This document shows positions 1 through 64,000 of a stretch of DNA of 64,000 nt, piece by piece. The notes beneath the pieces are model-generated. The model had not been told where the DNA came from and ran no database searches. It was given only the letters and a program-made list of their open reading frames with translations. Made by a program: the position numbers and the translations under genes. Positions within the stretch are counted from its first letter, which is position 1, and every line of letters starts with the position of its first letter. Source of the stretch: Parcubacteria bacterium C7867-005 (lineage in GTDB: Bacteria; Patescibacteriota; Minisyncoccia; Phycocordibacterales; Zambryskibacteraceae); the NCBI GenBank assembly GCA_001189165.1, contig LFCO01000001.1, positions 156,848 through 220,847 on the forward strand, given 5' to 3'.

Positions 1-624
1 GGAGATATTGTGCCGTCAGTTTCTATGAAGAGCTTGAGCTTGTTGAAGTCTGTCCTGTCACCGACACGCATGTTTTCAACTTCGTAACTAGCTCTTCGAA
101 TAGGAGTAAAAATACCATCGAGTGATATGGTGCCTATGTCTACTCTATTCTTCTCAAGCATTTCCTTTGCGACGAAACCTAGACCTTTTTCTGCTTTGAT
201 TTCCATCACCAACTCAGTGTTTTTCCCGGTAACTGTGGCGATAATCTGCTCAGGGTTAAGGATTTCTACTTGGCCAGGAACATCCAAATCAGCTGCAGTG
301 ACAACCTTTTCGCCCTTGATTTTGAGATTGATAGTTTGAGGTTCATCAGTTGAGAATCTCATTCTTATCTTTTTTAGGTTCAGAAGTACAGTTATGACGT
401 CCTCCTTGACTCCTTCCATGACTGAGAACTCGTGGCTAACACCAGAAATTTTGACAGAAGTTATAGCTACTCCAGGTAGAGAAGAGAGAATGATTCTGCG
501 CAGACTGTTTCCAAGTGTGTGACCGTATCCAGGGTAAAGACCCTCGATCTCATAAACCCCGCTTACCCCCTCTTCAGAGATAACTTTAGGTTTGGAAGGT
601 AATAGTATTGTGTAGTCAGCCATA
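1..624 (-). CDS. rpoA: DNA-directed RNA polymerase alpha subunit (N-terminal part; C-terminus beyond window start)
   Basis: Hand translation from ATG at 624 gives MADYTILLPSKPKVISEEGVSGVYEIEGLYPGYGHTLGNSLRRIILSSLPGVAITS..., the RpoA N-terminal domain motif; canonical position after rpsD. Confidence 0.85.
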
Positions 625-695
625 TGAATATTAAAAGATTAGTCTTAAATTATACGTTATTATTGCGCATTCTGCAACTCTATGTCGAAACTCTT

Positions 696-1301
696 TTATC
701 GACTATAGAATTCAAGCACCGCTCCTAAATCGAACACATGCTCACCGGGAACATACGTGGGGAGTGAAGAAACTTTGGATTCCTTCTTTTTTGGATCGAG
801 TATCAACCAATTTGCGACAGTCAGTGCCCCCATGCGTTCTACAACCTCACCGAAGAGTGGGCTCTCTTTGCTTCCGTCTCTGATGCCCACCACATCCCCT
901 TCTGATAGCTTCATCGAAGGGATAGTGACTCTTCGACCATTTACTGTGGCGTGACCGTGGGCAGCCATCTGCCTACCAGAAGCACGGGTTTTGGCAAAAC
1001 CAGATCTGTAGAGGATGTTGTCGAGTCTTAGTTCAAGAGATCTAAATAATTTTTGCATAGGTTCAGCTGCGTTCAGAGCTTCTTTGGTGTATTTAGAGAA
1101 TTGTTTTTCTGAAATACCGTAACTAAATCTTGCTTTTTGCTTTTCAATAAGTTGTTTGCCGAACTCTGATTTTGGCTTCATTCTGCCTTTCATGTTCTTT
1201 TCCTTACGAGCCAAAGAGAGAGCATATTTTTGGCCTTGAGTTTTTTCAAATATTGGGGCTCCGAGTCTTCGAGCTATTTTGTATTTTGGTCCGATTTTCA
1301 T
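696..1301 (-). CDS. rpsD: 30S ribosomal protein S4
   Basis: ORF translation MKIGPKYKIARRLGAPIFEKTQ... typical uS4; synteny rpsK-rpsD-rpoA. Confidence 0.95.
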   Translation of the reverse strand: MKIGPKYKIARRLGAPIFEKTQGQKYALSLARKEKNMKGRMKPKSEFGKQLIEKQKARFSYGISEKQFSKYTKEALNAAEPMQKLFRSLELRLDNILYRSGFAKTRASGRQMAAHGHATVNGRRVTIPSMKLSEGDVVGIRDGSKESPLFGEVVERMGALTVANWLILDPKKKESKVSSLPTYVPGEHVFDLGAVLEFYSR

Positions 1302-1331
1302 ATATTTTATTTTTATAGTGAGATGATCGAA

Positions 1332-1766
1332 CTATGCGCGTCTAGGTCTAGGTGATTTAGGCCCATTGTGAGGAACAGGGGTCATGTCCTGTATGGTTGT
1401 AAGGTTTATACCTTTGGAAATAAAGCCTCTGATGGCTGATTCACGACCTGAGCCAACTCCTTTGACCACGACCTTGACCTCTTTGATACCGAAAATCTGA
1501 GCTTTTTCAGCAACTTTTTCGCCTATTTTAGCCGCAGCAAATGGTGTACCCTTTTTGGCCCCCTTAAAACCTATAGATCCGGATGAAGACCAGGCTAGGG
1601 TGTTTCCCTTCGGATCAGTTAGTACGAGCTTGGTGTTGTTGTAAGTAGATTCAACACAAAGAATACCAGAATCAAATCTCTTTTTTGATCCACCTGTTTG
1701 AGCTGGTGCAGTCTTTACTGCTCCTTCTGCCTCACCTTCAGTTTTTATTATGCGCTTTTTTCCCAT
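1332..1766 (-). CDS. rpsK: 30S ribosomal protein S11
   Basis: Translation ...GILCVESTYNNTKLVLTDPKGNTLAWSSSGSIGFKGAKKGTPFAA... uS11 signature; synteny. Confidence 0.95.
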   Translation of the reverse strand: MGKKRIIKTEGEAEGAVKTAPAQTGGSKKRFDSGILCVESTYNNTKLVLTDPKGNTLAWSSSGSIGFKGAKKGTPFAAAKIGEKVAEKAQIFGIKEVKVVVKGVGSGRESAIRGFISKGINLTTIQDMTPVPHNGPKSPRPRRA

Positions 1767-1772
1767 ATAAAA

Positions 1773-2153
1773 TTATTTCTTTTCAGCTATCTTACGGCCA
1801 GTACCCATGGTCTTTCGGACATTTCCACGACGAGTACGAGAATTCGTCTTGGTTCTCTGTCCGCGAACAGGCAGTCCTCTCATATGCCTAACCCCCCTGT
1901 ATGCCTTTATATCCTTGAGGCGCTTTACATTACCAGCTATCTCTCGCTTAAGGTCTCCTTCGAGGGTTATACCCTCTATAAGTGATTTAAGCTTGTTTTC
2001 ATCATCTAGGGAGATGTCCTTGGGTCTCTTTTCCCTAGGAATACCAGCTTTTTCCAAGAGGCTAGCGGCCCTTGATCTACCAATACCAAAAAGAACGGTT
2101 AATCCGATGTCAATTCTCTTTTCTTCTGGGATGGTGATACCGAGTATTCTCAT
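1773..2153 (-). CDS. rpsM: 30S ribosomal protein S13
   Basis: Translation MRILGITIPEEKRIDIGLTVLFGIGRS... uS13; synteny. Confidence 0.95.
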   Translation of the reverse strand: MRILGITIPEEKRIDIGLTVLFGIGRSRAASLLEKAGIPREKRPKDISLDDENKLKSLIEGITLEGDLKREIAGNVKRLKDIKAYRGVRHMRGLPVRGQRTKTNSRTRRGNVRKTMGTGRKIAEKK

Positions 2154-2155
2154 TT

Positions 2156-2272
2156 TTAACCTTGACGTTGTTTATGGCGAGCGTTTGCTTTGCAGATCAC
2201 ATAGACGTAGCCCTTCCGCCTGACGATTTGGCATTTTGCACACATCTTTTTGACCGATGCTTTGACTTTCAT
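2156..2272 (-). CDS. rpmJ: 50S ribosomal protein L36
   Basis: Hand translation [38 protein letters not shown] (38 aa, Zn-ribbon CxxC...C...H); below the 60-aa cutoff of the ORF track; lies between infA and rpsM as expected. Confidence 0.85.
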
Positions 2273-2334
2273 AGGTGAATAAGCTATTTTAGCGGACTTT
2301 GATTTTTTGTCAATCGGACCATGTATAAAAAGGC

Positions 2335-2550
2335 CTATAGACGCTTAATAATTCTGGCCTTACCTCCATATGGCTCAAGAACCAGGACAACTCTATCCCC
2401 GACTAAAACTCTTATTCTGTGCAACCTCATTTTCCCAGACAAATACGAAAGAGTGTCATTTTCGTCACCGTCAATCTTCACGCGGAACATGATGTTTGGT
2501 AGGGCTTCCACCACAACTCCAGTTTTTTCTAACTCTGTATTTTCTGCCAT
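2335..2550 (-). CDS. infA: translation initiation factor IF-1
   Basis: 71 aa, S1-like OB fold sequence [29 protein letters not shown]...; synteny with rpmJ. Confidence 0.95.
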
Positions 2551-2591
2551 TAGTCTATTGATGATTTTAGCTATGATAACCTGTTTTACTC

Positions 2592-3998
2592 TTATTTCAA
2601 AGTAGAGTTGATTATTTTGATTTTGGACTGATCATCAGGGAAAGTGTTTTTCCAAAATGGTCGGATGACCGCACCAGCTGTTAATATGCCAGGATAATTT
2701 TTCAATATAGCCGTTAGCTCATTTTTATTAATTCCCGCGAGACTACTTCTCAGGTCATTCTCTGCGATGATAGAGGTGGCTATTACCTTGCCGGAAACAA
2801 TAAAATCAAAAACAGTTGCAGTTAGGAGGTCTGGAGCAGATGATTTTGCAAAAGATACATCTAGGGACTCGAGTGTAGATATCATCACAGGCAAAGTGCT
2901 CGTGCTGTTCATCTTTTTTGATGCGAGGAAGTTACTTAGATCGGCTCTTTTAAACATTACTCCATAGAATTCACCGCGTCGGTTCACAACAGCCACATCT
3001 TTGCTTGAAGACGTCTGGGGTAGATCGCTAAAGCTTGTATGAGAAAGCTTGGGGTATAGGATGAAATCTTCAGGAACCTGTTTAACCGCCTCATTTGATA
3101 GTTGATCAGTGAGATCTGCCTCAACTTTGGCCTTAGCAGAAGCAAGATCGGTTGGATTGATCTTTTTTGAAAGACCCACAAAACCACCAGTCATTGGAGT
3201 TTTGGATCTGGCATAGATCGTCTCAAAGCGTGGGTCGCCTTTCAATCCCGGCACTGTGAAATCAGCTAATCCGATATTATATTCAGCCCCAGGTTTGTCT
3301 GCGTATAGAGTCACCTCAAGGGATCCTGGCTCAGTCCCTTTTTTGCCAGGGACAACAATATCTGACTGTACACGATAGATCTTTCCATCAGATGTCTCAA
3401 ATCGAGTGTTTTTAATAAGTTTTTGAGACGCTGAGCTTGTATTGTTATAAACCACTGCTTTACCACTGGATTTTATAGACACTTGTTCTTCACCAGAAGC
3501 CTTTGCTTCAGTGCCCAAATCTTTGGATAATTTGATGACACTAAAGAATAGTTTGCCCGCCTCACCTGACTTGTGTGCCATATACAGATCTTTGTTAAAG
3601 CTTATCTCGTCTGATTTTGGAGTATAAGAAAGAGAGGCGCTTTCATAAAATGCGAAAACAGTTAGACATATAACCAAGACACCCAGAATCGTGCCCATCA
3701 ACAATTTCTTCTTAGGAAACTTAGATCCGCTTTGGACTTCTCCGTTGTATGGGATGTGTTGTTCGATTTTGTATTCTGGAACTCTCACACGTGGTGCGGG
3801 TGATTTTACTTCAGTAAATTGACTATACGAAAAAGAATTAGATTCTTCTTTTGGAGAATCCGAGTTTTTGTTTATTTTGATATCTGAAACTGCATCAATG
3901 AGGTTAATCTTCCTCCGATTTTCTGGAAGTGGAATATTTCTTATGGATTTCCTGTCTGGTCTATCAGGAACCCGGATATCTTCTACATTTCTTGGCAT
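2592..3998 (-). CDS. hypothetical bitopic membrane protein (about 95-aa basic cytoplasmic N-terminus, one TM helix, about 350-aa extracytoplasmic domain)
   Basis: 468-aa ORF; single hydrophobic segment [20 protein letters not shown]; no recognisable catalytic motif; directly downstream of an actin-fold ATPase gene. Confidence 0.55.
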
Positions 3999-4052
3999 AT
4001 TGTTGTAAGTTTAATTGTAACCCAACCACCAAACTACGCAATCTGTGGATGA

Positions 4053-5204
4053 CTAAATCCTCAGATTAGAAAAGTTTGACAGGATTGCGAGCTTCTCATC
4101 CACTAAATTTTCCTGTGGCCACGAGACAATCTCCTTAGTAAAGCTATTATCTTTGCCCAGAACTACGATCTCGTGGCCACTGAAAGCATTCTCGAGGAAT
4201 ATGCCTATCGCATTTTCAAATAATCCCCTCCCAACGAAAAATATTCTGTATTGGTAATTAAGATCAGAAGCAAACTCCTTCAAAAATGATTCACAGGCTT
4301 TTTTGAAAATATTACTAGTCTTGGACAACTCATCTTCAATTTTTGGTGAAATAACCCCATCCAAGACCCCATCAGATAGGAGGGCAAGATATGAACGAGC
4401 AATTTCTGTGGGTATGCCCAAGCTTTTACTAACCTCGTTCACAATGGTTGTACTGCCGACGGGCACAGAAGTGACAACCACGGGGTGATTATTTTTTATG
4501 AATAAGAAATCTGTACTGAAGTCATTCATATTTATCAAAAGCGGAGAATGAGCTGTGGGAAAGGCGTGTGACAAAACCTTCATAAAAGCAAAACTGAAGT
4601 TTTCTAGCACAATATTGTTCTTAATACCCAAAGTACTCGTTATTTCCTTTTTAATTTTTTGAACAAATTTTGATTTAGTCGCACTCATCATAAAATGCAT
4701 ATCCGCTGATACAGCTTTTTTACTTTGAGGAAGCGTGGCCTCGTAGCCATTTATAGTCAGATTGGTTATCTTGGACTCAAAAACGTCGTAGTCATCTGCT
4801 GACTGGTCGATTAATTCTTTTTTGAACACTTTCTCTTCATCGTTCAACACATTTGCCACTGTTTTTTGGTCCAGTATAAAACCCTCGGTATGATTAAGAG
4901 TATTATTTTTTATTTTTGAATATACCCAAGGAGAAGAGAGTGAGACCAGGGCTCTGTTCACATGCTTTTTGCTCCCTATCCTTGAAAGTGCGTCCTTGAG
5001 GCACTTGAGGATTGCTTCTCCCTGTTTTTCCGAGTTATGATCGACTTCTAGAAAATATGAGCTTCTGGAATAAGTGACAATCGTTGGCAGCTTGTCCTCT
5101 TGCAGGTCAACTATAGCTGCACCAACTGAACCAGAAGAAATATCTAAAATTAAAACACTGTCACCAACAAAGGATGTTTTCCAAAACATCCTTATATTGT
5201 ACAT
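4053..5204 (-). CDS. actin-fold (ASKHA) ATPase, PilM/FtsA-like
   Basis: N-terminal phosphate-1-like motif VLILDISSGSVGAAIV and internal LINMNDFSTDFLFI resemble PilM/FtsA; family assignment is inference. Confidence 0.5.
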   Translation of the reverse strand: MYNIRMFWKTSFVGDSVLILDISSGSVGAAIVDLQEDKLPTIVTYSRSSYFLEVDHNSEKQGEAILKCLKDALSRIGSKKHVNRALVSLSSPWVYSKIKNNTLNHTEGFILDQKTVANVLNDEEKVFKKELIDQSADDYDVFESKITNLTINGYEATLPQSKKAVSADMHFMMSATKSKFVQKIKKEITSTLGIKNNIVLENFSFAFMKVLSHAFPTAHSPLLINMNDFSTDFLFIKNNHPVVVTSVPVGSTTIVNEVSKSLGIPTEIARSYLALLSDGVLDGVISPKIEDELSKTSNIFKKACESFLKEFASDLNYQYRIFFVGRGLFENAIGIFLENAFSGHEIVVLGKDNSFTKEIVSWPQENLVDEKLAILSNFSNLRI

Positions 5205-5207
5205 CGT

Positions 5208-6986
5208 TTAAGAATTCCTCAATACTGCTTTTATCCTCCTCACGCCGGACGACACAGCTTCTTCTTTCGCAATACTAAATACGCCAAGCTCACTAGTATT
5301 AGATACGTGAGGCCCACCACAAAATTCCTTAGAATAAGCCCCTTCTATTGAATCACCAACAAAATAAACCGATACGGAATCGCCGTACTTGTCACCGAAG
5401 AAATGAAGGGCACCGGTTTTCTCTGCCTCTTCCTTAGGTAACACAACCTTGTTCACTGGTAATTTATTTTCAATTTTATCATTCACTATTTTTTCTACTT
5501 TTGTGATTTCTTCTGGAGTCATCTTTCTGGGGAAGGTGAAGTCAAGGCGAAGCCTCTCTGTGGTGATGTTCGATCCTTTTTGACCAACTTCACTGCCTAA
5601 TACATCTCTCAAGGCTTGGTGCAACAGGTGCGTGGCAGTATGGTATCTAACTTCTACACCACTATGTCCAGCCAGTCCCCCTTTAAATTTCTGATCCGCC
5701 CCTGCACGTGAAAGTTTTTGATGTTCGGTAAATTTATCAAGGAAGTCTTTTTCATTTAGCTCCAGGCCCTTCTCTTTGGCAAGCTCTTTAGTAAGTTCGA
5801 ATGGGAATCCATATGTGGTAAAAAGCGTAAACGCATCCATGCCTTTTTCAAACTGTTTTAAGCCATCACTGAGTGTCTCTCTAAACTTATCCTCTTCTTT
5901 TATAACGGTATTATGAATAAGTGTCCTTTTCTCTTCAAGCTCTGGATATGCTCGAAGATATAAATTAACTACTCCTTGTGTGCAAATATAACCAAGTTCT
6001 TGATTCATTACTCCAATTTTATCTGCATTAAGTACAGCACGACGTATCAACCTGCGAAGCACATATCCACGTTCTGTATTTGATGGCAATACTCCATCTG
6101 CAATCATAAATGTTGCCGTCCGCAAGTGGTCAGCAATTATTCTAAGGGATCTTTGGTCAACATCGATTTTATCTTTGTTATATATCTGTGATTTTATTTC
6201 ATTTATGATCGGCATAAACAAATCCGTATCATATGCAGTTTTTTTTCCTTGCATGACCGCTGTTATACGTTCAAGTCCTGCTCCGGTGTCTACATTTTTA
6301 TTTGCGAGTTTACCTACAACCTTGCCATCTTTCTTTACATACTCCATAAACACATCGTTCCAAATCTCTACCAGGTCCTCTCTTTTGACGGCCTCCTGAA
6401 AATCCTCTTTGGAGAGATCACTCAAACCACCATATGTCATGTCATAAAACATCTCTGTGTCCGGCCCACAGGGTCCATTATCTCCTGCACTCCACCAGTT
6501 ATCTTCTGCGCCCAAGGCGTATATACGGTGTTCTGGTAAACCTAAGCTCATCCAAATCTTTTTAGACTCCTCATCAAATGGCGCGTTCTCATCTCCTTCA
6601 AACACTGTCACATAAAGCCTCTGTGGATCTAGACCCAGACCTTCATCTTTGGAAGTTAGGAACTCGTAACTCCATTTGATAGCATCTTCTTTAAAATAAT
6701 CCCCAAGCGACCAATTACCGAGCATCTCAAAAAATGTAAAGTGTCTGTTGTCTCCAACATCATCCAAATCACCAGTACGGACACACTTCTGTACATCTAC
6801 CAACCTCTTACCCTTAGGATGTTCTTCACCAAGAAGATACGGCACAAGTGGGTGCATCCCTGCGGTAGTAAAGAGGACTGAAGGGTCATTCTCCGGCACC
6901 AGGGGTGCAGAAGGGATAACAGCATGCCCTCTTTTGGCAAAAAAGTTTAAGAACCTTTGTCTTATTTCCTCTGATTTCATAGGCAA
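5208..6986 (-). CDS. alaS: alanyl-tRNA synthetase, short form (catalytic plus editing domains, no C-Ala domain)
   Basis: RFLNFFAKRGHAVIPSAPLVPENDPSVLFTTAGM class-II AlaRS N-terminus; editing-site HTATHLLHQALRDVLG; 592 aa. Confidence 0.9.
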   Translation of the reverse strand: MPMKSEEIRQRFLNFFAKRGHAVIPSAPLVPENDPSVLFTTAGMHPLVPYLLGEEHPKGKRLVDVQKCVRTGDLDDVGDNRHFTFFEMLGNWSLGDYFKEDAIKWSYEFLTSKDEGLGLDPQRLYVTVFEGDENAPFDEESKKIWMSLGLPEHRIYALGAEDNWWSAGDNGPCGPDTEMFYDMTYGGLSDLSKEDFQEAVKREDLVEIWNDVFMEYVKKDGKVVGKLANKNVDTGAGLERITAVMQGKKTAYDTDLFMPIINEIKSQIYNKDKIDVDQRSLRIIADHLRTATFMIADGVLPSNTERGYVLRRLIRRAVLNADKIGVMNQELGYICTQGVVNLYLRAYPELEEKRTLIHNTVIKEEDKFRETLSDGLKQFEKGMDAFTLFTTYGFPFELTKELAKEKGLELNEKDFLDKFTEHQKLSRAGADQKFKGGLAGHSGVEVRYHTATHLLHQALRDVLGSEVGQKGSNITTERLRLDFTFPRKMTPEEITKVEKIVNDKIENKLPVNKVVLPKEEAEKTGALHFFGDKYGDSVSVYFVGDSIEGAYSKEFCGGPHVSNTSELGVFSIAKEEAVSSGVRRIKAVLRNS

Positions 6987-7005
6987 AATATATCACAGAC
7001 AGGCC

Positions 7006-7599
7006 TTAAATGAGAGTTTTGAGTATCTGGAAATCTCTTAGGAGTTCCTGTTTATTGTTTGGGTTATACAGAGCTACAGCTGGATGATACAAAGGGACCA
7101 CTTTGACATTTTGACCACTGATCGTTGTCAGAAAGACCTGGCCGTGCAGTCTGCCTATCGGGCCAATCTGCGCCGAGAGTCCATATCTGTTCATGATGTA
7201 GTCCATGGAAAACCGACCAAGAGTAGCAATAATCTTTGGTTTAATTATCTCTATCTGACGATCGAGGAATGGTGCATATAGCTCTATTTCTTCTGGCTTT
7301 GGATCTCTATTTTTCGGAGGGCGGTCTTTGACTATATTAGTAACATACACTGATTCTCTTTTGATTTGGACAGATAGGAAGAGCTCATCCAACAACTTCC
7401 CTGATCTACCACAAAATGGCCTGCCTGCTTTGGCCTCGTTCTCACCGGGTGCTTCGCCTATGAACATCATCTCTGCCTCATGACTCCCTTCGCCAATCAC
7501 CGGGAAGGCCCTGTTGGCCACTCGATCTTCATAAAGAGGAGAGGATTTGAGGTCAAGTACTTCTTGTTTTATTTTCTCTAATGATTCATCTCTATCCAT
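7006..7599 (-). CDS. uracil-DNA glycosylase, family 4
   Basis: GEGSHEAEMMFIGEAPGENEAKAGRPFCGRSGKLLDELF and HPAVALYNP motifs of the family-4 UDG. Confidence 0.85.
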   Translation of the reverse strand: MDRDESLEKIKQEVLDLKSSPLYEDRVANRAFPVIGEGSHEAEMMFIGEAPGENEAKAGRPFCGRSGKLLDELFLSVQIKRESVYVTNIVKDRPPKNRDPKPEEIELYAPFLDRQIEIIKPKIIATLGRFSMDYIMNRYGLSAQIGPIGRLHGQVFLTTISGQNVKVVPLYHPAVALYNPNNKQELLRDFQILKTLI

Positions 7600-7609
7600 C
7601 TGATTCTTA

Positions 7610-8449
7610 TTAGGATAATTTTTTGGCTTTGCTTCTCAACATTTCACCCAAAGCTGTCGTGTATGCACAATAGTCGCATTCATTGGCGGCTTTCGGTATC
7701 CTGTCATCATCTAGACATTTCTTTATACTTTGTATAACTGATTCTATCCAATCTGTATTCCCTGTATAAGGGATGAGCTTCACATCAAATTCTAATTTAC
7801 CATCAAATGAATTCCTGTCTGTTTGGCCGTTCACATATACAAAGTACCCCGTATCTGAGACTTTGAAATTATTTTGTCTAAAGAGCCACTGATAGATCTC
7901 CATCTGACGTTTATATCCTATTTGCCACTCTGCATCGAGGCTCACCTCCTCATCTTTGGATGTAGCCTTGTAATCCACGATTAAAAGCTCTCCCTCCGGA
8001 TTTATCCATACATCATCAATACCACCAGAGATGAGCATTCCAGTACTTGAATGCATGTACTGGATACCTCCCTTAAGAGCGTCACGCCATTCATCTATCT
8101 TTGGATGTGAGAATGGTACCGCGTCGAGTCCGTAGGCTTTCAAAAGAGGGTGGTGACTCGCCGCCTCCCTGTGGATATCAAATTCTTTTTTCAAAAGTTT
8201 ATCTACAGCACTGTTCAAAGTAAAAGGATACCCTTTGGGCCTCGCGATGCCCAACTTATTGTCTATATAAAAACAACGTTTACAATCCAAAAACAAATCT
8301 ATTTTAGATCTGGAAAGTCTCCAGCTTTTTCCGCCGTAATTCCAGTTTGGATTACGATTTGGCTTGTAGTATTGAGACATCTTAACTTTAGATACTAATT
8401 CTTGTTCTCCCTTTTTTCCAGATGGAGAACTGTATGTTCGATAAACCAA
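7610..8449 (-). CDS. PD-(D/E)XK nuclease, Cas4/RecB-like with Cys cluster
   Basis: IVDYKATSKDE (D..EXK-like core), N-terminal CKRCFY and C-terminal CDYCAY cysteines as in Cas4/AddB Fe-S nucleases; an alternative start MSQYYK at 8380 would remove the overlap with the upstream gene. Confidence 0.7.
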   Translation of the reverse strand: MVYRTYSSPSGKKGEQELVSKVKMSQYYKPNRNPNWNYGGKSWRLSRSKIDLFLDCKRCFYIDNKLGIARPKGYPFTLNSAVDKLLKKEFDIHREAASHHPLLKAYGLDAVPFSHPKIDEWRDALKGGIQYMHSSTGMLISGGIDDVWINPEGELLIVDYKATSKDEEVSLDAEWQIGYKRQMEIYQWLFRQNNFKVSDTGYFVYVNGQTDRNSFDGKLEFDVKLIPYTGNTDWIESVIQSIKKCLDDDRIPKAANECDYCAYTTALGEMLRSKAKKLS

Positions 8450-8838
8450 AAGAAAGTGAAAACTATTAGTGTTGCCAGGGTTGCAAATATGGCCAATGAT
8501 TCGAGGCCGTAACCTACAGCCATACCCACACCAGAGGCTACCCAGAGGCCTGCAGCAGTAGTTAAGCCTGATATCCTAGAATCTTTAAAGATGATCACCC
8601 CTCCACACAGAAAACCAATACCCATGACTATGCCGGCGGCCATTCTCATGGGATCAAAATCATACCCACCATTTGCAGGGATAACGATCCTGGATATAAG
8701 GATAAACAAACAAGAGCCCATCGACACTAAACTATAAGTTCTCATCCCCGCAGTCTTACCAGCGAAAGACCTCTCTATGCCGAGACTGGCTCCAAGCAAT
8801 AGTGCGATGACTAGATCAAGAAAAATTATATTGGACAT
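8395..8838 (-). CDS. mgtC: MgtC/SapB family membrane protein
   Basis: LGIERSFAGKTAGMRTYSLVSMGSCLF ... AGLWVASGVGMAVG typical MgtC core, 147 aa, four TM segments. Confidence 0.85.
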   Translation of the reverse strand: MSNIIFLDLVIALLLGASLGIERSFAGKTAGMRTYSLVSMGSCLFILISRIVIPANGGYDFDPMRMAAGIVMGIGFLCGGVIIFKDSRISGLTTAAGLWVASGVGMAVGYGLESLAIFATLATLIVFTFFWFIEHTVLHLEKRENKN

Positions 8839-8854
8839 TGTTTTTTATAAAATT

Positions 8855-9763
8855 TTAAAGTTCGTTTATCTCACTTATGATTTCATCGATATTGACCTTT
8901 GCACCAAGCGCCTGTTCAAGCAAGTTTGGGTTTTGCTTTATTTGCGTGCAGAGCACAATTCCCTCCTTCAGCAGAGTATCTTTATCTACTGTGGATAGAG
9001 ACACCAGACAGGTTATCGGGTGAAGTTTTTCTTCTTCGATCATGTCCTGCAAACTTCCATCTTCTGGATAGTTCCATCCTATCATGACCAAATCTTTGCA
9101 CTCCCCATAATGAATAGCTGTCGAAGAAAACTTAGTATTAGTTATGAGCCATCCTTCGTTTATTTTTCTTTCTTTACCACCATATTTAAAGATATTTTCT
9201 CTGAGGTCATCGAATCGGGCTTTGACATATAAAGCCACCTTCACATCTGATTTTGTACCTAATTGGTTATGGAATTTAGCTTCACACATAATCAATTTTT
9301 TATCATTCCAGGCTACAACGTCTACTTCGTGTGGAACACAACCTCCGAGGACGGACTGACGCGTTTCTGTCTCAAAGCCTTTGGCTTTGAGTATTTCTGC
9401 GACGAAATCTTCAAAAGGAAAACCGGATGGTCCAAGGTCCATCACTGCCCTCCTCAATGAATATCTCCTTGCTACGGGCTTCTCTTTGGCATGAAGGAGA
9501 GAAAATGCATGGCTATAAATCTCTGAAGTCGTCATCCCATTATAGAGATCGGGGAGGATTTTGGAGATGACGTCTTCCACCGATTCAGACATGGCACCAG
9601 AACGCAAAAGTGAAGCTCTTAACTTTTCTGTATCAAAAGCCTCATGTTTGCCGTTCGCCTTCTCTATAATTATTTGATTTGTGGTGAGATCTGGATTCAC
9701 TTTTCTAGTATAACTTAAAACTACTATTCTAGGATACTGTCTATAACAGCTCCTCCAAGGCAT
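8855..9763 (-). CDS. ATP-cone domain protein fused to a restriction-endonuclease-like (Mrr_cat) domain
   Basis: IIIEKANGKHEAFDTEKLRASL is an ATP-cone start; C-terminal FEDFVAEILKAKGFE...HEVDVVA...IMCEAKFH is a PD-(D/E)XK Mrr-type core. True start probably the GTG at 9700 (VNPDL...), which avoids overlap with mnmA. Confidence 0.65.
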   Translation of the reverse strand: MPWRSCYRQYPRIVVLSYTRKVNPDLTTNQIIIEKANGKHEAFDTEKLRASLLRSGAMSESVEDVISKILPDLYNGMTTSEIYSHAFSLLHAKEKPVARRYSLRRAVMDLGPSGFPFEDFVAEILKAKGFETETRQSVLGGCVPHEVDVVAWNDKKLIMCEAKFHNQLGTKSDVKVALYVKARFDDLRENIFKYGGKERKINEGWLITNTKFSSTAIHYGECKDLVMIGWNYPEDGSLQDMIEEEKLHPITCLVSLSTVDKDTLLKEGIVLCTQIKQNPNLLEQALGAKVNIDEIISEINEL

Positions 9764-10860
9764 TCTTCACCATGGTAAAAAACAATAGACTGCCCGGATG
9801 CGATGGTCTGGTGAGTATAGAAAGAAACTGTATCTCCCTCTATGTTTACATTGAATTTGGTTTGCCTGTATCTAATACGAGCTTCTATTTTGAAGTCAGA
9901 GATATCCACCCTGTCATGTATCCAGTTTGCCTTAACTATCCTGATTTTTTTGGCCTTGGACGATTCTACGACGACAGGGTCGTCTGACACTGTTATTGTG
10001 TTTTGATCTATGTCCCTAGAGATTATGTAGTTTGGGTTACTATCTGCTTTATTTTTGATGATTGTAAAACCATGTCTTTCTCCTGAAGTATAGAAAATCG
10101 CGCCTCTATGTTGGCCTATTACCTCGCCTGCACTATTCAGCACCTCCCCCTTTTGTTGTGGGATAAAGTGATGAAGGAAATCTTCCATGCTGATATCACC
10201 AAGAAAACATATACCCTGGCTGTCCTTTTTGTCTGCGACTGGCAATTTTAATTTTTTGGCCAGCACTCTAACCTCATCTTTTTTTAAATTCCCAATAGGA
10301 AAAAGTATTTGCCCCAATAAATTCTTCTGAATGGTCCAAAGGAAATAACTCTGGTCTTTGTTTGTGTCTCTACCTTCATAGAGTAAATACGAATTGTCCT
10401 TCTTTATAACTCTCGCGTAGTGACCCGTAGCAATACAATCTGCACCCATCTCCATCGCTTTTTTAAAAAAGATACCGAATTTTATTTCTTGATTGCACAT
10501 CACGTCTGGATTCGGGGTCCTCCCTGCTTTATATTCGTTAATCATGTACTCGGCAACTCCTTCTTTATATTCCTTTTCAAAATCAAAAAATAAAAAAGGT
10601 ATGTCCAGGTGAGCAGCAACTCTCATGGCATCCCTTCTTTCTTCTTGCCACGGGCAAGGTAGGAAATCCGGTGACCAAACCTTGATAAAGACGCCGGTCA
10701 CATCAAACCCTTGGTCCTTTAAGAGTGCGGCAGAAACAGCACTGTCTACTCCACCAGAAAGACCCACAAACACTCTAGGCCTGTGACTCTTAGTTCCTGA
10801 GATATTTTGCTTTGTTTTGCTTATGTTCATCGAATGTCTTGGCATAATGCATGACACCAT
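9724..10860 (-). CDS. mnmA: tRNA-specific 2-thiouridylase MnmA
   Basis: VFVGLSGGVDSAVSAALLKDQGFDVTGVFIKVW PP-loop, C-terminal MnmA body; N-terminal extension or a later start possible. Confidence 0.9.
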   Translation of the reverse strand: MVSCIMPRHSMNISKTKQNISGTKSHRPRVFVGLSGGVDSAVSAALLKDQGFDVTGVFIKVWSPDFLPCPWQEERRDAMRVAAHLDIPFLFFDFEKEYKEGVAEYMINEYKAGRTPNPDVMCNQEIKFGIFFKKAMEMGADCIATGHYARVIKKDNSYLLYEGRDTNKDQSYFLWTIQKNLLGQILFPIGNLKKDEVRVLAKKLKLPVADKKDSQGICFLGDISMEDFLHHFIPQQKGEVLNSAGEVIGQHRGAIFYTSGERHGFTIIKNKADSNPNYIISRDIDQNTITVSDDPVVVESSKAKKIRIVKANWIHDRVDISDFKIEARIRYRQTKFNVNIEGDTVSFYTHQTIASGQSIVFYHGEECLGGAVIDSILE

Positions 10861-11800
10861 CGTCGTCCGTCAAGAAATAAAAATAATCACTGGTCTTAGG
10901 ATTAAGCGCCGCGATGATTGATTCAAGGCCCGGGTTCGAGATGGGTTCTGGGGGTAGTCCTCTGTATTTATAAGTATTGTATGGCGAATCTATGCTTAGA
11001 TCATCTATGGTGAGCTCTTTACTTGTTTTGCCTGTTATATAACCAATACTAGCATCAACCTGCAAGGCCATTTTTATACCTATCCTCTTCCATAAAATCC
11101 CAGAGACTATTTCTCGATCTACCTTATTTTGTGCTTCTGACTCAAGAATCGAAGCCATGATAATAATCTCTTTTTCTGATTTTTTTGATTGCTTTATGTC
11201 TTCTACAAGCGGTTCTAGCTTATTCTCAAAATTATTTACTAGTAGGTTGATAGTTGATGAAGCGGTCGCACCCGTCTCTATAAAATATGTATCAGGAAAC
11301 AGATACCCTTCTCTCGCATTATTCAAAAAGTACTGATGATCAAATTTGGAAAATCTGTCATCAAAGAGTTTGGAGATTTTAGTTTTAGTAAAACCTTCTG
11401 GGATGGTTATCCGAACTGTGTCTAACCCCCTCATTCCATGTAAAATTCTCCACGCCAGAGTAAGAGAGCCCTGTGGTTTGGACAAATAATACTCCCCAGC
11501 CTTCATCTCTCTCTCGCCGCCTAGAATGATGGCAAATGTTTTGAATCCAAAAGCAGACCTGATAACCTTATCCTCCTTCAATTCAAGAGCCAGTCCGTAC
11601 AGACCGGAACCCTCTTCTACTGTGATAATACTGTTTTGTGGGAAGCCAGAAGGTGCTCGAACAATAAGTATAAATATCAAAACAAGCAAGAAAATTATCG
11701 ATCCTAGACCGACATGCAGATTAGTTAGATTCTTGTTTTTTATCCATTCGTCTATTCGTAGAAGAATGCTTTTCGATATTCTGAAAATCGGGTTATCCAT
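10790..11800 (-). CDS. mltG: endolytic murein transglycosylase MltG (YceG-like)
   Basis: N-terminal TM, YceG-like domain with DSPYNTYKYRGLPPEPISNPG motif. Confidence 0.85.
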   Translation of the reverse strand: MDNPIFRISKSILLRIDEWIKNKNLTNLHVGLGSIIFLLVLIFILIVRAPSGFPQNSIITVEEGSGLYGLALELKEDKVIRSAFGFKTFAIILGGEREMKAGEYYLSKPQGSLTLAWRILHGMRGLDTVRITIPEGFTKTKISKLFDDRFSKFDHQYFLNNAREGYLFPDTYFIETGATASSTINLLVNNFENKLEPLVEDIKQSKKSEKEIIIMASILESEAQNKVDREIVSGILWKRIGIKMALQVDASIGYITGKTSKELTIDDLSIDSPYNTYKYRGLPPEPISNPGLESIIAALNPKTSDYFYFLTDDDGVMHYAKTFDEHKQNKAKYLRN

Positions 11801-11806
11801 TGGGCG

Positions 11807-13048
11807 CTAAATAGGTAAGTTCGAAGGAGCTTCCGCCTTCTTCGAAGGTATGCGAGTAAGTGTTGGTGTGGCAGCGACGATAGAGCTTGGGAAATGCCAT
11901 AGTGTAGCCAACTCCTCTGTAGTTAGAATAAATGGATTAGCCTTAAAGTTTTTGAACGGAGGATTGAAGAAGGACCTCCTCTTATAAGCCTCGAGGATTT
12001 TCTTTTCGTTCTCAAGTTTCTTTTTACCCCTAAAGTCTTGCCAAGGATAGTCATACCCCGTACTCCACCCTGGTCTAAAACCATTCAAAGCATTTGAACT
12101 GAATTGCTTGAAACTTCCTAAAAGTCCTCCAATATTGTTTGGATTAAAAATTTCTTTGTCTGCCATATAGGCGCCCCTTATCATCGTATCGAAAGCAGGC
12201 TTCGCTGCAGCACGCTCTATGGCCCCTATGACGTCTTGCTGTGCCTTGGTTAAGCTCAAAGTACTTGAGGCCTTTGTGTCATCTGCTTTCATCACTCCTT
12301 TTTTGACAATATCTTTTATCTCTTTCTCTATTTTTGGCTTCCAATCAGATTTTGGAAAGAAACGACCATACTTGATGCCCTCTTTTGTATGTCCTTGGAT
12401 CAATATCTGAATCCAGGCCTGCTCACCTCTTCGCAAAGAACCCAGGAACTCTAGAACAGGAACGATTGGATCATTTTTGAATTCTTCTTTTGGATCTTCA
12501 TGTAAGCCGTAGTCAACATAAGTTTTGATCGGATACGCATCTGCTTTGGTTAGAGCAAACTGACCGAACCAACCAAAACTAGTTTTCTCTGGATTATGAA
12601 CCACATCGAGTGCATAATCTTTCGCTTCATGTATCTCTATATTCGGATACTGAGCATAAAGTTGGGATTCGACGACATTCTTAAATTTTGGATGAAGCCA
12701 TATGTAGAAGTGCACCGCCCCGCCCAGAGAGATAAGTTCAAGTGAAAACCAAGGCCTCACTCGTCCTTTAAGGTAAACGTCTATAAGCGAACCAACACCA
12801 GTCTGGTATAGGTTGCCCAAGAATATCTCCATGGCCACAGGGGAACGACTTATCTCTCTGGGGATCTTTATCTCCAGGAGCAATGCTCCTTGGGACTTTA
12901 TGTATTCTCTTTGTTTGTAACTCAACCAAACATCAAACCAAACCAAAATAAACAAAAGCGGAACCCACACCGGAGCAAAGAGGAGTGCGCTGTCCCATAT
13001 CTCTAGAGCGAGCCTCGTGTCAAAGAAAGAAAGTAGTTTGTCGAACAT
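11807..13048 (-). CDS. conserved hypothetical membrane-anchored protein
   Basis: 413 aa, N-terminal TM (ALLFAPVWVPLLFILVWFDVWL), large soluble domain ending in ...TTEELATLWHFPSSIV; no family recognised. Confidence 0.55.
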   Translation of the reverse strand: MFDKLLSFFDTRLALEIWDSALLFAPVWVPLLFILVWFDVWLSYKQREYIKSQGALLLEIKIPREISRSPVAMEIFLGNLYQTGVGSLIDVYLKGRVRPWFSLELISLGGAVHFYIWLHPKFKNVVESQLYAQYPNIEIHEAKDYALDVVHNPEKTSFGWFGQFALTKADAYPIKTYVDYGLHEDPKEEFKNDPIVPVLEFLGSLRRGEQAWIQILIQGHTKEGIKYGRFFPKSDWKPKIEKEIKDIVKKGVMKADDTKASSTLSLTKAQQDVIGAIERAAAKPAFDTMIRGAYMADKEIFNPNNIGGLLGSFKQFSSNALNGFRPGWSTGYDYPWQDFRGKKKLENEKKILEAYKRRSFFNPPFKNFKANPFILTTEELATLWHFPSSIVAATPTLTRIPSKKAEAPSNLPI

Positions 13049-13106
13049 AGATTCATTTTACACAACAAAGTTCAAAAAAACATCCTTCGCTGTTGCTCGG
13101 GATGTT

Positions 13107-14168
13107 TTATGCGTTCTGATATTTGCCTTCTTTGTCTTTTTTGAAATACTTGCTGTTTTGAAGGTTGACCATGATAGTGTTTTCTTTTACATATCTTTCC
13201 TTCAGCACCTTTTCAATGATCTTGTCTTTGGTTAAAGGGCCCTCCTTGTCGAGTATCTTCTTGATCACATCTTTGACCACTCCAGACATGTAGCCCCATT
13301 CTGCAAGCGCGTATAGACCACGACCAACCAGAACAAAGCGTGGGTCCTTGATAAGTTCGTTGTGGGTTGTGGCTACGTGAGCTTTCTTGTCGAAATACTG
13401 AGAAATAGCCTTGGCCACTTCTTTAAAGTGTATTGGGGACCCATGTTTGCGGATCACCAAGAAAGCATAGTCCCTCATACCTTTGGCGTTTACGTTTGGG
13501 GAGTTAGTTTTGCCCCATTCTCCTAGTGGGTTTTTATCTATTTTATGGGATATAGCGAGCCATCGTTTGATCACTTCTTCATTCTTGTATTTCTCATTAA
13601 TATCTTTGACTTCTTCCAAGAAAGAATTGATCAGGTCTCCTTCGAGCACGAGTTCATCATCTGAAAGTTTGGAATACAGCTTTTTGATCGCACCTTGGAT
13701 TTTCTTGGAGAGCTCTGCGTCCACATGCCATCTATGTTTGAATTCTTCGTCTTCCTTTTCTCTTTTGAATTCCTCACCAACGACTAAAAGAAAATTGACG
13801 TGGTTCTGAGCGCTAATATCCTTTGAAAGGTGCTTGAGCAAATCCTTTTCTGAGACTATGCCTCCGAGTGCGAGAATGACTTCTTTGATTTCTGTAAATA
13901 TGGGTTGGGTTTCCTTGTACTCTTTTGATTTGCGAATAGCGATGAGTGAATGGTTCTCTATCTGACGAACTCTCTCTCTGGTGATACCGTATTTTTTGCC
14001 TATAGCATCAAGAGTCATCCTGGTGGATTTTGGACCTAAGCCGTATCTAGATTCGATGACGTCTTTACCTCTTTTTGTGAGAACAGAAAGCAGCTTTTTG
14101 GTGACTTGCTTTGGTTTGAAGCTCAAATTGATTTTTTCGCTCATGTTTATAGTGTCTATTTGTATCAC
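13107..14168 (-). CDS. sigma-70 region-4-like HTH protein with C-terminal HARE-HTH-like domain
   Basis: VIESRYGLGPKSTRMTLDAIGKKYGITRERVRQIENHSLIAIRK is a sigma region 4.2 HTH; C-terminal KDVIKKILDKEGPLTKDKIIEKV resembles RpoE/HARE-HTH; no sigma regions 2/3. Confidence 0.6.
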   Translation of the reverse strand: MIQIDTINMSEKINLSFKPKQVTKKLLSVLTKRGKDVIESRYGLGPKSTRMTLDAIGKKYGITRERVRQIENHSLIAIRKSKEYKETQPIFTEIKEVILALGGIVSEKDLLKHLSKDISAQNHVNFLLVVGEEFKREKEDEEFKHRWHVDAELSKKIQGAIKKLYSKLSDDELVLEGDLINSFLEEVKDINEKYKNEEVIKRWLAISHKIDKNPLGEWGKTNSPNVNAKGMRDYAFLVIRKHGSPIHFKEVAKAISQYFDKKAHVATTHNELIKDPRFVLVGRGLYALAEWGYMSGVVKDVIKKILDKEGPLTKDKIIEKVLKERYVKENTIMVNLQNSKYFKKDKEGKYQNA

Positions 14169-14213
14169 TTGACTACTTTGGTGTCAAGTGTCAAAAGGAA
14201 ACATTAAAATCAA

Positions 14214-16370
14214 TTATACCACAATGTTGACAATTTTACCAGGAACCACGATAACTCGCTTAGGTTCCCCTCCACTTAGCCATTTTTGGACCTCTATGAG
14301 GCTTAGGGCTGTGGTTCTGAGCTCCTCCTCATTCGCCTCTGAGCCAATCTTGAAACTTGCTCTGACCTTGCCATTTATGGTCACTGCGATAGTCACTTCT
14401 TTTGGTGAGAGTTTGGATTCGTCAGCTTCTGGCCAAGGCGAGAGTAGTATGGATTCTTTGTGTCCAAGTCCATTCCAGAGTTCTTCTGCTGCATGTGGAG
14501 CGAATGGTGAAAGCAATTTTAGTAATGCCTCATATTCTTCTTGTGTCACTTTGTCGTGTTTTTCTAATGCGTTTGCATAAATCATAAGTGCCGAGACAGC
14601 AGTATTGAAACCCATAGACTCTATATCGCCAGATACTTTTTTGATGGCATGGTGCATCTCGTATTTTGGTTCAACACTACTATCTGTGGTGATCTTATCC
14701 TTCAATCTCCAGACTCTTTCTAAAAATTTCCTAGTACCGACCAAAGAATCTTCATTCCACGCTATCGCTTGTTCAAATGGACCCATGAACATCTCATACA
14801 ACCTCAAGGTATCTGCACCAAAACGATCTACGATTAAATCAGGGTTTATCACATTGCCCAAGGACTTGGACATCTTTACTCCATCCGATGCAAGGATAAG
14901 GCCGTGCGAGGTACGTTTCTGATAGGGCTCGCTTGTGGGTACCAAACCTATGTCAAACAAAAACTTGTTCCAGAATCTGGAATACAGGAGGTGGAGAGTT
15001 GTATGCTCCATGCCACCGTTGTACCAGTCCACAGGCATCCAATGTTTAAGTTTTTCTTTGGATGCAAATTCACTGTCATTCTTGTCATCCACGTATCGTA
15101 AAAAATACCACGAAGAGCCTGCCCAGTTTGGCATTGTGTCTGTCTCCCTTTTGGCCTCTCCACCACACTTCGGACATTTGGTATTCACCCAAGCTTCTAT
15201 TAGGGCAAGTGGCGACTCCCCTGTGTCTGTTGGTTGATAGTTTGAAACTTCTGGTAGTAATACTGGTAAGTCGGCCTCTGGTACAGGTACAGCTCCACAA
15301 CTAGCGCAGTGGATTATAGGTATAGGTTCACCCCAGTATCTCTGCCTAGAAAAAATCCAATCACGGAGTTTGTATTTAACAACTTTCTTGCCGAAATTCT
15401 CGAAACCCGCTTCTTGATAATTTTCAACTATTGGTAGTCCGTGTTTCTCTGCAAAAGCTCGATCCCTTTCATCACTTGCAGGTACGGCCATGATCGCTCC
15501 GGTACCATACTCTGGCAAAACATATTCGGCTTCCCAAACTGGGATTTTTTCTTTTGTTGCTGGGTTTATGACAAATCTACCAGTAAATCTGTCTTCTTTA
15601 CCTGCAAGCACGATAAAAGTCGCACCAAAGATCGTGTCTGGCCTGGTGGTGAATACCTCTATGTCATCAAATTTTATAAGAGCACCCTCAGAACGGCCAA
15701 TCCAGTTTCTCTGTTGAGCTTTCACTCTCTCTGGATAATCTACTGTATCTAGGCCATGTAAGAGCTTCTCTGCATAATCAGTGATCTTTAACATCCACTG
15801 TTCCTTATCCTTTTTTTCTACCTCTGTGCCACAACGTTCGCATTTACCATCCACCACCTCTTCATTCGCTAAACCGATTTTATCTTTCGGACACCAATTG
15901 ATCGCCATCTTGGCTTTGTACGCGAGTCCGTGCTCGAGAAACTTGAGGAAAAGCCACTGGGTCCATTTATAGTACTTTGGATCAGTGGTGTTTATCTCTT
16001 TGGACCAATCAAAAGAGATGCCCAGGGATTGAATTTGTCTACGAAAGTTGTCTGAGTTCTCTTTGGTGACCACCTTTGGGTCCTTGCCTGTTTTAATCGC
16101 ATAGTTCTCTGTGGGGAGGCCGAACGCGTCCCAGCCTATCGGATATAGCACGTTGTAGCCCTGCATACGTCTTTTGCGTGCGATGACATCCATACCTATA
16201 TACGGACGAGGATGGCCGACGTGAAGTCCGTCACCTGATGGGTAAGGGAATTCTATAAGCGCGTAGTATTTTGGTTTGTCACTGTTATCCTTGGCTTCAA
16301 AGATTTTGTTCTCTGCCCAAAATTTCTGCCATCTTTCCTCTATGTTTTTTGGATCGTACTCACTTTTCAT
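14214..16370 (-). CDS. leuS: leucyl-tRNA synthetase (compact form)
   Basis: PYPSGDGLHVGHPRPYIGMDVIARKRRMQGYNVLYPIGWDAFGLPTENYA (HIGH region) and VKMSKSLGNVI (KMSKS). Confidence 0.92.
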   Translation of the reverse strand: MKSEYDPKNIEERWQKFWAENKIFEAKDNSDKPKYYALIEFPYPSGDGLHVGHPRPYIGMDVIARKRRMQGYNVLYPIGWDAFGLPTENYAIKTGKDPKVVTKENSDNFRRQIQSLGISFDWSKEINTTDPKYYKWTQWLFLKFLEHGLAYKAKMAINWCPKDKIGLANEEVVDGKCERCGTEVEKKDKEQWMLKITDYAEKLLHGLDTVDYPERVKAQQRNWIGRSEGALIKFDDIEVFTTRPDTIFGATFIVLAGKEDRFTGRFVINPATKEKIPVWEAEYVLPEYGTGAIMAVPASDERDRAFAEKHGLPIVENYQEAGFENFGKKVVKYKLRDWIFSRQRYWGEPIPIIHCASCGAVPVPEADLPVLLPEVSNYQPTDTGESPLALIEAWVNTKCPKCGGEAKRETDTMPNWAGSSWYFLRYVDDKNDSEFASKEKLKHWMPVDWYNGGMEHTTLHLLYSRFWNKFLFDIGLVPTSEPYQKRTSHGLILASDGVKMSKSLGNVINPDLIVDRFGADTLRLYEMFMGPFEQAIAWNEDSLVGTRKFLERVWRLKDKITTDSSVEPKYEMHHAIKKVSGDIESMGFNTAVSALMIYANALEKHDKVTQEEYEALLKLLSPFAPHAAEELWNGLGHKESILLSPWPEADESKLSPKEVTIAVTINGKVRASFKIGSEANEEELRTTALSLIEVQKWLSGGEPKRVIVVPGKIVNIVV

Positions 16371-17303
16371 TTATCTTTTTTGAACTGGGTAGAAGTCTGG
16401 GTCTATAGTTCTGATAAAACACTGATACCCTGCTTCATGTTGCCAGTTAGATCCATTTTTCAATCCATACATAGCAGATGAATCAACCATACTGCCGTTC
16501 TTCATCATCTTCGGAGTCGGCTTTTCGAAAGTGGCGCAGAGTTTGAATGATTGACCATCAACTTTTGTATACTCATATGACTTTTCTGTTTTTGGATCTT
16601 TTGGTACAACCCATCCTCCTATGTTGTTTGCATTTAGATCTTCAGTTTTAGCTGGTAGAATACCCTTCTGTTGCCAGTAGCTTGTCACTTGTGACTGAAT
16701 ATTCTGTAAGTTGTTAATCCTCTCTGAATCTTGCCTCTGCATACGCTGTGTTGATGGAGAGCCAATCACCGAAAATCCTACGAGGATAGAACCAACAACC
16801 AATATGATAGAAAATATTCTCCATGCCATTCTATTTTTAGTAGTCAGGGTGCTCCTCAAATCTGCAAGGAAATATCCGAAAACACTACCAGCGACCACAA
16901 ATACCGACAATACTTTCAGCAAGAAGCCGGCGGTCATCTCTTGCCCATCTATGAATAGATAAAGGAGGGTGATGAGGTCAGCCACGAGCACCGCACCAGC
17001 GACAAAGAGGGTGATATAAAGTAACCACCTACGCACAGACCCCTCTCTCAATGTTGGATCTACTGCATATGACTTTTGAAGGAGAGAAGAAAGGATCAAG
17101 AACAAAGGGAAAATGATGATAAGCGTGGCCACTGGAAAGCTGATAGAGCTACTGTAATAGTATCCGTAGTATTCAGTTACTTGCGGGAAGGCAACGTTTA
17201 TCACTCTAAAAAGAAGATTCAGAAGGGCTATGGCTCCTGCATACAAGGAGATCATCGCACCTAATTGTAAAAAGAAATCTCTGATTGTTGTTTTATTGTT
17301 CAT
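16371..17303 (-). CDS. polytopic membrane protein with C-terminal pseudopilin-like motif
   Basis: 4-5 TM helices followed by RQDSERINNLQNIQSQVTSYWQQKGILPAKTEDL, resembling the GspG/type IV pilin D..R..DL..I..AL..Y...G.YP signature (inference). Confidence 0.55.
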   Translation of the reverse strand: MNNKTTIRDFFLQLGAMISLYAGAIALLNLLFRVINVAFPQVTEYYGYYYSSSISFPVATLIIIFPLFLILSSLLQKSYAVDPTLREGSVRRWLLYITLFVAGAVLVADLITLLYLFIDGQEMTAGFLLKVLSVFVVAGSVFGYFLADLRSTLTTKNRMAWRIFSIILVVGSILVGFSVIGSPSTQRMQRQDSERINNLQNIQSQVTSYWQQKGILPAKTEDLNANNIGGWVVPKDPKTEKSYEYTKVDGQSFKLCATFEKPTPKMMKNGSMVDSSAMYGLKNGSNWQHEAGYQCFIRTIDPDFYPVQKR

Positions 17304-17305
17304 AT

Positions 17306-17333
17306 TTGTATTATAGCAAATCCATCATATAAT
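17306..17333 (+). promoter_or_regulatory. sigma70-like promoter TTGTAT-16-TATAAT for small ORF 17362..17490
   Basis: -35 TTGTAT 17306-17311, -10 TATAAT 17328-17333 read directly in the sequence. Confidence 0.55.
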
Positions 17334-17361
17334 TTCTTTACCCTTACCCTGGAGGATTTGG

Positions 17362-17490
17362 ATGGCCGCGAAGAAGAGAAAGCCCTCGTATCGTTCGAGC
17401 AGGACTCGAAGCAGGAGTCAGCGGGGACGGTCGGGTGGCAAGCAGAGGCCGGCAAGTAGCCGCTGTCGCTGCTGTGGTCACTGCCTCTAG
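17362..17490 (+). CDS. 42-aa Arg/Ser-rich basic peptide with C-terminal CRCCGHC cysteine cluster (GC-rich cassette 1)
   Basis: GGAGG (17351-17355) 6 nt upstream of ATG; codon-by-codon translation MAAKKRKPSYRSSRTRSRSQRGRSGGKQRPASSRCRCCGHCL, TAG at 17488; GC-rich island in AT-rich context; not in ORF track (<60 aa). Confidence 0.5.
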   Translation: MAAKKRKPSYRSSRTRSRSQRGRSGGKQRPASSRCRCCGHCL

Positions 17491-17526
17491 GTAGAGGCCG
17501 GGCGATAAGTTCGCCCGAACATGTTC

Positions 17527-17554
17527 GCGCCGGAACGATGTTCCGGCGCTTTTG
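17527..17554 (+). terminator. rho-independent terminator (10-bp perfect stem GCGCCGGAAC/GTTCCGGCGC, loop GAT, then TTTTG)
   Basis: Stem arms 17527-17536 and 17540-17549 are exact reverse complements; T-run follows. Confidence 0.8.
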
Positions 17555-17585
17555 ATACCAAAAAATATTTTGCTACCATAGTGTT

Positions 17586-18002
17586 ATGGTCAGAATACTT
17601 GAATTCCCATCCTTTCCAGCCCCAGAGGAACCAGAGAAAGACAGACTGGATTCAGAAGAAGTCGAGGGTGCCGATGATCCAAAAGTCGTAGATATCTCAA
17701 GCAAGCAAAAGCACATCGAAGGCGGGTTGGTAAACCCACGTCTACAGGCACTGATCGAAAGACTCAAAATCTTGGGCATTGAAGATTTCCCAATCTCTTC
17801 AATAAAATATAGAAAAATAGTCAAACTATTCGAACAAATGCCAGCGCAACGGCAGGCAAGGCTCTTGGCAGAAAACAGAAAGGTTGTAGCTGAATACAGC
17901 GATGAGGACATCAGAACCTGGTTAGAAAGACCAGAAAGCGAATGGGAAGCCCGCCCTGCTTTCTTTTATGCACTCTACGAAAGGTGTCTACTCGGACGCT
18001 AG
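17586..18002 (+). CDS. hypothetical acidic protein (138 aa)
   Basis: ORF with host-like composition; its stop overlaps the ychF stop (convergent); the antisense ORF 17573..17911 is low-complexity and was rejected. Confidence 0.5.
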   Translation: MVRILEFPSFPAPEEPEKDRLDSEEVEGADDPKVVDISSKQKHIEGGLVNPRLQALIERLKILGIEDFPISSIKYRKIVKLFEQMPAQRQARLLAENRKVVAEYSDEDIRTWLERPESEWEARPAFFYALYERCLLGR

Positions 18003-18817
18003 ACCAAAAACTCGATTACATCGCCGTCTTGGACGATGTACTCTTTGCCTTCTATTCGGACCCAGCCCTTCGCACGGGCGGCAGCATATGAACCCGCTTC
18101 CATCAGCTTGTCATAGTGGATGACTTCTGCACGAATAAATTTTTCTTGAAAGTCTGTATGGATAGATTTGCCAGCCTCCGGTGCGGTCGCATTCCTCTTT
18201 GTTGTCCAAGCTCGGCTCTCCTTCTCTCCTGTAGTGAAGAAAGTGATTAGGTCGAGTAGTTCGTACCCAGATTTGATGAGGTTGTCCATACCTGTACCGA
18301 AGATTGGATCTATCTCTATATAAGGTCCAGGGATTTTAGAAAGGACTTCCCTCTTATTCTCTGCAGCTTCTGAAGTATTGATCACATACAAGATGGGCTT
18401 ATTGATCCCCCCCGCTTCGAGCTCCATGTTGATGATCTCTATGTCGAACAGTGGATCAACCTTGTCGTGCACATGGATAATATCTTTATCCTCGAAGATT
18501 CTTACAACTTGGATGATGGCGTCTACTTCACGGATGTTTTGGAGAAACTTATTGCCGAGCCCCGCACCCTCGCTCGCACCCTTCACCAAACCGGCGATGT
18601 CTACGAACTCCACAACAGCAGGGACTACTTTCTTGGACTTACTCATCTCTGCGAGCTTATCCAGGCGCACATCAGGAACAGGGACGATACCTACAGACGG
18701 ATCTATGGTGCAAAAAGGATAGTTCTCTGCAGGCACACTCTTTTTGGTTAGTGCGTTAAAAAGCGTGGACTTCCCCACGTTTGGCAGACCCACAATTCCT
18801 ACGGATAACTTAGACAT
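17999..18817 (-). CDS. ychF: ribosome-binding ATPase YchF (short form)
   Basis: GIVGLPNVGKSTLFNALT P-loop, Obg/YchF G-domain, C-terminal TGS-like GWVRIEGKEYIVQDGDVIEF. Confidence 0.9.
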   Translation of the reverse strand: MSKLSVGIVGLPNVGKSTLFNALTKKSVPAENYPFCTIDPSVGIVPVPDVRLDKLAEMSKSKKVVPAVVEFVDIAGLVKGASEGAGLGNKFLQNIREVDAIIQVVRIFEDKDIIHVHDKVDPLFDIEIINMELEAGGINKPILYVINTSEAAENKREVLSKIPGPYIEIDPIFGTGMDNLIKSGYELLDLITFFTTGEKESRAWTTKRNATAPEAGKSIHTDFQEKFIRAEVIHYDKLMEAGSYAAARAKGWVRIEGKEYIVQDGDVIEFLV

Positions 18818-18920
18818 ATAGCAAGAATAGCTTTTTTTATGTGTTTTTACGAGGCTATTGACATTCGTATATCAGTGTGACATTCTTATGGAAGAACGCC
18901 CACCTCAATCTGGAAGGTCC

Positions 18921-19340
18921 ATGAAGAAGCGTACGCTGGTCTCGTTCGGCATCACCACGGTCGTCATCTTGCTCGCCCTCACTGTCACTCAGACGCTCTG
19001 GAGGGACGTCGACTACAAGATTGAGATCGGCTCGATCATCTCTTTCGAGGATTCGTGGGGAGCAAGCGCGGGAACTATGGGTGAGAATTGTCTCGCCCCA
19101 AGCTTCGGCCGGGCGCGTGTCGTGGCAGTAGACGGCGCTTGGGTCACCCTCGAGGATGCCGGCGCGTACTACTGGTCCTGGACCAACACGCCTGGGTGTG
19201 ACAGGTTCCAAAGAACTCGCCACTGGGTGAGAAAGAACATCATGAACAAGGCCGCGATCGAAGCAAGGGCAGCCAAGCACGACAGCCACTTACAAGAAAC
19301 GAACCTGGCTGACTATCTTGCAGATCAAGAACGCCAGTAA
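18921..19340 (+). CDS. GC-rich small signal-anchored protein (cassette 2, 139 aa)
   Basis: GGAAGG 5 nt upstream of ATG 18921; MKKRTLVSFGITTVVILLALTVTQ signal/TM; strong GC3 bias in this frame; own terminator at 19370. Confidence 0.6.
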   Translation: MKKRTLVSFGITTVVILLALTVTQTLWRDVDYKIEIGSIISFEDSWGASAGTMGENCLAPSFGRARVVAVDGAWVTLEDAGAYYWSWTNTPGCDRFQRTRHWVRKNIMNKAAIEARAAKHDSHLQETNLADYLADQERQ

Positions 19341-19369
19341 GTACTTTCCCTCTCAAGAGAAGAGGGTGC

Positions 19370-19403
19370 GCTCACCGGGACCAGTCTCGGTGAGCATTTT
19401 TCA
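19370..19403 (+). terminator. rho-independent terminator (GCTCACCG/CGGTGAGC stem, then ATTTTTCATTTTATTT)
   Basis: 8-bp stem 19370-19377/19388-19395 followed by a T-rich tract. Confidence 0.7.
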
Positions 19404-19445
19404 TTTTATTTAACATTCCCCATATTTGGTAACCTACGATACCGA

Positions 19446-19474
19446 TTGACAGTGGCATATTGAATCAGTATTGT
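19446..19474 (+). promoter_or_regulatory. sigma70-like promoter TTGACA-17-TATTGT for cassette 3
   Basis: -35 19446-19451, -10 19469-19474. Confidence 0.55.
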
Positions 19475-19516
19475 GGCGAAAGGAACACACAATCACAAGC
19501 ACACAAGCGAGGTTCC

Positions 19517-19855
19517 ATGATAGTGAAAGAGGAAGTTCGTACGGACATGGTGATCGAGTGCACCACGGATGACACTGGGAGATGGCACTTCAGGAAGGCT
19601 GGTGAGGAGGTCGAGGTGACCTTCTGCTCTGGCGCAATCGTCTTCGTCGAAGGTATTCCCGAAGAATCCAAGAAGAGGTTCGCGGTTCGTTCGGACAGGC
19701 CCAGGGCCACCGTCGAAGTTCGTGGTGACAAGATCAGCTTCGCCTTCGGCAGGCAGACAAGGGCACCGTACATCCCCACCCGTGAGAAACACCGCGTGAT
19801 GATCACCGTGAGGTCCGTCCCCCACAAGGGACACAAGGAACGCCAAACCGCCTGA
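19517..19855 (+). CDS. GC-rich hypothetical protein (cassette 3, 112 aa)
   Basis: GAGG upstream of ATG 19517; MIVKEEVRTDMVIECTTDD...; promoter and terminator flank it; the two antisense ORFs were rejected (no signals). Confidence 0.55.
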   Translation: MIVKEEVRTDMVIECTTDDTGRWHFRKAGEEVEVTFCSGAIVFVEGIPEESKKRFAVRSDRPRATVEVRGDKISFAFGRQTRAPYIPTREKHRVMITVRSVPHKGHKERQTA

Positions 19856-19880
19856 GAGGGCGGTTATATTATTTTGCTTT
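19846..19880 (+). terminator. rho-independent terminator (AACCGCC/GGCGGTT stem, stop codon in loop, then ATATTATTTTGCTTTTTT)
   Basis: 7-bp stem 19846-19852/19859-19865 and a T-run. Confidence 0.65.
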
Positions 19881-20468
19881 TTTGCCGAGGTTGAAAACTT
19901 TGCGTTTGAGGTTTTCTCTACGGCTCATGCCAAAGTGTTTGAGGTAACCGAATTTGTGAACGTAGATAGGTGACAAACCAGAGAACCACAGGATCCCCTT
20001 CTTTAGCTCATTTGTTGTATCTCCAAATATAATTCTCTGGATAATAGGTGCCGTGTCAGAGGTGATGACCATCGCAGCTGATTTACCTTTCAGCAACCTC
20101 TTCCACATGTACCCACCGGAGACGAAGTTGTAAGCGAACCCAGGCAACCATACACGGTCGAACAACCCCTTTAGTAAAGCGGGCATCGTAGACCACCAGG
20201 ATGGATAGAATATAACAAAGTGGTCAGACCAACGAACGTTTTCTTGGAAAGAAAGTAGGTCAGGCTCGAGCTCTTGGCGGAGTCTGTATCCGTGGTGGAG
20301 GATGGGGTCAAACTGCATATCTCCGATGTTCATACGGCGAACCTCGTGACCTGCTTCTGTGGCTCCGCGTTCATATTCATTGGCCAATGTGGAATTCAAA
20401 CTATCCTCATCTGGATGCCCTAAGAGGATAAAAATCTTTTTTTTCTTTGTATTGAATAGTCCAAACAT
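19869..20468 (-). CDS. flavodoxin-like fold NAD(P)H dehydrogenase (quinone) family protein
   Basis: KIFILLGHPDEDSLNSTLANEYERG...HFVIFYPSWWSTMPALLKGLFDRV matches the NQO1/MdaB-type flavodoxin_2 family. Confidence 0.8.
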   Translation of the reverse strand: MFGLFNTKKKKIFILLGHPDEDSLNSTLANEYERGATEAGHEVRRMNIGDMQFDPILHHGYRLRQELEPDLLSFQENVRWSDHFVIFYPSWWSTMPALLKGLFDRVWLPGFAYNFVSGGYMWKRLLKGKSAAMVITSDTAPIIQRIIFGDTTNELKKGILWFSGLSPIYVHKFGYLKHFGMSRRENLKRKVFNLGKKAK

Positions 20469-20472
20469 ATTG

Positions 20473-20700
20473 TTATAAAAGTTTTTGTAATTCGGCCTGG
20501 TTTTTGCGCATCACCTCCATGGTAGCCTCGAGCTCGGATTTACCTGACTTCTTTTTGGCTTCGATCTCTTCTCCAATTCTCTTAAAGAAGTCAGGGTTCT
20601 TTTCTACCATGGCCATGATCTTCTCCTGCTCGGCCTCAGGTACGCCCTTCATCTTGGACTTCATCACCTGTTTGAGCAGAAAGTTTTTGAACATACCCAT
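20473..20700 (-). CDS. small helical hypothetical protein (75 aa)
   Basis: ORF only; Lys/Glu/Met-rich helical sequence; no family recognised. Confidence 0.45.
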   Translation of the reverse strand: MGMFKNFLLKQVMKSKMKGVPEAEQEKIMAMVEKNPDFFKRIGEEIEAKKKSGKSELEATMEVMRKNQAELQKLL

Positions 20701-20788
20701 AGGTCATTTATTATACTGTCATTTATGACCAAATCAAAACCCGACCTTTCAGCCGGGTTTTGATTCTTATTGATAATTTATTATTAAA

Positions 20789-21019
20789 TTATTTTTTGTC
20801 TGAAGGGAGGATCTTGTACATACCGGTTCCGCAAGTTGTACAGGTACCCTTGGCTGCTGGTCGTCCAGGCTTGATCTCTACTTTCTGGACATCCTTCATT
20901 TCCCTCTTTTCCTTGCACTTTACGCAATATCCTATTATTTGATCGTTCATAGATTGATTATACCATTCTATCCACAGGACGCAAGGTATCAAACTTGCTT
21001 TCACACTATATCTGTTCAT
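20789..21019 (-). CDS. small zinc-ribbon protein (likely about 53 aa from internal MNDQ start)
   Basis: CVKCKEK...18 aa...CTTCGTGMYK, a two-CxxC zinc ribbon; hairpin terminator downstream at about 20738-20765. Confidence 0.5.
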   Translation of the reverse strand: MNRYSVKASLIPCVLWIEWYNQSMNDQIIGYCVKCKEKREMKDVQKVEIKPGRPAAKGTCTTCGTGMYKILPSDKK

Positions 21020-21028
21020 AATTAGTGT

Positions 21029-21232
21029 ATGAGTGAATCACTAGAAAACTACTTAGATGCCCCGCTAGCGGACATAGATCCCAGCGTCCCCGCTTTCACT
21101 TACGAGGCCAAGGATATCGAGAAATTCCTGAAAGAAGGCAAGACGTATGCAGAAATCGAGGAGATGCAAAGGGTGGCGAACGAGAACATACTAGCCGGTA
21201 AATATCGTACAGAAAAAAAGCGAGCTGCTTAG
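21029..21232 (+). CDS. small hypothetical protein (67 aa)
   Basis: ORF followed by hairpin GCGAGCT-GCTT-AGCTCGC plus T-run (about 21220-21255). Confidence 0.45.
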   Translation: MSESLENYLDAPLADIDPSVPAFTYEAKDIEKFLKEGKTYAEIEEMQRVANENILAGKYRTEKKRAA

Positions 21233-21266
21233 CTCGCCTTCTTTCTTTTACTCTCCAAGCTTTGGT

Positions 21267-21500
21267 TTATTGATCGAGTAAATTTGTCCAGACTGATGTA
21301 TCCATCATTGGCTCAAGTTCTACGGGTCTATCTACGTTCAACTTGGAATAATCTCCACCGGCTTGGTTTAACTCTTGTTCGAGAGCTGGCATAGTCTGGT
21401 TGTAAACTTCGAGTTTCTGATCCACAGACATGTCTGGGTTCATGAATGCGGCCAATATAAGGCCGAAAAGTTGTATTGTTTGCAATGTAAGCTCTGCCAT
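21267..21500 (-). CDS. small hypothetical protein (77 aa)
   Basis: ORF only; convergent with 21029..21232. Confidence 0.4.
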   Translation of the reverse strand: MAELTLQTIQLFGLILAAFMNPDMSVDQKLEVYNQTMPALEQELNQAGGDYSKLNVDRPVELEPMMDTSVWTNLLDQ

Positions 21501-21594
21501 GAATTTGTGTGTATATTATGCTTAACTGTACAAGTATACCATACATCAGGTATATAAGTCAAGTCAAGATTGTTCCTCATTTTCTGGTGGATAA

Positions 21595-22266
21595 CTACCC
21601 CACCTCGCTTGCCATCTCTGGTTGGAGGATGTCGTTCCAAACTAGGAGCTTCCATTCTGGTTTACAAAACGGCCATTTTTTATAGGTACAGATAGTGAGA
21701 CCTGCATTTTCTATCGGATTTAGAAAACTCAATTTGTTGTATTCAGAAGCAGTGAGACTCTCCCCCATGAGCATGTAGGAGATGATCATCTTCAGAAAGA
21801 TATTGTGAGTAACCATGAGGATCCTTTTTTCCTTTCTCTGGCTGATATATTCGAGCAATGCCTTGGCCCTTTCCTTTAGATCAGCAAAATTTTCTTCATC
21901 TGAGTAGCGGAAATTATCTTTGTGGAACCCTTTGTCTATGAGGTCGATGATTTGTCGCACCTCTGATTCGTCTCCGTGGTGACCAATGATCTCTCTAGGA
22001 TTCCGCCTTTCTTTTAACAAATCACTATATTCGATGTCAGTGATCCCCAGTTCATGAGCGATGATGTCAGATGTTTCTTTGGTTCGCTCAAAGGGGCTGG
22101 ATATGAGGACTTGCGGTCGGCCTTTGTGTTTGGGGAACTTGCGAGCAGTAGCCAAGGCTTGCTCACGGCCCTTGTCTGTGAGTGCTCCTTCTGCCCCTTG
22201 CCTGATCCCTTGTGAATTCAAAACACTCTCACCATGTCTGACAAAATAGATAACCTTCGTAGCCAT
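21595..22266 (-). CDS. histidine phosphatase family protein (phosphoglycerate-mutase-like)
   Basis: N-terminal VIYFVRHGESVLNSQG (RHG catalytic motif) and downstream His. Confidence 0.85.
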   Translation of the reverse strand: MATKVIYFVRHGESVLNSQGIRQGAEGALTDKGREQALATARKFPKHKGRPQVLISSPFERTKETSDIIAHELGITDIEYSDLLKERRNPREIIGHHGDESEVRQIIDLIDKGFHKDNFRYSDEENFADLKERAKALLEYISQRKEKRILMVTHNIFLKMIISYMLMGESLTASEYNKLSFLNPIENAGLTICTYKKWPFCKPEWKLLVWNDILQPEMASEVG

Positions 22267-22315
22267 GAATTTAGTTTACTATACTGAAACCGTATTTATC
22301 TCAGAAATTAAATAC

Positions 22316-22344
22316 TTGACAAACACGCATAGTCGATGTAATCT
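22316..22344 (+). promoter_or_regulatory. sigma70-like promoter TTGACA-17-TAATCT for cassette 4
   Basis: -35 22316-22321, -10 22339-22344. Confidence 0.6.
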
Positions 22345-22397
22345 CGCACGAGAGTTTGCTCTGCCCGCACTTCCACCAACCACTCGTAGAGGGTCCA

Positions 22398-22709
22398 ATG
22401 GCGGCCAAGAAGAAGCCCATGAACGACGCGCGGAAGTCCGAAGTACTGATCAAGATCCTGAAGTCCATCCTTCTCGCGCAGTTGGAAGAGGAGGGTGATA
22501 ACCTGGCTGATGAAGCCACCAAGAAGATGGCTGAGCTGATCGTCGATGTGTCAGAACTAGCCGGCATCTCCTATGAGGATCTCATCGAGGTGGGGCGCCC
22601 TGTGTGCCACGACCTACTCGATGAACTCATCAGTAACGCGATGGAGATCCTCGGGGATCAGAAGGCCGAGAAGGCCACAGGGTCGACGGGCACGCAAGAA
22701 GGCCGGTGA
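22398..22709 (+). CDS. GC-rich acidic hypothetical protein (cassette 4, 103 aa)
   Basis: GAGGG upstream of ATG 22398; MAAKKKPMNDARKSEVLIKILKSILLAQLEEEGDN...; very high GC3; terminator at 22719. Confidence 0.55.
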   Translation: MAAKKKPMNDARKSEVLIKILKSILLAQLEEEGDNLADEATKKMAELIVDVSELAGISYEDLIEVGRPVCHDLLDELISNAMEILGDQKAEKATGSTGTQEGR

Positions 22710-22718
22710 AGTGGGCGC

Positions 22719-22752
22719 AGAGCTGTCAGACAACAGCTCTCTTTTAATTTAT
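22719..22752 (+). terminator. rho-independent terminator (AGAGCTGT/ACAGCTCT stem, loop CAGACA, then CTTTTAATTTAT)
   Basis: 8-bp stem 22719-22726/22733-22740. Confidence 0.7.
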
Positions 22753-22754
22753 AA

Positions 22755-22940
22755 CTAATCTTTGTGTTCGTGCTTTATGAACTTTACTCCGAGGTAGTAT
22801 GGCCAGATGATGATGGCCAAAACACCTTTCCAGAAGCTTAGTTTCAAGTAGCCGATAGTGAACAACCATCCGATCATCCACAAAGTACTCAACCCATCAT
22901 TACTCACGATAATATTATTCATTTCATTCATTCTATTCAT
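22755..22940 (-). CDS. small membrane protein (61 aa)
   Basis: Two hydrophobic segments (LWMIGWLFTIGYL, VLAIIIWPYYLGV); ORF only. Confidence 0.4.
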   Translation of the reverse strand: MNRMNEMNNIIVSNDGLSTLWMIGWLFTIGYLKLSFWKGVLAIIIWPYYLGVKFIKHEHKD

Positions 22941-22966
22941 ATAAGTAGTATATCAAATCATAAACC

Positions 22967-24229
22967 CTATCTCCAAATCCTAAAGTCGTCCATCCATTCT
23001 GATTGAGTCACCGGAGACCCTTGGTTAAATGTCGCTGGTGTTTTAAACAGATAGTATCCACCGCTGTTGTATGTGGCGATGTTCGTATGTGACCACTTTC
23101 GCTCACCGTCTATCCAGCCGTGGATAAATCCATCCAATGCATTCGGGGTTGAACTCTGCCTAGTATGAAAGGTGACTCTGTGCCAATTTCCATCTGCGAG
23201 CGTTTCAACGCTCACTGGACTACCCACATTCTGCTGATAAAGAGGATGGTCATAGTCAGAACCCATACCCAGAGTGTGGTTCTCGCTTATGAAATCAAAT
23301 CTCGAACCAGATTGTGCCCAGAGAAAAAACAGCTTTTTGGCATTACCACTGCACCCGCTCCTACCATTCCAATCGAAAGCAAACCCACTTTGGTAACGGA
23401 CGGAGTACTGTACGTATATCTCATTTGTGGGTGTGAAGGACCATTCGAGTAGCTTCGAATCATCCTGGCAATTACTTGAAGCCGACCAGTCGAACCTCAC
23501 TGCATTCGTCCCTCCTACACCTTGAGAATTATCCGCAAATATAGAATTCTCTCCGAGGGTGGTGTATGAACTCCTGATAGAGGCCGAACTTAGCTTCTGA
23601 TTAAAATTGTCGTACCAAAGAGATGTGTTCACCCCCGCTTGATACTGTGGTTCTGTGCTTGGTTGTGGTACTACAACTGGTGGGGTGATCACTGGAGCCG
23701 GGGCCACGGTGGTCGAAGTAGTGACAGTATTTGTGGTAACTTCCACTGGGAGAGGAGCTATGGTAGGTGCTTCAGGATTATTATTTGAAGAACGAGATGA
23801 TGAACCACCCCCACCAGAAGAGCTCCTTCTCACTGGAATCGTGGTGGCGACAATATTCAAACTATTTAATTTGGTTCTGGTCATTGGTCCGACGAAACCC
23901 GTATTTGATACATTGTTTGAGGATTGAAACTTCTTTACGGCAACTTCGGTGAGGTTCCCATAATATCCGAGGCCGATGTTCGGGGGCATGACCAAATACC
24001 CTTTAGAGATGAGGATTTGTTGCAGAGCAACCACTTGTGTGCCCGTCGATCCAACCCCCATATCATTTATTATATTTGCAGAAGACACGTTCAATACCTG
24101 CATGGCTTGTATTTGTTTTTGCAATAGCAGTAGCTGAGCTTGGAGTTCAGCTATGGTCGGTGTTTGGGCTCTAAGAGAAATTGGGATGAGAACAAGGAGA
24201 AGCAAGGGCAACAAACGCTTCATTGCCAT
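22967..24229 (-). CDS. secreted peptidoglycan-binding protein with Thr/Pro-rich linker and C-terminal beta-rich domain
   Basis: Signal peptide MAMKRLLPLLLLVLIPISLRAQ; PG_binding_1-like VALQQILISKGYLVMPPNIGLGYYGNLTEVAVKKFQ; linker SSSGGGGSSS...TTSTTVAPAPVITPPVVVP; C-terminal domain of about 230 aa of unknown function. Confidence 0.7.
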   Translation of the reverse strand: MAMKRLLPLLLLVLIPISLRAQTPTIAELQAQLLLLQKQIQAMQVLNVSSANIINDMGVGSTGTQVVALQQILISKGYLVMPPNIGLGYYGNLTEVAVKKFQSSNNVSNTGFVGPMTRTKLNSLNIVATTIPVRRSSSGGGGSSSRSSNNNPEAPTIAPLPVEVTTNTVTTSTTVAPAPVITPPVVVPQPSTEPQYQAGVNTSLWYDNFNQKLSSASIRSSYTTLGENSIFADNSQGVGGTNAVRFDWSASSNCQDDSKLLEWSFTPTNEIYVQYSVRYQSGFAFDWNGRSGCSGNAKKLFFLWAQSGSRFDFISENHTLGMGSDYDHPLYQQNVGSPVSVETLADGNWHRVTFHTRQSSTPNALDGFIHGWIDGERKWSHTNIATYNSGGYYLFKTPATFNQGSPVTQSEWMDDFRIWR

Positions 24230-24272
24230 TAATCATAGCAGATATTAAGTAAATCTATTCTCCACACCAAAC

Positions 24273-24716
24273 CTACCAATCTGATTCACTGTAGAGTTTT
24301 TTATCCCTAACATCCTCTAGTGCCCTAAGAATATATGGAATTGTATTTTGAGGTAGATTCTGAAGGTTGAACCAGCTTAGATCGTCACACTTTTCTGGTT
24401 CCATATTCTTCAGCTCTCCATCCCATTTACTGCATGTAAAGAAAAAATCCAGATGCTCGTCATTATGATCCGTCCCGTTCCTGTGCATCACATGGACAAG
24501 TCCGACATCCTTTTTATCTATAAGCACATCTATTTCTTCTTTCGCTTCTCTCACTAGACAATCCAGTACTGACTCACCCTTGTCTACATGCCCAGCTGGG
24601 ACACTGTAGTTACCATCCTCATACCCCGTATTGAAACGACGCAAAAGCAAAACTTTCTCATCTTGAAATAGAAGTAGGTACGATGCCGAAATAATCTTAT
24701 GCCGTTCCTTTTTCAT
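24273..24716 (-). CDS. NUDIX hydrolase
   Basis: Nudix box GHVDKGESVLDCLVREAKEEIDV (GX5EX7REUXEEXGU). Confidence 0.85.
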   Translation of the reverse strand: MKKERHKIISASYLLLFQDEKVLLLRRFNTGYEDGNYSVPAGHVDKGESVLDCLVREAKEEIDVLIDKKDVGLVHVMHRNGTDHNDEHLDFFFTCSKWDGELKNMEPEKCDDLSWFNLQNLPQNTIPYILRALEDVRDKKLYSESDW

Positions 24717-24786
24717 CTTGTGATTCTAACATTCTAGGCTATCAAAAAAAACAAAATACCCCATAAGTGGGATATTTTTGGTTTTG

Positions 24787-24859
24787 TGGACCCTACAGGA
24801 CTCGAACCTGCCACCCCCTCATTGCAAATGAGGTGCTCTACCAGATGAGCTAAGGGCCC
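24787..24859 (-). tRNA. tRNA-Ala (anticodon UGC)
   Basis: Cloverleaf folded by hand: acceptor GGGCCCU/AGGGUCC with G3:U70, D-stem GCUC/GAGC, anticodon stem CCUCA/UGAGG with loop UUUGCAA, T-loop TTCGAGT, discriminator A73; CCA not encoded. Confidence 0.9.
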
Positions 24860-24945
24860 AAGAACATTACTATATTAGACCAAAACCAATAAATCAAGGT
24901 CAGAAACCGAGCATTACCTAATTCTAAAGCACAAGAATCAAATAT

Positions 24946-24973
24946 TTGACTTATTAAAAAACACTGGTATGGT
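24946..24973 (+). promoter_or_regulatory. sigma70-like promoter TTGACT-16-TATGGT for cassette 5
   Basis: -35 24946-24951, -10 24968-24973; the 24969 ATG of the track ORF lies inside the -10, so the start was moved to 25008. Confidence 0.5.
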
Positions 24974-25007
24974 GACCTCAGAGCACACCCACACACGGAG
25001 CAAACCC

Positions 25008-25385
25008 ATGCAGTATTCTGATCTCCCGAAAGCGACATTCATCGGCGTAGCCTCGAATGCCCTCGACCTCTCTTTCCTGCTCGAGGAAGCAATGATTGGG
25101 ACATGGGGACCATTCCTCTACTGCGATCGAGCCCGCGGTGGTCCGAACTCTTGCCGAATCCTCAGTCAGGTGGCGACGGAGTACACAGAGACCGCCCCAC
25201 TTGTGCGGGCGATGGGCTGTACAAGCATGGCCATCGATCTCTTTCGAAAGGATTCCTTCTCGAAAGCGCGATTCGATCCAGCAACACCTCCAGCCCAAGG
25301 CGCAGTCAAGAGTTGGGAGGTGAGCCTCGCTAGCGCTACCGCCCATCACTTAGTGATCGTTAAGGCGGTATGGCGCCTTCCTTGA
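25008..25385 (+). CDS. GC-rich hypothetical protein (cassette 5, 125 aa)
   Basis: GGAG 9 nt upstream of ATG 25008; MQYSDLPKATFIGVASNALDLSFLLEEAMIGTWGPFLYCDRARGG...; strong terminator immediately after stop. Confidence 0.5.
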   Translation: MQYSDLPKATFIGVASNALDLSFLLEEAMIGTWGPFLYCDRARGGPNSCRILSQVATEYTETAPLVRAMGCTSMAIDLFRKDSFSKARFDPATPPAQGAVKSWEVSLASATAHHLVIVKAVWRLP

Positions 25386-25387
25386 CA

Positions 25388-25428
25388 CGGCAACTCTCTG
25401 GAGTTGCCGTTCTTTATTATTTATTTTT
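25388..25428 (+). terminator. rho-independent terminator (9-bp stem CGGCAACTC/GAGTTGCCG, loop TCTG, then TTCTTTATTATTTATTTTTT)
   Basis: Exact 9-bp reverse complement arms 25388-25396/25401-25409 plus a long T-run. Confidence 0.85.
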
Positions 25429-26409
25429 TAATGCCAAATTGAGAACATGCTCAAGAAAACCCTCGGATGACCATCCAGATAGGTCAAGTGACTTGGGCAA
25501 AGAAGAATCAACCCCAAAGGATGGTTGTGAAGAAGTCTCCAATACATAGATCTTGCCTTGAGGAGTGAGGATGAGGTCAGAGCGCGAATAATGTCTTAAA
25601 CCCAGGGCCTGGTGTGCTTTCTTGGCCACGTATTCCAAGCTCCTGTTTTCATTCGCTGTAAATGAATTTTCAGACAAATGCTCTCGCGCAGTAGAGAACT
25701 TTTTATCATAATCCGGTCTCTTGTTCTTCTCTGGAGTGCGGATCTCAACAGGGATAAGTGCGTACAACTCTTCTCCGTGTGCATTTTCTATAACTGAGCA
25801 GGCAGCTTCTTTGCCTCGGACGAACTCTTCAACCAACACTCTATCAGAAAATTCTAGTGCCTCATCTACTGCTTTCACCAACTCATCGAATGTATATGCA
25901 AGTCTGATCCCTCTCATGCTTTCTGCTGTAGCTGGCTTCACTACCAACGGATGCAAATAGTTTCTGAAAACATGAACGAGCTTCTCCACTTCGTCTTCTG
26001 CGGTTATAAGTTCATGTCGTGGTGTGAACAGTCCGTGTATCTCATACACACGCTTACTCATATCTTTGTTCGTGCTGATAGCCGAGCTGATCGTGCTCGA
26101 TCCAGTGAATGGTATATGAAGAGAAGACAAAATCTTCTGAACATTGCCGTCTTCGCCGTATGCACCATGGAGCGCATTCCAAACCACATCTACATGTTCT
26201 AGGGACTTGTGTGGTTCAACCTTCATCCCAGATTTATGCCAGTCCCCTTCTTTGGAAATAAAAATATCTACTGGATGATAGTATTCTGGTTTATCTCTCA
26301 AGATCTTTAAAACATGCTCCCCTGTCTGCAGAGACGCATCATAGTCAGGGGATGGTCCGCCCCGCAGAACAGCCACACGAATTTTATTAGACAGAGATTG
26401 TGGATTCAT
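25417..26409 (-). CDS. ddl: D-alanine--D-alanine ligase
   Basis: NALHGAYGEDGNVQKILSSLHIPFTGS and ATP-grasp body; start placed at MNPQSL (ATG 26409, AGGA upstream) rather than the track start 26517, which would overlap uvrC. Confidence 0.88.
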   Translation of the reverse strand: MNPQSLSNKIRVAVLRGGPSPDYDASLQTGEHVLKILRDKPEYYHPVDIFISKEGDWHKSGMKVEPHKSLEHVDVVWNALHGAYGEDGNVQKILSSLHIPFTGSSTISSAISTNKDMSKRVYEIHGLFTPRHELITAEDEVEKLVHVFRNYLHPLVVKPATAESMRGIRLAYTFDELVKAVDEALEFSDRVLVEEFVRGKEAACSVIENAHGEELYALIPVEIRTPEKNKRPDYDKKFSTAREHLSENSFTANENRSLEYVAKKAHQALGLRHYSRSDLILTPQGKIYVLETSSQPSFGVDSSLPKSLDLSGWSSEGFLEHVLNLALKNK

Positions 26410-26443
26410 AAATAAATTATATCCTACTCCTAACTCACCCGCA

Positions 26444-27706
26444 CTAGATTCGAAAACCGCTTGATCGTAGTTTCCTGTGGTAAGTGATAGCGAACCGGTG
26501 CGCCTCAGAATTTGCAAGGAGGATCGACCTCCCCCATTTCTCTATTTTGCCCTTCTCTCCGATTATTTCTCTTGCTTTATGCTTTTCGTCTTTGACCACA
26601 GAGACGATTTCTATATTGAATCCTCTTTCTTTCAATTCTTCTTTAGCTGCATTTATCTGTGCAGTACTGCCATCAACCACGATGAGTTGTGGCAAATTCC
26701 ACTCCGCATGGCCGAGTCTCCTGCGGATCACTTCCCTTAGATTCTTCGTATCATCAACACCGACCCTGCCACCGACGCCTTTGATTTTGAATTTCCTGTA
26801 CTGACTCTTTTGCAGTTCATCATCCTCTACCACTACCATCACACCGACTGTATCAGACCCAGAGATATGGGCGATGTCATATGCCTCTATTCTAAACACA
26901 TTCTCATCATAAACCCGAGTTGAATCTCTCTTTATCAGAGCGACATCCTGAATATGGTCGAGCGAGTAGAGCGTTCTCTTGATCTTCTCTGCATCTTCAA
27001 ACCTCTCTTCTTTGGCGCAAAGCTTCATCTCTTTCTCTAATTCTTTGATCAAAGTTGTCTTTTCTCCATTGAAAAATAGTTCGAGGTGTTTGATTCTCTT
27101 TCTGTATTCTCTTTTGGATATGGCACCCGAGCAAACCCCGGGGCATAGACCGATTTGAGAGTTAAAGCATGGCTTTATTTTCGCTCCCATTTTCAATTCT
27201 TCTTTAGGAATACACTTGTCCCTGTATGGAAATAATTTACGAATAATTTTTAAAGCTTCTCGGAGCTCCCCACTGCTGGGGAAGGGTCCGAAGACTGATT
27301 TGATCTTATAATTCTTCGCAGTTTGCTCGAAGTGTTCTATGTTCCTAGAACGGATCACTAATACACGAGGGTAATCTTCGAGGGTGACGATAACTGAATT
27401 AAAACTCTTGTTGTCCTTCTCTATGGTGTTGTATGGGGGTAAGTGTTTTTTGATCTGGCCCGCTTCGAGCATCAGTGCTTCGAGGACGGATTGGGTTTCG
27501 GTGAACCTTATACTCGTCGCTCCTTCGACCATCTTCACTAACCTCGGTCCACGGGTTTTGATCAAATCCTTTGAAAAGTAGCTTTTGACCCTATCTTTCA
27601 AACTAGTGGCTTTGCCTATATAAAGTATTTCTTTTTTGGATCCAAGGAAAAAATACACACCTGGTGTGTCTGGGAGTTTGGCTTTCTGTAGTGCTTGACT
27701 ATTCAT
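26444..27706 (-). CDS. uvrC: excinuclease ABC subunit C (short form, no C-terminal HhH)
   Basis: GIY-YIG N-terminus PGVYFFLGSKKEILYIGKATSLKDRVKSYF, UvrBC-interacting and RNase-H-like endonuclease regions. Confidence 0.88.
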   Translation of the reverse strand: MNSQALQKAKLPDTPGVYFFLGSKKEILYIGKATSLKDRVKSYFSKDLIKTRGPRLVKMVEGATSIRFTETQSVLEALMLEAGQIKKHLPPYNTIEKDNKSFNSVIVTLEDYPRVLVIRSRNIEHFEQTAKNYKIKSVFGPFPSSGELREALKIIRKLFPYRDKCIPKEELKMGAKIKPCFNSQIGLCPGVCSGAISKREYRKRIKHLELFFNGEKTTLIKELEKEMKLCAKEERFEDAEKIKRTLYSLDHIQDVALIKRDSTRVYDENVFRIEAYDIAHISGSDTVGVMVVVEDDELQKSQYRKFKIKGVGGRVGVDDTKNLREVIRRRLGHAEWNLPQLIVVDGSTAQINAAKEELKERGFNIEIVSVVKDEKHKAREIIGEKGKIEKWGRSILLANSEAHRFAITYHRKLRSSGFRI

Positions 27707-27752
27707 ACAAATATGATACTATATTTTCAGGACCCGCACAAAGGAGAGGTAC

Positions 27753-27941
27753 ATGAAGCAAAGGACGTTAGCCGAAGACGCAACGAGTGGTAAGCCCAGG
27801 CTCGACACCATGACCCGAAGGAGAGCGGAAGCTGCACTTGATCGTGAGATCAGAACAGCATACTCCAACAAGCTTTCGGGCCACCCGACCTGGACACCCA
27901 TCAACTACCACGATGGTCGCGGTACGCCAGTGAGGCCCTAA
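27753..27941 (+). CDS. GC-rich small basic protein (cassette 6, 62 aa)
   Basis: AGGAGAGG 3 nt upstream of ATG 27753; MKQRTLAEDATSGKPRLDTMTRRRAEAALDREIRTAYSNKL...; terminator overlaps the uvrA stop. Confidence 0.5.
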   Translation: MKQRTLAEDATSGKPRLDTMTRRRAEAALDREIRTAYSNKLSGHPTWTPINYHDGRGTPVRP

Positions 27942-27942
27942 G

Positions 27943-27985
27943 GGAGTAGCAGAAATGCTACTCCTTCTTCCTTTTATTTTTCTTC
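27943..27985 (+). terminator. rho-independent terminator (9-bp stem GGAGTAGCA/TGCTACTCC, GAAA loop, then TTCTTCCTTTTATTTTTCTTC)
   Basis: Arms 27943-27951/27956-27964; the uvrA stop codon (27958-27960) lies in the 3' arm. Confidence 0.8.
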
Positions 27986-30615
27986 AAAATTTTTCTTAAA
28001 TATGTTCCGGTGTGTGTATCAGTATTTGCCACCTCCTCTGGTGTTCCCTTGGCTACCAATTTTCCACCACCGTCTCCACCTTCAGGACCGATGTCCAAAA
28101 CATAATCCGCACTTTTGACAAGATCGAGGTTATGCTCGATCACCACCACAGTGTTTCCTTTGTCTACTAATTTTTGCAAAATTTCTATAAGTTTCTTTAC
28201 ATCCTCATAATGTAGACCTATCGTGGGCTCATCCAAGATATACATAGTTTTTTGTACATGAGGACGATAGAGCTCTGAGGAGATCTTCACTCTCTGTGCT
28301 TCTCCACCTGAAAGAGTCGTAGCTGACTGCCCGAGCTTCAGATAACCCAGACCCACATCACTCATGGATTTTAATCTGTCATAGATTGCGGGGATGTCCT
28401 CAAAGAATCTGAGGGCTTCTTCTACTGTCATCTCCAACACTTGGAAGATATTTTTCTTTTTGTATTCGACTTCAAGGGTTTCTTTCATAAACCTCTTACC
28501 ACGACACACGTCACATGGTACATAGACAGTTGGGAGGAAATGCATCTCTACTTCGATCATCCCATTACCCTGACAAGTTTCGCACCTTCCCCCCTTTACA
28601 TTGAATGAGAATCTGTTTGCTTTCCAACCACGTGCACGTGCTTCGGATGATTCTGCAAAAAGGTCACGAATAAAAGTGAATGCCCCCGTATAGGTGGCTG
28701 GGTTTGAGCGTGGTGTACGACCAATCGGAGACTGGTCGATGAGTATCGCTCGACCGATGTATTCACTACCCGCAAAGGACTGTGCATTGTGTGTTTCTGC
28801 ACTCCTGTATCTACGATCGAGTCTGGCCTGAAGATTTTTATAAAGGATTTCGTAGATGAAAGAAGATTTACCCGATCCAGAGACGCCGGTGACAGCGACT
28901 AATCGTCCGAGAGGGATATCTACATTCAAATGTTTGATATTGAATATCTTCCCCGCGCGAATTTGAATACTGCCTTTTTCTGAGGATCTCCTTTCTTCTG
29001 GCACAGATATTTCACTCTCCTCTCGAAGATATGAGAGTGTCAGAGATTTTGAATCATTCTTCTTCGCGGTCAAAAGTGGCTCGAGGTAATCAGCGACGAC
29101 GACGTGTCCGCCGTGTATACCTGCTCCAGGACCAATATCTACGATATAATCCGAAGAATAAATTGTATCTTCGTCGTGCTCGACGATGAGAATGGTGTTA
29201 CCCAGATCACGCAAGTCGAGGAGGGTTTTGATCAATCTGTCATTATCCCTCGAGTGTAGACCGATAGTGGGTTCGTCGAGCACGTAGAGTGCCCCCACGA
29301 GCCCAGAACCAAGCTGGGAAGCGAGTCTAATACGCTGTGCTTCTCCACCTGAAAGTGTGTGGGCTCGTCTGTCCAGGGTCAAATAATCGATACCCACGTT
29401 TAACATGAATTCGAGTCTGGAAGCGATCTCTTTGATCACCACTCTGGAGATATTTTTCTCCCTGATGGTTAGTTTGATTTTCTTGAAAAACTCATCTGCC
29501 TCTTTGATCGATTGTGCTACAACTTCTACGATATTTTTTCCGCCAACCAAAACATGCAGAGCTTCTTCACGTAGTCGTTTTCCTTTACATTTTGGACATG
29601 GTGTACTGCCAAAAAGATATTTGGTACCTAAACCATTACACTCTGGACACGCGCCGTATGGAGAGTTAAACGAAAATAATCTAGGCTCTATCTCGGGGAA
29701 AGAAAAACCATCTTTCGGGCAAGCCCACTTTGCTGACATGAGAAACTCTTCTGATGTTTCTACGGGTTTTTTACCATCCACAGACATATCTCTAAAACGA
29801 ACCACTAGTAACCCGTCTGATTCATGGATAGATTTCTCTATAGACTCGGATAAGCGTTCGTTCGCAGTCTTTTCATCACTCTTGAATTCATTCAGACTGA
29901 TTGAATCCACTAATACACTGATGTTGTGTGCCTTCGTTTTGGTCAGCACAATCCTCTCTCGGAGTTTCTTGCGCTCACCGTCTACCAAAACTTCTGTGTA
30001 CCCCTTGCCCAAGAGATCATAGAGTAGTTGATAGTATTCACCCTTCCTGCCACGGACGATTGGCGAGAAGATCTCTACATAGATTGGTAAATTTATTTTC
30101 TTCCCATTTGTCTGTGGATTTTTTTCTGCTTTTTCATTGATTTTATCCAGTACAAAATTTTTGATCTCTTCGTTTGAAAGTTTTTTGATCTCTGTCCCAC
30201 AAACCAAACAATGCGGTCTGCCTACTCGGGCAAACAAAATACGAAGATAATCATAGATCTCAGTGATAGTGGCCACTGTAGAGCGAGGGTTATTCGAACG
30301 TGAGGTCTGATCGATAGAGATAGCCGGAGACAAACCGACTATTTCATCTACATCTGGTTTCTGCATCTGCTTTAAAAACTGTCTTGCATATGAAGAAAGA
30401 GATTCTACATATCTACGCTGACCTTCGGCAAAAATCGTGTCGAATGCCAAAGAGGATTTACCTGAGCCAGAAAGTCCGGTGAAAACGATCATTTTGCCAC
30501 GAGGCATCTCCACAGTGATGTTCTTCAGGTTGTGGGTACGCGCACCACGGACAATGATTATATCTTGGTTTGGTTGTTTTTTGTCTTTGGACATACAAAG
30601 ATGGCCCCGGGACAT
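27958..30615 (-). CDS. uvrA: excinuclease ABC subunit A
   Basis: 885 aa, two ABC ATPase modules ([16 protein letters not shown]; [15 protein letters not shown]), zinc-finger cysteines, [15 protein letters not shown] start. Confidence 0.95.
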
Positions 30616-30660
30616 GCCCTAGGGGTTAGATACGAACAAACTATATCATAAAAACCTGAT

Positions 30661-30689
30661 TTGACTATATGGTGGTTTTTATTTATGGT
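30661..30689 (+). promoter_or_regulatory. sigma70-like promoter TTGACT-17-TATGGT for cassette 7
   Basis: -35 30661-30666, -10 30684-30689. Confidence 0.55.
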
Positions 30690-30738
30690 AGTGAGAGGCC
30701 CCCGATGTACATCTGTCCACACATTCCGGAGACAGCGC

Positions 30739-31107
30739 ATGCAGCAACGTACGACCGACGCCGTGGAGCCCACCCAAGTTCGGAGTCAGACCCCCTGCCA
30801 CAGGACCACGATCAGGCTCGATGAGGTGGACACTGACCGCCTCACGAGAATGCTAGGCCACGAATTCCCTGACCCGAGGGTCCAGATCGCAAGCGCGTTC
30901 AACACCGACATCTCCGAGATCAGCGACGAACTCCTCGATCGGATCAACGCGGTGACCAACCACGTCGAGGCTCTCGGTCTCTTCGGAGTTCTGCGCAGGC
31001 ACTACTACGGCGAGAATGACATCAACGCCGTCGTGCGGTGTGTCGCCTGCTTCTGTCGGAAGCCCGCGCCAGAGCCCGCGACTGCTTCGGCCCCCATGGT
31101 GCACTAG
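30739..31107 (+). CDS. GC-rich hypothetical protein (cassette 7, 122 aa)
   Basis: GGAG upstream of ATG 30739; MQQRTTDAVEPTQVRSQTPCHRTTIRLDEVDTDRL...VVRCVACFCRKPAPEPATASAPMVH; terminator at 31129. Confidence 0.5.
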   Translation: MQQRTTDAVEPTQVRSQTPCHRTTIRLDEVDTDRLTRMLGHEFPDPRVQIASAFNTDISEISDELLDRINAVTNHVEALGLFGVLRRHYYGENDINAVVRCVACFCRKPAPEPATASAPMVH

Positions 31108-31128
31108 ACGAACGTCTACCACCTCCAC

Positions 31129-31160
31129 CTCCGCCCTCACAGGCGGAGTCTTATTTTTTA
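31129..31160 (+). terminator. rho-independent terminator (CTCCGCC/GGCGGAG stem, loop CTCACA, then TCTTATTTTTTATC)
   Basis: 7-bp arms 31129-31135/31142-31148; T-run overlaps the uvrB stop. Confidence 0.7.
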
Positions 31161-33214
31161 TCTTCTTTATCCAGTCGCTTTTCTAAGAGTCTGATCTCAT
31201 CTCGGATTATAGCTGCTGTCTCAAAGTCGAGATCTCTCACTGCGATTTCCATTTCTTCTCTTTTGGCTTTGATAAATTTCTTTGGATTTTTGTCGAAAAT
31301 CAACTCATCTGTTTCTAATAAAACATTTACAGCGTTGTGGTGCTCACGCTCAAGAGTGTCAGTGATGTCTTTGATTTTTTTCTTGATAGTGATCGGGGTG
31401 ATGCCGTGCTTTTTGTTATAAGCCATCTGTATCTCCCTTCTTCTTTTTGTCTCCCCCATCGCCCTCTCCATCGAGCCGGTGACTGTGTCTGCGTACAAAA
31501 TAACCTTACCTTCTACATTCCTCGCAGCACGACCAATAATCTGGATAAGGGAAGTCTCTGAGCGTAGGAAGCCCTCTTTGTCCGCATCGAGGATACCAAT
31601 AAAAGTAACCTCGGGTAAATCGAGTCCTTCTCGAAGCAAATTTACACCAACCAAACAATCAAAAACCCCTTTACGGAAATCTGTGAGGATCTCTATACGC
31701 TCGATGGTCTTGATCTCACTATGTAGATACCTCGCTTTGATTTTCTTTTCCTTTAGAAATTCGGATAAATCTTCTGCCATCTTCTTGGTGAGGGTGGTAG
31801 CGATCACCCGACCACCCTTTTTAATCGCTTTCTCAGTCTCATTTATAAAATCACTGATCTGTCCATCATAGTTTCCCTTACTCTGTATTGGTCGCACGGT
31901 CACTTCTGGATCGATGAGTCCTGTGGGCCTGATCACTTGCTCGACTACTTTCTTACTGTTTGCTTTCTCATAGACACTTGGTGTAGCTGAAGTGAAGATC
32001 ACCTGACCAATCCGCTTTTCAAATTCATCGAACATGAGTGGTCTATTGTCTTTGGCTGACGGGAGTCTGAATCCATGCTCAACCAATGTTTCTTTCCTTG
32101 ATCTGTCACCGGCAAACATCCCACCGATCTGAGGAATCGTGACGTGGGATTCATCTATGATCGTGAGGAAGTCTGCACTACCGTCTTTCTTGTGGGGGAA
32201 ATACGAGAGCAGTGTGTCTGGTGCCTCACCAACTTTTTTGCCAGAGAAATGCCTGGAATAATTTTCTATGCCGTTGCAGTAACCGACCTCACGAATGAGT
32301 GCGAGGTCGTATGATGTTCTCCTTTTTAATCTATCTGCTTCCAAAATTTTTCCGTCTTTTTTAAATTGTTCTAGCTGTTTGTCTAGCTCCAGCTTGATAC
32401 TCTGTATAGCCTTTTTCACCTGCTCTTCATCGGTGATGAAATGCTTTGCGGGGAAAAGATAGAAAACTTCTGGTTCACTGATCACCGTCCTCGACACTCC
32501 GTCTATACGCTTTATCGCGGAGATATGGCTGTCTTCTATCTCTATCCTATATATAGTCTTCTCTCCTGTGGGCATGATTTCTACTGCATTGCCGAGTGCT
32601 CTAAATGTTCCTGATTTGATATCCGAATTCGTACGAGAGAAATGGATATCGATCAGTTCTCTGATAAAATCCGCACGAGAGATCTTGTCTCCTTTAGAGA
32701 TTTTCATATTCACCTTCTCATATTCTTCTGGTGAACCTAAACCGTATATACAAGATACAGAGGCGACGATGATTACATCCTTTCTGGTTAAAAGAGCCTG
32801 GGTTGAAGCGTGCCTCAGCCTCTCGATCTCTTCGTTGATCATAGCTTCTTTTTCTATATAAGTATCCGTCACCGGCATATATGCTTCGGGCTGATAATAA
32901 TCGTAGTAAGAAACGAAGTAATGAACCGCATTGTCTGGGAAGAATTCTCTGTACTCTTGGGCGAGTTGTGCGGCCAGGGTTTTATTGTGAGCGATGACCA
33001 GAGTAGGTTTACCTATCTGCTCTATGACATTTGCGGCTGTGAAGGTTTTACCCGATCCGGTGACACCTAGGAGGGTTTGTTTGTCCAATCCATCTTTAAT
33101 ACCGGAGACGAGCTCCTTGATAGCTTTGGGCTGATCCCCCGCTGGTTTAAATTCATTTCTGATCTTAAAAACTGACATTTGTCGAATTATACTTTTTTCA
33201 AACCCCAAAAACAA
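31151..33214 (-). CDS. uvrB: excinuclease ABC subunit B
   Basis: FKPAGDQPKAIKELVSG, helicase motifs, C-terminal UVR domain. Likely real start MSVFKI at 33178, with TATAAT (33186-33191) 7 nt upstream and no SD, so possibly leaderless. Confidence 0.93.
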   Translation of the reverse strand: MFLGFEKSIIRQMSVFKIRNEFKPAGDQPKAIKELVSGIKDGLDKQTLLGVTGSGKTFTAANVIEQIGKPTLVIAHNKTLAAQLAQEYREFFPDNAVHYFVSYYDYYQPEAYMPVTDTYIEKEAMINEEIERLRHASTQALLTRKDVIIVASVSCIYGLGSPEEYEKVNMKISKGDKISRADFIRELIDIHFSRTNSDIKSGTFRALGNAVEIMPTGEKTIYRIEIEDSHISAIKRIDGVSRTVISEPEVFYLFPAKHFITDEEQVKKAIQSIKLELDKQLEQFKKDGKILEADRLKRRTSYDLALIREVGYCNGIENYSRHFSGKKVGEAPDTLLSYFPHKKDGSADFLTIIDESHVTIPQIGGMFAGDRSRKETLVEHGFRLPSAKDNRPLMFDEFEKRIGQVIFTSATPSVYEKANSKKVVEQVIRPTGLIDPEVTVRPIQSKGNYDGQISDFINETEKAIKKGGRVIATTLTKKMAEDLSEFLKEKKIKARYLHSEIKTIERIEILTDFRKGVFDCLVGVNLLREGLDLPEVTFIGILDADKEGFLRSETSLIQIIGRAARNVEGKVILYADTVTGSMERAMGETKRRREIQMAYNKKHGITPITIKKKIKDITDTLEREHHNAVNVLLETDELIFDKNPKKFIKAKREEMEIAVRDLDFETAAIIRDEIRLLEKRLDKEDKK

Positions 33215-33224
33215 AGATCCCAGG

Positions 33225-33494
33225 CTACAAAGTAGCCTGGGGTGATTCGGGCGAACCCTTGAAGTTGAGTTCGAGAACCATCGTCTTGTGGCCGATGGGC
33301 TTCTGCTCGCCCCCCTCTCGCTTCACGGCCTCGCGCTCTTCGTAGCACTCATTGCATACGTGAGCGTTCCGAGTGCTTGGGGTGAGGAGACCCCAGATCT
33401 GGTGAGTCGCGCGTTCCTTCTTGCAGTCCTCGCAAGGAATGGGGAAATATCCCCTGAGATGATTGAGGACGTTCGGGATCACAGGAGCAGGCAC
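33225..33494 (-). CDS. GC-rich zinc-ribbon protein (cassette 8, 89 aa, GTG start)
   Basis: GGAGG 4 nt upstream of GTG 33494; CEDCKKERATHQ...17 aa...CNECYEE (two CxxC); GC3 higher on this strand than on the overlapping plus ORF; 10-bp hairpin CCCAGGCTAC/GTAGCCTGGG (33219-33241) plus T-tract downstream on the minus strand. Confidence 0.5.
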   Translation of the reverse strand: MPAPVIPNVLNHLRGYFPIPCEDCKKERATHQIWGLLTPSTRNAHVCNECYEEREAVKREGGEQKPIGHKTMVLELNFKGSPESPQATL

Positions 33495-33533
33495 GGGACC
33501 TCCGTTGGGCGTGGATGGGAGCGGTCTTTGTAG

Positions 33534-33562
33534 AAAATATAACTATTTCAAATACTTTGCAA
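33534..33562 (-). promoter_or_regulatory. sigma70-like promoter TTGCAA-17-TATTTT (minus strand) for cassette 8
   Basis: -35 at 33557-33562 and -10 at 33534-33539 on the minus strand; overlaps the tgt stop codon. Confidence 0.45.
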
Positions 33563-34748
33563 GGAAATCTGTCTTGAGTTTTTCAAAATTATCATCCAGA
33601 ATCGCTTGGCGCATTCGCTTCACGAGGTTAGTGATGAAATACAAATTATGTATAGAACCCAATGTTGACGCGAGCATTTCCTTGGATCTATACAGGTGTG
33701 AGAGGTAGCCGAGCGAATAATCTTTACATGTTGAACATCCACAGCGTGGATCGATCGGCCCCTCTGCCTCTACGAATTGTGCATTGCCGATATTTATTTT
33801 ACCTTCTTCCGTATACAGAGTTCCCCCACGAGCGCGTCGTGTTGGTGCTACACAGTCAAAGAGGTCTACACCATTCTCTACACCCATGAAGAGATCTTCT
33901 GGCTCGCCTATACCGAGCAAGTGTCTAGGTTTATCTTTGGGCAAGACACCATTCACCCAGAGTACTGCGGTACTCATATCTTCTTTGGCAAAAGATCCGC
34001 CAATACCAAATCCATCAAAATCCATTCTACCGATAAATTCTGCAGACCTTTTGCGCAAATTCTCCTCTCGTCCACCTTGGACAATTCCAAATAATGCCTG
34101 AGACTCTGAATTGATTTTTGATTTGTGATATTCCAAACTTTTTTTGGCCCACCTATGTGTACGATCTAAAGCTTCTTCTTGATAAGCAACAGTCTCTGAT
34201 GGTGAGGTGCATTCATCAAAAGCAAATATAATATCCGCACCGAGGTTATGTTGAATCTCTACAGATTTCTCTGGGGTGATGTAGTGAAGTGACCCATCAA
34301 GATGAGAGCGAAAAGAAACTCCATCGGACCCTATAGTGGCTAGCCTGGGTGCTTCATGATCCATCGATCGCTCTGATATCAGTCTGGATGGATCAGTGAT
34401 AGAGATAACTTTGTTCAAGTTTTTGCCGTAGGCAGCACCGAGGGAGAAAACCTGGAATCCACCCGAGTCAGTCATGATCGGACCAAACCAGTTCATGAAT
34501 TTGTGTAGACCTCCAAATTTTTTTACCCTCTCATCCCCCGGTTGTAGATATAGATGGTAAGTATTTGCTAATACTACATCTGCGCCAGTATTCTTTACAT
34601 CATCAGTACTCAAAGCTTTGACTGTGGCCTTGGTACCCACGGTCACAAACGCTGGGGTGGGTATCACTCCGTGAGGCGTCTCCAAAGTACCTGCACGACC
34701 AAGCTTGCCTTGGAGCTCTTTTATTATGCTGAATTTGATCGGCTTCAT
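33543..34748 (-). CDS. tgt: queuine tRNA-ribosyltransferase
   Basis: TPHGVIPTPAFVTVGTKATVK, VLANTYHLYLQPG, GPIMTDSGGFQVFSL, C-terminal CxCxxC zinc site. Confidence 0.92.
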   Translation of the reverse strand: MKPIKFSIIKELQGKLGRAGTLETPHGVIPTPAFVTVGTKATVKALSTDDVKNTGADVVLANTYHLYLQPGDERVKKFGGLHKFMNWFGPIMTDSGGFQVFSLGAAYGKNLNKVISITDPSRLISERSMDHEAPRLATIGSDGVSFRSHLDGSLHYITPEKSVEIQHNLGADIIFAFDECTSPSETVAYQEEALDRTHRWAKKSLEYHKSKINSESQALFGIVQGGREENLRKRSAEFIGRMDFDGFGIGGSFAKEDMSTAVLWVNGVLPKDKPRHLLGIGEPEDLFMGVENGVDLFDCVAPTRRARGGTLYTEEGKINIGNAQFVEAEGPIDPRCGCSTCKDYSLGYLSHLYRSKEMLASTLGSIHNLYFITNLVKRMRQAILDDNFEKLKTDFLAKYLK

Positions 34749-34787
34749 CGGTACACAATAGCAAATGAAGTTTAAATATAAAATTTA

Positions 34788-34816
34788 TTGACCTAACTCT
34801 AGGATAAAGATATAAA
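34788..34816 (+). promoter_or_regulatory. sigma70-like promoter TTGACC-17-TATAAA for cassette 9
   Basis: -35 34788-34793, -10 34811-34816. Confidence 0.55.
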
Positions 34817-34851
34817 TATGAAGGAACAGATTTCTCACGCCGAGGTATACC

Positions 34852-35070
34852 ATGGGCAGCACAGCAATAGATCGCATGTTCCAAGGCAAGTCGGTCAGAG
34901 AGTTGATTGCCATTGGCACAGAGGAGTCTCGCAAGGAAGCACAGCGCCTGATGGAGATCGAAGCTGACTGCATGGGTATACGCAACCACTACCTATGGGG
35001 CCTGTTTTCCGGACAGAGCAAGCTCCGTGGCCTACAAGACGATGAAGCAGTCACCAAACCCCCGAAGTAA
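34852..35070 (+). CDS. GC-rich hypothetical protein (cassette 9, 72 aa)
   Basis: GAGG upstream of ATG 34852; MGSTAIDRMFQGKSVRELIAIGTEESRKEAQRLMEIEADCMG...; stop codon sits in the loop of the terminator. Confidence 0.5.
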   Translation: MGSTAIDRMFQGKSVRELIAIGTEESRKEAQRLMEIEADCMGIRNHYLWGLFSGQSKLRGLQDDEAVTKPPK

Positions 35071-35095
35071 GTTCGGGGGTCTCTTATTATCTCTT
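35058..35095 (+). terminator. rho-independent terminator (9-bp stem ACCCCCGAA/TTCGGGGGT, loop GTAAG, then CTCTTATTATCTCTT)
   Basis: Arms 35058-35066/35072-35080; overlaps the mreB stop (35087-35089). Confidence 0.75.
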
Positions 35096-36103
35096 GGCGA
35101 TTATAGATTTTTTATAAACATCCAAATGATCTAGAGCGACGCCAGTCCCTTTGGCCACACAAAAGATAGCTTCTTTGGCAAGCTGGGCCTTAACACCTGT
35201 TCGCCTAAAAACAAGTTCAGGTAAATGTCGGAGTTGGGAAGATCCACCGGTCATAATTATTCCTCGGTCTATAATATCTGAAGAAAGTTCTGGAGGGGTT
35301 TCTTGGAGTACATCTTTGATCGCTTTGACCATCTCTCGGAGTTCTTTGCTTATCGCTTTAGTGATCTCATTAGTTTTAATTTCCACTGTACGAGGAAGGC
35401 CCAGGATAAAATCCCTACCTTTCACCGACATGGTGAGCTCTTCGTCCATAGGTACAGCAGATCCAACTTTAATTTTTATATCTTCTGCGGTCTTATCACC
35501 GATAGCGAGGTTGTATGTTTTCTTTATATAGTCTGCTATAGCAGCGTCTATCTTGTTCCCCGCCACCTTAACCGAAGTAGATGCGACGATGCCGCCAAGG
35601 GATATGACAGCGACATCAGTAGTACCACCGCCTATATCTACAATCATGTGCCCCGCTGCCTCTTGGATGGGTATACCCGCACCAATAGCAGCAAGTATTG
35701 GTTCCTTAACCACATAGGCATTTTTTGCACCAGCCTTTATCGCCGCCTCCACAACTGCACGACGCTCAGTGGAAGTAACCCCCGCAGGCACAGAGATCAA
35801 CACATCAGGTTTAAAAATGTTCCACTTGCCCATCGCTTTGTTTATGTAGTAGCGGAGCATTGCCTCAGTCACTCTATAATCAGCAATCACCCCATCCTTC
35901 ATAGGTCTATAAGCGATGATGTTCTCAGGTGTACGACCTATCATGGTCTTAGCCTCTGCTCCTATGGCCAAAATTTTGTTGTCATCTTCTGATACAGCAA
36001 CCACTGAAGGCTCGTTTAGGACAATGCCTATTCCAGGTACAAAGACCAAAATGTTGGTTGTGCCCAAATCTATACCGAGTTTCCTCACTCCAAAGAATTT
36101 CAT
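35087..36103 (-). CDS. mreB: rod shape-determining protein MreB
   Basis: LGIDLGTTNILVFV..., DIGGGTTDVAVISLGG, IIMTGGSSQLRHL actin-fold motifs. Confidence 0.95.
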   Translation of the reverse strand: MKFFGVRKLGIDLGTTNILVFVPGIGIVLNEPSVVAVSEDDNKILAIGAEAKTMIGRTPENIIAYRPMKDGVIADYRVTEAMLRYYINKAMGKWNIFKPDVLISVPAGVTSTERRAVVEAAIKAGAKNAYVVKEPILAAIGAGIPIQEAAGHMIVDIGGGTTDVAVISLGGIVASTSVKVAGNKIDAAIADYIKKTYNLAIGDKTAEDIKIKVGSAVPMDEELTMSVKGRDFILGLPRTVEIKTNEITKAISKELREMVKAIKDVLQETPPELSSDIIDRGIIMTGGSSQLRHLPELVFRRTGVKAQLAKEAIFCVAKGTGVALDHLDVYKKSIIAKR

Positions 36104-36184
36104 ATTTCTATAATACTGTTTAAGGTCTAATTTACAAACAAAGGAAAAACGGGTATTTCATGACCCCTAAGATATAATGTCCTT

Positions 36185-38101
36185 ATGCCGACTAAAGACC
36201 AGCCAGAAAAGTCATATGTGGTAGAGGTTATACCCATAGTCAGAGGGGTAGCCAAATCTACACTTTCATACTTTACCCGAGAGAATTTACCTACTGGATC
36301 TTTTGTACGAATAGAGGTACGCAAGTCAACTGTACTTGGCCTGGTCATCAAAAGCTTTGATGCGCACAGCATCAAGACTGATTTAAAAAGATCTTCATAT
36401 TCCCTGAAAAAGCTTTCGCTTAGTGAAAAGGGGGCGAGGCTCTCTCCATCTTTTATCCGTGCAGCAGAATCATGTGCCAAATATTATGCGACAACTATTG
36501 GGAGTGTGCTGGGTATTCTACTCCCTAAATTTTTCTTAGATTCACCACAACTACTAGGATCTGAATTTTCTCCAAACACCAGATCTCTTACGATCAAAGA
36601 ACCACTTCTCATACAATTCTCTGATCAAGAAAGATACATGGAATACATGAGCATCGTCCGTGAATCTTTTGCGAAATCCAAATCAGTTCTTTTCATAGCC
36701 CCCACTGCAGAAGATGCATTGAGGGCTCACGACATACTGTCCAAAGGAATCAAAGAATACGCTTATACCACTGGAGATAAAGGTCAGAAGGCAGTAAAAG
36801 ATATTTTATTGAAAATTCAAAAAGAAAAACACCCAATTCTCTTTGTCACAACTCCAGCGTTTATAGCTTTTGATAGGCCAGATATGGAAACTGTCATTTT
36901 CGAAAAAGAAAACTCAAGGACATACAAAGCCATGAGCAGACCTTTCGTTGACCTCAGAATCTTTATAGAATTCTTGGCCAAGGAATCAGGTAAGACTCTA
37001 ATATTCGGAGATTCTGTGCTATCCCTAAATTCAATCTGGAAAGAAAAACAAGGTAAATTTGCAGAGCTATCACCACTAAAATGGAAACTCAGTCATGGGG
37101 TGAATGCTAGGTTGGTGGATATGAAGCCGGCGGTTATTGTCGGAGAAGAAAAAGAAAAAAGGTTCAAGATATTTTCAAATGAATTAGTAGAGATGATCGA
37201 GAAGGCTCAGAAGGAAAAACGTAAAGTATTTTTGTTTGGCGCTCGCAAAGGACTCTCCCCTTCAACTATTTGCAAAGATTGTGGTTCGGTGTTGGTCTGT
37301 CAAAATTGTTCGGCTCCAATCGTACTTCACAAAATGGAAGAAGGTAGGATTTATATGTGTCATGCTTGTGGTGCCAAAAGGCCGTCAGAAACCAGGTGTG
37401 ATAAATGCAATAGCTGGGACCTCACTCCACTCGGTATAGGTATAGACCGTATAAAGGAGGAGTTGGAGAGATTATTTCCAGACATACCTATATCTGTATT
37501 GGACAAGGATCACGCCAAAACAAAATCAAAAGCAGAAGCAATAGCCAAAAAATTCGCCAGTGACAAGGGCGGAATACTTATAGGCACAGAATTCGCACTA
37601 TCTTATATAGAGAAGGTTCCTTATGTAGCTATTGTCTCCCTTGATTCTCTATTCTCTATTCCTGACTTCGGTATCAATGAACGAATCTTTTATTTGACCA
37701 GTCGCTTACTTGAGAAGGCAGAGTTTGAATCGATTGTGCAGACCAGAAATATTGGCAAGATAATCCTGCAAGACGCTACAAAAGGGGATGTTTTGGAATT
37801 CTATAGAAAAGAGGTAAAAGAAAGAGAAGAGCTCAACTATCCACCCTTTTCTCTTTTTATAAAAGTTAGAATCGAATGCAAACAAAGTGAAATAGGGAAA
37901 AAAGCTAACCTACTACAAACAATGTTTAGTGATTTTAAACCAGATTTTATCAAGGAAAGAGGTATGAGGAGCGGCAAAATAGCCCTTTCTATGATCCTTC
38001 GTATAAAAAGAGATGCCTGGCCCGACCCAGAGCTTTGTGACAAACTACTTTTGCTAACACCTGATTTTTTGATTAAAGTAGACCCTGAGAGCATATTATG
38101 A
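36185..38101 (+). CDS. priA: primosomal protein N' (PriA)-like, helicase motifs I/II degenerate
   Basis: PriA-type Cys-rich region CKDCGSVLVCQNCSAPIVLHKMEEGRIYMCHACGAKRPSETRCDKCNS; N-terminal 3'-DNA-binding-like domain; expected Walker A (GxGKT) is AKSKS and DEEH is EKEN. Confidence 0.75.
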   Translation: MPTKDQPEKSYVVEVIPIVRGVAKSTLSYFTRENLPTGSFVRIEVRKSTVLGLVIKSFDAHSIKTDLKRSSYSLKKLSLSEKGARLSPSFIRAAESCAKYYATTIGSVLGILLPKFFLDSPQLLGSEFSPNTRSLTIKEPLLIQFSDQERYMEYMSIVRESFAKSKSVLFIAPTAEDALRAHDILSKGIKEYAYTTGDKGQKAVKDILLKIQKEKHPILFVTTPAFIAFDRPDMETVIFEKENSRTYKAMSRPFVDLRIFIEFLAKESGKTLIFGDSVLSLNSIWKEKQGKFAELSPLKWKLSHGVNARLVDMKPAVIVGEEKEKRFKIFSNELVEMIEKAQKEKRKVFLFGARKGLSPSTICKDCGSVLVCQNCSAPIVLHKMEEGRIYMCHACGAKRPSETRCDKCNSWDLTPLGIGIDRIKEELERLFPDIPISVLDKDHAKTKSKAEAIAKKFASDKGGILIGTEFALSYIEKVPYVAIVSLDSLFSIPDFGINERIFYLTSRLLEKAEFESIVQTRNIGKIILQDATKGDVLEFYRKEVKEREELNYPPFSLFIKVRIECKQSEIGKKANLLQTMFSDFKPDFIKERGMRSGKIALSMILRIKRDAWPDPELCDKLLLLTPDFLIKVDPESIL

Positions 38102-38634
38102 AGAAAATCATTCTAAATAGAGACGCACCAGCGTTGAGAAAGATAGCGTTGGAGGTGCCAATAAAAGCAATCGGCACAAAAAAAATTCAAAACATCTTGA
38201 ATAAGATGAAGGGCGCCCTAGACAAGGAAGATGATGGGGTTGCCATAGCTGCGCCACAAATCGGAGAGAGTTTGAGAATATTTGTAGTGAGTGGCAGGAC
38301 ACTGTCTTTAATAAAGAATGGGGATGCGGTTATCAAAGATAAAAACAAGTCAGATGATATTGTTTTTATTAATCCTGTTTTGACCAAACTATCCAAATCT
38401 AAGAAAAAAATGGAGGAAGGATGTCTCTCTGTCCGATGGCTGTACGGCCAGGTAGAGAGAAGCGAGAAGGCTACTATAGAAGCATATGATGAGAATGGAA
38501 AAAAATTTATAAAGGGAGCATCTGGACTCATGGCTCAGATATTCCAGCATGAAGTAGATCACTTAAACGGAGTACTGTTTATAGACAAAGCAACAAACGT
38601 AGAGAATATTCCACCAAAAAAAGAAAATGAATAG
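38098..38634 (+). CDS. def: peptide deformylase
   Basis: GVAIAAPQIG (motif 1), EGCLSV (motif 2), QHEVDHLNG (motif 3); start overlaps the priA stop (ATGA). Confidence 0.9.
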   Translation: MKKIILNRDAPALRKIALEVPIKAIGTKKIQNILNKMKGALDKEDDGVAIAAPQIGESLRIFVVSGRTLSLIKNGDAVIKDKNKSDDIVFINPVLTKLSKSKKKMEEGCLSVRWLYGQVERSEKATIEAYDENGKKFIKGASGLMAQIFQHEVDHLNGVLFIDKATNVENIPPKKENE

Positions 38635-39361
38635 AATAAAATTCGTATTTTTTGGATCTTCAGAGTTCTCAAATATCGTTTTGAATACCCTCAAAGAAAA
38701 TGGCTTTGAGCCCGTGCTGTCTGTGACAAACGCCAAGAAGCCATTAAACCGAGCGGAGCTGGAGTCTCTTGGTGCAGATGTTTTTATAGTTGCTTCATTT
38801 GGTAAAATCCTACCTGACTGGCTGATCTATATGCCCAAATTTAAAACTCTGAATGTCCACCCATCGCTTCTACCCAAACTCAGAGGTCCTTCTCCTATCC
38901 AAGGAGCAATACTTTCTGGAGAACGGATGGGGGTGACGATACAACAAATAAACGAACGGGTGGACGCTGGTCCTATCCTCACCCAAAAAGAAGTGGTCCT
39001 CGAGCAGAACCTTGGTTACAGAGAAATAGAGAAGATACTCGCGCATGAAGGAGCTCTCTTGCTCAAAGAGATATTGACTAAGCTAGTAAACGGTGATGTG
39101 CAGGGTGTAGAGCAGGATCACAGCGAAGCAACCTACACTAAGATGATCACCAAAAATGACGCAGATGTATCAAATGACACGGATGATGTGGCCCTGCGCA
39201 AGGTACGTGCATATGAAGTGTGGCCCCGTGCTAGGAAAGGTGATTTGATCATCACTAAAGCTCATATTGAAGACGGTAAATTCGTCATCGACCGCATAAT
39301 ACCTCCTGGTAAAAAAGAGATGGATTTCAAAGATTATTTGCGAGGCAATAAAATAGACTAA
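38627..39361 (+). CDS. fmt: methionyl-tRNA formyltransferase (compact)
   Basis: Formyl-transferase N-domain NVHPSLLPKLRGPSPIQGAIL (SLLP motif) plus C-terminal domain; 8-nt overlap with def. Confidence 0.85.
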   Translation: MNRIKFVFFGSSEFSNIVLNTLKENGFEPVLSVTNAKKPLNRAELESLGADVFIVASFGKILPDWLIYMPKFKTLNVHPSLLPKLRGPSPIQGAILSGERMGVTIQQINERVDAGPILTQKEVVLEQNLGYREIEKILAHEGALLLKEILTKLVNGDVQGVEQDHSEATYTKMITKNDADVSNDTDDVALRKVRAYEVWPRARKGDLIITKAHIEDGKFVIDRIIPPGKKEMDFKDYLRGNKID

Positions 39362-39750
39362 GGCTTTCTACGGAAACCACTGAGGCGACTACCCAACCCT
39401 CTCATCATATTTTTTACGGCTCTCTGGCCACGTCTCATTAGGCTTATTTTTCTCCCCTTTTCGCTGATTAATTCCCTAGCCAATTCGCTTTCAACTAAAT
39501 CTATGGCTGAGTACAAATCTTCCGCTTCAGATACAGCATAATTATCAAAACCCGCACCACTTATCTTGACCTCTGCTCTAAAAAAATCCCCATTCTTGTG
39601 GTGTTTGGTCGTTTTACCAACCTCAACATTAAAAATAGCTCCCTCTTTGCCTTTTCCTAAAAACTTTTCCAAAGTTCCTATCTTTTTTTGAGCGTATTCC
39701 CTGATAGCATCCGTCAATTCTATCCCCGTCGCTTTGAGATTTATATTCAT
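39358..39750 (-). CDS. hpf: ribosome hibernation promoting factor / RaiA family
   Basis: MNINLKATGIELTDAIREYAQKKIGTLEKF... typical sigma-54-modulation/HPF fold, basic C-tail. Confidence 0.85.
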   Translation of the reverse strand: MNINLKATGIELTDAIREYAQKKIGTLEKFLGKGKEGAIFNVEVGKTTKHHKNGDFFRAEVKISGAGFDNYAVSEAEDLYSAIDLVESELARELISEKGRKISLMRRGQRAVKNMMRGLGSRLSGFRRKP

Positions 39751-39814
39751 AGGCCTTGGTTAAAATTTATAATATCTCCCTCTATATTCTACTAGAACCC
39801 TTTTTCTTTTTCAT

Positions 39815-40879
39815 TTAAACACTACCGGTGTCTAACCATTCTTTACGGACAATAAAATATATATCAAGGAGAGCAAACAACAAACCAAGAGCGAGAGGGC
39901 CCAGGAGGAAACCGAGTGGACCAAAAAGGCCCAGGCCTCCGAGGATCGAAAGCAGTATGAGGAACGGATGGATATGCATCCCCCTCTCCAACAACTTTGG
40001 ACCAAGGAAATTATCCACTAGACCAACCGCCGTTACCCCCCAAACAAACAAACCAACTGCATGATAAGTAGATCCAGACACAAACAGATAAATAATGGCC
40101 GGGCCTATAACCAGAGAAGTCCCGAAGCCGGGTATCATCGCTGCTATGGCTGCCACGCTTCCCCACAAAAGCGCACTCGGCACGCCAAAAATTAAGAATC
40201 CGAGAGATGTAAGGGCGCCCTGAACTATAGCAACGACTAATATACCCTTGATAACAGAATTAACTGCAAGTGAAAGTCTCTTGAAAATCTCTTCATCGTG
40301 GTTGTCTTTTAGTGGGCTCATGGCTAAAACTGTTTTCTTGATCGCTTGTCCATCTTTGAATGAGAAATAGAGAGCGATGAGGAAAACAAAAACACCGACC
40401 ACTATTTTCAAAAGATTAGAAAGTATAGAGCTAAGGTGTGGAATCAGCCATGCGAGACCCTCGCGTGCATATTGACTCAAATCTATAGAAAATCCGGCTT
40501 GGTTTGGTACAAAGTATTTCAAACCATTGATCGCACCCTCTGAGCCGAGAGTGAGAGTGCTCGAGCCTTCGTTGGTCATCAGGTAAAAATAAAGAGTAGA
40601 AGCTTCTTGGAAAATCTGAGAAGCAAAAAAGGAGATAGGTAAAATCACCAAAATAAAAACCAAAATGACGCTCAAAATAGCAGAGAGTCCCCTTTTGCCA
40701 CCTGTAAAGGAGAGGATATATTTGTGAAGTGGGTCAAAAACCGTGGCGAAAACCACCGCCAGTATGAGCGAGTACAGAAACGGCCAAAAAATTGAGAAGA
40801 TTAAAATAAATACAAGAGAGAGTAATACTATCAAGAAATAAAGTTCTGACTTGCGATGAATCATGTTTTTATTATACAA
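39815..40879 (-). CDS. AI-2E family transporter (PerM/UPF0118)
   Basis: 8 TM helices, conserved AMIPGFGTSLVIGPAIIYLF segment. Confidence 0.85.
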   Translation of the reverse strand: MYNKNMIHRKSELYFLIVLLSLVFILIFSIFWPFLYSLILAVVFATVFDPLHKYILSFTGGKRGLSAILSVILVFILVILPISFFASQIFQEASTLYFYLMTNEGSSTLTLGSEGAINGLKYFVPNQAGFSIDLSQYAREGLAWLIPHLSSILSNLLKIVVGVFVFLIALYFSFKDGQAIKKTVLAMSPLKDNHDEEIFKRLSLAVNSVIKGILVVAIVQGALTSLGFLIFGVPSALLWGSVAAIAAMIPGFGTSLVIGPAIIYLFVSGSTYHAVGLFVWGVTAVGLVDNFLGPKLLERGMHIHPFLILLSILGGLGLFGPLGFLLGPLALGLLFALLDIYFIVRKEWLDTGSV

Positions 40880-40884
40880 CCAAA

Positions 40885-41748
40885 CTAGTCAAAAATATTG
40901 ATCAGGAATGTGTCTATCTCTCTCTGATCCATGTTGTAGAAAGTTGTTTTGTCCTTATGTATTTCCCTGGCCAGTTTTTCTCCAACAAATCTCCAGTGCC
41001 ATGGCTCATACTGATAAAAAGAATTACCTTTCGGATAAGAGAGGATGAATCCGTATTTATAAGCATTGTCTACTAGCCACTCAAATTCCTTTGTCTGGTC
41101 AAACGCGATAACCAATGCTCCGGTGAGTGTTTTAGTGGTGAGGTCTACTGTAGTACCAAGCTGGTGCTCTGAGTATCCCTGATCAGCGGAAAAGGCATTG
41201 GCCCCGGAGCCATAAGTAACCTTGTAGCCGAGTTTTAGGTTAATCTGCTCGTCGAATGAGCGGTAGCCAGAAGAGATCAAAATATCCAAGTCGTCATCTT
41301 TGGCATCTTCGAGCATATCCTCGAGGAATGATCTGGCCTGACTATGAAATTTGATATCTCTTTTTTCATAAACAAAATCATCTTCTATGAGTGATACCCC
41401 GTCTGGTATATAGTTCTCGTTCAAGAAATATACCTTTGAGTATTTCTGTAAGAGCTCCTTGTCGAGTTTTCGAAGTTTTTCTAAGTCACCGACTGTATCA
41501 GATATATCTCCAATCTGTTCTTTGAATTCATCATTGATCCTGCGTTCATTCTCTAGTCCGAGATTTAGATCGTTATTTTTCTGTTCTTGCGCCAAAACTA
41601 CCGCTTTTAGACTCTCAACTTCTTGGTTCAAGTGTTTTTCTGTTGCCTTGAGGTTAAATCTTTCTTTAATAAGAAAAAAGTACCCGCCGAGCACTGCGAG
41701 TATGATCACTACAATCAACGCCCTATCCCTTTCTAGATACGCTTTCAT
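40885..41748 (-). CDS. D-alanyl-D-alanine carboxypeptidase, VanY/M15B family
   Basis: N-terminal TM; SGYRS, SEHQLGTTVDL, EPWHWRF zinc-peptidase motifs. Confidence 0.8.
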   Translation of the reverse strand: MKAYLERDRALIVVIILAVLGGYFFLIKERFNLKATEKHLNQEVESLKAVVLAQEQKNNDLNLGLENERRINDEFKEQIGDISDTVGDLEKLRKLDKELLQKYSKVYFLNENYIPDGVSLIEDDFVYEKRDIKFHSQARSFLEDMLEDAKDDDLDILISSGYRSFDEQINLKLGYKVTYGSGANAFSADQGYSEHQLGTTVDLTTKTLTGALVIAFDQTKEFEWLVDNAYKYGFILSYPKGNSFYQYEPWHWRFVGEKLAREIHKDKTTFYNMDQREIDTFLINIFD

Positions 41749-41836
41749 AATTAAATTTTAGCATGGTTAAGCCAAATGAAGAAAACATAATTAAAAGAGC
41801 GCCACCTCATACGAGGGGCGCCTGGAGCACATCAGA

Positions 41837-42094
41837 TCACTTCGGGACCTTCTCCCCCGCCGAGCCGGTGTCGACCGGAGGCTTCACCGGAGCACCGACC
41901 CCAGCACCTGCGTCGGGGTTCTTCGGAGGCCTGGGCGCGACCCTGTGCGGGATGGAGAACGACCCCGTCACACCCTTGTCCTTCTTGCTCGAGCGCCTCA
42001 CCAGGTAGACACCCAGGATGATGAGCCCGAGGACGACCGAGGTAACGATCTTGTGCTGGGAAAGCAGTGACAGCAGTTCGTCCATCGACGGCAT
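41837..42094 (-). CDS. GC-rich small membrane protein with Pro/Gly/Ala-rich tail (cassette 10, 85 aa)
   Basis: GGAGGG 4 nt upstream of ATG 42094 (minus); MPSMDELLSLLSQHKIVTSVVLGLIILGVYLV TM; very high GC3 on this strand; bulged 9-bp hairpin plus T-run downstream (about 41775-41822); the overlapping plus ORF was rejected. Confidence 0.5.
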   Translation of the reverse strand: MPSMDELLSLLSQHKIVTSVVLGLIILGVYLVRRSSKKDKGVTGSFSIPHRVAPRPPKNPDAGAGVGAPVKPPVDTGSAGEKVPK

Positions 42095-42211
42095 GTGCCC
42101 TCCATGAGGGTGATAGGTTGGTGGGAGATCAAAGCCTATACCCAAAATGCAGTAATGGCCCAAAAAAGTCAAACGGTAGTTAATAACATCAAATTTGTAT
42201 AAAATAAACCA

Positions 42212-43300
42212 ATGACAGATCAAATAAGAAAATTGTTCCTATTTTTAATTATCCCTATTATTTTTCTATTCATTGGGTTTTATGCACGAGATCTAAACCT
42301 TCTATCCGAGAAGGCCGGGTCGACCAAAGAAGCTGGGGTGGTAAAACTCGAGGTGACCACGAAAGAAACCGCTCCAACAGCAAAGACGGGCACAGATTCA
42401 ACTACAGTTCCTCCAACTCCAGCAAAAACTACAAAGAAAGCTACGGCACCAGTAGTATCTACACCTGCTGTACCTACACCCGTTGTATTTACGCCTGTCA
42501 CATCCGGCACAGGAGCATCAAAAGTAGTATTTCTTTCTGATTGGAGTAACTCAACCGGCACTGGTCAATCTGCGGTTGGAGATGGGGGCAAGTGGAGCAT
42601 CTTGGGTAATGTGAACGAGGTTATAGAAAATGAAGGACTTGGCCTCCCTATTAGAGTAGAGAATGTTCTTCGAATCCCCGGTGCTACTGGGGGCACAAAT
42701 AGAAAATCAGGTATGCCACCTATGACCGTTGGTGTAGCTAGGAACTATAGACTCTATTTCAGAAATGATATGCCGTTCCCTACCTCTGACACACAGACCC
42801 ACCCATTCCAAGACGGCAACGCTGGGAGCCAGATCAACTGGGCAGTTATCTTTCATAACACCGTAAGCGCAAATCAAATAAAAATAGGCTTCACTCCATA
42901 CACCCAGAGTAGTGGTTGTACGACTTATTGGTATGGTCCGAACCTTAATAAAGGAACGTGGTATTTACTTGATTGGCAAATCATCTACAGAACAACTACT
43001 ACATTGAATGCTTACATAAGAGTATCCGATGCTTCTGGAAATGTTTTGTATGATTCTGATGATTTTGTTCCAGAAGCTTACTGTGGGTCGTCATCTCTGG
43101 CCACGTTTAACTCAAATAATACTTTTACTGCAAATCCCGGAGGAGGAATAAGCAGATCTGATGGATTAAATATTGGTACAAACGATAACATGCCAGAATT
43201 TGCACCAACATACGGCCACCAAGCGGCAGTTGCCGTAGTCGATGGTTTGCCCCAAGGAACATTTATAGGTCCTTATGGTTCAGTGGCTGGAGAGAATTAA
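42212..43300 (+). CDS. membrane-anchored secreted protein with Thr/Pro-rich linker and C-terminal beta-rich domain
   Basis: N-terminal TM LFLFLIIPIIFLFIGFYA; linker TAPTAKTGTDSTTVPPTPAKTTKKATAPVVSTPAVPTPVVFTPV; C-terminal domain of unknown function with a similar architecture to 22967..24229. Confidence 0.65.
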   Translation: MTDQIRKLFLFLIIPIIFLFIGFYARDLNLLSEKAGSTKEAGVVKLEVTTKETAPTAKTGTDSTTVPPTPAKTTKKATAPVVSTPAVPTPVVFTPVTSGTGASKVVFLSDWSNSTGTGQSAVGDGGKWSILGNVNEVIENEGLGLPIRVENVLRIPGATGGTNRKSGMPPMTVGVARNYRLYFRNDMPFPTSDTQTHPFQDGNAGSQINWAVIFHNTVSANQIKIGFTPYTQSSGCTTYWYGPNLNKGTWYLLDWQIIYRTTTTLNAYIRVSDASGNVLYDSDDFVPEAYCGSSSLATFNSNNTFTANPGGGISRSDGLNIGTNDNMPEFAPTYGHQAAVAVVDGLPQGTFIGPYGSVAGEN

Positions 43301-43303
43301 CCA

Positions 43304-43555
43304 ATGACAAACAAAAGATTGTCAGATGGCACTGTGCATAAGATATCCACAGATTTGGAGAAACTTCTTACTTCTGCATCAAAAGCACGAACGGCGTGGG
43401 AGGATATAACCCCTCTCGCTCGCAACGAATGGATATGCTGGATCGAGTCAGCCAAAAAGCTGGAGACAAGAGAAAGTAGAATCGAAAGAACCGTATCAGG
43501 ACTAAAAAACGGAAAACGCCGCCCCTGCTGTTGGGCTGGATGTATACATCGATAA
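43304..43555 (+). CDS. YdeI/OmpD-associated family protein
   Basis: NEWICWIESAKKLETRESRIERTVSGLKNGKRRPCCWAGCIHR matches the conserved C-terminal signature of that family. Confidence 0.75.
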   Translation: MTNKRLSDGTVHKISTDLEKLLTSASKARTAWEDITPLARNEWICWIESAKKLETRESRIERTVSGLKNGKRRPCCWAGCIHR

Positions 43556-43620
43556 AATACCTATCTACTTAAAAACCACAAAGGAGACCACAACACCCAA
43601 ATCTAGTTGATATCTGTCAT

Positions 43621-43649
43621 TTGACTCTAATACCCCCTGGGGGTATTAT
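43621..43649 (+). promoter_or_regulatory. csoR promoter TTGACT-17-TATTAT overlapped by CsoR-type operator TAATACCCCCTGGGGGTATTA
   Basis: -35 43621-43626, -10 43644-43649; 21-bp near-perfect inverted repeat 43628-43648 (10-bp arms); ATG at 43656, 6 nt after the -10 with no SD, so probably leaderless. Confidence 0.75.
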
Positions 43650-43655
43650 CAGTGT

Positions 43656-43922
43656 ATGAGACAAGATATCAAAACAAAAGCCGTCCGTCGATTAAAAATT
43701 GTGGAGGGACAAATCAGAGGACTTCAAAAGATGGTTGAAGACGAGAAATACTGTATCGACATTATTACCCAGGCATCCGCTATTAAAGAGGCTCTTACCG
43801 GGATCGAGAGTCTGGTCCTTGAAAACCATCTTTCGACCCATGTGGTACATCAAATGAAACATGGAAGTGAAAAGAAAGCCGTCGATGAGATCCTTAAGGT
43901 TTATAAACTAAAGCGTAAATAA
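43656..43922 (+). CDS. csoR: copper-sensing transcriptional repressor CsoR (DUF156)
   Basis: 88 aa, YCIDIITQASAIKEALTGIESLVLENHLSTHVV with the conserved Cys/His metal ligands of CsoR/RcnR. Confidence 0.85.
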   Translation: MRQDIKTKAVRRLKIVEGQIRGLQKMVEDEKYCIDIITQASAIKEALTGIESLVLENHLSTHVVHQMKHGSEKKAVDEILKVYKLKRK

Positions 43923-43925
43923 AAT

Positions 43926-46253
43926 ATGAATCATCCTACCAAAACCTACAGAGTCAAAGGAATGCACTGTGCGTCATGTGCAGGTATCATCGAGAAGACT
44001 TTCAAGAAAACGGAAGGGGTTCATTCCGCAGAGGTGAACTATGGGACCGAAAGGGCAAAAGTAGTTTTGGATGAGTCAAAAGTAAGTGCTCAAGAACTTT
44101 CAAAGAGAATAGAACCATTGGGTTACTCCCTAGCCCTGGACCAGGAGATGTCACATGAGCATGGTAGTCAGTCAGCAGAAGAGATGGGTATGTCTGCGGA
44201 CGAGCATGCGGCTCATCTTGGAATAGGTCAGTCAAAGAAAGAGAGGCTTGCTGAAGTTGCAGATATGAAAACTAAAGTCTGGTCCGCCATTCCTCTTGCA
44301 ATCTTTGCAGCACTAGTTATGGCATGGGATATCCTGGCTCAGTATGGGGTTGTGGGAGAAATGAGTTATACGATCAAAGAATTTATTCATCATCTCCTTC
44401 CAATACTAGCGACATATATCCTCTTTGTTGTAGGAAGACCTTATCTACTCGGCTTTTACCGCTTTCTCCGCTACGGCAAGGCAAACATGGATACCCTTAT
44501 CGGTATTGGAACTACTGCTGCATTTTTATACAGCTTTGTAGTTACCGCTTTTGAGGAAGCGCTTCGACCTTTCATAAATGTTGATTACCAATACTACGAC
44601 GTCACGATCGTGGTTATTACCTTTATCGCACTCGGCAAATATCTTGAAGCTCGATCAAAGATAAAGACTGGTGATGCAATAGAAAAACTTCTTAATCTTC
44701 AGGCAAAGACAGCACTTGTGATCCGAGATGGAAAAGAGATAGAGATTTCAGTCAATGAAGTAAGGCATGGTGATCTAATTATCGTTAAGCCGGGTACAAA
44801 GATTCCAGTAGACGGAGTCATTACCGAGGGATCTTCCTTTATCGATGAATCAATGGTTACCGGAGAGCCAATGCCTGCACAGAAAAAGACTGGAGACAAT
44901 GTCGTATCTGGCACTATAAATACAAGCGGTTCATTCACTTTTAAGGCTACAAAGGTTGGGTCCGAAACACTTCTTGCTCAGATTATAAAGATGGTTGAGG
45001 ATGCTCAGGGTAGTAAAGCGCCAATTCAGGCGCTCGCAGACAAGATTTCATCAATCTTTGTACCTATTGTTCTAGTGATTGCATTCCTTACCCTTGGAGC
45101 ATGGCTCATCATCGGATCGCAATATCTGGGCTTCTCCCAAGCGCTTTCATTCGGCCTCGTATCATTCGTAGGTATCCTGGTTATTGCTTGCCCATGTGCT
45201 CTCGGTCTTGCTACGCCAACAGCAATCATTGTGGGAGTTGGCAAAGGAGCTAAAGAAGGTATTCTCATCAAAGATGCTGCAACACTTGAAAAACTTCATA
45301 AGGTAAATACGGTTGTGGTTGATAAAACAGGGACCATTACTAAAGGCAAACCAACGCTCGTCGATATACAAAACATGTCTGATTTAAAAGATGACAATCT
45401 TGTATCAATACTTGCTTCGCTTGAGAAAAAATCAGAACACCCTATCGCACACGCGATTGTGAGTTACGCTCAGGAAAAGAATATCTCCGTATCCGACATC
45501 TCTGACTTTGAGGGTATACAGGGCAAAGGACTCAAAGGAACTATTGGTGGTACGGAATATTTTGTTGGTAATGCAAAGCTTGTAAGTGACCTCGGACTTT
45601 CTTTTGATGTAGCCAAGCTTAATGAGTTTACTTCTCAAGGTAAAACACCTGTCATTCTAGCCAGCAAAGAAAAGGTTCTCGGTTTTGTGATGGTGGCAGA
45701 TGAAATAAAAGCTGAATCAATAGAAGCAGTCAAAAATCTTCATGCTCTTGGAATCAAAATGGTCATGCTCACCGGAGATGATGAGGAAGCAGCAAAATAT
45801 ATAGCATCACTCGTTGGAATCGATGATGTCGTGGCTCATGTTCTTCCGCAAGATAAGCTAAAGAAAATTCAAGAGCTTCAATCACAAGGTCGGGTGGTGG
45901 CCATGGCTGGTGATGGAGTAAATGACGCTCCTGCACTTGCCCAGGCTGATGTGGGTATCGCCATGGGGACTGGAACCGATGTGGCCATCGAGTCCGCAGG
46001 CATCACACTCCTTGGCGGAGATATCTCAAAGCTTGTTAAAGCAATTAAGCTTTCAAAGATCACTATGCGAGGAATTAAACAGAACCTATTCTGGGCATTT
46101 ATCTACAACATTGTAGGCATTCCGCTTGCGGCAGGAGCTTTGTATCCGGTTTTCGGATGGCTCCTAAACCCTGTCTTCGCAGGATTCGCCATGGCGATGT
46201 CTTCGGTATCAGTCGTATCAAACTCACTGCGCATTAAGGCTAAAAAGTTATAA
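43926..46253 (+). CDS. copA: copper-translocating P1B-type ATPase
   Basis: N-terminal HMA GMHCASCAG, CPC motif ACPCALGLATP, DKTGTIT phosphorylation site, GDGVNDAPAL hinge. Confidence 0.95.
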   Translation: MNHPTKTYRVKGMHCASCAGIIEKTFKKTEGVHSAEVNYGTERAKVVLDESKVSAQELSKRIEPLGYSLALDQEMSHEHGSQSAEEMGMSADEHAAHLGIGQSKKERLAEVADMKTKVWSAIPLAIFAALVMAWDILAQYGVVGEMSYTIKEFIHHLLPILATYILFVVGRPYLLGFYRFLRYGKANMDTLIGIGTTAAFLYSFVVTAFEEALRPFINVDYQYYDVTIVVITFIALGKYLEARSKIKTGDAIEKLLNLQAKTALVIRDGKEIEISVNEVRHGDLIIVKPGTKIPVDGVITEGSSFIDESMVTGEPMPAQKKTGDNVVSGTINTSGSFTFKATKVGSETLLAQIIKMVEDAQGSKAPIQALADKISSIFVPIVLVIAFLTLGAWLIIGSQYLGFSQALSFGLVSFVGILVIACPCALGLATPTAIIVGVGKGAKEGILIKDAATLEKLHKVNTVVVDKTGTITKGKPTLVDIQNMSDLKDDNLVSILASLEKKSEHPIAHAIVSYAQEKNISVSDISDFEGIQGKGLKGTIGGTEYFVGNAKLVSDLGLSFDVAKLNEFTSQGKTPVILASKEKVLGFVMVADEIKAESIEAVKNLHALGIKMVMLTGDDEEAAKYIASLVGIDDVVAHVLPQDKLKKIQELQSQGRVVAMAGDGVNDAPALAQADVGIAMGTGTDVAIESAGITLLGGDISKLVKAIKLSKITMRGIKQNLFWAFIYNIVGIPLAAGALYPVFGWLLNPVFAGFAMAMSSVSVVSNSLRIKAKKL

Positions 46254-46255
46254 TC

Positions 46256-47287
46256 ATGACTACGCAAACACAAAAATATACCTTTCACGTACATGGTATG
46301 CACTGCAATGCTTGTGTACTCATGACGGAAAGCGAACTTGGAAATCTTCCAAATATCACCCACGTTAAATCAAGCCTTAAAAATCATTCAGTAGAAGTTA
46401 CTGGAGACTTCGGTAATAAGACACCGGAGCAGATTGCAGAAGAACTCACTATACCACTCAAACCTCATGGTTATATTGTTTCGGTTGAAAAACAAATCAA
46501 AGAAAAGAAATGGGCGGATTTTAAAATCGCTATGCCGATCGCACTAGGCTTTGCAGTTCTGTTTGTGGTGCTTCAGAAAATGGGAATAGTAAATCTTGTA
46601 AGCGCAGGCAATGTTACTTACGGCACAGCGTTTGTAGTTGGTATCATTGCATCGCTTTCAACATGTATGGCAGTTGTTGGTGGTTTGGTCCTATCGATGT
46701 CGGCTACCTTTGCAAAAGAAGGTGACAGGGTACGACCTCAGCTCATGTTCCATACTGGCCGAATAGTATCGTTTTTTATCCTGGGTGGTGTGATCGGAGC
46801 GATTGGATCTGCATTTACGCTCAACACTTCAGCCACATTCATTCTGAGTCTCATCATCGGTATTGTCATGCTCATTCTCGGTATTAACCTTCTTGATACA
46901 TTCCACTGGGCAAAAAAACTGCAGCCGTCAATGCCAAAGTTTATTGCCAAGCACGCTCATGGCGTCTCGAAATTCAACCACACTCTTACACCACTTCTTG
47001 TCGGTATCGCTACGTTCTTCCTACCATGCGGATTCACACAATCAATGCAGCTCTACACCCTTACCACAGGTTCATTCTTGCGGGGCGGTTTGACCATGCT
47101 CGCTTTTGCACTTGGTACACTTCCGGTCCTGGCGCTTATCAGCTTCAGCTCATTCAGTATTCAGAAAAGCTCAAGGGCAGGAATCTTCTTCAAAACTGCC
47201 GGACTGATCGTCATTATGTTCGCACTCTTCAATCTTATTAATAGCTTGGTCGTGATTGGGGTTATACCGCCAGTCTTTAACTTCTAG
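46256..47287 (+). CDS. HMA-domain membrane protein (TauE/SafE- or DsbD-like permease fused to a metal-binding domain)
   Basis: N-terminal HMA GMHCNACV; 6-7 TM helices with paired Cys (LSTCM ... FLPCGF); copper-operon context. Confidence 0.7.
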   Translation: MTTQTQKYTFHVHGMHCNACVLMTESELGNLPNITHVKSSLKNHSVEVTGDFGNKTPEQIAEELTIPLKPHGYIVSVEKQIKEKKWADFKIAMPIALGFAVLFVVLQKMGIVNLVSAGNVTYGTAFVVGIIASLSTCMAVVGGLVLSMSATFAKEGDRVRPQLMFHTGRIVSFFILGGVIGAIGSAFTLNTSATFILSLIIGIVMLILGINLLDTFHWAKKLQPSMPKFIAKHAHGVSKFNHTLTPLLVGIATFFLPCGFTQSMQLYTLTTGSFLRGGLTMLAFALGTLPVLALISFSSFSIQKSSRAGIFFKTAGLIVIMFALFNLINSLVVIGVIPPVFNF

Positions 47288-47300
47288 TATAATTCCAATT

Positions 47301-47687
47301 ATGAAAGCAGCTATTATCTCAGTTATCGTCGCAATAGTCCTCATCGATGGAGCTTTTATACTCACCAGAAGTGGTGACACCGGACAGACCGTAAACGCAA
47401 ACAACGTCAGCATTGTTGATGGAAAACAAATTATAGAAATAACTGCTAGAGGTGGTTACCAACCTAGAAAGAGCGTTGCTGAGGCGGGTATTCCGACAAT
47501 CATTCGATTCAACACCAAGGGGACCTTTGACTGTTCATCATCTGTCCGTATTCCAAGTCTTGGCATAAGCAAATCACTTCCACAGACAGGATCGACAGAT
47601 ATCGATATTGGGAGCGGCAAACTCGGCACGCTTCAGGGTTCTTGCGGAATGGGGATGTATCCGTTTGAAGTCGAATTTCAGAGCTGA
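47301..47687 (+). CDS. cupredoxin-like small secreted protein
   Basis: N-terminal TM/signal anchor; C-terminal ...FDCSSSVRIPSLG...GSCGMGMYPFEVEF resembles copper-binding cupredoxin-like domains of cop operons; start moved to ATG 47301 to avoid overlapping the upstream gene. Confidence 0.6.
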   Translation: MKAAIISVIVAIVLIDGAFILTRSGDTGQTVNANNVSIVDGKQIIEITARGGYQPRKSVAEAGIPTIIRFNTKGTFDCSSSVRIPSLGISKSLPQTGSTDIDIGSGKLGTLQGSCGMGMYPFEVEFQS

Positions 47688-47699
47688 GGCTCCGCGTCT

Positions 47700-47772
47700 A
47701 GGGCTCGAACCTAGGACCTAGCGATTAACAGTCGCTTGCTCTACCAGCTGAGCTAACGCGGAATACTGTATC
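47700..47772 (-). tRNA. tRNA-Asn (anticodon GUU)
   Basis: Hand fold: acceptor UCCGCGU/ACGCGGA, D-stem GCUC/GAGC, anticodon stem AGCGA/UCGCU with loop CUGUUAA, T-stem CUAGG/CCUAG with loop UUCGAGC, discriminator G73; CCA not encoded. Confidence 0.9.
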
Positions 47773-47884
47773 CTCTTGGATACAGAGCAAATCATACCAA
47801 AATACAAAGTCTGGGCAAGTTTTATACGACAACCCTCGCCTGCTTTGATACAATAAACACAACTACAAGCTGATCATTTAAAAT

Positions 47885-48433
47885 ATGAAAAAAATAATCG
47901 CGATCCTAGTACTCATCCTAATAGCTTTCGGGGTTTGGTTTTTCTACAATGCGGCTCAATCAATCCCTTCAGAAAACCCAGACAATCAAACAAATACAAC
48001 AAAACCAGATGCATCAAATGCTTCATTTGAATTTGAGGATGGTCTGATCAAATTAACCAAAGGCAAAAATGAACAGGAAGTCGCACCAGGAAGCGCGATG
48101 GTCCAAGAAACCGTCCTTACGGACCTTAAAAGCTATGGCGACTTGAACGGGGACAACAAACAAGACAGCGCAGCAGTCCTAGTGCAAAGCGGTGGTGGCT
48201 CAGGGGTGTTTTTCTACATCGGAGCATATGTTTCTGGCCCCGTTTCTTATAAAGGTAGCAACGTAGTCTTCTTTGGTGACCGCATTGAACCAAAATCTAT
48301 ATCAGTCAAAAACGGAGTGATCACTTTGGAATATCTGGACCGAAAACTGACTGATTCATACGACGTGGAACCCACCATCAAAACCACCAAAAAATTCTCT
48401 TTATCTAAAGGAATCCTCGTAGAGGCAAAATAG
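47885..48433 (+). CDS. membrane-anchored hypothetical protein (182 aa)
   Basis: N-terminal TM MKKIIAILVLILIAFGVWFFY then a soluble domain; no motif recognised. Confidence 0.55.
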   Translation: MKKIIAILVLILIAFGVWFFYNAAQSIPSENPDNQTNTTKPDASNASFEFEDGLIKLTKGKNEQEVAPGSAMVQETVLTDLKSYGDLNGDNKQDSAAVLVQSGGGSGVFFYIGAYVSGPVSYKGSNVVFFGDRIEPKSISVKNGVITLEYLDRKLTDSYDVEPTIKTTKKFSLSKGILVEAK

Positions 48434-48485
48434 AGACCTATCCAGTATTGCCCGTTTATCGAATTTATGCTTTAATTGCATCCTT

Positions 48486-50276
48486 ATGGAAATTAGGAAT
48501 ATTGCAATTATCGCCCACGTCGACCACGGCAAGACGACCCTCACTGACGCAATCATGCGCCAAACGGGCATGGTTGAAGAAGGTGTATCTATGGACTCAA
48601 ACGACCTAGAAAAGGAGCGTGGGATCACCATCTACTCTAAAAACACTTCGATCTTCTTCAAAAACACCAAAATCAACATTGTGGACACACCTGGCCACTC
48701 TGACTTCGGATCTGAAGTAGAACGTGTTCTGAGGTCAATAGACACTGTTCTCCTCGTTGTGGATGCCCAAGAGGGCCCCATGCCTCAAACGAGGTTCGTG
48801 CTAAAGAAATCCCTCGAACTCGGCCTCAAACCGATTGTCATCATCAACAAGATAGACAAACCAGCCGCACGTCCAGAAATCGTCCATGAAATGGTTCTTG
48901 AACTTTTCCTCGAACTCGGGGCTAACAATGATCAGATCGACTTCCCCACTGTCTATGCCATTGGCCGTGAAGGTGTAGCCAAGAGAAACCTCTCTGACGA
49001 GTTCAAAGACCTCACACCCCTACTTGACGTCGTTCTAGAACATGTACCCCCAGCCAAAGCAGACCTCACCGTCCCAGTGCGACTCCAGCCATTCAACCTC
49101 GCATACGACAACTTCCTTGGGCGCCTCGCCATCGCTCGTATATACGAAGGCGTGATCAAAAATGGTCAGGAAGTTTGGATCAAGAAACCGGACGGCACTT
49201 CTTATAAAGGAAAGGTGACCAAACTTTATACATTCGAGGGTATCAAACGCGTAGAAAGCGCAGAGGCAGTCGCTGGAGATATTTGTATGATCGCTGGTCT
49301 ATCTGAGATATACATCGGAGACACTATCACTGGTGCAGAGAATATCGAGGCACTTCCTACTATCAACGTGGACGAACCTACTATCTCCTTGAACTTTTTC
49401 GTGAACGATTCTCCATTTGCCGGACGCGAAGGCAAATTCGTCACCGGTAGACAGATACGTGAAAGACTTGAAAAAGAGCTCGAGGTGAACGTGGGACTCA
49501 AGGTTGATTTTTCATCCAGCGAACAACTCACTGTATACGGCCGTGGTGAACTACACATAGCCATCCTGCTCGAAAACATGCGCAGAGAAGGATTCGAAGT
49601 TCAAGTTTCTCAACCACACGTCATCATAAAAGAAGAGAATGGCAAAAAATTCGAGCCATTCGAAGAAGTGGTTATAGATGTGCCAGAAGAAATGTCCGGA
49701 GCAGTTATATCCAAGCTCACAGAGAGACGTGGAATACTGATGGACATGAAAACAGAAAACGGGCAGACTCGTTTGATACTCGAAGCACCTACCCGTGGGC
49801 TTCTCGGATACCGTGGACAGTTCGTCGTAGACACCAAGGGTTTGGGCATCTTCTCTTCTCGCCTTACTGCATTCAAGGATTACGCGGGTGTTATAAACCA
49901 TCAGTCAGTTGGTTCCATGATATCTATGGAGAACGGCAAGGCTCTCGCTTTCGCACTGGATAACTTACAGCAACGTGGAGTGCTCTACATCGCTCCGGGT
50001 ACAGAAGTCTATGAAGGCCAAGTCATCGGCAACACCTCAAAAGGAGAGGATTTGTATGTGAACCCAACCAAGGGTAAACAGCTGACCAACATGCGCGCTT
50101 CTGGTTCAGATGATTCAATCTTCCTCGTACCAGCATGGGAACTTTCGATAGAGAGATCAATGGAAATAATGAACGAAGACGAATACATAGAAATCACGCC
50201 GACATCTACACGCCTCCGCAAGCAATACCTCACTCAGCAAGACCGCGCCAAATCCCTCCGCAAAGATTTGAAATAA
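48486..50276 (+). CDS. typA: translational GTPase TypA/BipA
   Basis: IRNIAIIAHVDHGKTTLTD, DTPGHSDF, NKIDKP G-motifs; EF-G-like domains; 596 aa. Confidence 0.92.
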   Translation: MEIRNIAIIAHVDHGKTTLTDAIMRQTGMVEEGVSMDSNDLEKERGITIYSKNTSIFFKNTKINIVDTPGHSDFGSEVERVLRSIDTVLLVVDAQEGPMPQTRFVLKKSLELGLKPIVIINKIDKPAARPEIVHEMVLELFLELGANNDQIDFPTVYAIGREGVAKRNLSDEFKDLTPLLDVVLEHVPPAKADLTVPVRLQPFNLAYDNFLGRLAIARIYEGVIKNGQEVWIKKPDGTSYKGKVTKLYTFEGIKRVESAEAVAGDICMIAGLSEIYIGDTITGAENIEALPTINVDEPTISLNFFVNDSPFAGREGKFVTGRQIRERLEKELEVNVGLKVDFSSSEQLTVYGRGELHIAILLENMRREGFEVQVSQPHVIIKEENGKKFEPFEEVVIDVPEEMSGAVISKLTERRGILMDMKTENGQTRLILEAPTRGLLGYRGQFVVDTKGLGIFSSRLTAFKDYAGVINHQSVGSMISMENGKALAFALDNLQQRGVLYIAPGTEVYEGQVIGNTSKGEDLYVNPTKGKQLTNMRASGSDDSIFLVPAWELSIERSMEIMNEDEYIEITPTSTRLRKQYLTQQDRAKSLRKDLK

Positions 50277-50295
50277 ATACTACGTTTTCCAAACC

Positions 50296-50703
50296 CTAAG
50301 AACTGTTCTTTTCTAGATACTCGTCGATGGCCTCTTTGGCCTTAGCCACAACTTCTTTTGGATTGTACTCACTCTTTACTAAATATTTTACCGCTCCGAG
50401 TGCCAAGGCCTTTTCAGCGTCTTCTTTGCCAGCTAGATTCGTCAGACAAATAACAACGGGAATTTTTTTGAATTTCTCATTGTTTTTCATTTTTTCCAAT
50501 ACTTCTAGTCCATTCAGCTTTGGCATCATTATATCGAGCATCATCACCACAGGAAGTGGGTCCATTTTTTCAAGTTTTTCCAAAGCTTCTATACCATCTG
50601 AAGCCATCTCCACTTCATAACCAGATAATTCAAATATGTTCTTGTACATATCAGACATCAACGAATCGTCCTCTACTATAAATACTTTTATTTCTTTGGC
50701 CAT
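50296..50703 (-). CDS. response regulator, receiver domain only (CheY-like)
   Basis: KVFIVEDD, MLDIMMP (phospho-acceptor Asp), conserved T and K; no output domain. Confidence 0.85.
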   Translation of the reverse strand: MAKEIKVFIVEDDSLMSDMYKNIFELSGYEVEMASDGIEALEKLEKMDPLPVVMMLDIMMPKLNGLEVLEKMKNNEKFKKIPVVICLTNLAGKEDAEKALALGAVKYLVKSEYNPKEVVAKAKEAIDEYLEKNSS

Positions 50704-50749
50704 TGGTTTTTAGTTATCTTGTTTACTGAATTCGCAGACAGAGCATATA

Positions 50750-52936
50750 TTATGCAACGACGACAGGGAGGGACAACCTGAATGTACTACCCTCGCCCAA
50801 ATCGCTCTTAACTAATTCTATTGTACCACCCATTTCTTCAGCCAAAAGCTTGGAGATATACAGCCCCAAGCCCGTGCCCTTACTGGAATCTCTGGTCAGT
50901 ATCTTTTCACCCGCCTGTTGGAATTTCCTAAACAACAATGACTGATTTTCCTTGGATACTCCCTTACCGGTGTCTTCGATGATCACATCCGCGAACCCTT
51001 CTCTGGCCTGAAGGGAGATGGTGATACCCCCTTTCTCCGTATAATTTATCGCATTGCCCAAAAGATTATTGATAATTTGTCTTGTCCTTTCAACATCAGC
51101 AAAAGCTTCTGGCACAGCCTTATCAGAAAGCTTAAATTCAAGTGATAATTTTTTATTTTTGGTGAGCTGTTCCGTCTCTTGGACAACCTGATTTATCATT
51201 CTAACAAGATCTATGGGTTTACTATCAAAGACTATTTTTCCTTGCTCAAGTCTAGACATGTCCAAGAAATCATTCACAATTCCTATCAAACTTTTGCTTG
51301 CAGTATGTATATTATGAATCATGTTTTTCTTCTTTTCTTCATCAAGTTTGGCCCAGTAGTCGAGCATCATATCCGCATTACCACGAATAGCAGTAAGTGG
51401 TGTTCGGAGTTCGTGGCTAGCCACAGCAAAAAATTCTTCTCTAGAACGCTCAGTAACCTTTCTCTCAGTTATATCCTCAAGGAGGATGACGTAGCCGATT
51501 TTATTCTTTGATTCATCAGCCAATAGAATTGGAGCAATAATGGCGCGGAGTGACTTTTTATTAAAGAATATCTCGTTTATTTCACAAACTCTTTCTCCCT
51601 CAAGGCATTTTTTAACCTGATCTTTCAGGTCGAAGCTCTCTCCCATCATCTTAGATACATCTCCTACAGTAAGTTCCTTATCTTCATTTATTCCTAATAA
51701 ATCAACAAGGGCATGATTTTTCAAGAAGATCGTGTCATCTACATTAGCGATGATAAATCCAAGGGACAAGCTGTTTATTGATGCGAGCAACCTTGCCTTT
51801 TCCTCATTCAATTCTTTTGTTCGCTCGACAACTTGTTGCTCAACATTTTTCATTTGAACAGCTAATTTCTCTTCGAGGATCTTGTCATCCTCGAGCAAAT
51901 TAATCATGGCTTTCTTTGTTTCCTCGAGGTCAACAAGTTTTTTGTCGAGTTCTTGAGTTCTATCTTTTATTTTTGCTTCCAAACCAATCGTATACTGAGA
52001 AATGCTCTTCACCATGCCATTGAAGGCATTGGCTAGTGTCTCAAGCTCGTCATTTGTATTTATATGGGTCACCGTATCGAGCTTTCCCTTACCAAACTCC
52101 TCAACAGCAGAAACTAGCTTATAGAGTGGGTTTAAGATGAATTGCCGAACAGACAAAATAGTACCCAGGCTAAAAAATATAGATCCTATAACTGATATTA
52201 GAACTAGCCTTCTCCTCGCCTCTTGCTCTGTTTCATCAAGGGCACGTGTGCTTTTTTCTATGGAGTCATTTGTCCGGCTTATTAACTCTCTCATTTTTAT
52301 ATTTGCGAGCTCAGTAAACTCACGGGCCTTGTCTATAGAAATTTTTGATTTCTGTTTCTCTTGTTCTGAAGCTATATTTCTATTTTCTTTTTTAAGGTTT
52401 AAGAAGTTCAATCTGTGCTTGATAGCATCTTCTGCGTTGTTAACAAAGCCCGTATAGTAAAGATTTATCTCACCAGTGATCTGCGAATCACCCTTCATCA
52501 CCCCGTCGACCACAAGTTCATCCCTTAACCCCAATTTAATCCATTGATCATAGTTTTTACCACCTGAAGAATTTTTAAAAGCATCCGTCTCACTACCCCA
52601 CATGAGAGCTGCCATAAACATATTAAAACGATCAGTAGATTCACTGAACACCCTTACATAACCACTAACATCAGGTATTTTTTTGGGGTCGTCTATATCC
52701 AAAACACTCTCAAGAGCTGTTTGCCCCTCAACAGCAGCGGACAGCGACTCCTGCAGGCTCCGTACCACAGGAACATTTGTTTTAGTAATATTATCTGCAG
52801 ATGATCTAATCCGATTCAATTCAAAAATCTGAGTCCCAACAATACAAATGACAAAAAATGTAAGGGAAATGTAGAACGGTGCGAGCTTCCACTGTATTCC
52901 AAAAAAAGACTTGTTTTGTGGGCTATTTATAGTCAT
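50750..52936 (-). CDS. sensor histidine kinase (periplasmic sensor, HAMP, coiled coil, PAS, HisKA, HATPase_c)
   Basis: Two TMs flanking a sensor domain of about 230 aa; H-box FAVASHELRTPLTAIRG; N/G-boxes NLLGNAINYT, DTGKGV, GTGLGL. Confidence 0.88.
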   Translation of the reverse strand: MTINSPQNKSFFGIQWKLAPFYISLTFFVICIVGTQIFELNRIRSSADNITKTNVPVVRSLQESLSAAVEGQTALESVLDIDDPKKIPDVSGYVRVFSESTDRFNMFMAALMWGSETDAFKNSSGGKNYDQWIKLGLRDELVVDGVMKGDSQITGEINLYYTGFVNNAEDAIKHRLNFLNLKKENRNIASEQEKQKSKISIDKAREFTELANIKMRELISRTNDSIEKSTRALDETEQEARRRLVLISVIGSIFFSLGTILSVRQFILNPLYKLVSAVEEFGKGKLDTVTHINTNDELETLANAFNGMVKSISQYTIGLEAKIKDRTQELDKKLVDLEETKKAMINLLEDDKILEEKLAVQMKNVEQQVVERTKELNEEKARLLASINSLSLGFIIANVDDTIFLKNHALVDLLGINEDKELTVGDVSKMMGESFDLKDQVKKCLEGERVCEINEIFFNKKSLRAIIAPILLADESKNKIGYVILLEDITERKVTERSREEFFAVASHELRTPLTAIRGNADMMLDYWAKLDEEKKKNMIHNIHTASKSLIGIVNDFLDMSRLEQGKIVFDSKPIDLVRMINQVVQETEQLTKNKKLSLEFKLSDKAVPEAFADVERTRQIINNLLGNAINYTEKGGITISLQAREGFADVIIEDTGKGVSKENQSLLFRKFQQAGEKILTRDSSKGTGLGLYISKLLAEEMGGTIELVKSDLGEGSTFRLSLPVVVA

Positions 52937-52945
52937 CAGTTCGTA

Positions 52946-53581
52946 CTACAATAAATTTTTTATGACAGATAGATCAAATACGCCCTTGAGCACGCCGTGA
53001 ACTTCTCCTGATGCGGGGTCTATGATTGGCAGATATATGGATATAGCTTCAGTCTGTGAGCTATCGTCAAATTCTATGTCTCCGTGAAAAGTTCTCCCCT
53101 TACCCTCATTAAAGCTTTTTATCCACCAATCCTCGTCTGCCTGGTAATAATCGCTAGTCTTCTCTGTCTGACCGACGTTTAATCCAAAAGCATCAGCCAC
53201 GAAAATCTCTTTAAAACCAGGATTTTTCTTTTGAAACTCTAGGAGATGTGTGGCTGTCTTGTTTTCTAAGAACATTTGCGTGAATTGACTTATGCCCATC
53301 GATTCTCTCCATGTTTTATCTATAGCAAGAATGTCTTCTAAACTAGTGTTTTTGTTTATCTCGTTTGATTTTTTAGTTTCTTCAATTATCTCTGTGACCA
53401 GTACTAGAGTTTTTAAAAGTGATATCTGCTGATCAATTATATTTTCGATTTGTGGGGCAAGAGTGGCTGTCTCTTTAATCTCTGTTTTAGTAGATATATC
53501 TTTTTTATTTGCTGTATAAAGATAAATACCACCCGAAGAAATTATTATTACAAGAACAACAAAAGTGACAATTTTTTTCAT
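52946..53581 (-). CDS. membrane-anchored extracytoplasmic sensor-like (Cache/PDC-fold?) protein
   Basis: N-terminal TM then a 190-aa domain; fold assignment is inference; operonic with the kinase. Confidence 0.5.
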   Translation of the reverse strand: MKKIVTFVVLVIIISSGGIYLYTANKKDISTKTEIKETATLAPQIENIIDQQISLLKTLVLVTEIIEETKKSNEINKNTSLEDILAIDKTWRESMGISQFTQMFLENKTATHLLEFQKKNPGFKEIFVADAFGLNVGQTEKTSDYYQADEDWWIKSFNEGKGRTFHGDIEFDDSSQTEAISIYLPIIDPASGEVHGVLKGVFDLSVIKNLL

Positions 53582-53583
53582 AT

Positions 53584-54315
53584 TTAATGTAACTTATTTT
53601 CAAGCTCGGTAATCTGTGCTTTCAGGTCGGCCATCTTTATCTCTCTACCCACCATCAACTTATTCACCCTCTCTAATTCTGTGTTTTTATCAGTCAGTAG
53701 CTTATCCATATTCTTGATTTCAGTGATGTCGTTTTCAATCTCAACAAAACCCACTATTTCTTCTGTCTCTTCATTAAAAATTGGGGAGATTGATATCTGT
53801 GCAGTGTAGATATCGCCACTTTTCTTTTTGTTAACCATCTCGACACGGAAAACATCCTTCTTAGTGACGATACTTTTAAACATTTCCACATATTCGTTCT
53901 CGGTTAAATGCTCCATCCACTGCATCAAGTTTTTACCAATAGACTCTTCTTTACTAAATCCAGTAAGTCTTTCTGCTGCTCCATTCATATAGACAACGAT
54001 GCCGTTTTTATCAACAATGACGATGTGCCCACTCGTGTTTTCAACCGCTACTTTATATTTCTGCAAATCGACTGTCATATCAGAAGCAATTTTTTCAGCC
54101 CGTACGTTTGCTGATGAAAGGCCATACACCATAGAGTAAATCAAAAAACTGATCAGGATGCCGATACCAAAATAACCATTCAACTGTGCAGTTGGGACAC
54201 CATTATTTTGTATAATAAACCACCTCCAGACTACATAGACAGTCCCTAGTGTGACTGCCAATACAATAAGATCAACGTGCTGTCTCAAGGCCCTTGCGGT
54301 CCTTTGCGTGTACAT
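53584..54315 (-). CDS. membrane protein with PAS domain and C-terminal coiled coil, no output domain
   Basis: Two TM helices; PAS-like VENTSGHIVIVDKNGIVVYMNGAAERLTGFSKEESIGKNLMQWM; coiled-coil tail. Confidence 0.6.
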   Translation of the reverse strand: MYTQRTARALRQHVDLIVLAVTLGTVYVVWRWFIIQNNGVPTAQLNGYFGIGILISFLIYSMVYGLSSANVRAEKIASDMTVDLQKYKVAVENTSGHIVIVDKNGIVVYMNGAAERLTGFSKEESIGKNLMQWMEHLTENEYVEMFKSIVTKKDVFRVEMVNKKKSGDIYTAQISISPIFNEETEEIVGFVEIENDITEIKNMDKLLTDKNTELERVNKLMVGREIKMADLKAQITELENKLH

Positions 54316-54354
54316 ACTTATATGATACTCTTTAAATAGATCAACACCATACCT

Positions 54355-55125
54355 ATGAAAAAATTATTGACGCTTCTCCTTGTCATAAATGTTCTGTGGT
54401 CAGTTTGGCTTTACAACATACCTGAACATGAGACTGCCGCAAATTTCTTATACAACCTTGCCTACGGATTAAATTTCCTAATCGCATCGATTGCCTGCTT
54501 GTTTTATATCAAGAAGCATCCACCCTATCGTAATATCTACATCGCCATGTTTGTTGGGAGTGCGGTTTTCTTTGTTGCCCAGCTTATTTGGCTTTATTAC
54601 AACCTCATTGCCCGTACAGAGGTGCCGTATCCGGGCATTGCAGATCTATTTTGGCTCCTCTTCTATCCATTTATTGGCCTGGGTTTCGCCTTGATTATGA
54701 AAAGGATTAAAATCAATTTTTCTCTAAGCAGGGTCTTCGAGATTTTCATCATATTTATTGCTATGTTCAGTATTATTAATTCTTTCATTTCTATAAACTC
54801 TGTCCAGGAATCCCTGCCCCTGCTTACTAAGGTACTCAATCTAACTTATCCATTCTTTGACTCTATTTTGCTTGCCCTGGCCCTAAGTACTATCCACAGC
54901 AAGGTCGGCTCGCTACAGCCACACATACTGTATTTCGTTTTCACTTTCATTATCCTAGCTTTTGCTGATACCTTGTTCGCTTATTCTACCTCTGCAGAAA
55001 GTTACTGGAATGGTAATTATGTAGATCTACTCTATGCTGTAGCTGGTTATTTGTTTGCGATGGGCATCATCTCCCTACCACAGCTCTTGCAAGCGAACGA
55101 ACAGAAAACTACTTTATCATTCTAG
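54355..55125 (+). CDS. polytopic (about 7 TM) membrane protein, possible 7TM sensor module
   Basis: Hydrophobicity pattern only; directly upstream of a receiver-only regulator. Confidence 0.5.
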   Translation: MKKLLTLLLVINVLWSVWLYNIPEHETAANFLYNLAYGLNFLIASIACLFYIKKHPPYRNIYIAMFVGSAVFFVAQLIWLYYNLIARTEVPYPGIADLFWLLFYPFIGLGFALIMKRIKINFSLSRVFEIFIIFIAMFSIINSFISINSVQESLPLLTKVLNLTYPFFDSILLALALSTIHSKVGSLQPHILYFVFTFIILAFADTLFAYSTSAESYWNGNYVDLLYAVAGYLFAMGIISLPQLLQANEQKTTLSF

Positions 55126-55134
55126 AGAACATAC

Positions 55135-55575
55135 ATGTCGGAGCAAAAAGATAAAATTATGATATTGGATGACGATCCACTTCTCGTGGATCTATATTCA
55201 ACAGCATTTACCTTGTTCGGCTACGAAGTAGTCACGGGGTTTCGCGGTGACGAAGGTTTGCAGAAACTAATAGACATGGATATCAAACCTATTATCATAC
55301 TGTCTGACGTGATGATGCCGAACATGCATGGATTAGATTTCTTGAGAAAGATTAAGGAGGACCCAAAATTAAAAACTATTCCTGTCGTACTTTTGACAAA
55401 CCTGGATGGAACAGATGATATCCGAAGAGGGCTGGAGCTCGGTGCGGTAACTTATATAGTAAAAAGTGCCTATTCACCAAAAGAAGTTGTGAATAAAGTT
55501 AAGGAAATCCTAGCTGGTTATGACAGAGAGAAAACTCCTGAGGTCAAGACTATTATAAAGGGCCTTAGCTCGTAA
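55135..55575 (+). CDS. response regulator, receiver domain only (CheY-like), paralog of 50296..50703
   Basis: IMILDDDP, ILSDVMMP, LLTNL, KS/AYSPKEVV, all alignable with the other receiver. Confidence 0.85.
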   Translation: MSEQKDKIMILDDDPLLVDLYSTAFTLFGYEVVTGFRGDEGLQKLIDMDIKPIIILSDVMMPNMHGLDFLRKIKEDPKLKTIPVVLLTNLDGTDDIRRGLELGAVTYIVKSAYSPKEVVNKVKEILAGYDREKTPEVKTIIKGLSS

Positions 55576-57007
55576 GATAGATCGTGAGTCGGTAGAGGGG
55601 TAAAATAAGGCCCAAAACGATCAAAACGACGATCAGGATGGTCATCTGATTCGTAGTTTCCGCACTATGGACCAGAGCACCGGGTGTTGTGCTCAAAACC
55701 ACGGTGGCCACATCATTATCTTCACTGTTTTGAATTTTGAAAGACTTACCGATTATATCTTGATCCAATAATTTCATACTCCCCCAAAATTCATCTTTGG
55801 GAATAGATGTAGTAGACTCCGGCAAAAAGGTGGTGCTTGCATAAACTTTATTGTCTACAAATAAACTGGTTTCAAACCCTGAATTATCTTTGAAGGAATC
55901 GGTGAATTCTTTATCGAGCAGGTAACCAACCATGACAATACCTATAACCTTGCCCTGAAAATAAATTGGAGAAGTTGCTCGGATAGACAAACCCTCTGGG
56001 CCGACAACATCTACAGAAGTGGCACTTCTACCCTCTAGAGATTCTTGACCAACACTCTGACTAAGGAGATTTTCTCCTTGGGTAATAGGGAAATTATTCT
56101 TGAAATAAACAGAACCATCTCTTGATGCCACCGACATAAACTGAATACCTGTATTAGATAGAATACGATTTCCGATAGTGCTTAAATCTTCGATGTCACG
56201 AGCTTTGGCAGCGGATGCAAAATCTAAATTATTGGATATGATCTGGCTAGTAGCCAGAGCACGACTCTCCAAGCTGTCTATCTGCATATTTAGTATTTTT
56301 TCGCTAGCAGCAAGACCTCTCAATGTTTCGTTTTCTAAACTTCGCAAAAAGAAACTGGAGAAAGTAGTGACAATTAGTAACGCAATAAAAAGACCATTTG
56401 ATACGAAAATTATCAACATCTCTTGACGTACTCTAAAACTAAGCAGGTTCCATATCCAGAGTGTAATAGAGACAAACCCGAGGAATTTAAGCGCATATTC
56501 TAATATCCACATTATATTCAAAGACCAGGGATCAACGAAATTTGAGATAATTGAAGCGAGAGAAAGTAAGACGAAACCGAATGCGAGCCACTTAAGTAGT
56601 TTATTAATATCTTTGTAGTACTGCTTAAATAACAAAAAGCTCAGAAGTATCAAAAATATGGTTGGTAGAATATTGAAATTCGTAGCTATATTAAAAACTG
56701 GAAGAGCTAGAAATGCATAACTTGGTTTGTCAGGAAGTTTTTCAAAGGCGTAGCTCAGTAAAATACAAAGAAGGCCCACCGAATATACAGTTAAGGACAA
56801 ACGCAAAACAACGCTAGAACTACCGCCAACTGCACTGAAAATTTGCCACACACAGAGAGCCCAAAAACCAACTGATCTTATAAGGCTATATTTGTCTCTC
56901 TTGATTAAATAGGCCTTGAAAAAGAGCCACCCAGCAATAAAAAAGGTGATAGCACCAAACAATTCAATCCCCAAATGAAAGTTATTTAGAATTAAAAAAC
57001 TTGACAT
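55565..57007 (-). CDS. 7TM receptor-like membrane protein with extracytoplasmic Cache-like domain and C-terminal TM, no output domain
   Basis: About 7 N-terminal TM helices, a 230-aa soluble domain, terminal TM MTILIVVLIVLGLILPLY; domain fold inferred. Confidence 0.55.
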   Translation of the reverse strand: MSSFLILNNFHLGIELFGAITFFIAGWLFFKAYLIKRDKYSLIRSVGFWALCVWQIFSAVGGSSSVVLRLSLTVYSVGLLCILLSYAFEKLPDKPSYAFLALPVFNIATNFNILPTIFLILLSFLLFKQYYKDINKLLKWLAFGFVLLSLASIISNFVDPWSLNIMWILEYALKFLGFVSITLWIWNLLSFRVRQEMLIIFVSNGLFIALLIVTTFSSFFLRSLENETLRGLAASEKILNMQIDSLESRALATSQIISNNLDFASAAKARDIEDLSTIGNRILSNTGIQFMSVASRDGSVYFKNNFPITQGENLLSQSVGQESLEGRSATSVDVVGPEGLSIRATSPIYFQGKVIGIVMVGYLLDKEFTDSFKDNSGFETSLFVDNKVYASTTFLPESTTSIPKDEFWGSMKLLDQDIIGKSFKIQNSEDNDVATVVLSTTPGALVHSAETTNQMTILIVVLIVLGLILPLYRLTIYLTS

Positions 57008-57035
57008 TGTTTATATATAATACACCCAATTTGTT

Positions 57036-57569
57036 TTATCTACCGAGCGCTTTGATTTTATCTTCTAAATCTTTTAGAACCAGTGGACCAACAATGACTT
57101 CCCGTTTTAATCCCGATCCATCTATAAATACAAACATGGGCAACACACTTATACTGTACGCGTCGCCCACAATACCTTCTATATCGAGTAATGTATCCAA
57201 GGTGATATTTTTATCATTCAAAACCTTGTTAACAACGTCCAAATCTTCTTGGCTATTGATAGCCAAAATTTCTAGATTTTTTGGAGAATAGCTAGCATAA
57301 TAGTCAGCCAAAGCCCCTAGCTGATCGACGGCAACTGTATTCCAGGACGTCCAGAAAAATAGAACTACATTCTTGCCACGTAAGTCAGAAAGTTTTATCT
57401 TGGTGTTTTGCTGATTCTCTAATACAAAATCAGTAGCAACAGGAATCTTGTTTAAACCAACTTTAAATCCGATGTTCTGAAAAAAGTGAGGTGCAAGAGT
57501 AAAGACGAAATACACACACAAAACGAGTATGAAAATAGAAGTAGATACGATAATTAGATTCTTTTTCAT
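57036..57569 (-). CDS. thioredoxin-fold (TlpA/redoxin-like) protein lacking the CxxC active site
   Basis: LRGKNVVLFFWTSWNTVAVDQL aligns with FWASWCGPC of TlpA but both Cys are replaced (S-W-N-T). Confidence 0.6.
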   Translation of the reverse strand: MKKNLIIVSTSIFILVLCVYFVFTLAPHFFQNIGFKVGLNKIPVATDFVLENQQNTKIKLSDLRGKNVVLFFWTSWNTVAVDQLGALADYYASYSPKNLEILAINSQEDLDVVNKVLNDKNITLDTLLDIEGIVGDAYSISVLPMFVFIDGSGLKREVIVGPLVLKDLEDKIKALGR

Positions 57570-60181
57570 ATGTCAAATAAATTAAAGAATCTATCTACGA
57601 AGGATGGTTTCTTGAGCCCCGCCTTAGTATGAACCTGATCTTTTTCCAGAACCCTCACATTAGCAATAAATTTTTCAACTTTATTTCCATAAACATCTTC
57701 TGCCAAAATACTTAGACGTGACACACCTAATTCATAGAAAGAAAGAGTGGCAGTCCTCAGACCAGAGTCTCTGTCCAGGGTCAAGTCCACCAGCCTATCA
57801 TTTACCTTAAAGACAATCTTTTTTGGATCACCGGCGATAGCAATCCTAAATAATGCCGTACTACTCGCTTCCATATTAAAGAAGCCTTCTTGATCTGGAT
57901 ATAAAATCTGATCATTTAAATCTAGAATGAAACTTCCAATCATAGGAGGTGTTGCGTCTACTATGAATTTTTTGGTGAGCGTTTTTGAAATATTATTTGC
58001 ACGATCTATCGCACGAGCAGACAACGTGTGCTCACCGTCTACAAGGCTGTTTTTATGATCAATTCTAAATCTGGAGTATTTTTCACCGACCGGACCACTG
58101 ATCAATGCCTCAAACCAAGCTGAATCGTCAATCTTGTACTCAATTATTTTTATCCCTGAAAAATTATCCCTACCCTCCCCCTCCAGACTAACTATTCTGG
58201 TTTTGGATATAACAACAGGAGCAAGCTGGGAGAAGAAATCGGAAGCAAGTATTGGAGACTGGTCGTCAAAAACTATTTTGAGGCCCTGAGCATTGGTCAC
58301 AATTTTACCACTTTCGGAAATTCCTCTGAGCACTATTTCAAGAGCGCCGGTTTTTAAATCAGCAAAAACCAAATCAAATCTTTCAAAAGCAGAGCCCCAC
58401 CGCCCATCTTCTGGTAAGATTGCCTTCCATGTTTTTTCATTATCCAAGCTTAGCTCCATTTTTACTAAAAGATCTTTTTTACTCCTGACCATACCGCTTA
58501 TCGTCTTAGATTTTGAAGAGGTAAATAGGCTATCGCTTTCTTCCAAAATAATAGCCGGGAGATCATTGGTTATGGTTATGGGGTGGCTTACAACATCTGA
58601 ACCCAGTGAACCGTCAGACACTGAAACTTTTATCAAGTAATTCGAACTGTCCCTGGCTCTTGTCGAATCCCAGACAAAATGCGATTCTTTGGTGTTCTGA
58701 TGAAGTGGTGACCAGCTTGATCCACTGTCGTCACTCAGCTCTATTTTATATGTGAGCGGATCATCGTTTATATCGTTTGCCTTCCATGAAATATTTATCA
58801 AGCCATTCAGCTTCAATGCACGGCTTTTTGGCTCAACCAAGGAAATAGTAGGTGGACTATTCACAAAGATGACTATCTGGGACGGCTCTGATAGGGCACC
58901 GAGCTCATCAACACTCACTAAACTTATCACGTTTCTACCCTTATCGAATTTCGGATTGAGGGCTATATCTTTCAAGCTAAATAATCCATCACTTTTTATA
59001 TTTTTTATGCGGTACTCTTTGGTATTGTTTACTTTGATAATTATTTCTTTGGCATTCACCGCCTTACCCGAAATAGATTCAAGAGTTGTGCTGGAAGTTT
59101 TTAGTCCATCCTTTGGTATATCCACTGTTGGTCTCGAAGGGGGGTCGAAACCGACAACGAAACCATCTCTATTCTCTACAATGTTCTTATTACCCGCCAA
59201 ATCTACCCCCTCTACATATACCTCAACCGGACCATCAAACCCCTTGATTGGGCTATACTGGCCGACAAAAATCCTTTTTGGAGCACCGAATCCAAAAGTA
59301 ACATCTATTGGTTCATGACGGAGTTGAGAAACTTTAAAAACAGGTGCGTAAATCAAGGATTCTGAACTCTCGATTTTGATTTGAACCGGCTCTCCCCTTG
59401 AAAAGCTGGGTGAGTATGTAGTTATAAAAGTTGGAGGAGTATTGTCTATGGTAATTGGGCCGTCTATATATTCACTGAAAGCACCGTCAGTATCAACTAC
59501 GTGAGCTTTTATCCTGTAATCCGAGCCATCTGGGAATTTCTTGGTGTCCCAATAAAAAGTACCTGTGGCCCTCAGGTTTTTTGCTAATTCAGAATATAGA
59601 TCATTGGATTTGGCATAAAACAAACTAACTGAATCTGTATCCAGTTGCCCTCCTTCTGATTCGTTATTACTTAAGTCATTCTTGTCTTCAGCTACATATT
59701 CTACTGGGACCAACCCAGAGATAAATACCCTACCAAAACTTTTGAAAAATTTTATAGTTGGTTCAAAATTAGTATAAGTACTATTTGATCCTCCACCACC
59801 GCCGCTACTAGCAGCCTGGCATTCTCCACCCAGTGGGTCAACGAAACAAACACTATCATTTGAGTCAACCCAATAATCAACCCCAGGATCTCCCGTTAGG
59901 TTGTAGCACTCTGTCATGTTTAGTGGTCCACAGAGATTGTCATCCGGATTCAACAAAACTCTAAAGTGAAGACCCTCAAAGCCCTGGCCGCTATAAACGT
60001 ATGGTGAACCACTCTGACCAGCCCAATATGATCCCTCACTACTAACTAAATAACCGAATGCGACACCTGGTTCTGTCAGTATAGGAGTAATGGACCCATC
60101 CTCATTATCAACAAGAGTCACACTTGCGAAAGCTGGGGTAACCCAAAAAATAAATAGGAATATTAAAAATAGTTTTTTCAT
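57566..60181 (-). CDS. large secreted cell-surface protein with Cys-rich N-terminal region and multiple Ig-like/beta-sandwich repeats
   Basis: Signal peptide MKKLFLIFLFIFWVTPAFA; Cys pairs (LCGPLNMTECYNL...SVCFVDPLGGECQ); Gly-rich linker; repeated beta-strand-rich segments of about 90-100 aa; 4-nt overlap with the downstream redoxin-like gene. Confidence 0.65.
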   Translation of the reverse strand: MKKLFLIFLFIFWVTPAFASVTLVDNEDGSITPILTEPGVAFGYLVSSEGSYWAGQSGSPYVYSGQGFEGLHFRVLLNPDDNLCGPLNMTECYNLTGDPGVDYWVDSNDSVCFVDPLGGECQAASSGGGGGSNSTYTNFEPTIKFFKSFGRVFISGLVPVEYVAEDKNDLSNNESEGGQLDTDSVSLFYAKSNDLYSELAKNLRATGTFYWDTKKFPDGSDYRIKAHVVDTDGAFSEYIDGPITIDNTPPTFITTYSPSFSRGEPVQIKIESSESLIYAPVFKVSQLRHEPIDVTFGFGAPKRIFVGQYSPIKGFDGPVEVYVEGVDLAGNKNIVENRDGFVVGFDPPSRPTVDIPKDGLKTSSTTLESISGKAVNAKEIIIKVNNTKEYRIKNIKSDGLFSLKDIALNPKFDKGRNVISLVSVDELGALSEPSQIVIFVNSPPTISLVEPKSRALKLNGLINISWKANDINDDPLTYKIELSDDSGSSWSPLHQNTKESHFVWDSTRARDSSNYLIKVSVSDGSLGSDVVSHPITITNDLPAIILEESDSLFTSSKSKTISGMVRSKKDLLVKMELSLDNEKTWKAILPEDGRWGSAFERFDLVFADLKTGALEIVLRGISESGKIVTNAQGLKIVFDDQSPILASDFFSQLAPVVISKTRIVSLEGEGRDNFSGIKIIEYKIDDSAWFEALISGPVGEKYSRFRIDHKNSLVDGEHTLSARAIDRANNISKTLTKKFIVDATPPMIGSFILDLNDQILYPDQEGFFNMEASSTALFRIAIAGDPKKIVFKVNDRLVDLTLDRDSGLRTATLSFYELGVSRLSILAEDVYGNKVEKFIANVRVLEKDQVHTKAGLKKPSFVDRFFNLFDI

Positions 60182-60239
60182 CGTCTCTGACTATTGTACG
60201 ACACCAACAAATATGGTGCAATTTATCACCTGAAAGATT

Positions 60240-60992
60240 TTAGGCGGGCAGACTGAAATCCCCTACTCTGGTGCGTTTAATCCAAAAAGTAGCTGCTCCT
60301 ATTTCGAAAAATTTACCCATCTCATTCACCAAACCCCGAATATACGTGCCACTAGAAACACTGGCAGTAAATGAAGAGATGAGGAAATGCTCTTCTCTAG
60401 AATTTTCTAGGGCATGTCTCCAAGATCCAGATATTTCTTCTTGTCTGAAATCACCTTTCACTAAATTTAATTTATGTTTTATTTGTTCACTTAAATCTGC
60501 TTTTGAAACAAGGCGTGTATCCTGATGGCTTAAATCAAAGATTTTTATTCCTTTTTGTGGTACATCAATTTCTTCCATCTTGTTTTCCCTGGCCCACTGA
60601 AACAGGGGTTTTCCTCCAACAGTCCTCGATGAGTACGGTGGATATACTTGAACCTTTTTATTCTTTATCTCATCTAATAATCTCTGCATTTTTTCTTCAA
60701 TCTTCTTTGGCATCTCCCCACTACCAGAGACCACTCTGCCCAACACGTCATAAGTATCCGTACTGAAACCCCATAGAACATCGAATTCATAGGTTTTGTC
60801 CTGTAGAAGATACTTATCCTTACCCCTGGTATCACCAGAGAGAACGAGCAAGAGTCCTTCGGCTAGTGGGTCTAGGCGCCCAAGATAGGTCATTTTCTTT
60901 GACTTGTATTCTGGGTTTGCATCCTTAAACCGAAGAATGCATTCAAGGGGTGTTTCCCCCAGGTTTTTATAGAGTTTTAGTAACTCGGGCAT
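60240..60992 (-). CDS. truB: tRNA pseudouridine(55) synthase TruB-like
   Basis: GRLDPLAEGLLLVL (catalytic Asp motif), YPPYSSRTVGGKPLFQWAR; TATTAT -10 6 nt upstream of ATG with no SD, so possibly leaderless. Confidence 0.75.
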   Translation of the reverse strand: MPELLKLYKNLGETPLECILRFKDANPEYKSKKMTYLGRLDPLAEGLLLVLSGDTRGKDKYLLQDKTYEFDVLWGFSTDTYDVLGRVVSGSGEMPKKIEEKMQRLLDEIKNKKVQVYPPYSSRTVGGKPLFQWARENKMEEIDVPQKGIKIFDLSHQDTRLVSKADLSEQIKHKLNLVKGDFRQEEISGSWRHALENSREEHFLISSFTASVSSGTYIRGLVNEMGKFFEIGAATFWIKRTRVGDFSLPA

Positions 60993-61009
60993 TCCTGTAT
61001 AATACAGCC

Positions 61010-62095
61010 ATGTCCAAGCTTGATACTAGCCCTTATAAGGGAGTCCGCGACTTCTATCCAGAAGATCAGTTCATTCAGAGCTATATTTTTGACACCTGGA
61101 GAAAGAGCGTAGAAAATTTTGGCTACGAAGAATATGAAGCCTCAGTGCTAGAACCATCAGAAATCTATAAGGAAAAATCTGGAGAAGAAATAGTAAACGA
61201 GCAAACCTTCACTTTTAAAGATAGGGGTGGCAGAGAAGTTACCCTTCGACCAGAGATGACCCCGACTGTAGCCCGCATGGTTGCTGCACGTCGTAGGCAG
61301 CTTGGTTTTCCACTGCGCTGGTATTCGATTCCTAACCTATTTCGATATGAAGCTACACAGAGAGGTAGACTGCGTGAACACTGGCAATTAAACGTTGATT
61401 TGTTTGGAGTTTCTGGGTACGAAGCGGATGTAGAGCTAATCGTTTTGGCTGATAAAATTTTAAAGAAATTTGGAGCAAAAGAGAACGACTATGAAATAAG
61501 ATTAAACGCGACTGGAGCAATTACATTAGAAATGCTCGGTGACTTTATTGAGAAAGAACTTAAACCAAGAGGTGTTGCCAATGCTCTCATTGATGAGAAA
61601 CTAGCTCGTGGACAGGCATACTACAATGGTATTGTTTTTGAATTTTTTGATACGAACCCCCAAAACCCAAGATCTATCCTCGGTGGAGGAAGATACGACA
61701 ACCTCACCGAACTTTTTGGAGAATCAAATATACCGGTTGTTGGTTTTGGCGCGGGGGATGTAACAATTAAGGACTTTCTTGAAACACACAAACTTCTTCC
61801 CATTTACAATCCAAAAACAGAAATCTATGTGATACCAGCACCTGAAAGTGAAAAATCAATTGAAGAAATAAGCTCCATTGTTGAGTCAATTAGAAATTCA
61901 AATGTTAACGTCGCTATCGATTGGTCATACAAAACTATTGGAGATCAAAAGAAAAATGCACTTAAACTGAAAATTCCATTTCTACTTGTCATTCGCGAAA
62001 ATCATATTAGGTCTGGAATATTTGAAATTGAAAACTTAATCACGGGTGTAAAGAAAGAAGTTTCGTTAGAGGAAATACCTGGATGCGTAAAATAG
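61010..62095 (+). CDS. hisS: histidyl-tRNA synthetase (compact)
   Basis: Class-II motifs EVTLRPEMTPTVARMV, RWYSIPNLFRYEATQRGRLREHWQLNVDLFG, GGGRYDNL; start at ATG 61010 (MSKLDTSPYKGVRDFYP) preceded by TATAAT at 60998-61003. Confidence 0.88.
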   Translation: MSKLDTSPYKGVRDFYPEDQFIQSYIFDTWRKSVENFGYEEYEASVLEPSEIYKEKSGEEIVNEQTFTFKDRGGREVTLRPEMTPTVARMVAARRRQLGFPLRWYSIPNLFRYEATQRGRLREHWQLNVDLFGVSGYEADVELIVLADKILKKFGAKENDYEIRLNATGAITLEMLGDFIEKELKPRGVANALIDEKLARGQAYYNGIVFEFFDTNPQNPRSILGGGRYDNLTELFGESNIPVVGFGAGDVTIKDFLETHKLLPIYNPKTEIYVIPAPESEKSIEEISSIVESIRNSNVNVAIDWSYKTIGDQKKNALKLKIPFLLVIRENHIRSGIFEIENLITGVKKEVSLEEIPGCVK

Positions 62096-62658
62096 TATTC
62101 GACATAGAAACAAGAAACGTCTTTGCAGATGTGGGTAAAAATGACCCATCTCTATTGGATATTGCCCTTGTAGCCATACATGATTCTGAAACGGATGAGT
62201 ATACATCATACCTACAAGAGGATCTGCCCCTGCTTTGGCCTATAATCGAGCGAGCAGACATCCTCATCGGGTTTAACTCTGATCATTTTGATATCCCACT
62301 TTTGAATAAATACTATCCTGGTGACCTAACTAAAATAAAATCACTCGACATATTGAAAGAAATTCAAAAATCATACGGACGCAGAATGAAACTTGACCAA
62401 TTGGCAGAAGGAACACTGGGTAAAAATAAATCTGGGCATGGATTGGATGCGATAACTTGGTGGAAGCAGGGTGATATAGCGAAGATCAAGCAGTACTGTA
62501 TTGATGATGTAAAAATAACCAAAGAAATATACGAATACGCCCGATCGAACAACAAACTAATTTTTAAAGAAGGAGGCAAGCTGAACGAAATCAAGCTAGA
62601 CACGACATCCTGGGAAGAACCAAGTGAAAATAAACTAACCTTCACTCTCCCATTCTAA
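62083..62658 (+). CDS. DEDD-family 3'-5' exonuclease (RNase H-like fold)
   Basis: IVFDIETRNV (Exo I), IGFNSDHFDIPLL (Exo II), YCIDDVKITKEIY (Exo III, Y-type). Confidence 0.7.
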   Translation: MRKIVFDIETRNVFADVGKNDPSLLDIALVAIHDSETDEYTSYLQEDLPLLWPIIERADILIGFNSDHFDIPLLNKYYPGDLTKIKSLDILKEIQKSYGRRMKLDQLAEGTLGKNKSGHGLDAITWWKQGDIAKIKQYCIDDVKITKEIYEYARSNNKLIFKEGGKLNEIKLDTTSWEEPSENKLTFTLPF

Positions 62659-63411
62659 CTAGACGAAAACCAGAATCAGCAGAGCGAGCACGATCCTGTA
62701 CCAAATAAAGATAGTTAGTTTGTTATTCTTTAAGAATCTAATGAGGAAATGTATGGCCACGAGACCGGTCAGAAAAGCAACCAATGAGCCTATCCACAAA
62801 TATGGGTCAACCCCTCCAGAAATACCATCTTTATGAAGGTCAAAAAATTTCTTTAAACCAGAGCCAAGGATAATGGGAATCGACAATATAAAACTAAACC
62901 GAGTGGCCATCTCTCTCGTCAAACCAGAGAACAAACCACCGGAAATAGTAGCACCCGAACGAGAAATTCCTGGTATCAGAGCCAGAGCCTGAAAAAATCC
63001 AATAACAAGCCCCCGCTTCGGAGTAAGTATTTGGTCTTGTTTGGCAAACCTTTCGGCAAAATACATAATCAAAGATCCAAGTAAAAACATCCAAGCGACC
63101 AGGTGGATATTCCTGAATGTCGTTTCCATGCTGTCTTCAAGTAAAAAACCCAAGAACACAGCTGGTAATGTGCCGAAAACAACTGCCCAGAACATCGTTC
63201 TGTTTTTTGGCAAGGCTACAAGATCCTTAAAAAAATAAAATATAAGGGCTAGTATGGTTGCAAGCTGGAACACGGCATCTACAGTTAATGCATTAGGAAT
63301 ATTTATCCCCATTAGATCTCTGACTATTATCAAATGACCAGATGACGACACGGGCAAAAACTCTGTGAGACCCTGAACTAGACCCAAAACTATAGCTTCG
63401 AATGCCGACAT
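62659..63411 (-). CDS. uppP: undecaprenyl-diphosphatase
   Basis: LGLVQGLTEFLPVSSSGHL and PGISRSGATISGGL signature motifs; 8 TM. Confidence 0.92.
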   Translation of the reverse strand: MSAFEAIVLGLVQGLTEFLPVSSSGHLIIVRDLMGINIPNALTVDAVFQLATILALIFYFFKDLVALPKNRTMFWAVVFGTLPAVFLGFLLEDSMETTFRNIHLVAWMFLLGSLIMYFAERFAKQDQILTPKRGLVIGFFQALALIPGISRSGATISGGLFSGLTREMATRFSFILSIPIILGSGLKKFFDLHKDGISGGVDPYLWIGSLVAFLTGLVAIHFLIRFLKNNKLTIFIWYRIVLALLILVFV

Positions 63412-63467
63412 AAAAACATAATAACACGTCGTGTTATACTCATAGAACCTTAGAATAAAATAAAATT

Positions 63468-64000
63468 ATGGATACAAACACCAAAGAAACCAATCAGATG
63501 ATTCCCCTCTCAATCTTGGCTGCGGGAGCGCTTATCGCTCTCTCTATCTTCTTTAGTGGGTCTACTGGATTACCACAAAACAACAAGGATGGGACGCCCC
63601 TGGCTACAGTCAGTGGCAAGATCGAAGAAGTGACAGACAAAGATCATATCCTTGGTTCTGTCGATGCTGATGTTGTGATAGTCGAATATTCTGATTTTGA
63701 ATGTCCTTTCTGCAAAGTTTTCCACAACACCATGCACGACATAGTTAGATCATACGATGAAGGAAGGGTGGCTTGGGTCTATAGGCAGTTCCCCATCGCC
63801 CAGCTCCATTCCAAGGCTGCCAAAGAAGCTGAAGCAACCGAATGTGCTGCAAGTTTAGGCGGCAACGGTGCCTTCTGGAAAATGGCTGACCTTATCTTTA
63901 GTACCACAAATTCAAATGACTCGCTGGATCTATCCAAACTACCAGCTATGGCTGGCTCAATCGGATTGGATTCGAATGCATTCAACGAGTGTCTTACGAG
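63468..64000 (+). CDS. DsbA-like thioredoxin-domain protein (partial, continues beyond window end)
   Basis: Hand translation MDTNTKETNQMIPLSILAAGALIALSIFF (signal anchor) ... DADVVIVEYSDFECPFCKVFH (CPFC active site). Confidence 0.7.
   Translation, partial: MDTNTKETNQMIPLSILAAGALIALSIFFSGSTGLPQNNKDGTPLATVSGKIEEVTDKDHILGSVDADVVIVEYSDFECPFCKVFHNTMHDIVRSYDEGRVAWVYRQFPIAQLHSKAAKEAEATECAASLGGNGAFWKMADLIFSTTNSNDSLDLSKLPAMAGSIGLDSNAFNECLT

Follow-up and report, generated by a model that had tools for sequence, protein, structure and literature searches.

Integron cassettes have no promoter, terminate in an attC site and are arrayed beside an integrase. Some genomes with leaderless or non-Shine-Dalgarno (SD) initiation, such as those of Bacteroidetes and Actinobacteria, keep a minority of SD-led genes. 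Genome classes of this type have been described with GeneMarkS-2 (PMC6028130). Phage morons, the extra genes of HK97/HK022-type phages, are defined in PMC3594210, and in prokaryotic ORFans GC and GC3 are on average about 3.9% and 12.5% lower, respectively, than in conserved genes (PMC4706650). We compare here with these systems ten small-gene units, S1 to S10, from a 64,000-nt stretch (the window) of Parcubacteria bacterium C7867-005, a very small organism from groundwater. A 120-nt sliding window revealed ten islands of 250-510 bp with 53-59% GC against a window mean of 42.7%. The original prediction of ten GC-rich small genes was borne out by islands and ORFs at 10/10 of the predicted starts. 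In the remaining 39 kb, only two islands reach 200 bp (48511-48800 and 48961-49170); they are weaker and lie within the gene at 48486-50276. The ten units are the following:

S1, 17305..17553, + strand (island 17321-17570): weak promoter TTTGTA-17-TATAAT 17305-17333; GGAGG 17351-17355; ORF 17362-17490 (42 aa, Arg/Ser-rich, C-terminal CRCCGHCL); hairpin 17527-17549 plus T-run.
S2, 18858..19400, + strand (island 18881-19310): TTGACA 18858-18863; GGAAGG in the leader; ORF 18921-19340 (139 aa, N-terminal TM helix and conserved two-Cys domain); terminator 19370-19395.
S3, 19446..19885, + strand (island 19501-19890): TTGACA-17-TATTGT 19446-19474; CA-rich leader; GAGG 19509-19512; ORF 19517-19855 (112 aa); terminator 19846-19865, its T-run overlapping the stop codon of a flavodoxin-like gene.
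S4, 22316..22750, + strand (island 22321-22760): TTGACA-17-TAATCT 22316-22344; 47-nt C-rich leader; AGAGG 22388-22392; ORF 22398-22709 (103 aa, acidic, helical); terminator 22719-22740.
S5, 24946..25420, + strand (island 24961-25420): TTGACT-16-TATGGT 24946-24973; T-free leader; GGAG 24997-25000; ORF 25008-25385 (125 aa); terminator 25387-25410; adjoins tRNA-Ala (24786-24859, - strand).
S6, 27695..27976, + strand (island 27721-27970): TTGACT-16-TACTAT 27695-27722, overlapping the opposite-strand uvrC start; AAGGAGAGG 27741-27749; ORF 27753-27941 (62 aa); terminator 27941-27966, overlapping the uvrA stop codon.
S7, 30661..31158, + strand (island 30671-31180): TTGACT-17-TATGGT 30661-30689; GGAGA 30728-30732; ORF 30739-31107 (122 aa, C-terminal VACFCRKPA motif); terminator 31129-31148, abutting the uvrB stop codon.
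S8, 33219..33563, - strand (island 33201-33540): weak promoter CTTGCA-16-TATATT 33563-33536, inside the tgt 3' end; GGAGG 33503-33499; ORF 33494-33225 (89 aa, GTG start, CxxC...CxxC); terminator 33241-33219; neighbours in the same orientation.
S9, 34788..35090, + strand (island 34831-35100): TTGACC-17-TATAAA 34788-34816, back-to-back with the leaderless tgt promoter; GAGG 34842-34845; ORF 34852-35070 (72 aa); terminator 35058-35080, adjoining the mreB stop codon.
S10, 41789..42172, - strand (island 41761-42150): TTGACT-17-CATTTT 42172-42144; GGAGG 42103-42099; ORF 42094-41837 (85 aa, one TM helix, Pro/Gly-rich tail); bulged hairpin ~41823-41798 plus T-run.

An assembly artefact was excluded: the DNA of three assemblies fetched from Logan and NCBI, of which two derive from different sequencing runs, matched the window at 100% over every compared stretch, and S3 is recorded on five contigs. 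The slots lie in a backbone comprising leuS, ychF, uvrC/A/B, tgt, mreB and priA-def-fmt. Most units are alone in their gap, as had been claimed for all, except that S2 and S3 share one and that of S1 also contains a 138-aa ORF. Seven of the ten are antisense to both neighbours; in the typical arrangement, the unit and one core gene have back-to-back promoters, that of the core gene being leaderless, and the unit ends with its terminator against the stop codon of the other core gene. The promoters are of the sigma-70 type: about eight units have a readable TTGACx -35 box separated by 16-17 nt from a TAnnnT-like -10 box (S1 and S8 are weaker), in agreement with the promoters announced for most of them. 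Among the eleven strongest terminator-like hairpins between 17 and 36.5 kb, nine directly follow S1-S9. The S10 hairpin, unflagged by the scan, was identified by eye, and the expected stem-loop and T-run terminators were recovered, together with the expected overlaps with neighbouring stop codons (S3 and S6, S7 being only abutting).

The unit leaders are 22-47 nt long, C/A-rich and carry a GGAG/GAGG SD motif. An SD-like motif precedes 10/10 small ORFs, compared to 1/45 core genes and 10% of random positions. A GGAGG-type SD had been proposed for each gene; this holds for the SD-like motif, but the full GGAGG is restricted to S1, S8 and S10, the others having GGAG, GAGG or GGAAGG, 3-8 nt before the start. 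Conversely, 22/45 core genes and 0/10 small ORFs have a -10 box lying 4-10 nt upstream of the ATG, and about half of the core genes look leaderless. Taken together, these predicted signals show that the islands are real, self-contained and putatively monocistronic transcription units, for which ordinary operon structure is no explanation, as originally stated. As in leaderless/non-SD genomes, most genes are SD-less, many of them starting right after a -10 box, and a small subset has a clear SD; the difference is that the SD-led subset consists here of compositionally distinct, small monocistronic accessory genes, mostly antisense, a coincidence of which we found no description in the literature. 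Integron cassettes are likewise small single-gene units of foreign composition, but the units described here carry promoters, have no common end repeats and are dispersed.

The composition of the units contrasts with that of the backbone. The small ORFs (42-139 aa) have a GC of 0.54-0.64 and a GC3 of 0.60-0.84, compared to 0.39-0.475 and 0.34-0.54 for 24 neighbouring ORFs, with the single exception of a conserved 75-aa gene (20473-20700, GC3 0.63). The suggested GC and GC3 profiling thus gave a clearly non-uniform GC3. Mean GC is 0.34 upstream of the units, 0.30 in the promoter spacer, 0.56 in the leader, 0.59 in the ORF and 0.40 downstream: the rise begins at the predicted transcription start and stops at the terminator, only the transcribed part being GC-rich. 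The adjoining 40 codons of the core genes show no overall GC3 rise (0.433 vs 0.443), GC3 being raised at two gene ends, the 5' ends of tgt and uvrA. Codon usage of the units is anticorrelated with that of the genome's own long genes (RSCU r = -0.25) and close to that of the GC-richest family members (r = 0.60-0.72). TCG, ACG, CGC, GTC and AAG are preferred; AAG encodes 91% of Lys and ATA 6% of Ile, compared to 43% each in the genome's ribosomal-protein and DnaK genes. The amino-acid composition is shifted in the same sense: Arg, Ala and Pro, with their GC-rich codons, are more frequent, and Lys, Ile and Asn less so. Translational selection was rejected as a cause of the GC-richness, the GC3 of ribosomal-protein and DnaK genes being only 0.34-0.43, and so was RNA structure, which is not in excess (mean fold z ~0 across units against shuffled controls). 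Like ORFans and accessory islets at core-gene hot spots, the units are short, homolog-poor, fast-evolving and located at variable points of a syntenic core. They differ from ORFans by a GC that is 12-20 points higher than that of conserved genes and by a uniform regulatory anatomy (consensus -35, CA-rich leader, SD motif, strong terminator).

A leave-one-out codon model found the annotated frame to be the best in 7/10 units. S1 favoured a different frame, S5 was ambiguous with a weak frame signal (GC1/2/3 =.59/.52/.60) and S6 was ambiguous too, and coding by these three is poorly supported. Pfam, NCBIfam, PHROG and PADLOC gave no family match at a meaningful score for the ten proteins, in line with the earlier failure to recognise a family; S8 had only sub-threshold zinc-ribbon matches (DUF7685, McsA N-terminus). 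The announced TM anchors and CxxC motifs are seen in the translations of S2 and S10 and, as a double CxxC, in S8. From their sequences, the proteins would be membrane-anchored (S2, S10), zinc-ribbon-like (S8), a basic Cys-rich peptide (S1) and acidic helical (S4). The idea of a dispersed family of small proteins was not sustained, neither the ten proteins nor the ten DNA islands being similar to one another.

Homologs were searched for S2, S3 and S5 among 5.8 billion proteins and for S7 by exhaustive HMMER among 1.84 billion representatives, and were obtained only for S2 and S7; S3 had none in the 5.8 billion proteins or IMG/VR and S5 none in the 5.8 billion proteins. In addition, 80 related loci, GC-rich relatives included, gave no match to any of the ten proteins. 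The S2 homologs (83%, 59% and 56% identity) belong to sister Parcubacteria, and those with retrievable DNA (L081, L082) are on Parcubacteria contigs. Two adjoin ychF as in the window, and the third is found at another place, preceded by a homologous promoter and leader of its own; in a relative without S3, the S2 homolog sits directly between ychF and the flavodoxin gene. The differences in S2 by codon position (18/5/27) fit coding. The sole full-length S7 match, P0014 (35-38% identity, E = 1.7e-17 by BLASTP), is on a Parcubacteria contig and occupies in L084/L085 the same uvrA/uvrB slot, likewise antisense, with conserved -35 and -10 blocks. P0011, on a short contig, has the same neighbours, and two other S7 matches are short repeat motifs within long proteins. 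An S9 homolog is also present in L084, where it follows tgt on the side of mreB (52% identity over 33 aa, E = 1e-8); the S9 and tgt promoters are both conserved between the window and L084. Since the promoter blocks are conserved with the L084 counterparts, S7 and S9 predate the split from that lineage; their synonymous sites are saturated against L084, and at least these two are old residents with a long vertical inheritance.

Most homologs lie at the same inter-gene position and are also GC-rich relative to their genomes. Protein identity is 32-70% for the units and 78-95% for the flanking genes. The proposed synteny comparison showed slots that are empty in many relatives, with abutting flanking genes, and filled with other small ORFs in others. 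Counting the window, flanking genes overlap or are separated by no more than 40 bp in 9/17 genomes for mreB/tgt (the 16 relatives with both genes, plus the window), 17/45 for tgt/uvrB, 6/56 for uvrB/uvrA and 14/67 for uvrA/uvrC. Homologs at the same positions, which the original prediction had taken, if matching in composition, to argue against foreign units, exist as diverged forms of S2, S7 and S9, but many slots are empty; together with the codon usage contrast, these empty slots agree with its description of the units as compositionally foreign and autonomous. The units appear to be lineage-restricted, fast-evolving accessory genes; of the five or six that were tested, three showed this.

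The units resemble morons in that each is a single gene, equipped with a promoter and a terminator of its own, that interrupts the otherwise preserved order of two conserved neighbours, has a GC unlike theirs and varies in presence among related genomes. Unlike morons, they reside in the cellular housekeeping chromosome of a Parcubacterium rather than in a phage or prophage, they gave no phage-family match and no relative in IMG/VR, at least S7 and S9 have a long vertical inheritance, and the predicted mode of translation initiation of the units also differs from that of the backbone. On balance, we consider it probable that the units are moron-like, fast-evolving monocistronic accessory genes in the variable slots of a conserved, leaderless backbone, made GC-rich by exchange within the family followed by decay. 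The cell would transcribe each unit from its own promoter, whatever the transcription of the flanking genes, and translate it by SD-dependent initiation while core genes start leaderless, so that the genome would run two expression architectures side by side. SD use by the C7867-005 ribosomes is not certain, since the 16S 3' end of a more distant relative (L075) has no CCUCC. The origin of the GC-richness is the least certain part: slot genes were most likely exchanged or replaced within the family, with GC-richer relatives or a common pool of elements as the source, and would then decay slowly toward the AT-rich host composition. S2 shows signs of younger age and of such decay from a formerly higher GC: between the window and L082, 24% of its 4-fold sites differ, compared to 61% in the adjacent ychF, and polarised changes comprise 18 GC>AT vs 2 AT>GC, an excess which indicates that S2 is not at composition equilibrium. 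The pattern extends beyond these ten units: two others are located close by in the same genome, outside the window, and small ORFs across the clade have a GC excess of +0.064 to +0.077 with an SD-like motif and of ~0 without, an association confounded by the fact that G-rich motifs are commoner in GC-rich DNA. No donor of the units was found. Also against import, S7 retains a GC3 of 0.80 despite its age, which passive decay of an old import would not predict, and the GC boundaries are sharp, whereas homologous recombination, had it replaced ten genes, should have left scars in the adjoining core codons.

These observations leave some room for a different, possible reading, in which the units are long-term residents and, without any import, GC is actively maintained on the transcribed region by selection on leadered, SD-dependent mRNAs, for instance for stability against AU-preferring RNases, leader accessibility or antisense partnering with read-through core transcripts. 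It would account for a GC rise that tracks the transcript from start to terminator, with AT-rich promoter spacers and no spill-over into core codons, and for a trait common to all ten units and to two further units of this kind located just beyond the window in the same genome. The orthologs of S7 and S9 in L084 are GC-rich in both lineages despite saturated synonymous sites, and the S2 family has 54-59% GC in genomes of 35%, 43% and 48% GC. Across the clade, terminator-bearing small ORFs exceed the core by 5-8 GC points in low- and mid-GC genomes, with no excess in GC-rich ones. However, the amino-acid shift looks like nucleotide-level pressure, no known mechanism fits, RNA structure is not in excess, and the 18:2 record of S2 is that of a gene out of equilibrium. 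The strength of the effect also differs between lineages, GC3 being 0.52-0.58 in the L084 counterparts and up to 0.84 in the window. 

GC-biased gene conversion, in which slots recombining often between strains would gain GC through biased repair, is unlikely. Slots are indeed the variable points of the backbone, the low synonymous divergence of S2 relative to ychF fits recent recombination, and GC3 is raised at the tgt and uvrA 5' ends; but core-gene ends show no overall rise, and conversion tracts would ignore transcript boundaries, whereas promoter spacers in the same gaps remain at 30% GC. That the units were acquired repeatedly from a high-GC donor beyond the CPR, for example the actinobacterial host of an episymbiont, is disfavoured and very improbable. 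The preferred codons do resemble those of a high-GC genome and units are missing from many relatives, but no homolog of S2, S3, S5 or S7 was found outside Parcubacteria contigs among billions of proteins, the known homologs are found in sister genomes in the corresponding slots, behind conserved AT-rich promoters, and the promoters of the units fit the organism's own type and composition. That some or all islands are small RNAs or GC-rich intergenic elements with ORFs open by chance is just as hard to believe: both strands of every island contain long ORFs, S1, S5 and S6 lack a frame preference and homologs, and S1 (z = -1.9) and S8 (z = -2.4) fold somewhat better than shuffled controls, but GC3-rich codon usage is expected to leave antisense frames open, Rfam gave no family match for the islands, S2, S7 and S9 are conserved at the protein level, the annotated frame is mostly the best one, and a correctly spaced SD-like motif precedes the first ATG/GTG of the ORF spanning each island up to the terminator in 10/10 units.

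The S6 slot is occupied in relatives by other small antisense ORFs, two of which share a C-terminal ETRPASSE motif; their link to S6 is doubtful. In L084, a further gene of 175 aa is located before mreB, beyond the S9 homolog.

GC content computed in a 120-nt sliding window resolved ten islands of 250-510 bp and 53-59% GC, all inside 17.3-42.2 kb, while the remainder of the window held only two weaker islands, both within the gene at 48486-50276. An ORF of 42-139 aa was present at each of the ten positions where the original prediction had placed a GC-rich small gene, with a GC of 0.54-0.64 and a GC3 of 0.60-0.84. The 24 neighbouring ORFs ranged from 0.39 to 0.475 in GC and from 0.34 to 0.54 in GC3, with the exception of one conserved 75-aa gene (GC3 0.63), so that the compositional contrast announced for these genes was borne out. 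The islands correspond to the following small-gene units:

17305..17553, plus strand, GC-rich unit S1
18858..19400, plus strand, GC-rich unit S2
19446..19885, plus strand, GC-rich unit S3
22316..22750, plus strand, GC-rich unit S4
24946..25420, plus strand, GC-rich unit S5
27695..27976, plus strand, GC-rich unit S6
30661..31158, plus strand, GC-rich unit S7
33219..33563, minus strand, GC-rich unit S8
34788..35090, plus strand, GC-rich unit S9
41789..42172, minus strand, GC-rich unit S10

Among the products of the larger ORFs are LeuRS, a DUF5671 protein, a short YchF, UvrC/A/B, Tgt, MreB, PriA, Def, Fmt, HPF, VanY, a copper ATPase and ribosomal proteins. The small proteins have exact matches in the records of C7867-005 (KND48999.1 among others). 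C7867-005 is a groundwater MAG of 564 kb and 42% GC, and the paper describing the genome makes no mention of GC-rich islands (PMC4508563). The sequence of the window was recovered in independent assemblies (NCBI and Logan, two different runs) that were 100% identical wherever compared, which excludes a chimeric assembly; the islands are not an artefact. Codon choice differed strongly between units and core: Lys AAG was used at 91% vs 34%, Phe TTC at 92% vs 42%, Ile ATC at 82% vs 37% and Ser TCG at 30% vs 8%. Averaged over the ten units, GC was 0.34 in the 50 nt upstream and 0.30 in the promoter spacer, rose to 0.56 in the leader and 0.59 in the ORF, and fell to 0.47 in the terminator region and 0.40 beyond. 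The GC-rich segment therefore coincides with the predicted transcribed segment. Two further GC-rich small ORFs were found at 4811-5900 of L167, a locus of the same genome, about 3.5-4.6 kb past the 3' end of the window; the unit class therefore reaches beyond the window. They lie on the opposite strand, between core genes, at 4952-5320 (122 aa, GC3 0.81) and 5631-5870 (a 79-aa membrane peptide, GC3 0.76). A GGAGA (GGAG core) stands ahead of each, and the 79-aa ORF has a TTGACT-17-TATTAT promoter in addition.

Promoters, ribosome-binding motifs and terminators were then compared between units and core genes. Nine of the 11 strongest terminator-like hairpins in 17-36.5 kb stand directly 3' of S1-S9 on the strand of the small ORF, and a number of them extend over the stop codon of the core gene that converges on the unit; the hairpin of S10 is bulged and was read by eye. 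The stem-loop and T-run terminators attributed to most of the units are borne out at the level of sequence. A TTGACx box, a 16-17 nt spacer and a TAnnnT-like box were readable in about eight of the ten units, in line with the promoters expected for most of them. The GGAGG-type Shine-Dalgarno (SD) sequence that the original prediction had assigned to each unit was only partly retrieved: in all ten, a purine-rich stretch complementary to CCUCC stands 4-10 nt ahead of the start codon, but the full GGAGG occurs in three, the others having GGAG, GAGG or GGAAGG. Apart from the SD, the unit leaders are G-poor and rich in C and A. An SD-like motif preceded 10/10 small ORFs against 1/45 core genes (10% of random positions). 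Conversely, a TAnnnT box ending 4-10 nt before the ATG was seen in 22/45 core genes and 0/10 small ORFs (12% of random positions); core starts checked include those at 17303, 27706, 34748 and 36103 on the minus strand and 36185 and 46256 on the plus strand. A TAnnnT box so close to the ATG is the signature of leaderless mRNAs, and much of the genome appears to use such messages. Relatives of 38-53% GC likewise have SD-less, leaderless-looking starts. Besides composition, translation-initiation architecture therefore sets the units apart from the backbone, a contrast which the original prediction had missed. The sole 16S 3' end among the loci compared, that of L075 (1-1255), a more distant related Nomurabacteria MAG, reads GAATAATTCAATTT / ...CTCGTGGAATAATTCAATTT after helix 45, without the canonical CCUCC anti-SD tail.

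As judged from these predicted signals, the units are independent promoter-to-terminator units, mostly antisense, each forming a divergent promoter pair with one putatively leaderless core gene and converging at its other end on the next. When a unit separates genes that are contiguous in relatives, a leaderless-type promoter for the downstream core gene is present inside the insert, as for tgt in the window and in L084, a related contig. Occupation of a slot, that is of an inter-gene position between conserved core genes, would therefore go with operon splitting. Transcription of the units would be ensured by the organism's own sigma-70-type polymerase, and their translation would probably depend on the putative SD.

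Several lines of evidence bear on whether the units code for proteins. A leave-one-out codon model preferred the annotated frame in 7/10 units, S1, S5 and S6 being ambiguous. S2 has homologs of 83%, 59% and 56% identity with long invariant motifs, and the differences between the window and the homolog in L082 are distributed 18/5/27 over the three codon positions. An exhaustive HMMER search returned for S7 a 107-aa homolog with a common C-terminal VACFCR(K/R)PA motif, and S9 has a homolog in L084 (E = 1e-8). Structured non-coding RNA was rejected as an alternative: no Rfam family matched in the islands (two tRNAs were the only Rfam hits in the window) and folding energies were no different from those of dinucleotide shuffles, with sense-strand z-scores from -2.4 to +1.1 and a mean near 0 over the ten islands. 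Every island also contains long antisense ORFs, as is to be expected from GC3-rich codons. Pfam, NCBIfam, PHROGs and PADLOC gave only sub-threshold noise for the ten proteins, in agreement with the earlier statement that they match no recognised family. The AlphaFold2 model of the S2 family had a pLDDT of 47.5, too poor for a fold search. Type I toxin-antitoxin systems, whose toxin is a hydrophobic peptide of less than about 60 aa opposed by an overlapping antisense RNA, do not fit on the peptide side, since a TM helix is found only in S2 and S10, both longer (139 and 85 aa) and with soluble domains.

The conserved gene order, established on 80 GTDB loci centred on uvrA, is vanY-hpf-fmt-def-priA followed by mreB-tgt-uvrB-uvrA-uvrC-ddl, then flavodoxin, then ychF-DUF5671-leuS. 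The junctions holding S6-S9 are closed in many of these genomes (0 bp, overlapping or within 40 bp) and span 0.2-6.8 kb in others. Abutting genes or gaps of at most 40 bp were counted, window included, at mreB/tgt in 9/17, tgt/uvrB in 17/45, uvrB/uvrA in 6/56 and uvrA/uvrC in 14/67 genomes. The ten proteins had no match at E < 0.01 in the 80 uvrA-centred loci by tblastn; over all 166 loci, matches were obtained only for S2, S7 and S9, in L081-L086. Small, mostly antisense, GC-enriched ORFs nevertheless occupy the same junctions in low-GC relatives, and one family of them is conserved as a protein in four genomes. Alignment of the uvrA/uvrC-slot small ORFs of 12 genomes revealed no common family except for the L084/L002 pair. 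Over the clade as a whole, 17% of ORFs of 45-150 aa have an SD-like motif ahead of them, vs 4% of those above 300 aa. Among the small ORFs, the GC excess is +0.064 to +0.077 when the motif is present and +0.001 to +0.015 when it is not (p = 4e-7 and 2e-5), a difference confounded by base composition. Small ORFs followed by a terminator have 5-8 GC points more than the core if the genome is of low or mid GC, and show no excess in GC-rich genomes.

In L082, the neighbour of the S2 homolog is ychF, as for S2 itself, and promoter, leader and terminator of the two units can be aligned. A JGI contig carries a ychF-sized gene, an S2 homolog and a flavodoxin gene, without S3. In the 35% GC contig L081, the S2 homolog stands at a different genomic place and is again equipped with a promoter (TTGACA) and a terminator of its own, and with a CCACC-TCAA leader that is similar; its GC is 54%, and the GC3 of its neighbours 0.21-0.38. 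It lies not beside ychF but beside a cluster of OmdA-like, HMA-DsbD2 and cupredoxin-like genes (4878-7978) that the window also possesses (43304-47687). PAS-GGDEF-EAL and glyoxalase genes raised the possibility that L081 was a non-CPR organism; this was rejected on the basis of its OmdA, cupredoxin and HMA-DsbD2 genes and of SD-less starts as in the window, and L081 is a Parcubacterium too. The S7 homolog occupies the uvrA/uvrB slot of L084/L085, again antisense (UvrA 85% identical), and the S9 homolog of L084 follows tgt on the mreB side; with a third small slot ORF, these L084 genes have 54-55% GC. GGAG- or GAGG-type motifs precede both homologs in L084. The SD motif is preserved in the homologs of S2 (L082), S7 and S9 though the remaining leader has diverged, and is degenerate (AGGT) in the L081 homolog of S2. 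Gap alignments of S7 and S9 with L084 showed conserved -35/-10 blocks for the cassette promoters and for the leaderless-type promoter of the neighbour, so the S7 and S9 units are older than the divergence of the two lineages. Identity to the L084 versions is 35-37% for the two proteins, against 78-92% for flanking genes, and four-fold sites are equally saturated in both. S3 and S5 had no homolog among 5.8 billion proteins. S2, S3 and S5 had no relatives in IMG/VR, so that nothing points to a phage origin. The S2 family alignment found no match in a metagenome scan; a scan with YchF gave mostly distant taxa and short contigs, of little use for synteny.

Phage morons are the closest known counterpart, with their own promoter and terminator, deviating GC and presence or absence between conserved genes (PMC3594210). 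The units resemble them in the promoter-like sites and strong hairpin/T-run terminators that flank the ORFs, in their deviating GC and in being present or absent among collinear relatives, where a given junction may be closed (0 bp) or several kb wide. However, they are set among leuS, ychF, uvrABC, tgt, mreB and priA-def-fmt on a cellular housekeeping chromosome, gave no meaningful PHROG match, and some have been inherited vertically. Integron cassettes are promoterless and arrayed beside intI, whereas the units have their own putative promoters, are dispersed over 25 kb and share no end repeats of the attC kind. No flanking repeats were seen, the larger ORFs scanned included no integrase or transposase, and a tRNA gene lies beside S5 only. 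ORFans are on average GC-poorer than conserved genes (PMC4706650); these ORFan-like islets are GC-richer than their core. In the literature, we found no CPR genome described as leaderless with an accessory class that is both SD-led and GC-rich.

The unit anatomy and its accessory, slot-bound nature are well supported, and the pattern is real and unusual. As to its composition, we rank slightly ahead the import or replacement of units within the family, an ordinary exchange of accessory genes that remains viable. Pooled codon usage of the units correlates with the core genes of L001, L003 and L008, the GC-richest relatives, of GC3 0.64-0.66 (r = 0.60-0.72), and anticorrelates with the genome's own core (r = -0.25), and Parcubacteria of 53-56% GC occur in the same sample. 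Between the window and L082, 24% of four-fold sites differ in S2 against 61% in adjacent ychF. With L081 as outgroup, S2 accumulated 18 GC>AT vs 2 AT>GC changes, the ychF control giving 1.0-1.8 to 1, which suggests that S2 is a younger, decaying insert. Selection on transcripts that keeps the units GC-rich survives slightly behind: S7 and S9 are old residents still GC-rich in both lineages (S7 GC3 0.80), the GC boundary tracks the transcript, and the trait is found in all ten units and in the two beyond the window. Regional GC-biased gene conversion would likewise enrich the islands, but is disfavoured by sharp, transcript-shaped GC boundaries and by the GC3 of the adjoining 40 core-gene codons, which does not rise (0.433 vs 0.443 in gene middles). 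Translational selection was rejected, the ribosomal-protein, RpoA and DnaK genes being as AT-rich at third positions as other core genes (GC3 0.34-0.43) with a preference for AAA, ATA and AGA. The two origins put forward in the original prediction were not supported. An actinobacterial or other non-CPR high-GC donor would account for the atypical composition and codon usage, but it has no support, since the large protein databases, searched for S2, S3, S5 and S7, and the compared loci yielded homologs only in sister Parcubacteria and none for S3 and S5. A dispersed small-protein family, or a repeat or mobile-element family, does not fit ten unrelated islands that share only chance 10-12-mers and no end repeats.

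Small genes without an assigned function abound in CPR/Patescibacteria genomes, and their expression is poorly understood. In the window, a split can be read from the sequence between an AT-rich, largely leaderless core and GC-rich, leadered, SD-led and fast-evolving orphans, each an insulated transcription unit in a variable slot. We consider it a rather unlikely idea that the genome uses two expression "dialects", the leaderless AT-rich core on the one hand and, on the other, SD-dependent, C/A-leadered small accessory transcripts kept GC-rich by selection as a distinct translational regulon. The switch for such a regulon might be how far 30S/anti-SD-dependent initiation is available, for instance under stress or in hibernation; a more speculative thought is that its messages might be tuned to a different translation apparatus, perhaps the one of a partner cell. 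If this two-dialect reading were true, the class would owe its GC-richness to function and selection, not to a past transfer. Should the split prove genome- and clade-wide, it would provide a simple rule to separate accessory small genes from the core and to correct start codons, a counter to the AT-rich ORFan trend and a tractable case for the causes of local base composition (import, biased conversion, selection), and it would yield a few candidate lineage-specific proteins through which the symbiotic lifestyle could be studied.

Other features of the backbone deserve mention. YchF (17999-18817, minus strand) is just 272 aa long in the window and closest relatives, bacterial YchF being typically about 360 aa; it retains the G domain and the C-terminal domain, and the middle insertion seems missing. 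The conserved 75-aa gene (20473-20700, minus strand) has no family match, and its third positions are well above those of other core genes (GC3 0.63, GC2 0.22), as in its orthologs in relatives. Two plus-strand ORFs of host-like composition face minus-strand neighbours, one of 67 aa at 21029-21237 with its own strong terminator (21220-21237) and one of 138 aa at 17586-18002 with a leaderless-type start; both may belong to the slot genes, as older or distinct members. The two tRNA genes are tRNA-Ala(TGC) at 24786-24859 (minus strand), directly upstream of S5, and tRNA-Asn(GTT) at 47688-47762 (minus strand), after the cupredoxin-like gene. Finally, a palindrome, CCCTAGGG, lies at 30616-30630 on the minus strand, right before the uvrA start codon, and is conserved in two copies in L084 (5856-5900); it could be a candidate operator for the uvr genes.

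Follow-up and report, generated by a model that had tools for sequence, protein, structure and literature searches.

A candidate stand-alone microprotein gene with a C-terminal cysteine cluster, representing an unannotated family in a subclade of Parcubacteria

A short G+C-rich unit in the genome of Parcubacteria bacterium C7867-005, first described in PMC4508563, probably represents a stand-alone microprotein gene of a previously unannotated family that occurs in a subclade of Parcubacteria, and a metal knuckle binding RNA or the ribosome is proposed for its product. The unit was studied in a window of 64,000 nucleotides, which is the whole stretch of DNA that was analysed. That it contains a true protein-coding gene appears very likely from the comparison of homologous loci; the function of the product as an RNA- or ribosome-binding metal knuckle is drawn by analogy and remains a tentative, rather doubtful assignment. 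The core of the family would comprise about 28 residues, namely an MA(A)KK start, a run of arginine and lysine residues and a C-x-C-C-G-x-x-L cluster with a CxxCG knuckle. The gene of C7867-005 may in addition have gained about 14 in-frame codons within a self-complementary G+C-rich segment, which would account for the Arg/Ser-rich middle of its product.

The genomes of the candidate phyla radiation (CPR, Patescibacteria) are small and have been much studied by metagenomics, and gene calling almost never reports genes of fewer than about 50 codons in such genomes. The gene described here is absent from a collection of 15 billion proteins despite its fixed chromosomal position in several lineages, and it would thus exemplify a hidden microprotein family of narrow distribution, whose motif MA(A)KK ... 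C-x-C-C-G offers a query for surveys of Patescibacteria. Should the product be associated with the ribosome, it would bear on the assembly of CPR ribosomes, which lack several standard proteins, and if the zinc-knuckle reading is true, it would be a new accessory component of these already unusual particles. There is also a methodological lesson, in that a strongly folding, G+C-rich unit extending from promoter to terminator resembled a non-coding RNA, and only a comparison guided by synteny revealed that the frame, and not the fold, is conserved.

Layout of the unit and its surroundings

The G+C content of the window is 42.7%, close to the genome value of about 43%, and the unit forms an island of 61-66% within it. 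The features of the locus are collected in Table 1. The promoter of the unit stands back-to-back with that of the DUF5671 gene on the other strand. An initial sequence-only reading had described a perfect expression unit with a TTGTAT-16-TATAAT promoter; the order and the spacer of these elements are present, and the -10 box TATAAT equals the consensus, but the promoter is not perfect, as its -35 box is weak and matches TTGACA at only three of six positions, which is why the promoter scan does not list it. Other elements of that description were borne out by the sequence, including the GGAGG Shine-Dalgarno (SD) element 6 nt ahead of the ATG, the 42-codon open reading frame (ORF) and the two hairpins that follow it, the second with a stem of 10 bp (8/10 G-C pairs, loop of 3) before TTTT.

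Table 1. Coordinates of the unit, its parts and its neighbours in the window
Feature	Position	Strand	Basis or remark
LeuRS gene	14214-16370	-	neighbour of the unit
DUF5671 membrane-protein gene	16371-17303	-	divergent neighbour; opens the LeuRS-sigma cluster
Promoter-like region (-35 TTGTAT 17306-17311; 16-nt spacer; -10 TATAAT 17328-17333)	17306-17333	+	sequence reading
Putative 5' UTR (C-rich leader; SD GGAGG 17351-17355)	17340-17361	+	start probably near A17340, 7 nt past the -10 box
Long-range mRNA rod	17342-17496	+	folding; specific to C7867-005
Small ORF MAAKKRKPSYRSSRTRSRSQRGRSGGKQRPASSRCRCCGHCL, 42 codons plus stop	17362-17490	+	ORF list
N-terminal motif M-A-A-K-K-R	17362-17379	+	conserved; three-sequence alignment
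Hairpin-forming segment encoding the Arg/Ser-rich middle	17382-17439	+	folds and alignment; apical stem of the rod
Cys cluster C-R-C-C-G-H-C-L	17464-17487	+	conserved C-terminus; family motif C-x-C-C-G-x-x-L, includes the CxxCG knuckle
Short G+C-rich hairpin	17498-17516	+	folding; between stop codon and terminator
Intrinsic terminator (stem 17527-17549, then TTTT)	17527-17553	+	stem/loop reading
138-codon ORF	17586-18002	+	3' of the unit terminator; ORFan
Short YchF gene	17999-18817	-	neighbour of the unit

The predicted peptide has 14 basic residues among its 42 (10 Arg and 4 Lys, and not the 12 and 5 counted originally), together with 8 Ser, 4 Cys and 1 His. An open frame of 42 codons in a stretch of 63% G+C is weak evidence in itself, as three other frames are open there for 33-51 codons, and the ORF is therefore credible on account of the comparative evidence and not of its length. 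The G+C content at the three codon positions of the peptide frame (GC1/GC2/GC3 of 0.44/0.74/0.70) is atypical, and the usual coding pattern is found in another frame. An acidic 33-codon frame with a TTG start and textbook GC1/GC2/GC3 values was considered as the coding frame and set aside, being not conserved in the homologous units; the odd pattern of the peptide frame is explained by its composition of Arg, Ser, Cys, Gly and Lys, and the same pattern recurs in the homologous unit of L164. The 138-codon ORF downstream of the terminator was likewise discarded as a partner gene and placed outside the family: its only match among 5.8 billion proteins is to itself, and it is missing from all related loci.

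Homologous units and conservation of the reading frame

At 80 LeuRS loci from GTDB species representatives, the genes for YchF, DUF5671, LeuRS and a sigma factor are clustered and read in one direction, an arrangement that is conserved. YchF and DUF5671 are separated by 10-25 nt in most relatives, and about 700 nt are inserted between them in C7867-005, with the unit on the opposite strand. When the unit was compared with the 80 LeuRS loci, neither blastn nor nhmmer gave a match, and homologues were recovered by scanning the syntenic gap of the loci for ORFs that are short, basic, relatively rich in GC and preceded by an SD element. Further members were sought by a metagenome scan with YchF, which yielded 80 loci, and by ten contig look-ups of YchF homologues, which added the L164-167 lineage only.

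Two lineages besides C7867-005 carry a clear homologue. L003 has a LeuRS that is 74% identical; its YchF and DUF5671 genes are 194 nt apart, and this gap contains on the opposite strand a TATAAT box, AGGAG, a GTG start, a 33-codon ORF (MAAKKRRSKNYRYHEPRQTHCHCCGRSLKKRRR) and a terminator that includes seven consecutive T. The L003 sequence aligns with the window across the -10 box, the C-rich leader and the SD element. In L164-167, which represent a single strain found in four samples and have a YchF 90% identical to that of the window, the same slot holds AAGGAGGTGA, a GTG start, a 29-codon ORF (MAKKKALRRGARRKYTRCRRCRCCGSVLW), a hairpin and a 16-bp terminator. A more distant locus, L007 (LeuRS 61% identical), has an island of 68% GC with AGGAGGT, a 45-codon ORF (MACKKKVRRSPHSRRDRWERRTAALIGWDTRRHNARLARRRAHRT) and a terminator; its context and N-terminus fit the family, its peptide is without the Cys motif, and the similarity of this peptide to the others is not significant (p = 0.14-0.5). 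All homologues have an SD-like AGGAG or GGAGG 6-10 nt 5' of the start codon, and terminators equivalent to that of the window follow the ORF in L003, L164 and L007. A basic ORF with both motifs, an SD element and a terminator, placed antisense to the cluster, thus occupies the syntenic slot in the window, L003 and L164-167.

The peptide frame is retained with synonymous codon changes. The first codons after the start are GCC GCG AAG AAG AGA in the window and GCT GCT AAG AAG CGT in L003, all differences being synonymous. In the Cys cluster, the window has TGT CGC TGC TGT GGT, L003 has TGC CAC TGC TGT GGA and L164 has TGC CGG TGC TGT GGC, so that the pattern TGY NNN TGC TGT GGN is kept with a varying third position. 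A gap-free alignment of the L003 and L164 peptides covers 28 residues (M1 to the Leu past C-x-C-C-G-x-x), and the window peptide has 14 additional residues, a whole number of codons. When all same-strand frames of the three units were paired, the basic-peptide frame scored highest (47-48), most other pairs reaching 34 or less and one 42, and the pairwise peptide scores among the window, L003 and L164 exceeded those of composition-preserving shuffles (p = 0.0008-0.003). A six-frame search of the 1.28 Mb of fetched DNA found short basic ORFs ending in C.CCG in the syntenic slots only. Three clear lineages are too few for a real dN/dS test; on the strength of the alignments and codon comparisons, conservation tracks the peptide frame and not RNA structure. 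This retention of the frame in L003 and L164-167 supports the original proposal that the unit is complete in itself and expresses a small basic peptide with cysteines, for which a lack of frame conservation at homologous loci had been named as contrary evidence.

The protamine- or SR-like character that had been attributed to the peptide did not hold for the family. The approximately 14 codons within 17382-17439 that are inserted in frame in C7867-005 are missing in both L003 and L164, and the Arg/Ser-rich tract that they encode is, on this alignment, a feature of the C7867-005 genome and not of the family, since the extra codons lie in this segment. No other copy of the segment was found in the window. 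A conserved Arg/Ser core, as the protamine and SR-type comparison implies, is thus not seen in L003 and L164.

The distribution of the unit is patchy. It is missing from L004-L006, L168-L173 and L175-L180, which are about as close to C7867-005 as L003 is, and its absence from most equally close relatives implies that it is dispensable. Where present, it keeps an identical position and orientation with alignable flanks, and ancestral presence followed by repeated loss appears to be the simplest reading of this pattern. The YchF/DUF5671 junction is in general prone to insertions, its gap ranging from 10 to 2386 nt, and an IS200/IS605-type Y1 transposase gene adjoins the unit in L164. An origin of the unit as a mobile element was considered and rejected: positions 17300-18010 gave no blastn match in phage and plasmid collections, two motif scans of viral contigs returned 42 matches, none of which was related (each was out of frame or fell outside the class of short basic ORFs), and the window contains no second copy.

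Relation to known protein families and proposed role

An exact look-up of the four peptides in the 15-billion-protein collection found none of them, and the ORF was uncalled by gene callers, also in the source contig. A phmmer search of the window peptide against 1.84 billion representatives matched only two long low-complexity repeat proteins; the four peptides had no match in Pfam and NCBIfam at E <= 10, and none was found in PHROGs or PADLOC. The matches to PDB sequences were few and all sub-threshold (E = 0.36-7), nearly all being to small zinc-knuckle ribosomal proteins. By phmmer, the window peptide matched bL32 (E = 0.56, sub-threshold), and sub-threshold matches linked the L003 peptide to eL34 (E = 2.8) and bL32 (E = 5.4) and the L164 peptide, alone among the single peptides, to uS14-Z (E = 2.5-6.8). 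A profile of the three sequences matched the TnpB zinc finger (E = 0.36) and uS14-Z (E = 0.55), again below threshold.

The likeness to bL32, uS14-Z and eL34 lies in a start of the form MA-x-x-K-[RK]-[RK] and an Arg/Lys-rich unstructured tail followed by a CxxCG knuckle, and the window peptide and that of L003 further share with the aligned bL32 a proline 5 residues ahead of the first Cys. Unlike these proteins, the peptides stop 3-9 residues past the first knuckle without a second CxxC, measure 29-42 aa against 55-61 aa or more and carry an extra Cys in the knuckle (C-x-C-C-G), and unlike core ribosomal genes, the unit is missing from most relatives. For bL32 (PF01783) there was no significant profile match and the two-CxxC zinc ribbon of about 55-60 aa is absent; for uS14 type Z (PF00253) there was no Pfam match, and the peptides do not have the two CxxC pairs. 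As the best match varies by member and no curated profile matches, the resemblance is one of design and not of membership. Going by these sub-threshold similarities, a small metal-binding ribosomal-like protein nevertheless seems the better of the two analogies put forward in the sequence-only reading, the other being the protamine/SR type.

The same matches raise the question of whether the unit is a decayed, non-functional remnant or a truncated paralogue of a zinc-knuckle gene, such as rpmF (bL32), rpsN (uS14-Z) or the zinc finger of TnpB. The sub-threshold PDB matches to bL32, uS14-Z, eL34 and the TnpB zinc finger fit this explanation, as do the Y1 transposase gene beside the L164 unit and the patchy distribution. 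However, the change of best match from member to member indicates a generic 'basic tail plus CxxCG' likeness rather than one ancestor, the Pfam and NCBIfam models of these families are silent even at E <= 10, and the SD element, start, stop and terminator are intact in three lineages, which is not expected of decaying DNA. The resemblance to the TnpB/OrfB zinc ribbon extends over 15 residues only, and TnpB is a protein of about 400 aa with a RuvC domain, whereas the ORFs discussed here have 29-42 codons and an SD element of their own. Neither the window nor the fetched loci contained a canonical bL32-like N-terminus. A remnant is considered unlikely.

A functional microprotein remains the preferred reading, and its mode of action can be outlined only in conditional terms. 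Single-sequence prediction by AlphaFold gave a pLDDT of 68 and a pTM of 0.14 with no secondary structure. The peptide would be disordered and polycationic and would bind RNA, most plausibly rRNA or the ribosome, much as bL32, uS14-Z and eL34 do with their basic tails and zinc knuckles, and its Cys cluster may ligate a metal, perhaps at a site shared by two peptides. The DUF1127 family (YjiS/CcaF1) and the arginine-rich-motif peptides consist of small, Arg-rich and disordered products of small genes that stand alone. The DUF1127 RNA-binding microproteins offer a functional analogy to the Arg-rich peptide of C7867-005; there is no sequence match to them, and they have no Cys cluster. The most specific form of the proposal, a lineage-specific zinc-knuckle microprotein associated with the ribosome or rRNA, possibly a minimal derivative of the N-terminal half of bL32 or uS14 or a substitute for it, with its synthesis throttled by its own mRNA, is rather unlikely to be correct. 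Loss of bL32 has been reported for Saccharibacteria and some Peregrinibacteria, and Parcubacteria are not listed among the lineages that lack it (PMC9297842).

Folding of the transcript

The plus strand of the unit folds with a minimum free energy (MFE) of -107.7 kcal/mol (z = -4.5; frequency of the MFE structure 0.19); in this fold a 155-nt rod is followed by a small hairpin and by the terminator. The rod alone has z = -3.55 on the plus strand and +0.37 on the minus strand, and 160-nt pieces of other GC-rich islands of the window, taken as controls, mostly have z near 0, with a range from -3.6 to +1.6. The control piece with z = -3.6 lies at the 3' end of an island on the minus strand. At the base of the rod, the partners of the 5' leader, the SD element and the AUG are the stop codon and the codons just before it, the SD element at 17351-17355 being paired with 17484-17488, and in the full transcript the pairing probability of the SD element and the AUG is about 1.0.

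A structured non-coding RNA, for instance a rod of the 6S type with a bubble at its centre or a different regulatory small RNA, with the ORF as a by-product of high G+C content, would account for several of these features. The unit is an island of 61-66% G+C in a genome of 43%, has its own promoter and terminator and contains other open frames, its fold is strong with a dominant MFE structure, and the rod is specific to one strand, most other GC-rich islands of the window giving z near 0. The transcript of about 210 nt resembles 6S RNA in having its own promoter and terminator, a long irregular hairpin, a purine-rich internal loop and a side hairpin. The folding does not extend to the homologous units, however. 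The folds of L003 and L007 are unremarkable (z = -1.9 and -2.3), the z-score of L164 is apparently driven largely by its 16-bp terminator hairpin, the rod is absent from all three, and no consensus structure was obtained for three units (RNAalifold, -12.45 kcal/mol). The apical half of the rod is the insertion specific to this genome, and the feature conserved among the units is the codons of one reading frame. The 5' side of the bubble consists entirely of purines and would make a poor template for a product RNA of the 6S kind. A covariance search of positions 16800-18100 against Rfam found no family at E <= 1, 6S RNA (RF00013) and SRP included, and at the gathering score the whole window contained two tRNAs only, so that the known non-coding RNA envisaged as an alternative in the sequence-only reading was not encountered. 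With the fold not conserved in the homologous units, a non-coding RNA was rejected as the main explanation, and its probability is judged to be quite low.

If the unit is a microprotein gene, as preferred here, the rod would be a property of the mRNA in C7867-005. With its SD element and AUG sequestered by the 3' end of the ORF, the finished transcript would be poorly translatable, and ribosome loading would be possible only as long as that end is unmade. Most translation would then take place ahead of transcription of this segment, and a potentially harmful polycation may thereby be kept at a low level. The SD elements of L003 and L007 are mostly paired as well, through different local hairpins.

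Closure of this kind also recalls the hok-type mRNAs, type I toxin messages in which 5'-3' pairing likewise hides the SD element and the AUG, and some antimicrobial peptides are polycationic and Cys-rich. A toxic peptide silenced by mRNA structure in the manner of type I toxins, or a precursor of a ribosomally synthesized and modified peptide (RiPP) or bacteriocin, would be in keeping with the hidden SD element and AUG of the full-length mRNA, with the partly paired SD element of the homologues, with a peptide that is itself polycationic and Cys-rich and with a dispensable, patchily distributed unit; it is nonetheless very improbable, as the peptides are hydrophilic, without transmembrane or other hydrophobic segments and without a signal or leader peptide, the long-range pairing is seen in C7867-005 alone, no antisense antitoxin RNA gene was identified (an insensitive promoter scan of 16800-18200 listed no promoter on the minus strand), there is no match in PADLOC or NCBIfam, and no maturase, transporter or immunity gene, such as would adjoin a precursor of the SCIFF/ranthipeptide type, is found nearby, the neighbours being the genes for YchF, DUF5671, LeuRS and the sigma factor.

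A further observation concerns the divergent promoter of the DUF5671 gene. An extended -10 element, TGcTATAAT, lies on the minus strand at 17310-17318, only 6 nt upstream of the DUF5671 ATG, and this distance suggests that the DUF5671 mRNA is leaderless; the corresponding region of L003 is arranged alike.

Variable content at the ychF-DUF5671 junction

For the slot that holds the small gene (the proposed 42-codon ORF for a basic peptide with a Cys motif), the junction between ychF and the DUF5671 membrane-protein gene is an insertion hot spot; among about 35 related loci the gap between the two genes ranges from 10 to 2386 nt and its contents vary by lineage. By eye, these contents include acidic proteins rich in repeats and an ORF resembling SAM methyltransferases. 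L164, a locus with a clear small-gene homologue, carries the gene of a Y1 transposase there. In L007, which has the same context and a weaker candidate homologue, a further island of 61% GC lies on the other side of ychF, next to the flavodoxin-like gene. It is a GC-rich antisense insert like those of the window and occupies the position where the window carries GC-rich ORFs of 112 and 150 codons.

Relatives that lack the small gene have DUF5671 only 10-25 nt behind ychF, as if these genes formed one operon. In the window, the ATG of DUF5671 on the minus strand is preceded, at a distance of 6 nt, by an extended -10 element (TGcTATAAT), and TGgTATAAT is placed likewise in L003 (about 3010-3046), another locus with a clear small-gene homologue. 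This spacing suggests that the DUF5671-LeuRS-sigma mRNA is leaderless, its putative promoter standing back-to-back with that of the small gene.

Features of the window and of related loci (window coordinates unless a locus is named)
Feature	Position	Strand	Remark
Region with extended -10 (TGcTATAAT) and DUF5671 ATG	17301-17318	-	before DUF5671
138-codon ORF	17586-18002	+	directly 3' of small gene's terminator; 4-nt overlap with ychF end
GC-rich island	18888-19340	+	apparent small stand-alone ORF
GC-rich island	19517-19855	+	apparent small stand-alone ORF
GC-rich island	22398-22709	+	apparent small stand-alone ORF
GC-rich island	24969-25385	+	apparent small stand-alone ORF
GC-rich island	30661-31107	+	apparent small stand-alone ORF
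GC-rich island	about 33214-33543	-	apparent small stand-alone ORF
GC-rich island	41837-42223	-	apparent small stand-alone ORF
Y1 (IS200/IS605-type) transposase gene, 220 aa	L164 3402-4064		ychF-DUF5671 junction
61% GC island	L007 1711-1980		between flavodoxin-like gene and ychF
81-codon ORF with terminator, in the L007 island	L007 1766-2011	-	on the opposite strand

GC-rich islands elsewhere in the window

At least seven further islands of 58-72% GC were found in the window, against 43% for the genome, and each appears to hold one small stand-alone ORF of about 100-150 codons. The GC3 of the five ORFs checked is 0.70-0.75, compared with 0.42-0.53 for core genes, and by eye many of the islands combine a terminator with an AT-rich stretch resembling a promoter. 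Pfam, PHROG and PADLOC gave no match for any island ORF, and neither of the two ORFs compared with related loci, phages and plasmids had a homologue there. The islands look like ORFan cassettes inserted among core genes, either recently acquired or lineage-specific.

The protein encoded at 22398 begins with MAAKKKP (22398-22421; ATGGCGGCCAAGAAGAAGCCC), close to the MAAKKRKP of the small gene; beyond this N-terminus it is acidic, helical-looking and unrelated to the small-gene peptide, and the common start is probably a coincidence or a shared preference for Ala and Lys codons after the start.

Other reading frames around the small gene

Directly downstream, the 138-codon ORF lacks a Shine-Dalgarno sequence and is preceded by a promoter-like TTGATA-16-TACCAT ending 7 nt before its ATG; a search of 5.8 billion proteins returned only the ORF itself, which could be an ORFan gene with a leaderless mRNA, or no gene at all. 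Overlapping the small gene, an acidic out-of-frame reading of 33 codons with a TTG start (window 17340-17459, frame of 17358) has GC contents of 0.68/0.40/0.75 by codon position and significant three-base periodicity (p about 0.005 by shuffling). It was rejected as coding, the periodicity being a side effect of the Arg, Ser, Lys and Cys codon composition of the basic-peptide frame; periodicity-based gene calling can thus mislead on very short ORFs of extreme composition.

YchF and LeuRS in the clade

The LeuRS of the window has 718 aa and no match to NUDIX (PF00293); proteins of 894-958 aa with a NUDIX match among the tRNA-synthetase domains are encoded in three of the related loci compared (L168, L174, L176) and in a JGI 3300067032 contig. 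YchF is only 271-280 aa long in the clade of the window (window gene at 17999-18817, minus strand), as opposed to about 330-360 aa for longer YchF proteins, and the alignment to the latter breaks at residues 133/140 in several relatives (L007, L008, L012 and L023 were compared). Judging from this length and split, the central helical insertion domain of YchF seems to have been deleted in the clade.

Follow-up and report, generated by a model that had tools for sequence, protein, structure and literature searches.

GC-rich small genes between the uvrC, uvrA, uvrB, tgt and mreB genes of a Parcubacteria bacterium are probably autonomous and mostly resident rather than recent foreign insertions

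We analysed a stretch of 64,000 nucleotides (the window) from the 0.56-Mb CPR genome of Parcubacteria bacterium C7867-005, in which uvrC, uvrA, uvrB, tgt and mreB form a conserved housekeeping backbone. Each of the four gaps uvrC|uvrA, uvrA|uvrB, uvrB|tgt and tgt|mreB is occupied by one compact GC-rich unit (c27, c30, c33 and c34, respectively), as an earlier note on this DNA had described. The note took the regular placement as a sign of targeted or selected insertion. Our analysis favours a different reading: the four elements are probably autonomous small protein genes of a fast-evolving class led by Shine-Dalgarno (SD) sites. They would not be foreign DNA of recent arrival; c27, c30 and c34 would be resident and c33 gained. 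Judged from sequence comparison, at least three of the four cassettes (c27, c30 and c34) are inherited in place. The backbone genes were assigned with Pfam and the promoters were predicted from sequence; the features are as follows.

26444-36103, minus strand: uvrC-uvrA-uvrB-tgt-mreB backbone, conserved housekeeping genes
26444-27706, minus strand: uvrC (Pfam)
27695-27722, plus strand: putative c27 promoter, TTGACT-N16-TACTAT
27753-27941, plus strand: c27 ORF, 62 aa, GC 0.57, GC3 0.62, with C/A-rich leader and AGGAG SD
27941-27976, plus strand: predicted c27 intrinsic terminator, stem GGAGTAGC/GCTACTCC
27958-30615, minus strand: uvrA (Pfam), start probably at 30594
30661-30689, plus strand: putative c30 promoter, TTGACT-N17-TATGGT
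30739-31107, plus strand: c30 ORF, 122 aa, GC 0.62, GC3 0.80
31129-31158, plus strand: predicted c30 terminator
31151-33178, minus strand: uvrB (Pfam)
33209-33241, minus strand: predicted c33 terminator, hairpin containing the stop codon
33225-33494, minus strand: c33 ORF, 89 aa, GTG start, GC 0.58, GC3 0.71
33534-33562, minus strand: putative c33 promoter, -35 TTGCAA and -10 TATTTT
33543-34748, minus strand: tgt (Pfam)
34788-34816, plus strand: putative c34 promoter, TTGACC-N17-TATAAA
34852-35070, plus strand: c34 ORF, 72 aa, GC 0.54, GC3 0.63
35058-35090, plus strand: predicted c34 terminator, c34 stop in the loop
35087-36103, minus strand: mreB (Pfam)

All four units appear to follow the same order, with a sigma70-like promoter, a C/A-rich leader, a GGAGG-type SD, the ORF and a strong hairpin terminator. 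We found 21 terminator-like sites against 9.4 ± 3.5 in shuffled sequences, and the five top-ranking ones between 24.5 and 36.5 kb belong to c33, c25, c34, c30 and c27. An SD precedes 10/10 GC-rich cassettes in the window but only 3/47 host genes (Fisher p = 7e-9), and the backbone genes are all devoid of it. Conversely, 18/43 host genes but none of the cassettes have a -10 box 4-12 nt 5' of the ATG; among the backbone genes, uvrB, uvrC and mreB carry it at 6-11 nt. The 3' end of 16S rRNA with its anti-SD tail was also sought, and no rRNA occurs among the loci compared.

The units are tightly interlocked with the neighbouring genes, none of which is disrupted: the host genes at all four gaps align over their full length with those of relatives. 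The -35 element of c27 is built from uvrC codons 3-4, and its -10 element (27717-27722) overlaps that of uvrC on the opposite strand (27723-27718). The promoters of c30 and uvrA (the latter at 30667-30640, minus strand) are arranged back-to-back with overlapping -35 hexamers (30661-30666 for c30, 30667-30662 for uvrA), and the c34 and tgt promoters likewise form a back-to-back pair. The -35 of c33 is situated within the last tgt codons and its -10 directly follows the tgt stop. The overlaps of terminators with host stop codons at 27958, 31151 and 35087 that the earlier note listed were confirmed: the last codon and stop of uvrA (TAG, 27958-60) fall within the 3' arm of the c27 stem (27941-27966), the uvrB stop (TAA, 31151-31153) within the T-tail of the c30 terminator and the mreB stop (TAA, 35087-35089) within that of c34. 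A cassette does indeed adjoin the uvrB promoter, as the T-tail of c33 is also the -35 (33214-33209) of uvrB, whose -10 (33191-33186) is placed 7 nt before the ATG.

The GC content of the gaps, from uvrC-uvrA to tgt-mreB, is 0.53, 0.58, 0.54 and 0.47, with 0.57-0.68 in their richest 100-nt windows, compared with 0.42 for host coding sequence. The cassette ORFs reach GC 0.54-0.62 versus 0.42 and GC3 0.62-0.80 versus 0.44 in the host, and their codon usage differs (AAG 90% vs 35%, ATC 82% vs 38%). The GC-rich tract appears to extend from the transcription start to the terminator; the ends of the flanking genes are not enriched in GC. Read in the frame from promoter to terminator, GC by codon position is ordered GC3 > GC1 > GC2. 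The GC-rich tracts contain long ORFs on both strands, and in the stored annotation of the contig the gene caller placed c30 and c33 on the strand opposite to that given here. From these signals we infer that c27, c30, c33 and c34 would be transcribed and translated as drawn above and that their products may be accessory or regulatory small proteins, two of them putatively zinc-binding. In searches against Pfam, PHROGs, PADLOC and NCBIfam, no cassette had a match above the curated cut-offs, be it to a phage, a defence or any other family, a relationship of one cassette to another was rejected, and scans of IMG/VR viral contigs with c25 and c18, two cassettes outside the four gaps, detected no relatives.

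Comparison with the homologous loci of related Parcubacteria revealed same-gap homologues for c30 and c34, a conserved regulatory shell for c27 and a gap of just 7-23 nt in place of c33. A small gene is found in the uvrC|uvrA gap of every clade-i relative examined (L002-L009, L011, L083). In L007, the promoter, leader and start (MKQ) are 79% identical to those of c27 and the terminator stem is identical in sequence, although the ORF bodies share 47% identity, the random level. The uvrC codons forming the c27 promoter are conserved across the clade, and the TTGACT promoter embedded in them precedes unrelated ORFs in L004, L005, L006 and L009. Comparison of c27 with the EGPSGL family, which occupies the uvrA|uvrC gap, was not significant in frame or in the other two frames. 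The orthology of c27 would stand on its regulatory shell; its protein cannot be aligned with that family.

The c30 protein carries the Cys motifs PC(H/C)R...CFCR, and a homologue of it (P0010) occupies the corresponding gap of L083, L086 and L087 with unchanged orientation. Among 1.84 billion representative proteins, c30 had one credible homologue, whose gene separates uvrA from uvrB in a related genome and has the same orientation; its two other matches covered only a 26-29-residue stretch of long repeat proteins. Profile comparison of the c30 family with the ORFs of the uvrB|uvrA gap in L003 (108 aa) and L004 (109 aa) gave no link. The structure model predicts a five-helix bundle (pLDDT 76). 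Homologues of c34 occupy the mreB|tgt gap in the same orientation in L003, L083 and L087, and a core ELIA(I/M)GT..S...A....SEADC is conserved in four species; L083 and L087 also carry the same TTGAC(C/G)-N17-TATAAAT promoter. In seven relatives (L002, L005, L007-L011), the mreB stop directly adjoins the start of tgt (-7 to +2 nt). An imperfect 16-nt direct repeat flanking c34 was judged, with no control, to be due to chance.

c33 looks like a lineage-specific gain, alone among the four. The tgt|uvrB gap is reduced to 7-23 nt in L002, L003, L010 and L083, and in relatives with the empty gap the site of the c33 promoter is that of the uvrB promoter. The protein carries a CxxC...CxxC pattern suggestive of a zinc ribbon; weak zinc-finger matches below curated cut-offs were the sole hints from family searches, and no homologue was found in the protein databases searched. 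A word-indexed homologue search with c30, c34 and c33 returned only self-matches. Genuine insertion/deletion polymorphisms that leave the host genes intact are represented by c33 and by the variable presence of c34, and the view of the gaps as places where genes are gained and lost precisely at the junctions between genes holds up. This much of the insertion proposal stands; the targeted placement of foreign cassettes largely does not, nor does one cassette per gap hold as a rule, since the homologous gaps of relatives contain 0 to 3 small genes.

Members of the class evolve 3-9 times faster than their neighbours. For c30 and c34, pN is 0.46 versus 0.05-0.16 in the flanking genes, in which pS has reached saturation (0.75-0.87). 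The families of c30 and c34 are patchy: both are missing from L002, the best-supported sister (bootstrap 99.5%), which would require that they were lost precisely or regained laterally. Recent recombination tracts were not detected in the flanking genes of the sampled genomes, DNA identity being 55-83% throughout, and all contigs of the strain, including L090 from a second sample, are 100% identical and offer no polymorphism.

The earlier note had named the same small genes in relatives, with host-like composition, as a sign of ancient residents, and the comparison largely bears residency out. The homologues in L083 have a GC content of 0.54-0.55 against 0.40-0.45, and homologues elsewhere are mostly GC-rich too; hence the composition belongs to the gene class and is not a mark of recent transfer. 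Furthermore, because synonymous sites of the flanks are saturated between relatives, the GC excess cannot serve as a timestamp of horizontal gene transfer (HGT). Under simple vertical neutral evolution this excess should have vanished, and the GC-rich composition would have to be actively maintained or renewed. Among 36 cassettes, GC3 is buffered against host GC3 and regresses to about 0.6. We tentatively entertain the possibility, without regarding it as the probable one, that two dialects coexist in one 0.56-Mb genome, the first in AT-rich, SD-less and often leaderless housekeeping genes and the second in the small, SD-led, GC-rich and rapidly evolving ones, and that the GC of the second is held for far longer than synonymous turnover by a process limited to the transcribed unit, between transcription start and terminator. 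Such a process may be GC-biased gene conversion at recombination-prone loci, repeated allele replacement in conserved shells or selection tied to the separate mode of translation initiation.

In the reading we favour, the cassettes would occupy the intervals between housekeeping genes that have promoters of their own, each cassette being transcribed from a sigma70-type promoter that stands back-to-back with, or shares hexamers with, that of the neighbouring gene. The transcript would begin with a C/A-rich, G-poor leader of 25-50 nt with a GGAGG-type ribosome-binding site and end at a terminator packed against the stop of a convergent housekeeping gene or the promoter of the next gene. c27, c30 and c34 would have resided in the same gaps since before the related Parcubacteria diverged, c33 being a gain of the present lineage. 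The cassettes, which besides the uvr genes, tgt and mreB also neighbour ddl and priA, would represent a lineage-wide class of small, SD-led, fast-evolving genes with a GC-rich codon dialect of their own among SD-less, AT-rich and in many cases apparently leaderless host genes.

Several other explanations were weighed against this one. The pattern could arise if stable, inherited shells of promoter-leader and terminator had their coding bodies repeatedly swapped by short-homology recombination, the alleles coming from a common pool with a GC content of about 55-60% in circulation among Zambryskibacteria-like lineages, by analogy with the PeSL-mediated shuffling of T4-type phages. We consider this unlikely, even though the restriction of the GC-rich tract to the region from start to terminator, the conserved c27 shell around a dissimilar body, the unrelated ORFs behind the uvrC-embedded promoter, the patchiness of c30 and c34, the convergence of cassette GC3 irrespective of host GC3 and the pS of the c30 family between L083 and L087 (0.73, above the 0.39-0.52 of the flanks) are in its favour. 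Yet searches of 5.8 billion and of 1.84 billion proteins yielded, positional homologues aside, no donor allele for any of the cassettes, the shells are short (25-60 nt) and differ from gap to gap, and a weakly constrained ORF at saturated divergence would appear replaced regardless. A recent arrival by HGT, one cassette per gap through targeted or site-specific insertion, is quite improbable as a whole and largely refuted for c27, c30 and c34: relatives with synonymous-site saturation in the flanking genes possess positional homologues or conserved shells for these three cassettes, and the c27 promoter is made of clade-conserved uvrC codons. The unlike composition, codon usage and SD usage and the exactly empty c33 and c34 sites of close relatives would fit such an arrival, as would an imperfect direct repeat of 18-26 nt around c33 and a 33-nt palindrome flanking one GC-rich cassette elsewhere in the genome. 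Nevertheless, the c33 repeat, considered as a target-site duplication, scores 13, within the range of 6-13 among unrelated host promoters, and the palindrome, located just outside the window, is absent from both the window and IMG/VR. The border check proposed earlier turned up no target-site duplications, terminal inverted repeats (TIRs) or motif common to the borders, and the ±10 kb around the cassettes are free of integrase and recombinase Pfam families; the lack of phage or defence matches and the variable number of genes per gap also speak against insertion.

An origin de novo, with young ORFs emerging from divergent transcripts of symmetric host promoters and then enriched by a local GC-biased process, seems very improbable to us. 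The overlapping c27/uvrC -10 and c30/uvrA -35 elements, the orphan proteins and the ORFs on both strands with the annotation of c30 and c33 on the opposite strand would agree with it, but Cys motifs and cores are kept within families at a dN/dS of about 0.1 (about 0.12 for the c30 family between L083 and L087), c33 has its zinc-ribbon pattern and the codon bias is strong and consistent. Finally, islands of high GC in an AT-rich genome are a well-known hallmark of non-coding RNAs, and with ORFs on both strands these islands could be taken for structured RNAs with accidental ORFs. To this we attach hardly any credence: at gathering scores, an Rfam scan of the whole window returned two tRNAs only and no match in the cassettes, the folding z-scores are only -1.9 and -2.7 with the terminators accounting for most of the signal, an SD and a start codon follow every promoter, a stop codon is placed at or inside every terminator, and the GC pattern by codon position as well as conservation at the protein level indicate coding.

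If the pattern of resident SD-led genes holds, deviant GC and codon usage would be an unreliable sign of recent HGT in such ultra-small genomes, and composition-based island finding would assign an entire class of resident genes wrongly. The pattern would also point to two modes of translation initiation, leaderless or SD-less and SD-led, in one tiny genome. The SD-led mode coincides with fast protein evolution, and its genes are natural candidates in a search for factors by which episymbiotic CPR bacteria interact with hosts or exert regulation. In addition, the cassettes provide a clean test case for local maintenance of GC by selection, biased conversion or allele turnover.

Among known systems, the morons of lambdoid phages are lone genes with their own promoter and terminator and deviant GC, which reside in phage or prophage genomes and spread among phages by HGT (Cumby, Davidson & Maxwell 2012, PMC3594210). 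Like them, the cassettes are single genes, apparently bracketed by promoter-like and top-ranked terminator-like sites, with a composition unlike that of the surrounding genes; as extra DNA between genes adjacent in relatives, the likeness is true for c33 and c34, false for c27 and mixed for c30. In contrast to morons, they lie among clustered housekeeping genes on the chromosome of a CPR bacterium and have no PHROG matches, their homologues occur at the same locus only, with no sign of spread between genomes, and most positional homologues share the deviant composition, which hence does not mark recent transfer. In the hyperplastic regions of T4-type phages, ORFan cassettes are flanked by PeSLs, conserved composite promoter/stem-loop motifs that recur many times per genome, and recombination between the motifs leads to indels, replacements and mini-circles (Arbiol et al. 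2010, PMC2839356; PMC4122927). The C7867-005 cassettes resemble these as small orphan genes between a sigma70-like promoter and a stem-loop terminator, interleaved with core genes and varying among relatives while the regulatory brackets persist. However, they belong to a cellular genome, and between 17 and 42.5 kb no repeat family marks their borders, which share only a generic -35/-10 consensus, every terminator being different. Bidirectional, pseudo-symmetric bacterial promoters give rise to divergent transcripts (PMC10268837, PMC12825309). The overlapping c27/uvrC -10 elements, the back-to-back c30/uvrA and c34/tgt pairs and the divergent orientation of the small genes to the housekeeping genes suggest a similar arrangement, except that here the transcript on the divergent side would come from an SD-led protein gene that is conserved, ends at a terminator and has a composition of its own. 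Integron gene cassettes, promoterless ORFs with attC arrayed by intI/attI, differ from these genes, which have promoters of their own and are dispersed singly with no integrase within ±10 kb; transposable elements and MITEs differ in that the cassette borders lack TIRs and the flanking direct repeats of c33 and c34 are imperfect. Hotspots of gene gain and loss between core genes were reportedly described by Oliveira, Touchon and Rocha in Nat Commun in 2017. The cassette gaps are miniature by comparison, with one to three genes of 50-200 aa and no mobile-element genes, and several of their occupants are old positional homologues and not fresh arrivals; they share with such hotspots a variable accessory content at fixed sites flanked by syntenic core genes, with both empty and filled alleles.

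Parcubacteria bacterium C7867-005 is a 0.56-Mb, 42% GC MAG from groundwater at Hanford (PMC4508563). Pfam places ddl, uvrC, uvrA, uvrB, tgt and mreB one after another on the minus strand and priA in the divergent orientation, and the order fmt-def-priA / mreB-tgt-uvrB-uvrA-uvrC-ddl was found again in most of 80 species-level GTDB relatives, some with additional genes or rearrangements within it. Four consecutive gaps, each described earlier as holding one GC-rich cassette, do each contain one compact unit of promoter, ribosome-binding site (SD), ORF and terminator, an anatomy far beyond chance:

27753-27941, plus strand: c27, 62 aa, uvrC/uvrA gap (251 nt, GC 0.53)
30739-31107, plus strand: c30, 122 aa, uvrA/uvrB gap (535 nt, GC 0.58)
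33225-33494, minus strand: c33, 89 aa, uvrB/tgt gap (364 nt, GC 0.54)
34852-35070, plus strand: c34, 72 aa, tgt/mreB gap (338 nt, GC 0.47)

Host coding DNA has a GC content of 0.42, while the best 100-nt windows of the gaps reach 0.57-0.68. Each promoter, as read from sequence, is TTGAC(A/T/C)-N16-17-TAnnnT set in an AT-rich stretch, each leader is 25-50 nt long, C/A-rich and G-poor with a GGAGG-type SD at its end, and each 3' end has a strong hairpin and then a T-run. In a consensus scan of 24.5-36.5 kb the five best terminators were those of c33, c25 (a further cassette), c34, c30 and c27. The c27 -35 element, TTGACT, is made of uvrC codons 3-4 and conserved across the clade, the -35 of the uvrB promoter is also the c33 T-tail, and the c33 and c34 stops sit within their own terminator hairpins. 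The reported overlap with host stops likewise held: the uvrA stop lies in the c27 stem and the uvrB and mreB stops in the T-tails of c30 and c34. The 3' arm of the c27 stem supplies the last codon and stop of uvrA (GAG TAG, 27958-27966), and the L007 copy of this stem does not adjoin uvrA; compaction may have joined the end of uvrA to this terminator. Among the flanking genes, UvrC (26444-27706) is short, with 420 aa (387 aa in L083), and Pfam found its GIY-YIG, UVR and RNase H-like endonuclease domains and no C-terminal HhH. Between the uvrA promoter and start lies a GC-rich palindrome, ggccccgggacatgccctagggg (30603-30625), whose conservation in L002-L010 and L083 makes it a candidate for an operator or a leader hairpin. 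Its loop contains the uvrA ATG as annotated (30615), and the true start is probably 30594.

An SD-like motif precedes all ten GC-rich cassettes of the window vs 3 of 47 host genes (Fisher p = 7e-9). For 18 of 43 host genes, and for no cassette, a TAnWWT hexamer ends 4-12 nt upstream of the start codon; control offsets gave 4-7 of 43. Examples are at 33186-33191 for uvrB, 36110-36137 for mreB and 17304-17320. Because this -10-like hexamer stands right before the start, leaderless mRNAs would be widespread, and host genes appear largely leaderless. Third codon positions of cassettes hold C 0.39 and G 0.33 (host 0.21 and 0.20), AAG is used at 90% vs 35% and ATC at 82% vs 38%, and amino-acid usage is skewed to A, R, T and P. 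Six of the ten, likewise GC-rich, SD-led and terminator-ended, lie at 17.3-25.4 kb and 41.8-42.1 kb:

~17340-17580: small gene, predicted ORF of a 32-aa Arg-rich peptide only, then ~100 nt of GC-rich sequence
18921-19340: small gene
19517-19855: small gene
22398-22709: small gene
25008-25385: small gene
41837-42094: small gene

No family matches were obtained for the five longer ORFs of these six, and four of the five searched were present in the protein collection, each clustering alone or with one other sequence. Three more cassettes lie just right of the window, adjoining a UvrD-like gene; none was found from 0 to 17 kb, from 42.2 to 64 kb or in the 10 kb beyond the window's left end. In the same genome, 0.4-5 kb past the right end (L089), a 33-nt palindrome, CCCCCGTGTCAACCTG(G/C)CAGGTTGACACGGGGG, occurs in three copies (4847-4869, 5506-5528 and 8954-8976), two flanking a 122-aa GC-rich cassette and one in another cassette's leader; it was not found in the window or IMG/VR and may be a REP-like element or operator.

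In the promoter-to-terminator frame, c30, c33 and c34 show GC3 > GC1 > GC2, and this pattern is mirrored in the opposite-strand ORFs that the stored gene calls chose for c30 and c33. Rfam gave no matches for the cassettes, folding z-scores were modest and mostly due to terminators, and within families residues are conserved and selection is purifying. From these patterns we infer that the cassettes are coding. Between L083 and L087, dN is 0.32 in the c30 family vs 0.008-0.066 in flanking genes, with dN/dS ~0.12 and pS 0.73 vs 0.39-0.52 in the flanks; between the window and L083, pN is 0.46 for c30 and c34 vs 0.05-0.16. Such values argue for real proteins under purifying selection, evolving several-fold faster than their neighbours.

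The earlier note had read the one-per-gap placement as suggesting a targeted or selected insertion mode rather than random HGT. Relatives carry 0 to 3 small genes per gap, mostly unrelated from genome to genome, with the same promoter-SD-ORF-terminator design in both orientations. The mreB stop adjoins the tgt start in L002, L005 and L007-L011, and the tgt/uvrB gap is just 7-23 nt in L002, L003, L010 and L083; given these exact empty alleles, c33 is a true indel polymorphism, and so is the presence or absence of c34. Across 1.84 billion representatives, a full HMMER scan returned a single credible c30 homologue, P0010 (107 aa, 38% identity; common motifs PC(H/C)R, EVDT.RL and VACFCR.PA), whose gene lies between uvrA and uvrB in the orientation of c30 in the related contigs L082/L083/L086 and the sister species L087. 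The mreB/tgt gap of L082/L083/L086, L087 and L003 holds a c34 homologue with the promoter of c34, TTGAC(C/G)-N17-TATAAAT. The promoter, leader and MKQ start of c27 are 79% identical (56/71) in L007, 70% in L002 and 68% in L004, and L007 has an identical terminator stem, GGAGTAGCA/TGCTACTCC, while the ORF bodies of c27 and L007 match at 47%, the random level. The orthologous region of relatives thus holds homologues of c30 and c34, and the c27 shell (promoter, leader and terminator), in the same gaps, and the homologue search gave none for c33. Target-site duplications, terminal inverted repeats, a shared border motif or a recombinase gene were looked for at the cassettes and none was found, and the two copies of an 18-26 nt repeat on either side of c33 are no more alike than unrelated host promoters are to one another. 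On these comparisons c27, c30 and c34 are judged not to be new arrivals, and, with them resident and such hallmarks missing, a reading as targeted insertion of foreign cassettes is not the best one. The uvrB/uvrA gap of L002, L003, L004, L007 and L011 holds a conserved small zinc-ribbon gene (…C.YC…H.GH…), missing from the window, with dN/dS 0.07 and pS 0.31 vs 0.6-0.7 in the flanks between L007 and L011.

Synonymous sites of the flanking genes are saturated even in the comparison with the closest relative (pS 0.75-0.87), and therefore a neutral, vertically inherited gene should show host GC3. However, GC3 is 0.62-0.80 in c27, c30 and c34 vs 0.44 in the host, and 0.52-0.58 in the L083 homologues vs ~0.38. 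Across a stringently defined set of 36 cassettes, GC3 lies ~0.16-0.19 above that of AT-rich hosts and about level with GC-rich hosts (slope 0.57). The GC-rich tract runs from transcription start, read from sequence, to terminator, adjoining host gene ends are not GC-enriched and no tracts of recent recombination can be seen. Because the excess persists despite saturated flanks, with neither enriched gene ends nor such tracts, we infer that GC-rich composition is a property of the class, maintained or renewed, and not a transfer timestamp. Selection on SD-led mRNAs and GC-biased conversion are candidate causes. Another candidate is that ORF bodies are repeatedly replaced inside conserved shells from a ~55-60% GC pool, the chief argument being patchiness: in a Tgt+UvrB neighbour-joining tree the window groups with L002 (99.5% bootstrap), then L003 (96%), with L083 and L087 basal in the clade, and the c30 and c34 families occur in the window and the basal lineages and are absent from the sister L002, a distribution that requires either exact loss on repeated occasions or re-acquisition at that site by lateral transfer.

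Structure prediction for c30 gives a five-helix bundle (pLDDT 76), in which both termini carry Cys/His motifs and for which a structural search gave no match, and c33 has a CxxC...CxxC pattern. Defence and phage family searches of the cassettes gave no matches. In relatives, the gap genes encode small membrane peptides and zinc ribbons, among others. By eye, Xis/HTH_17 excisionase-like small proteins were also read in the tgt/uvrB gap of L006 and L048, from two different clades, and an adenylate-kinase-like GC-rich gene in the uvrC/ddl gap of L048 and L051.

The sequences best support a lineage-wide class of resident, fast-evolving, SD-led small genes in the promoter/terminator space between housekeeping genes, a class that bears a persistent, unexplained GC-rich composition. 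Phage morons and PeSL-bracketed ORFans come closest to it among known systems; the cassettes lack the phage context, a defining feature of the former, and the repeated motif, a defining feature of the latter.
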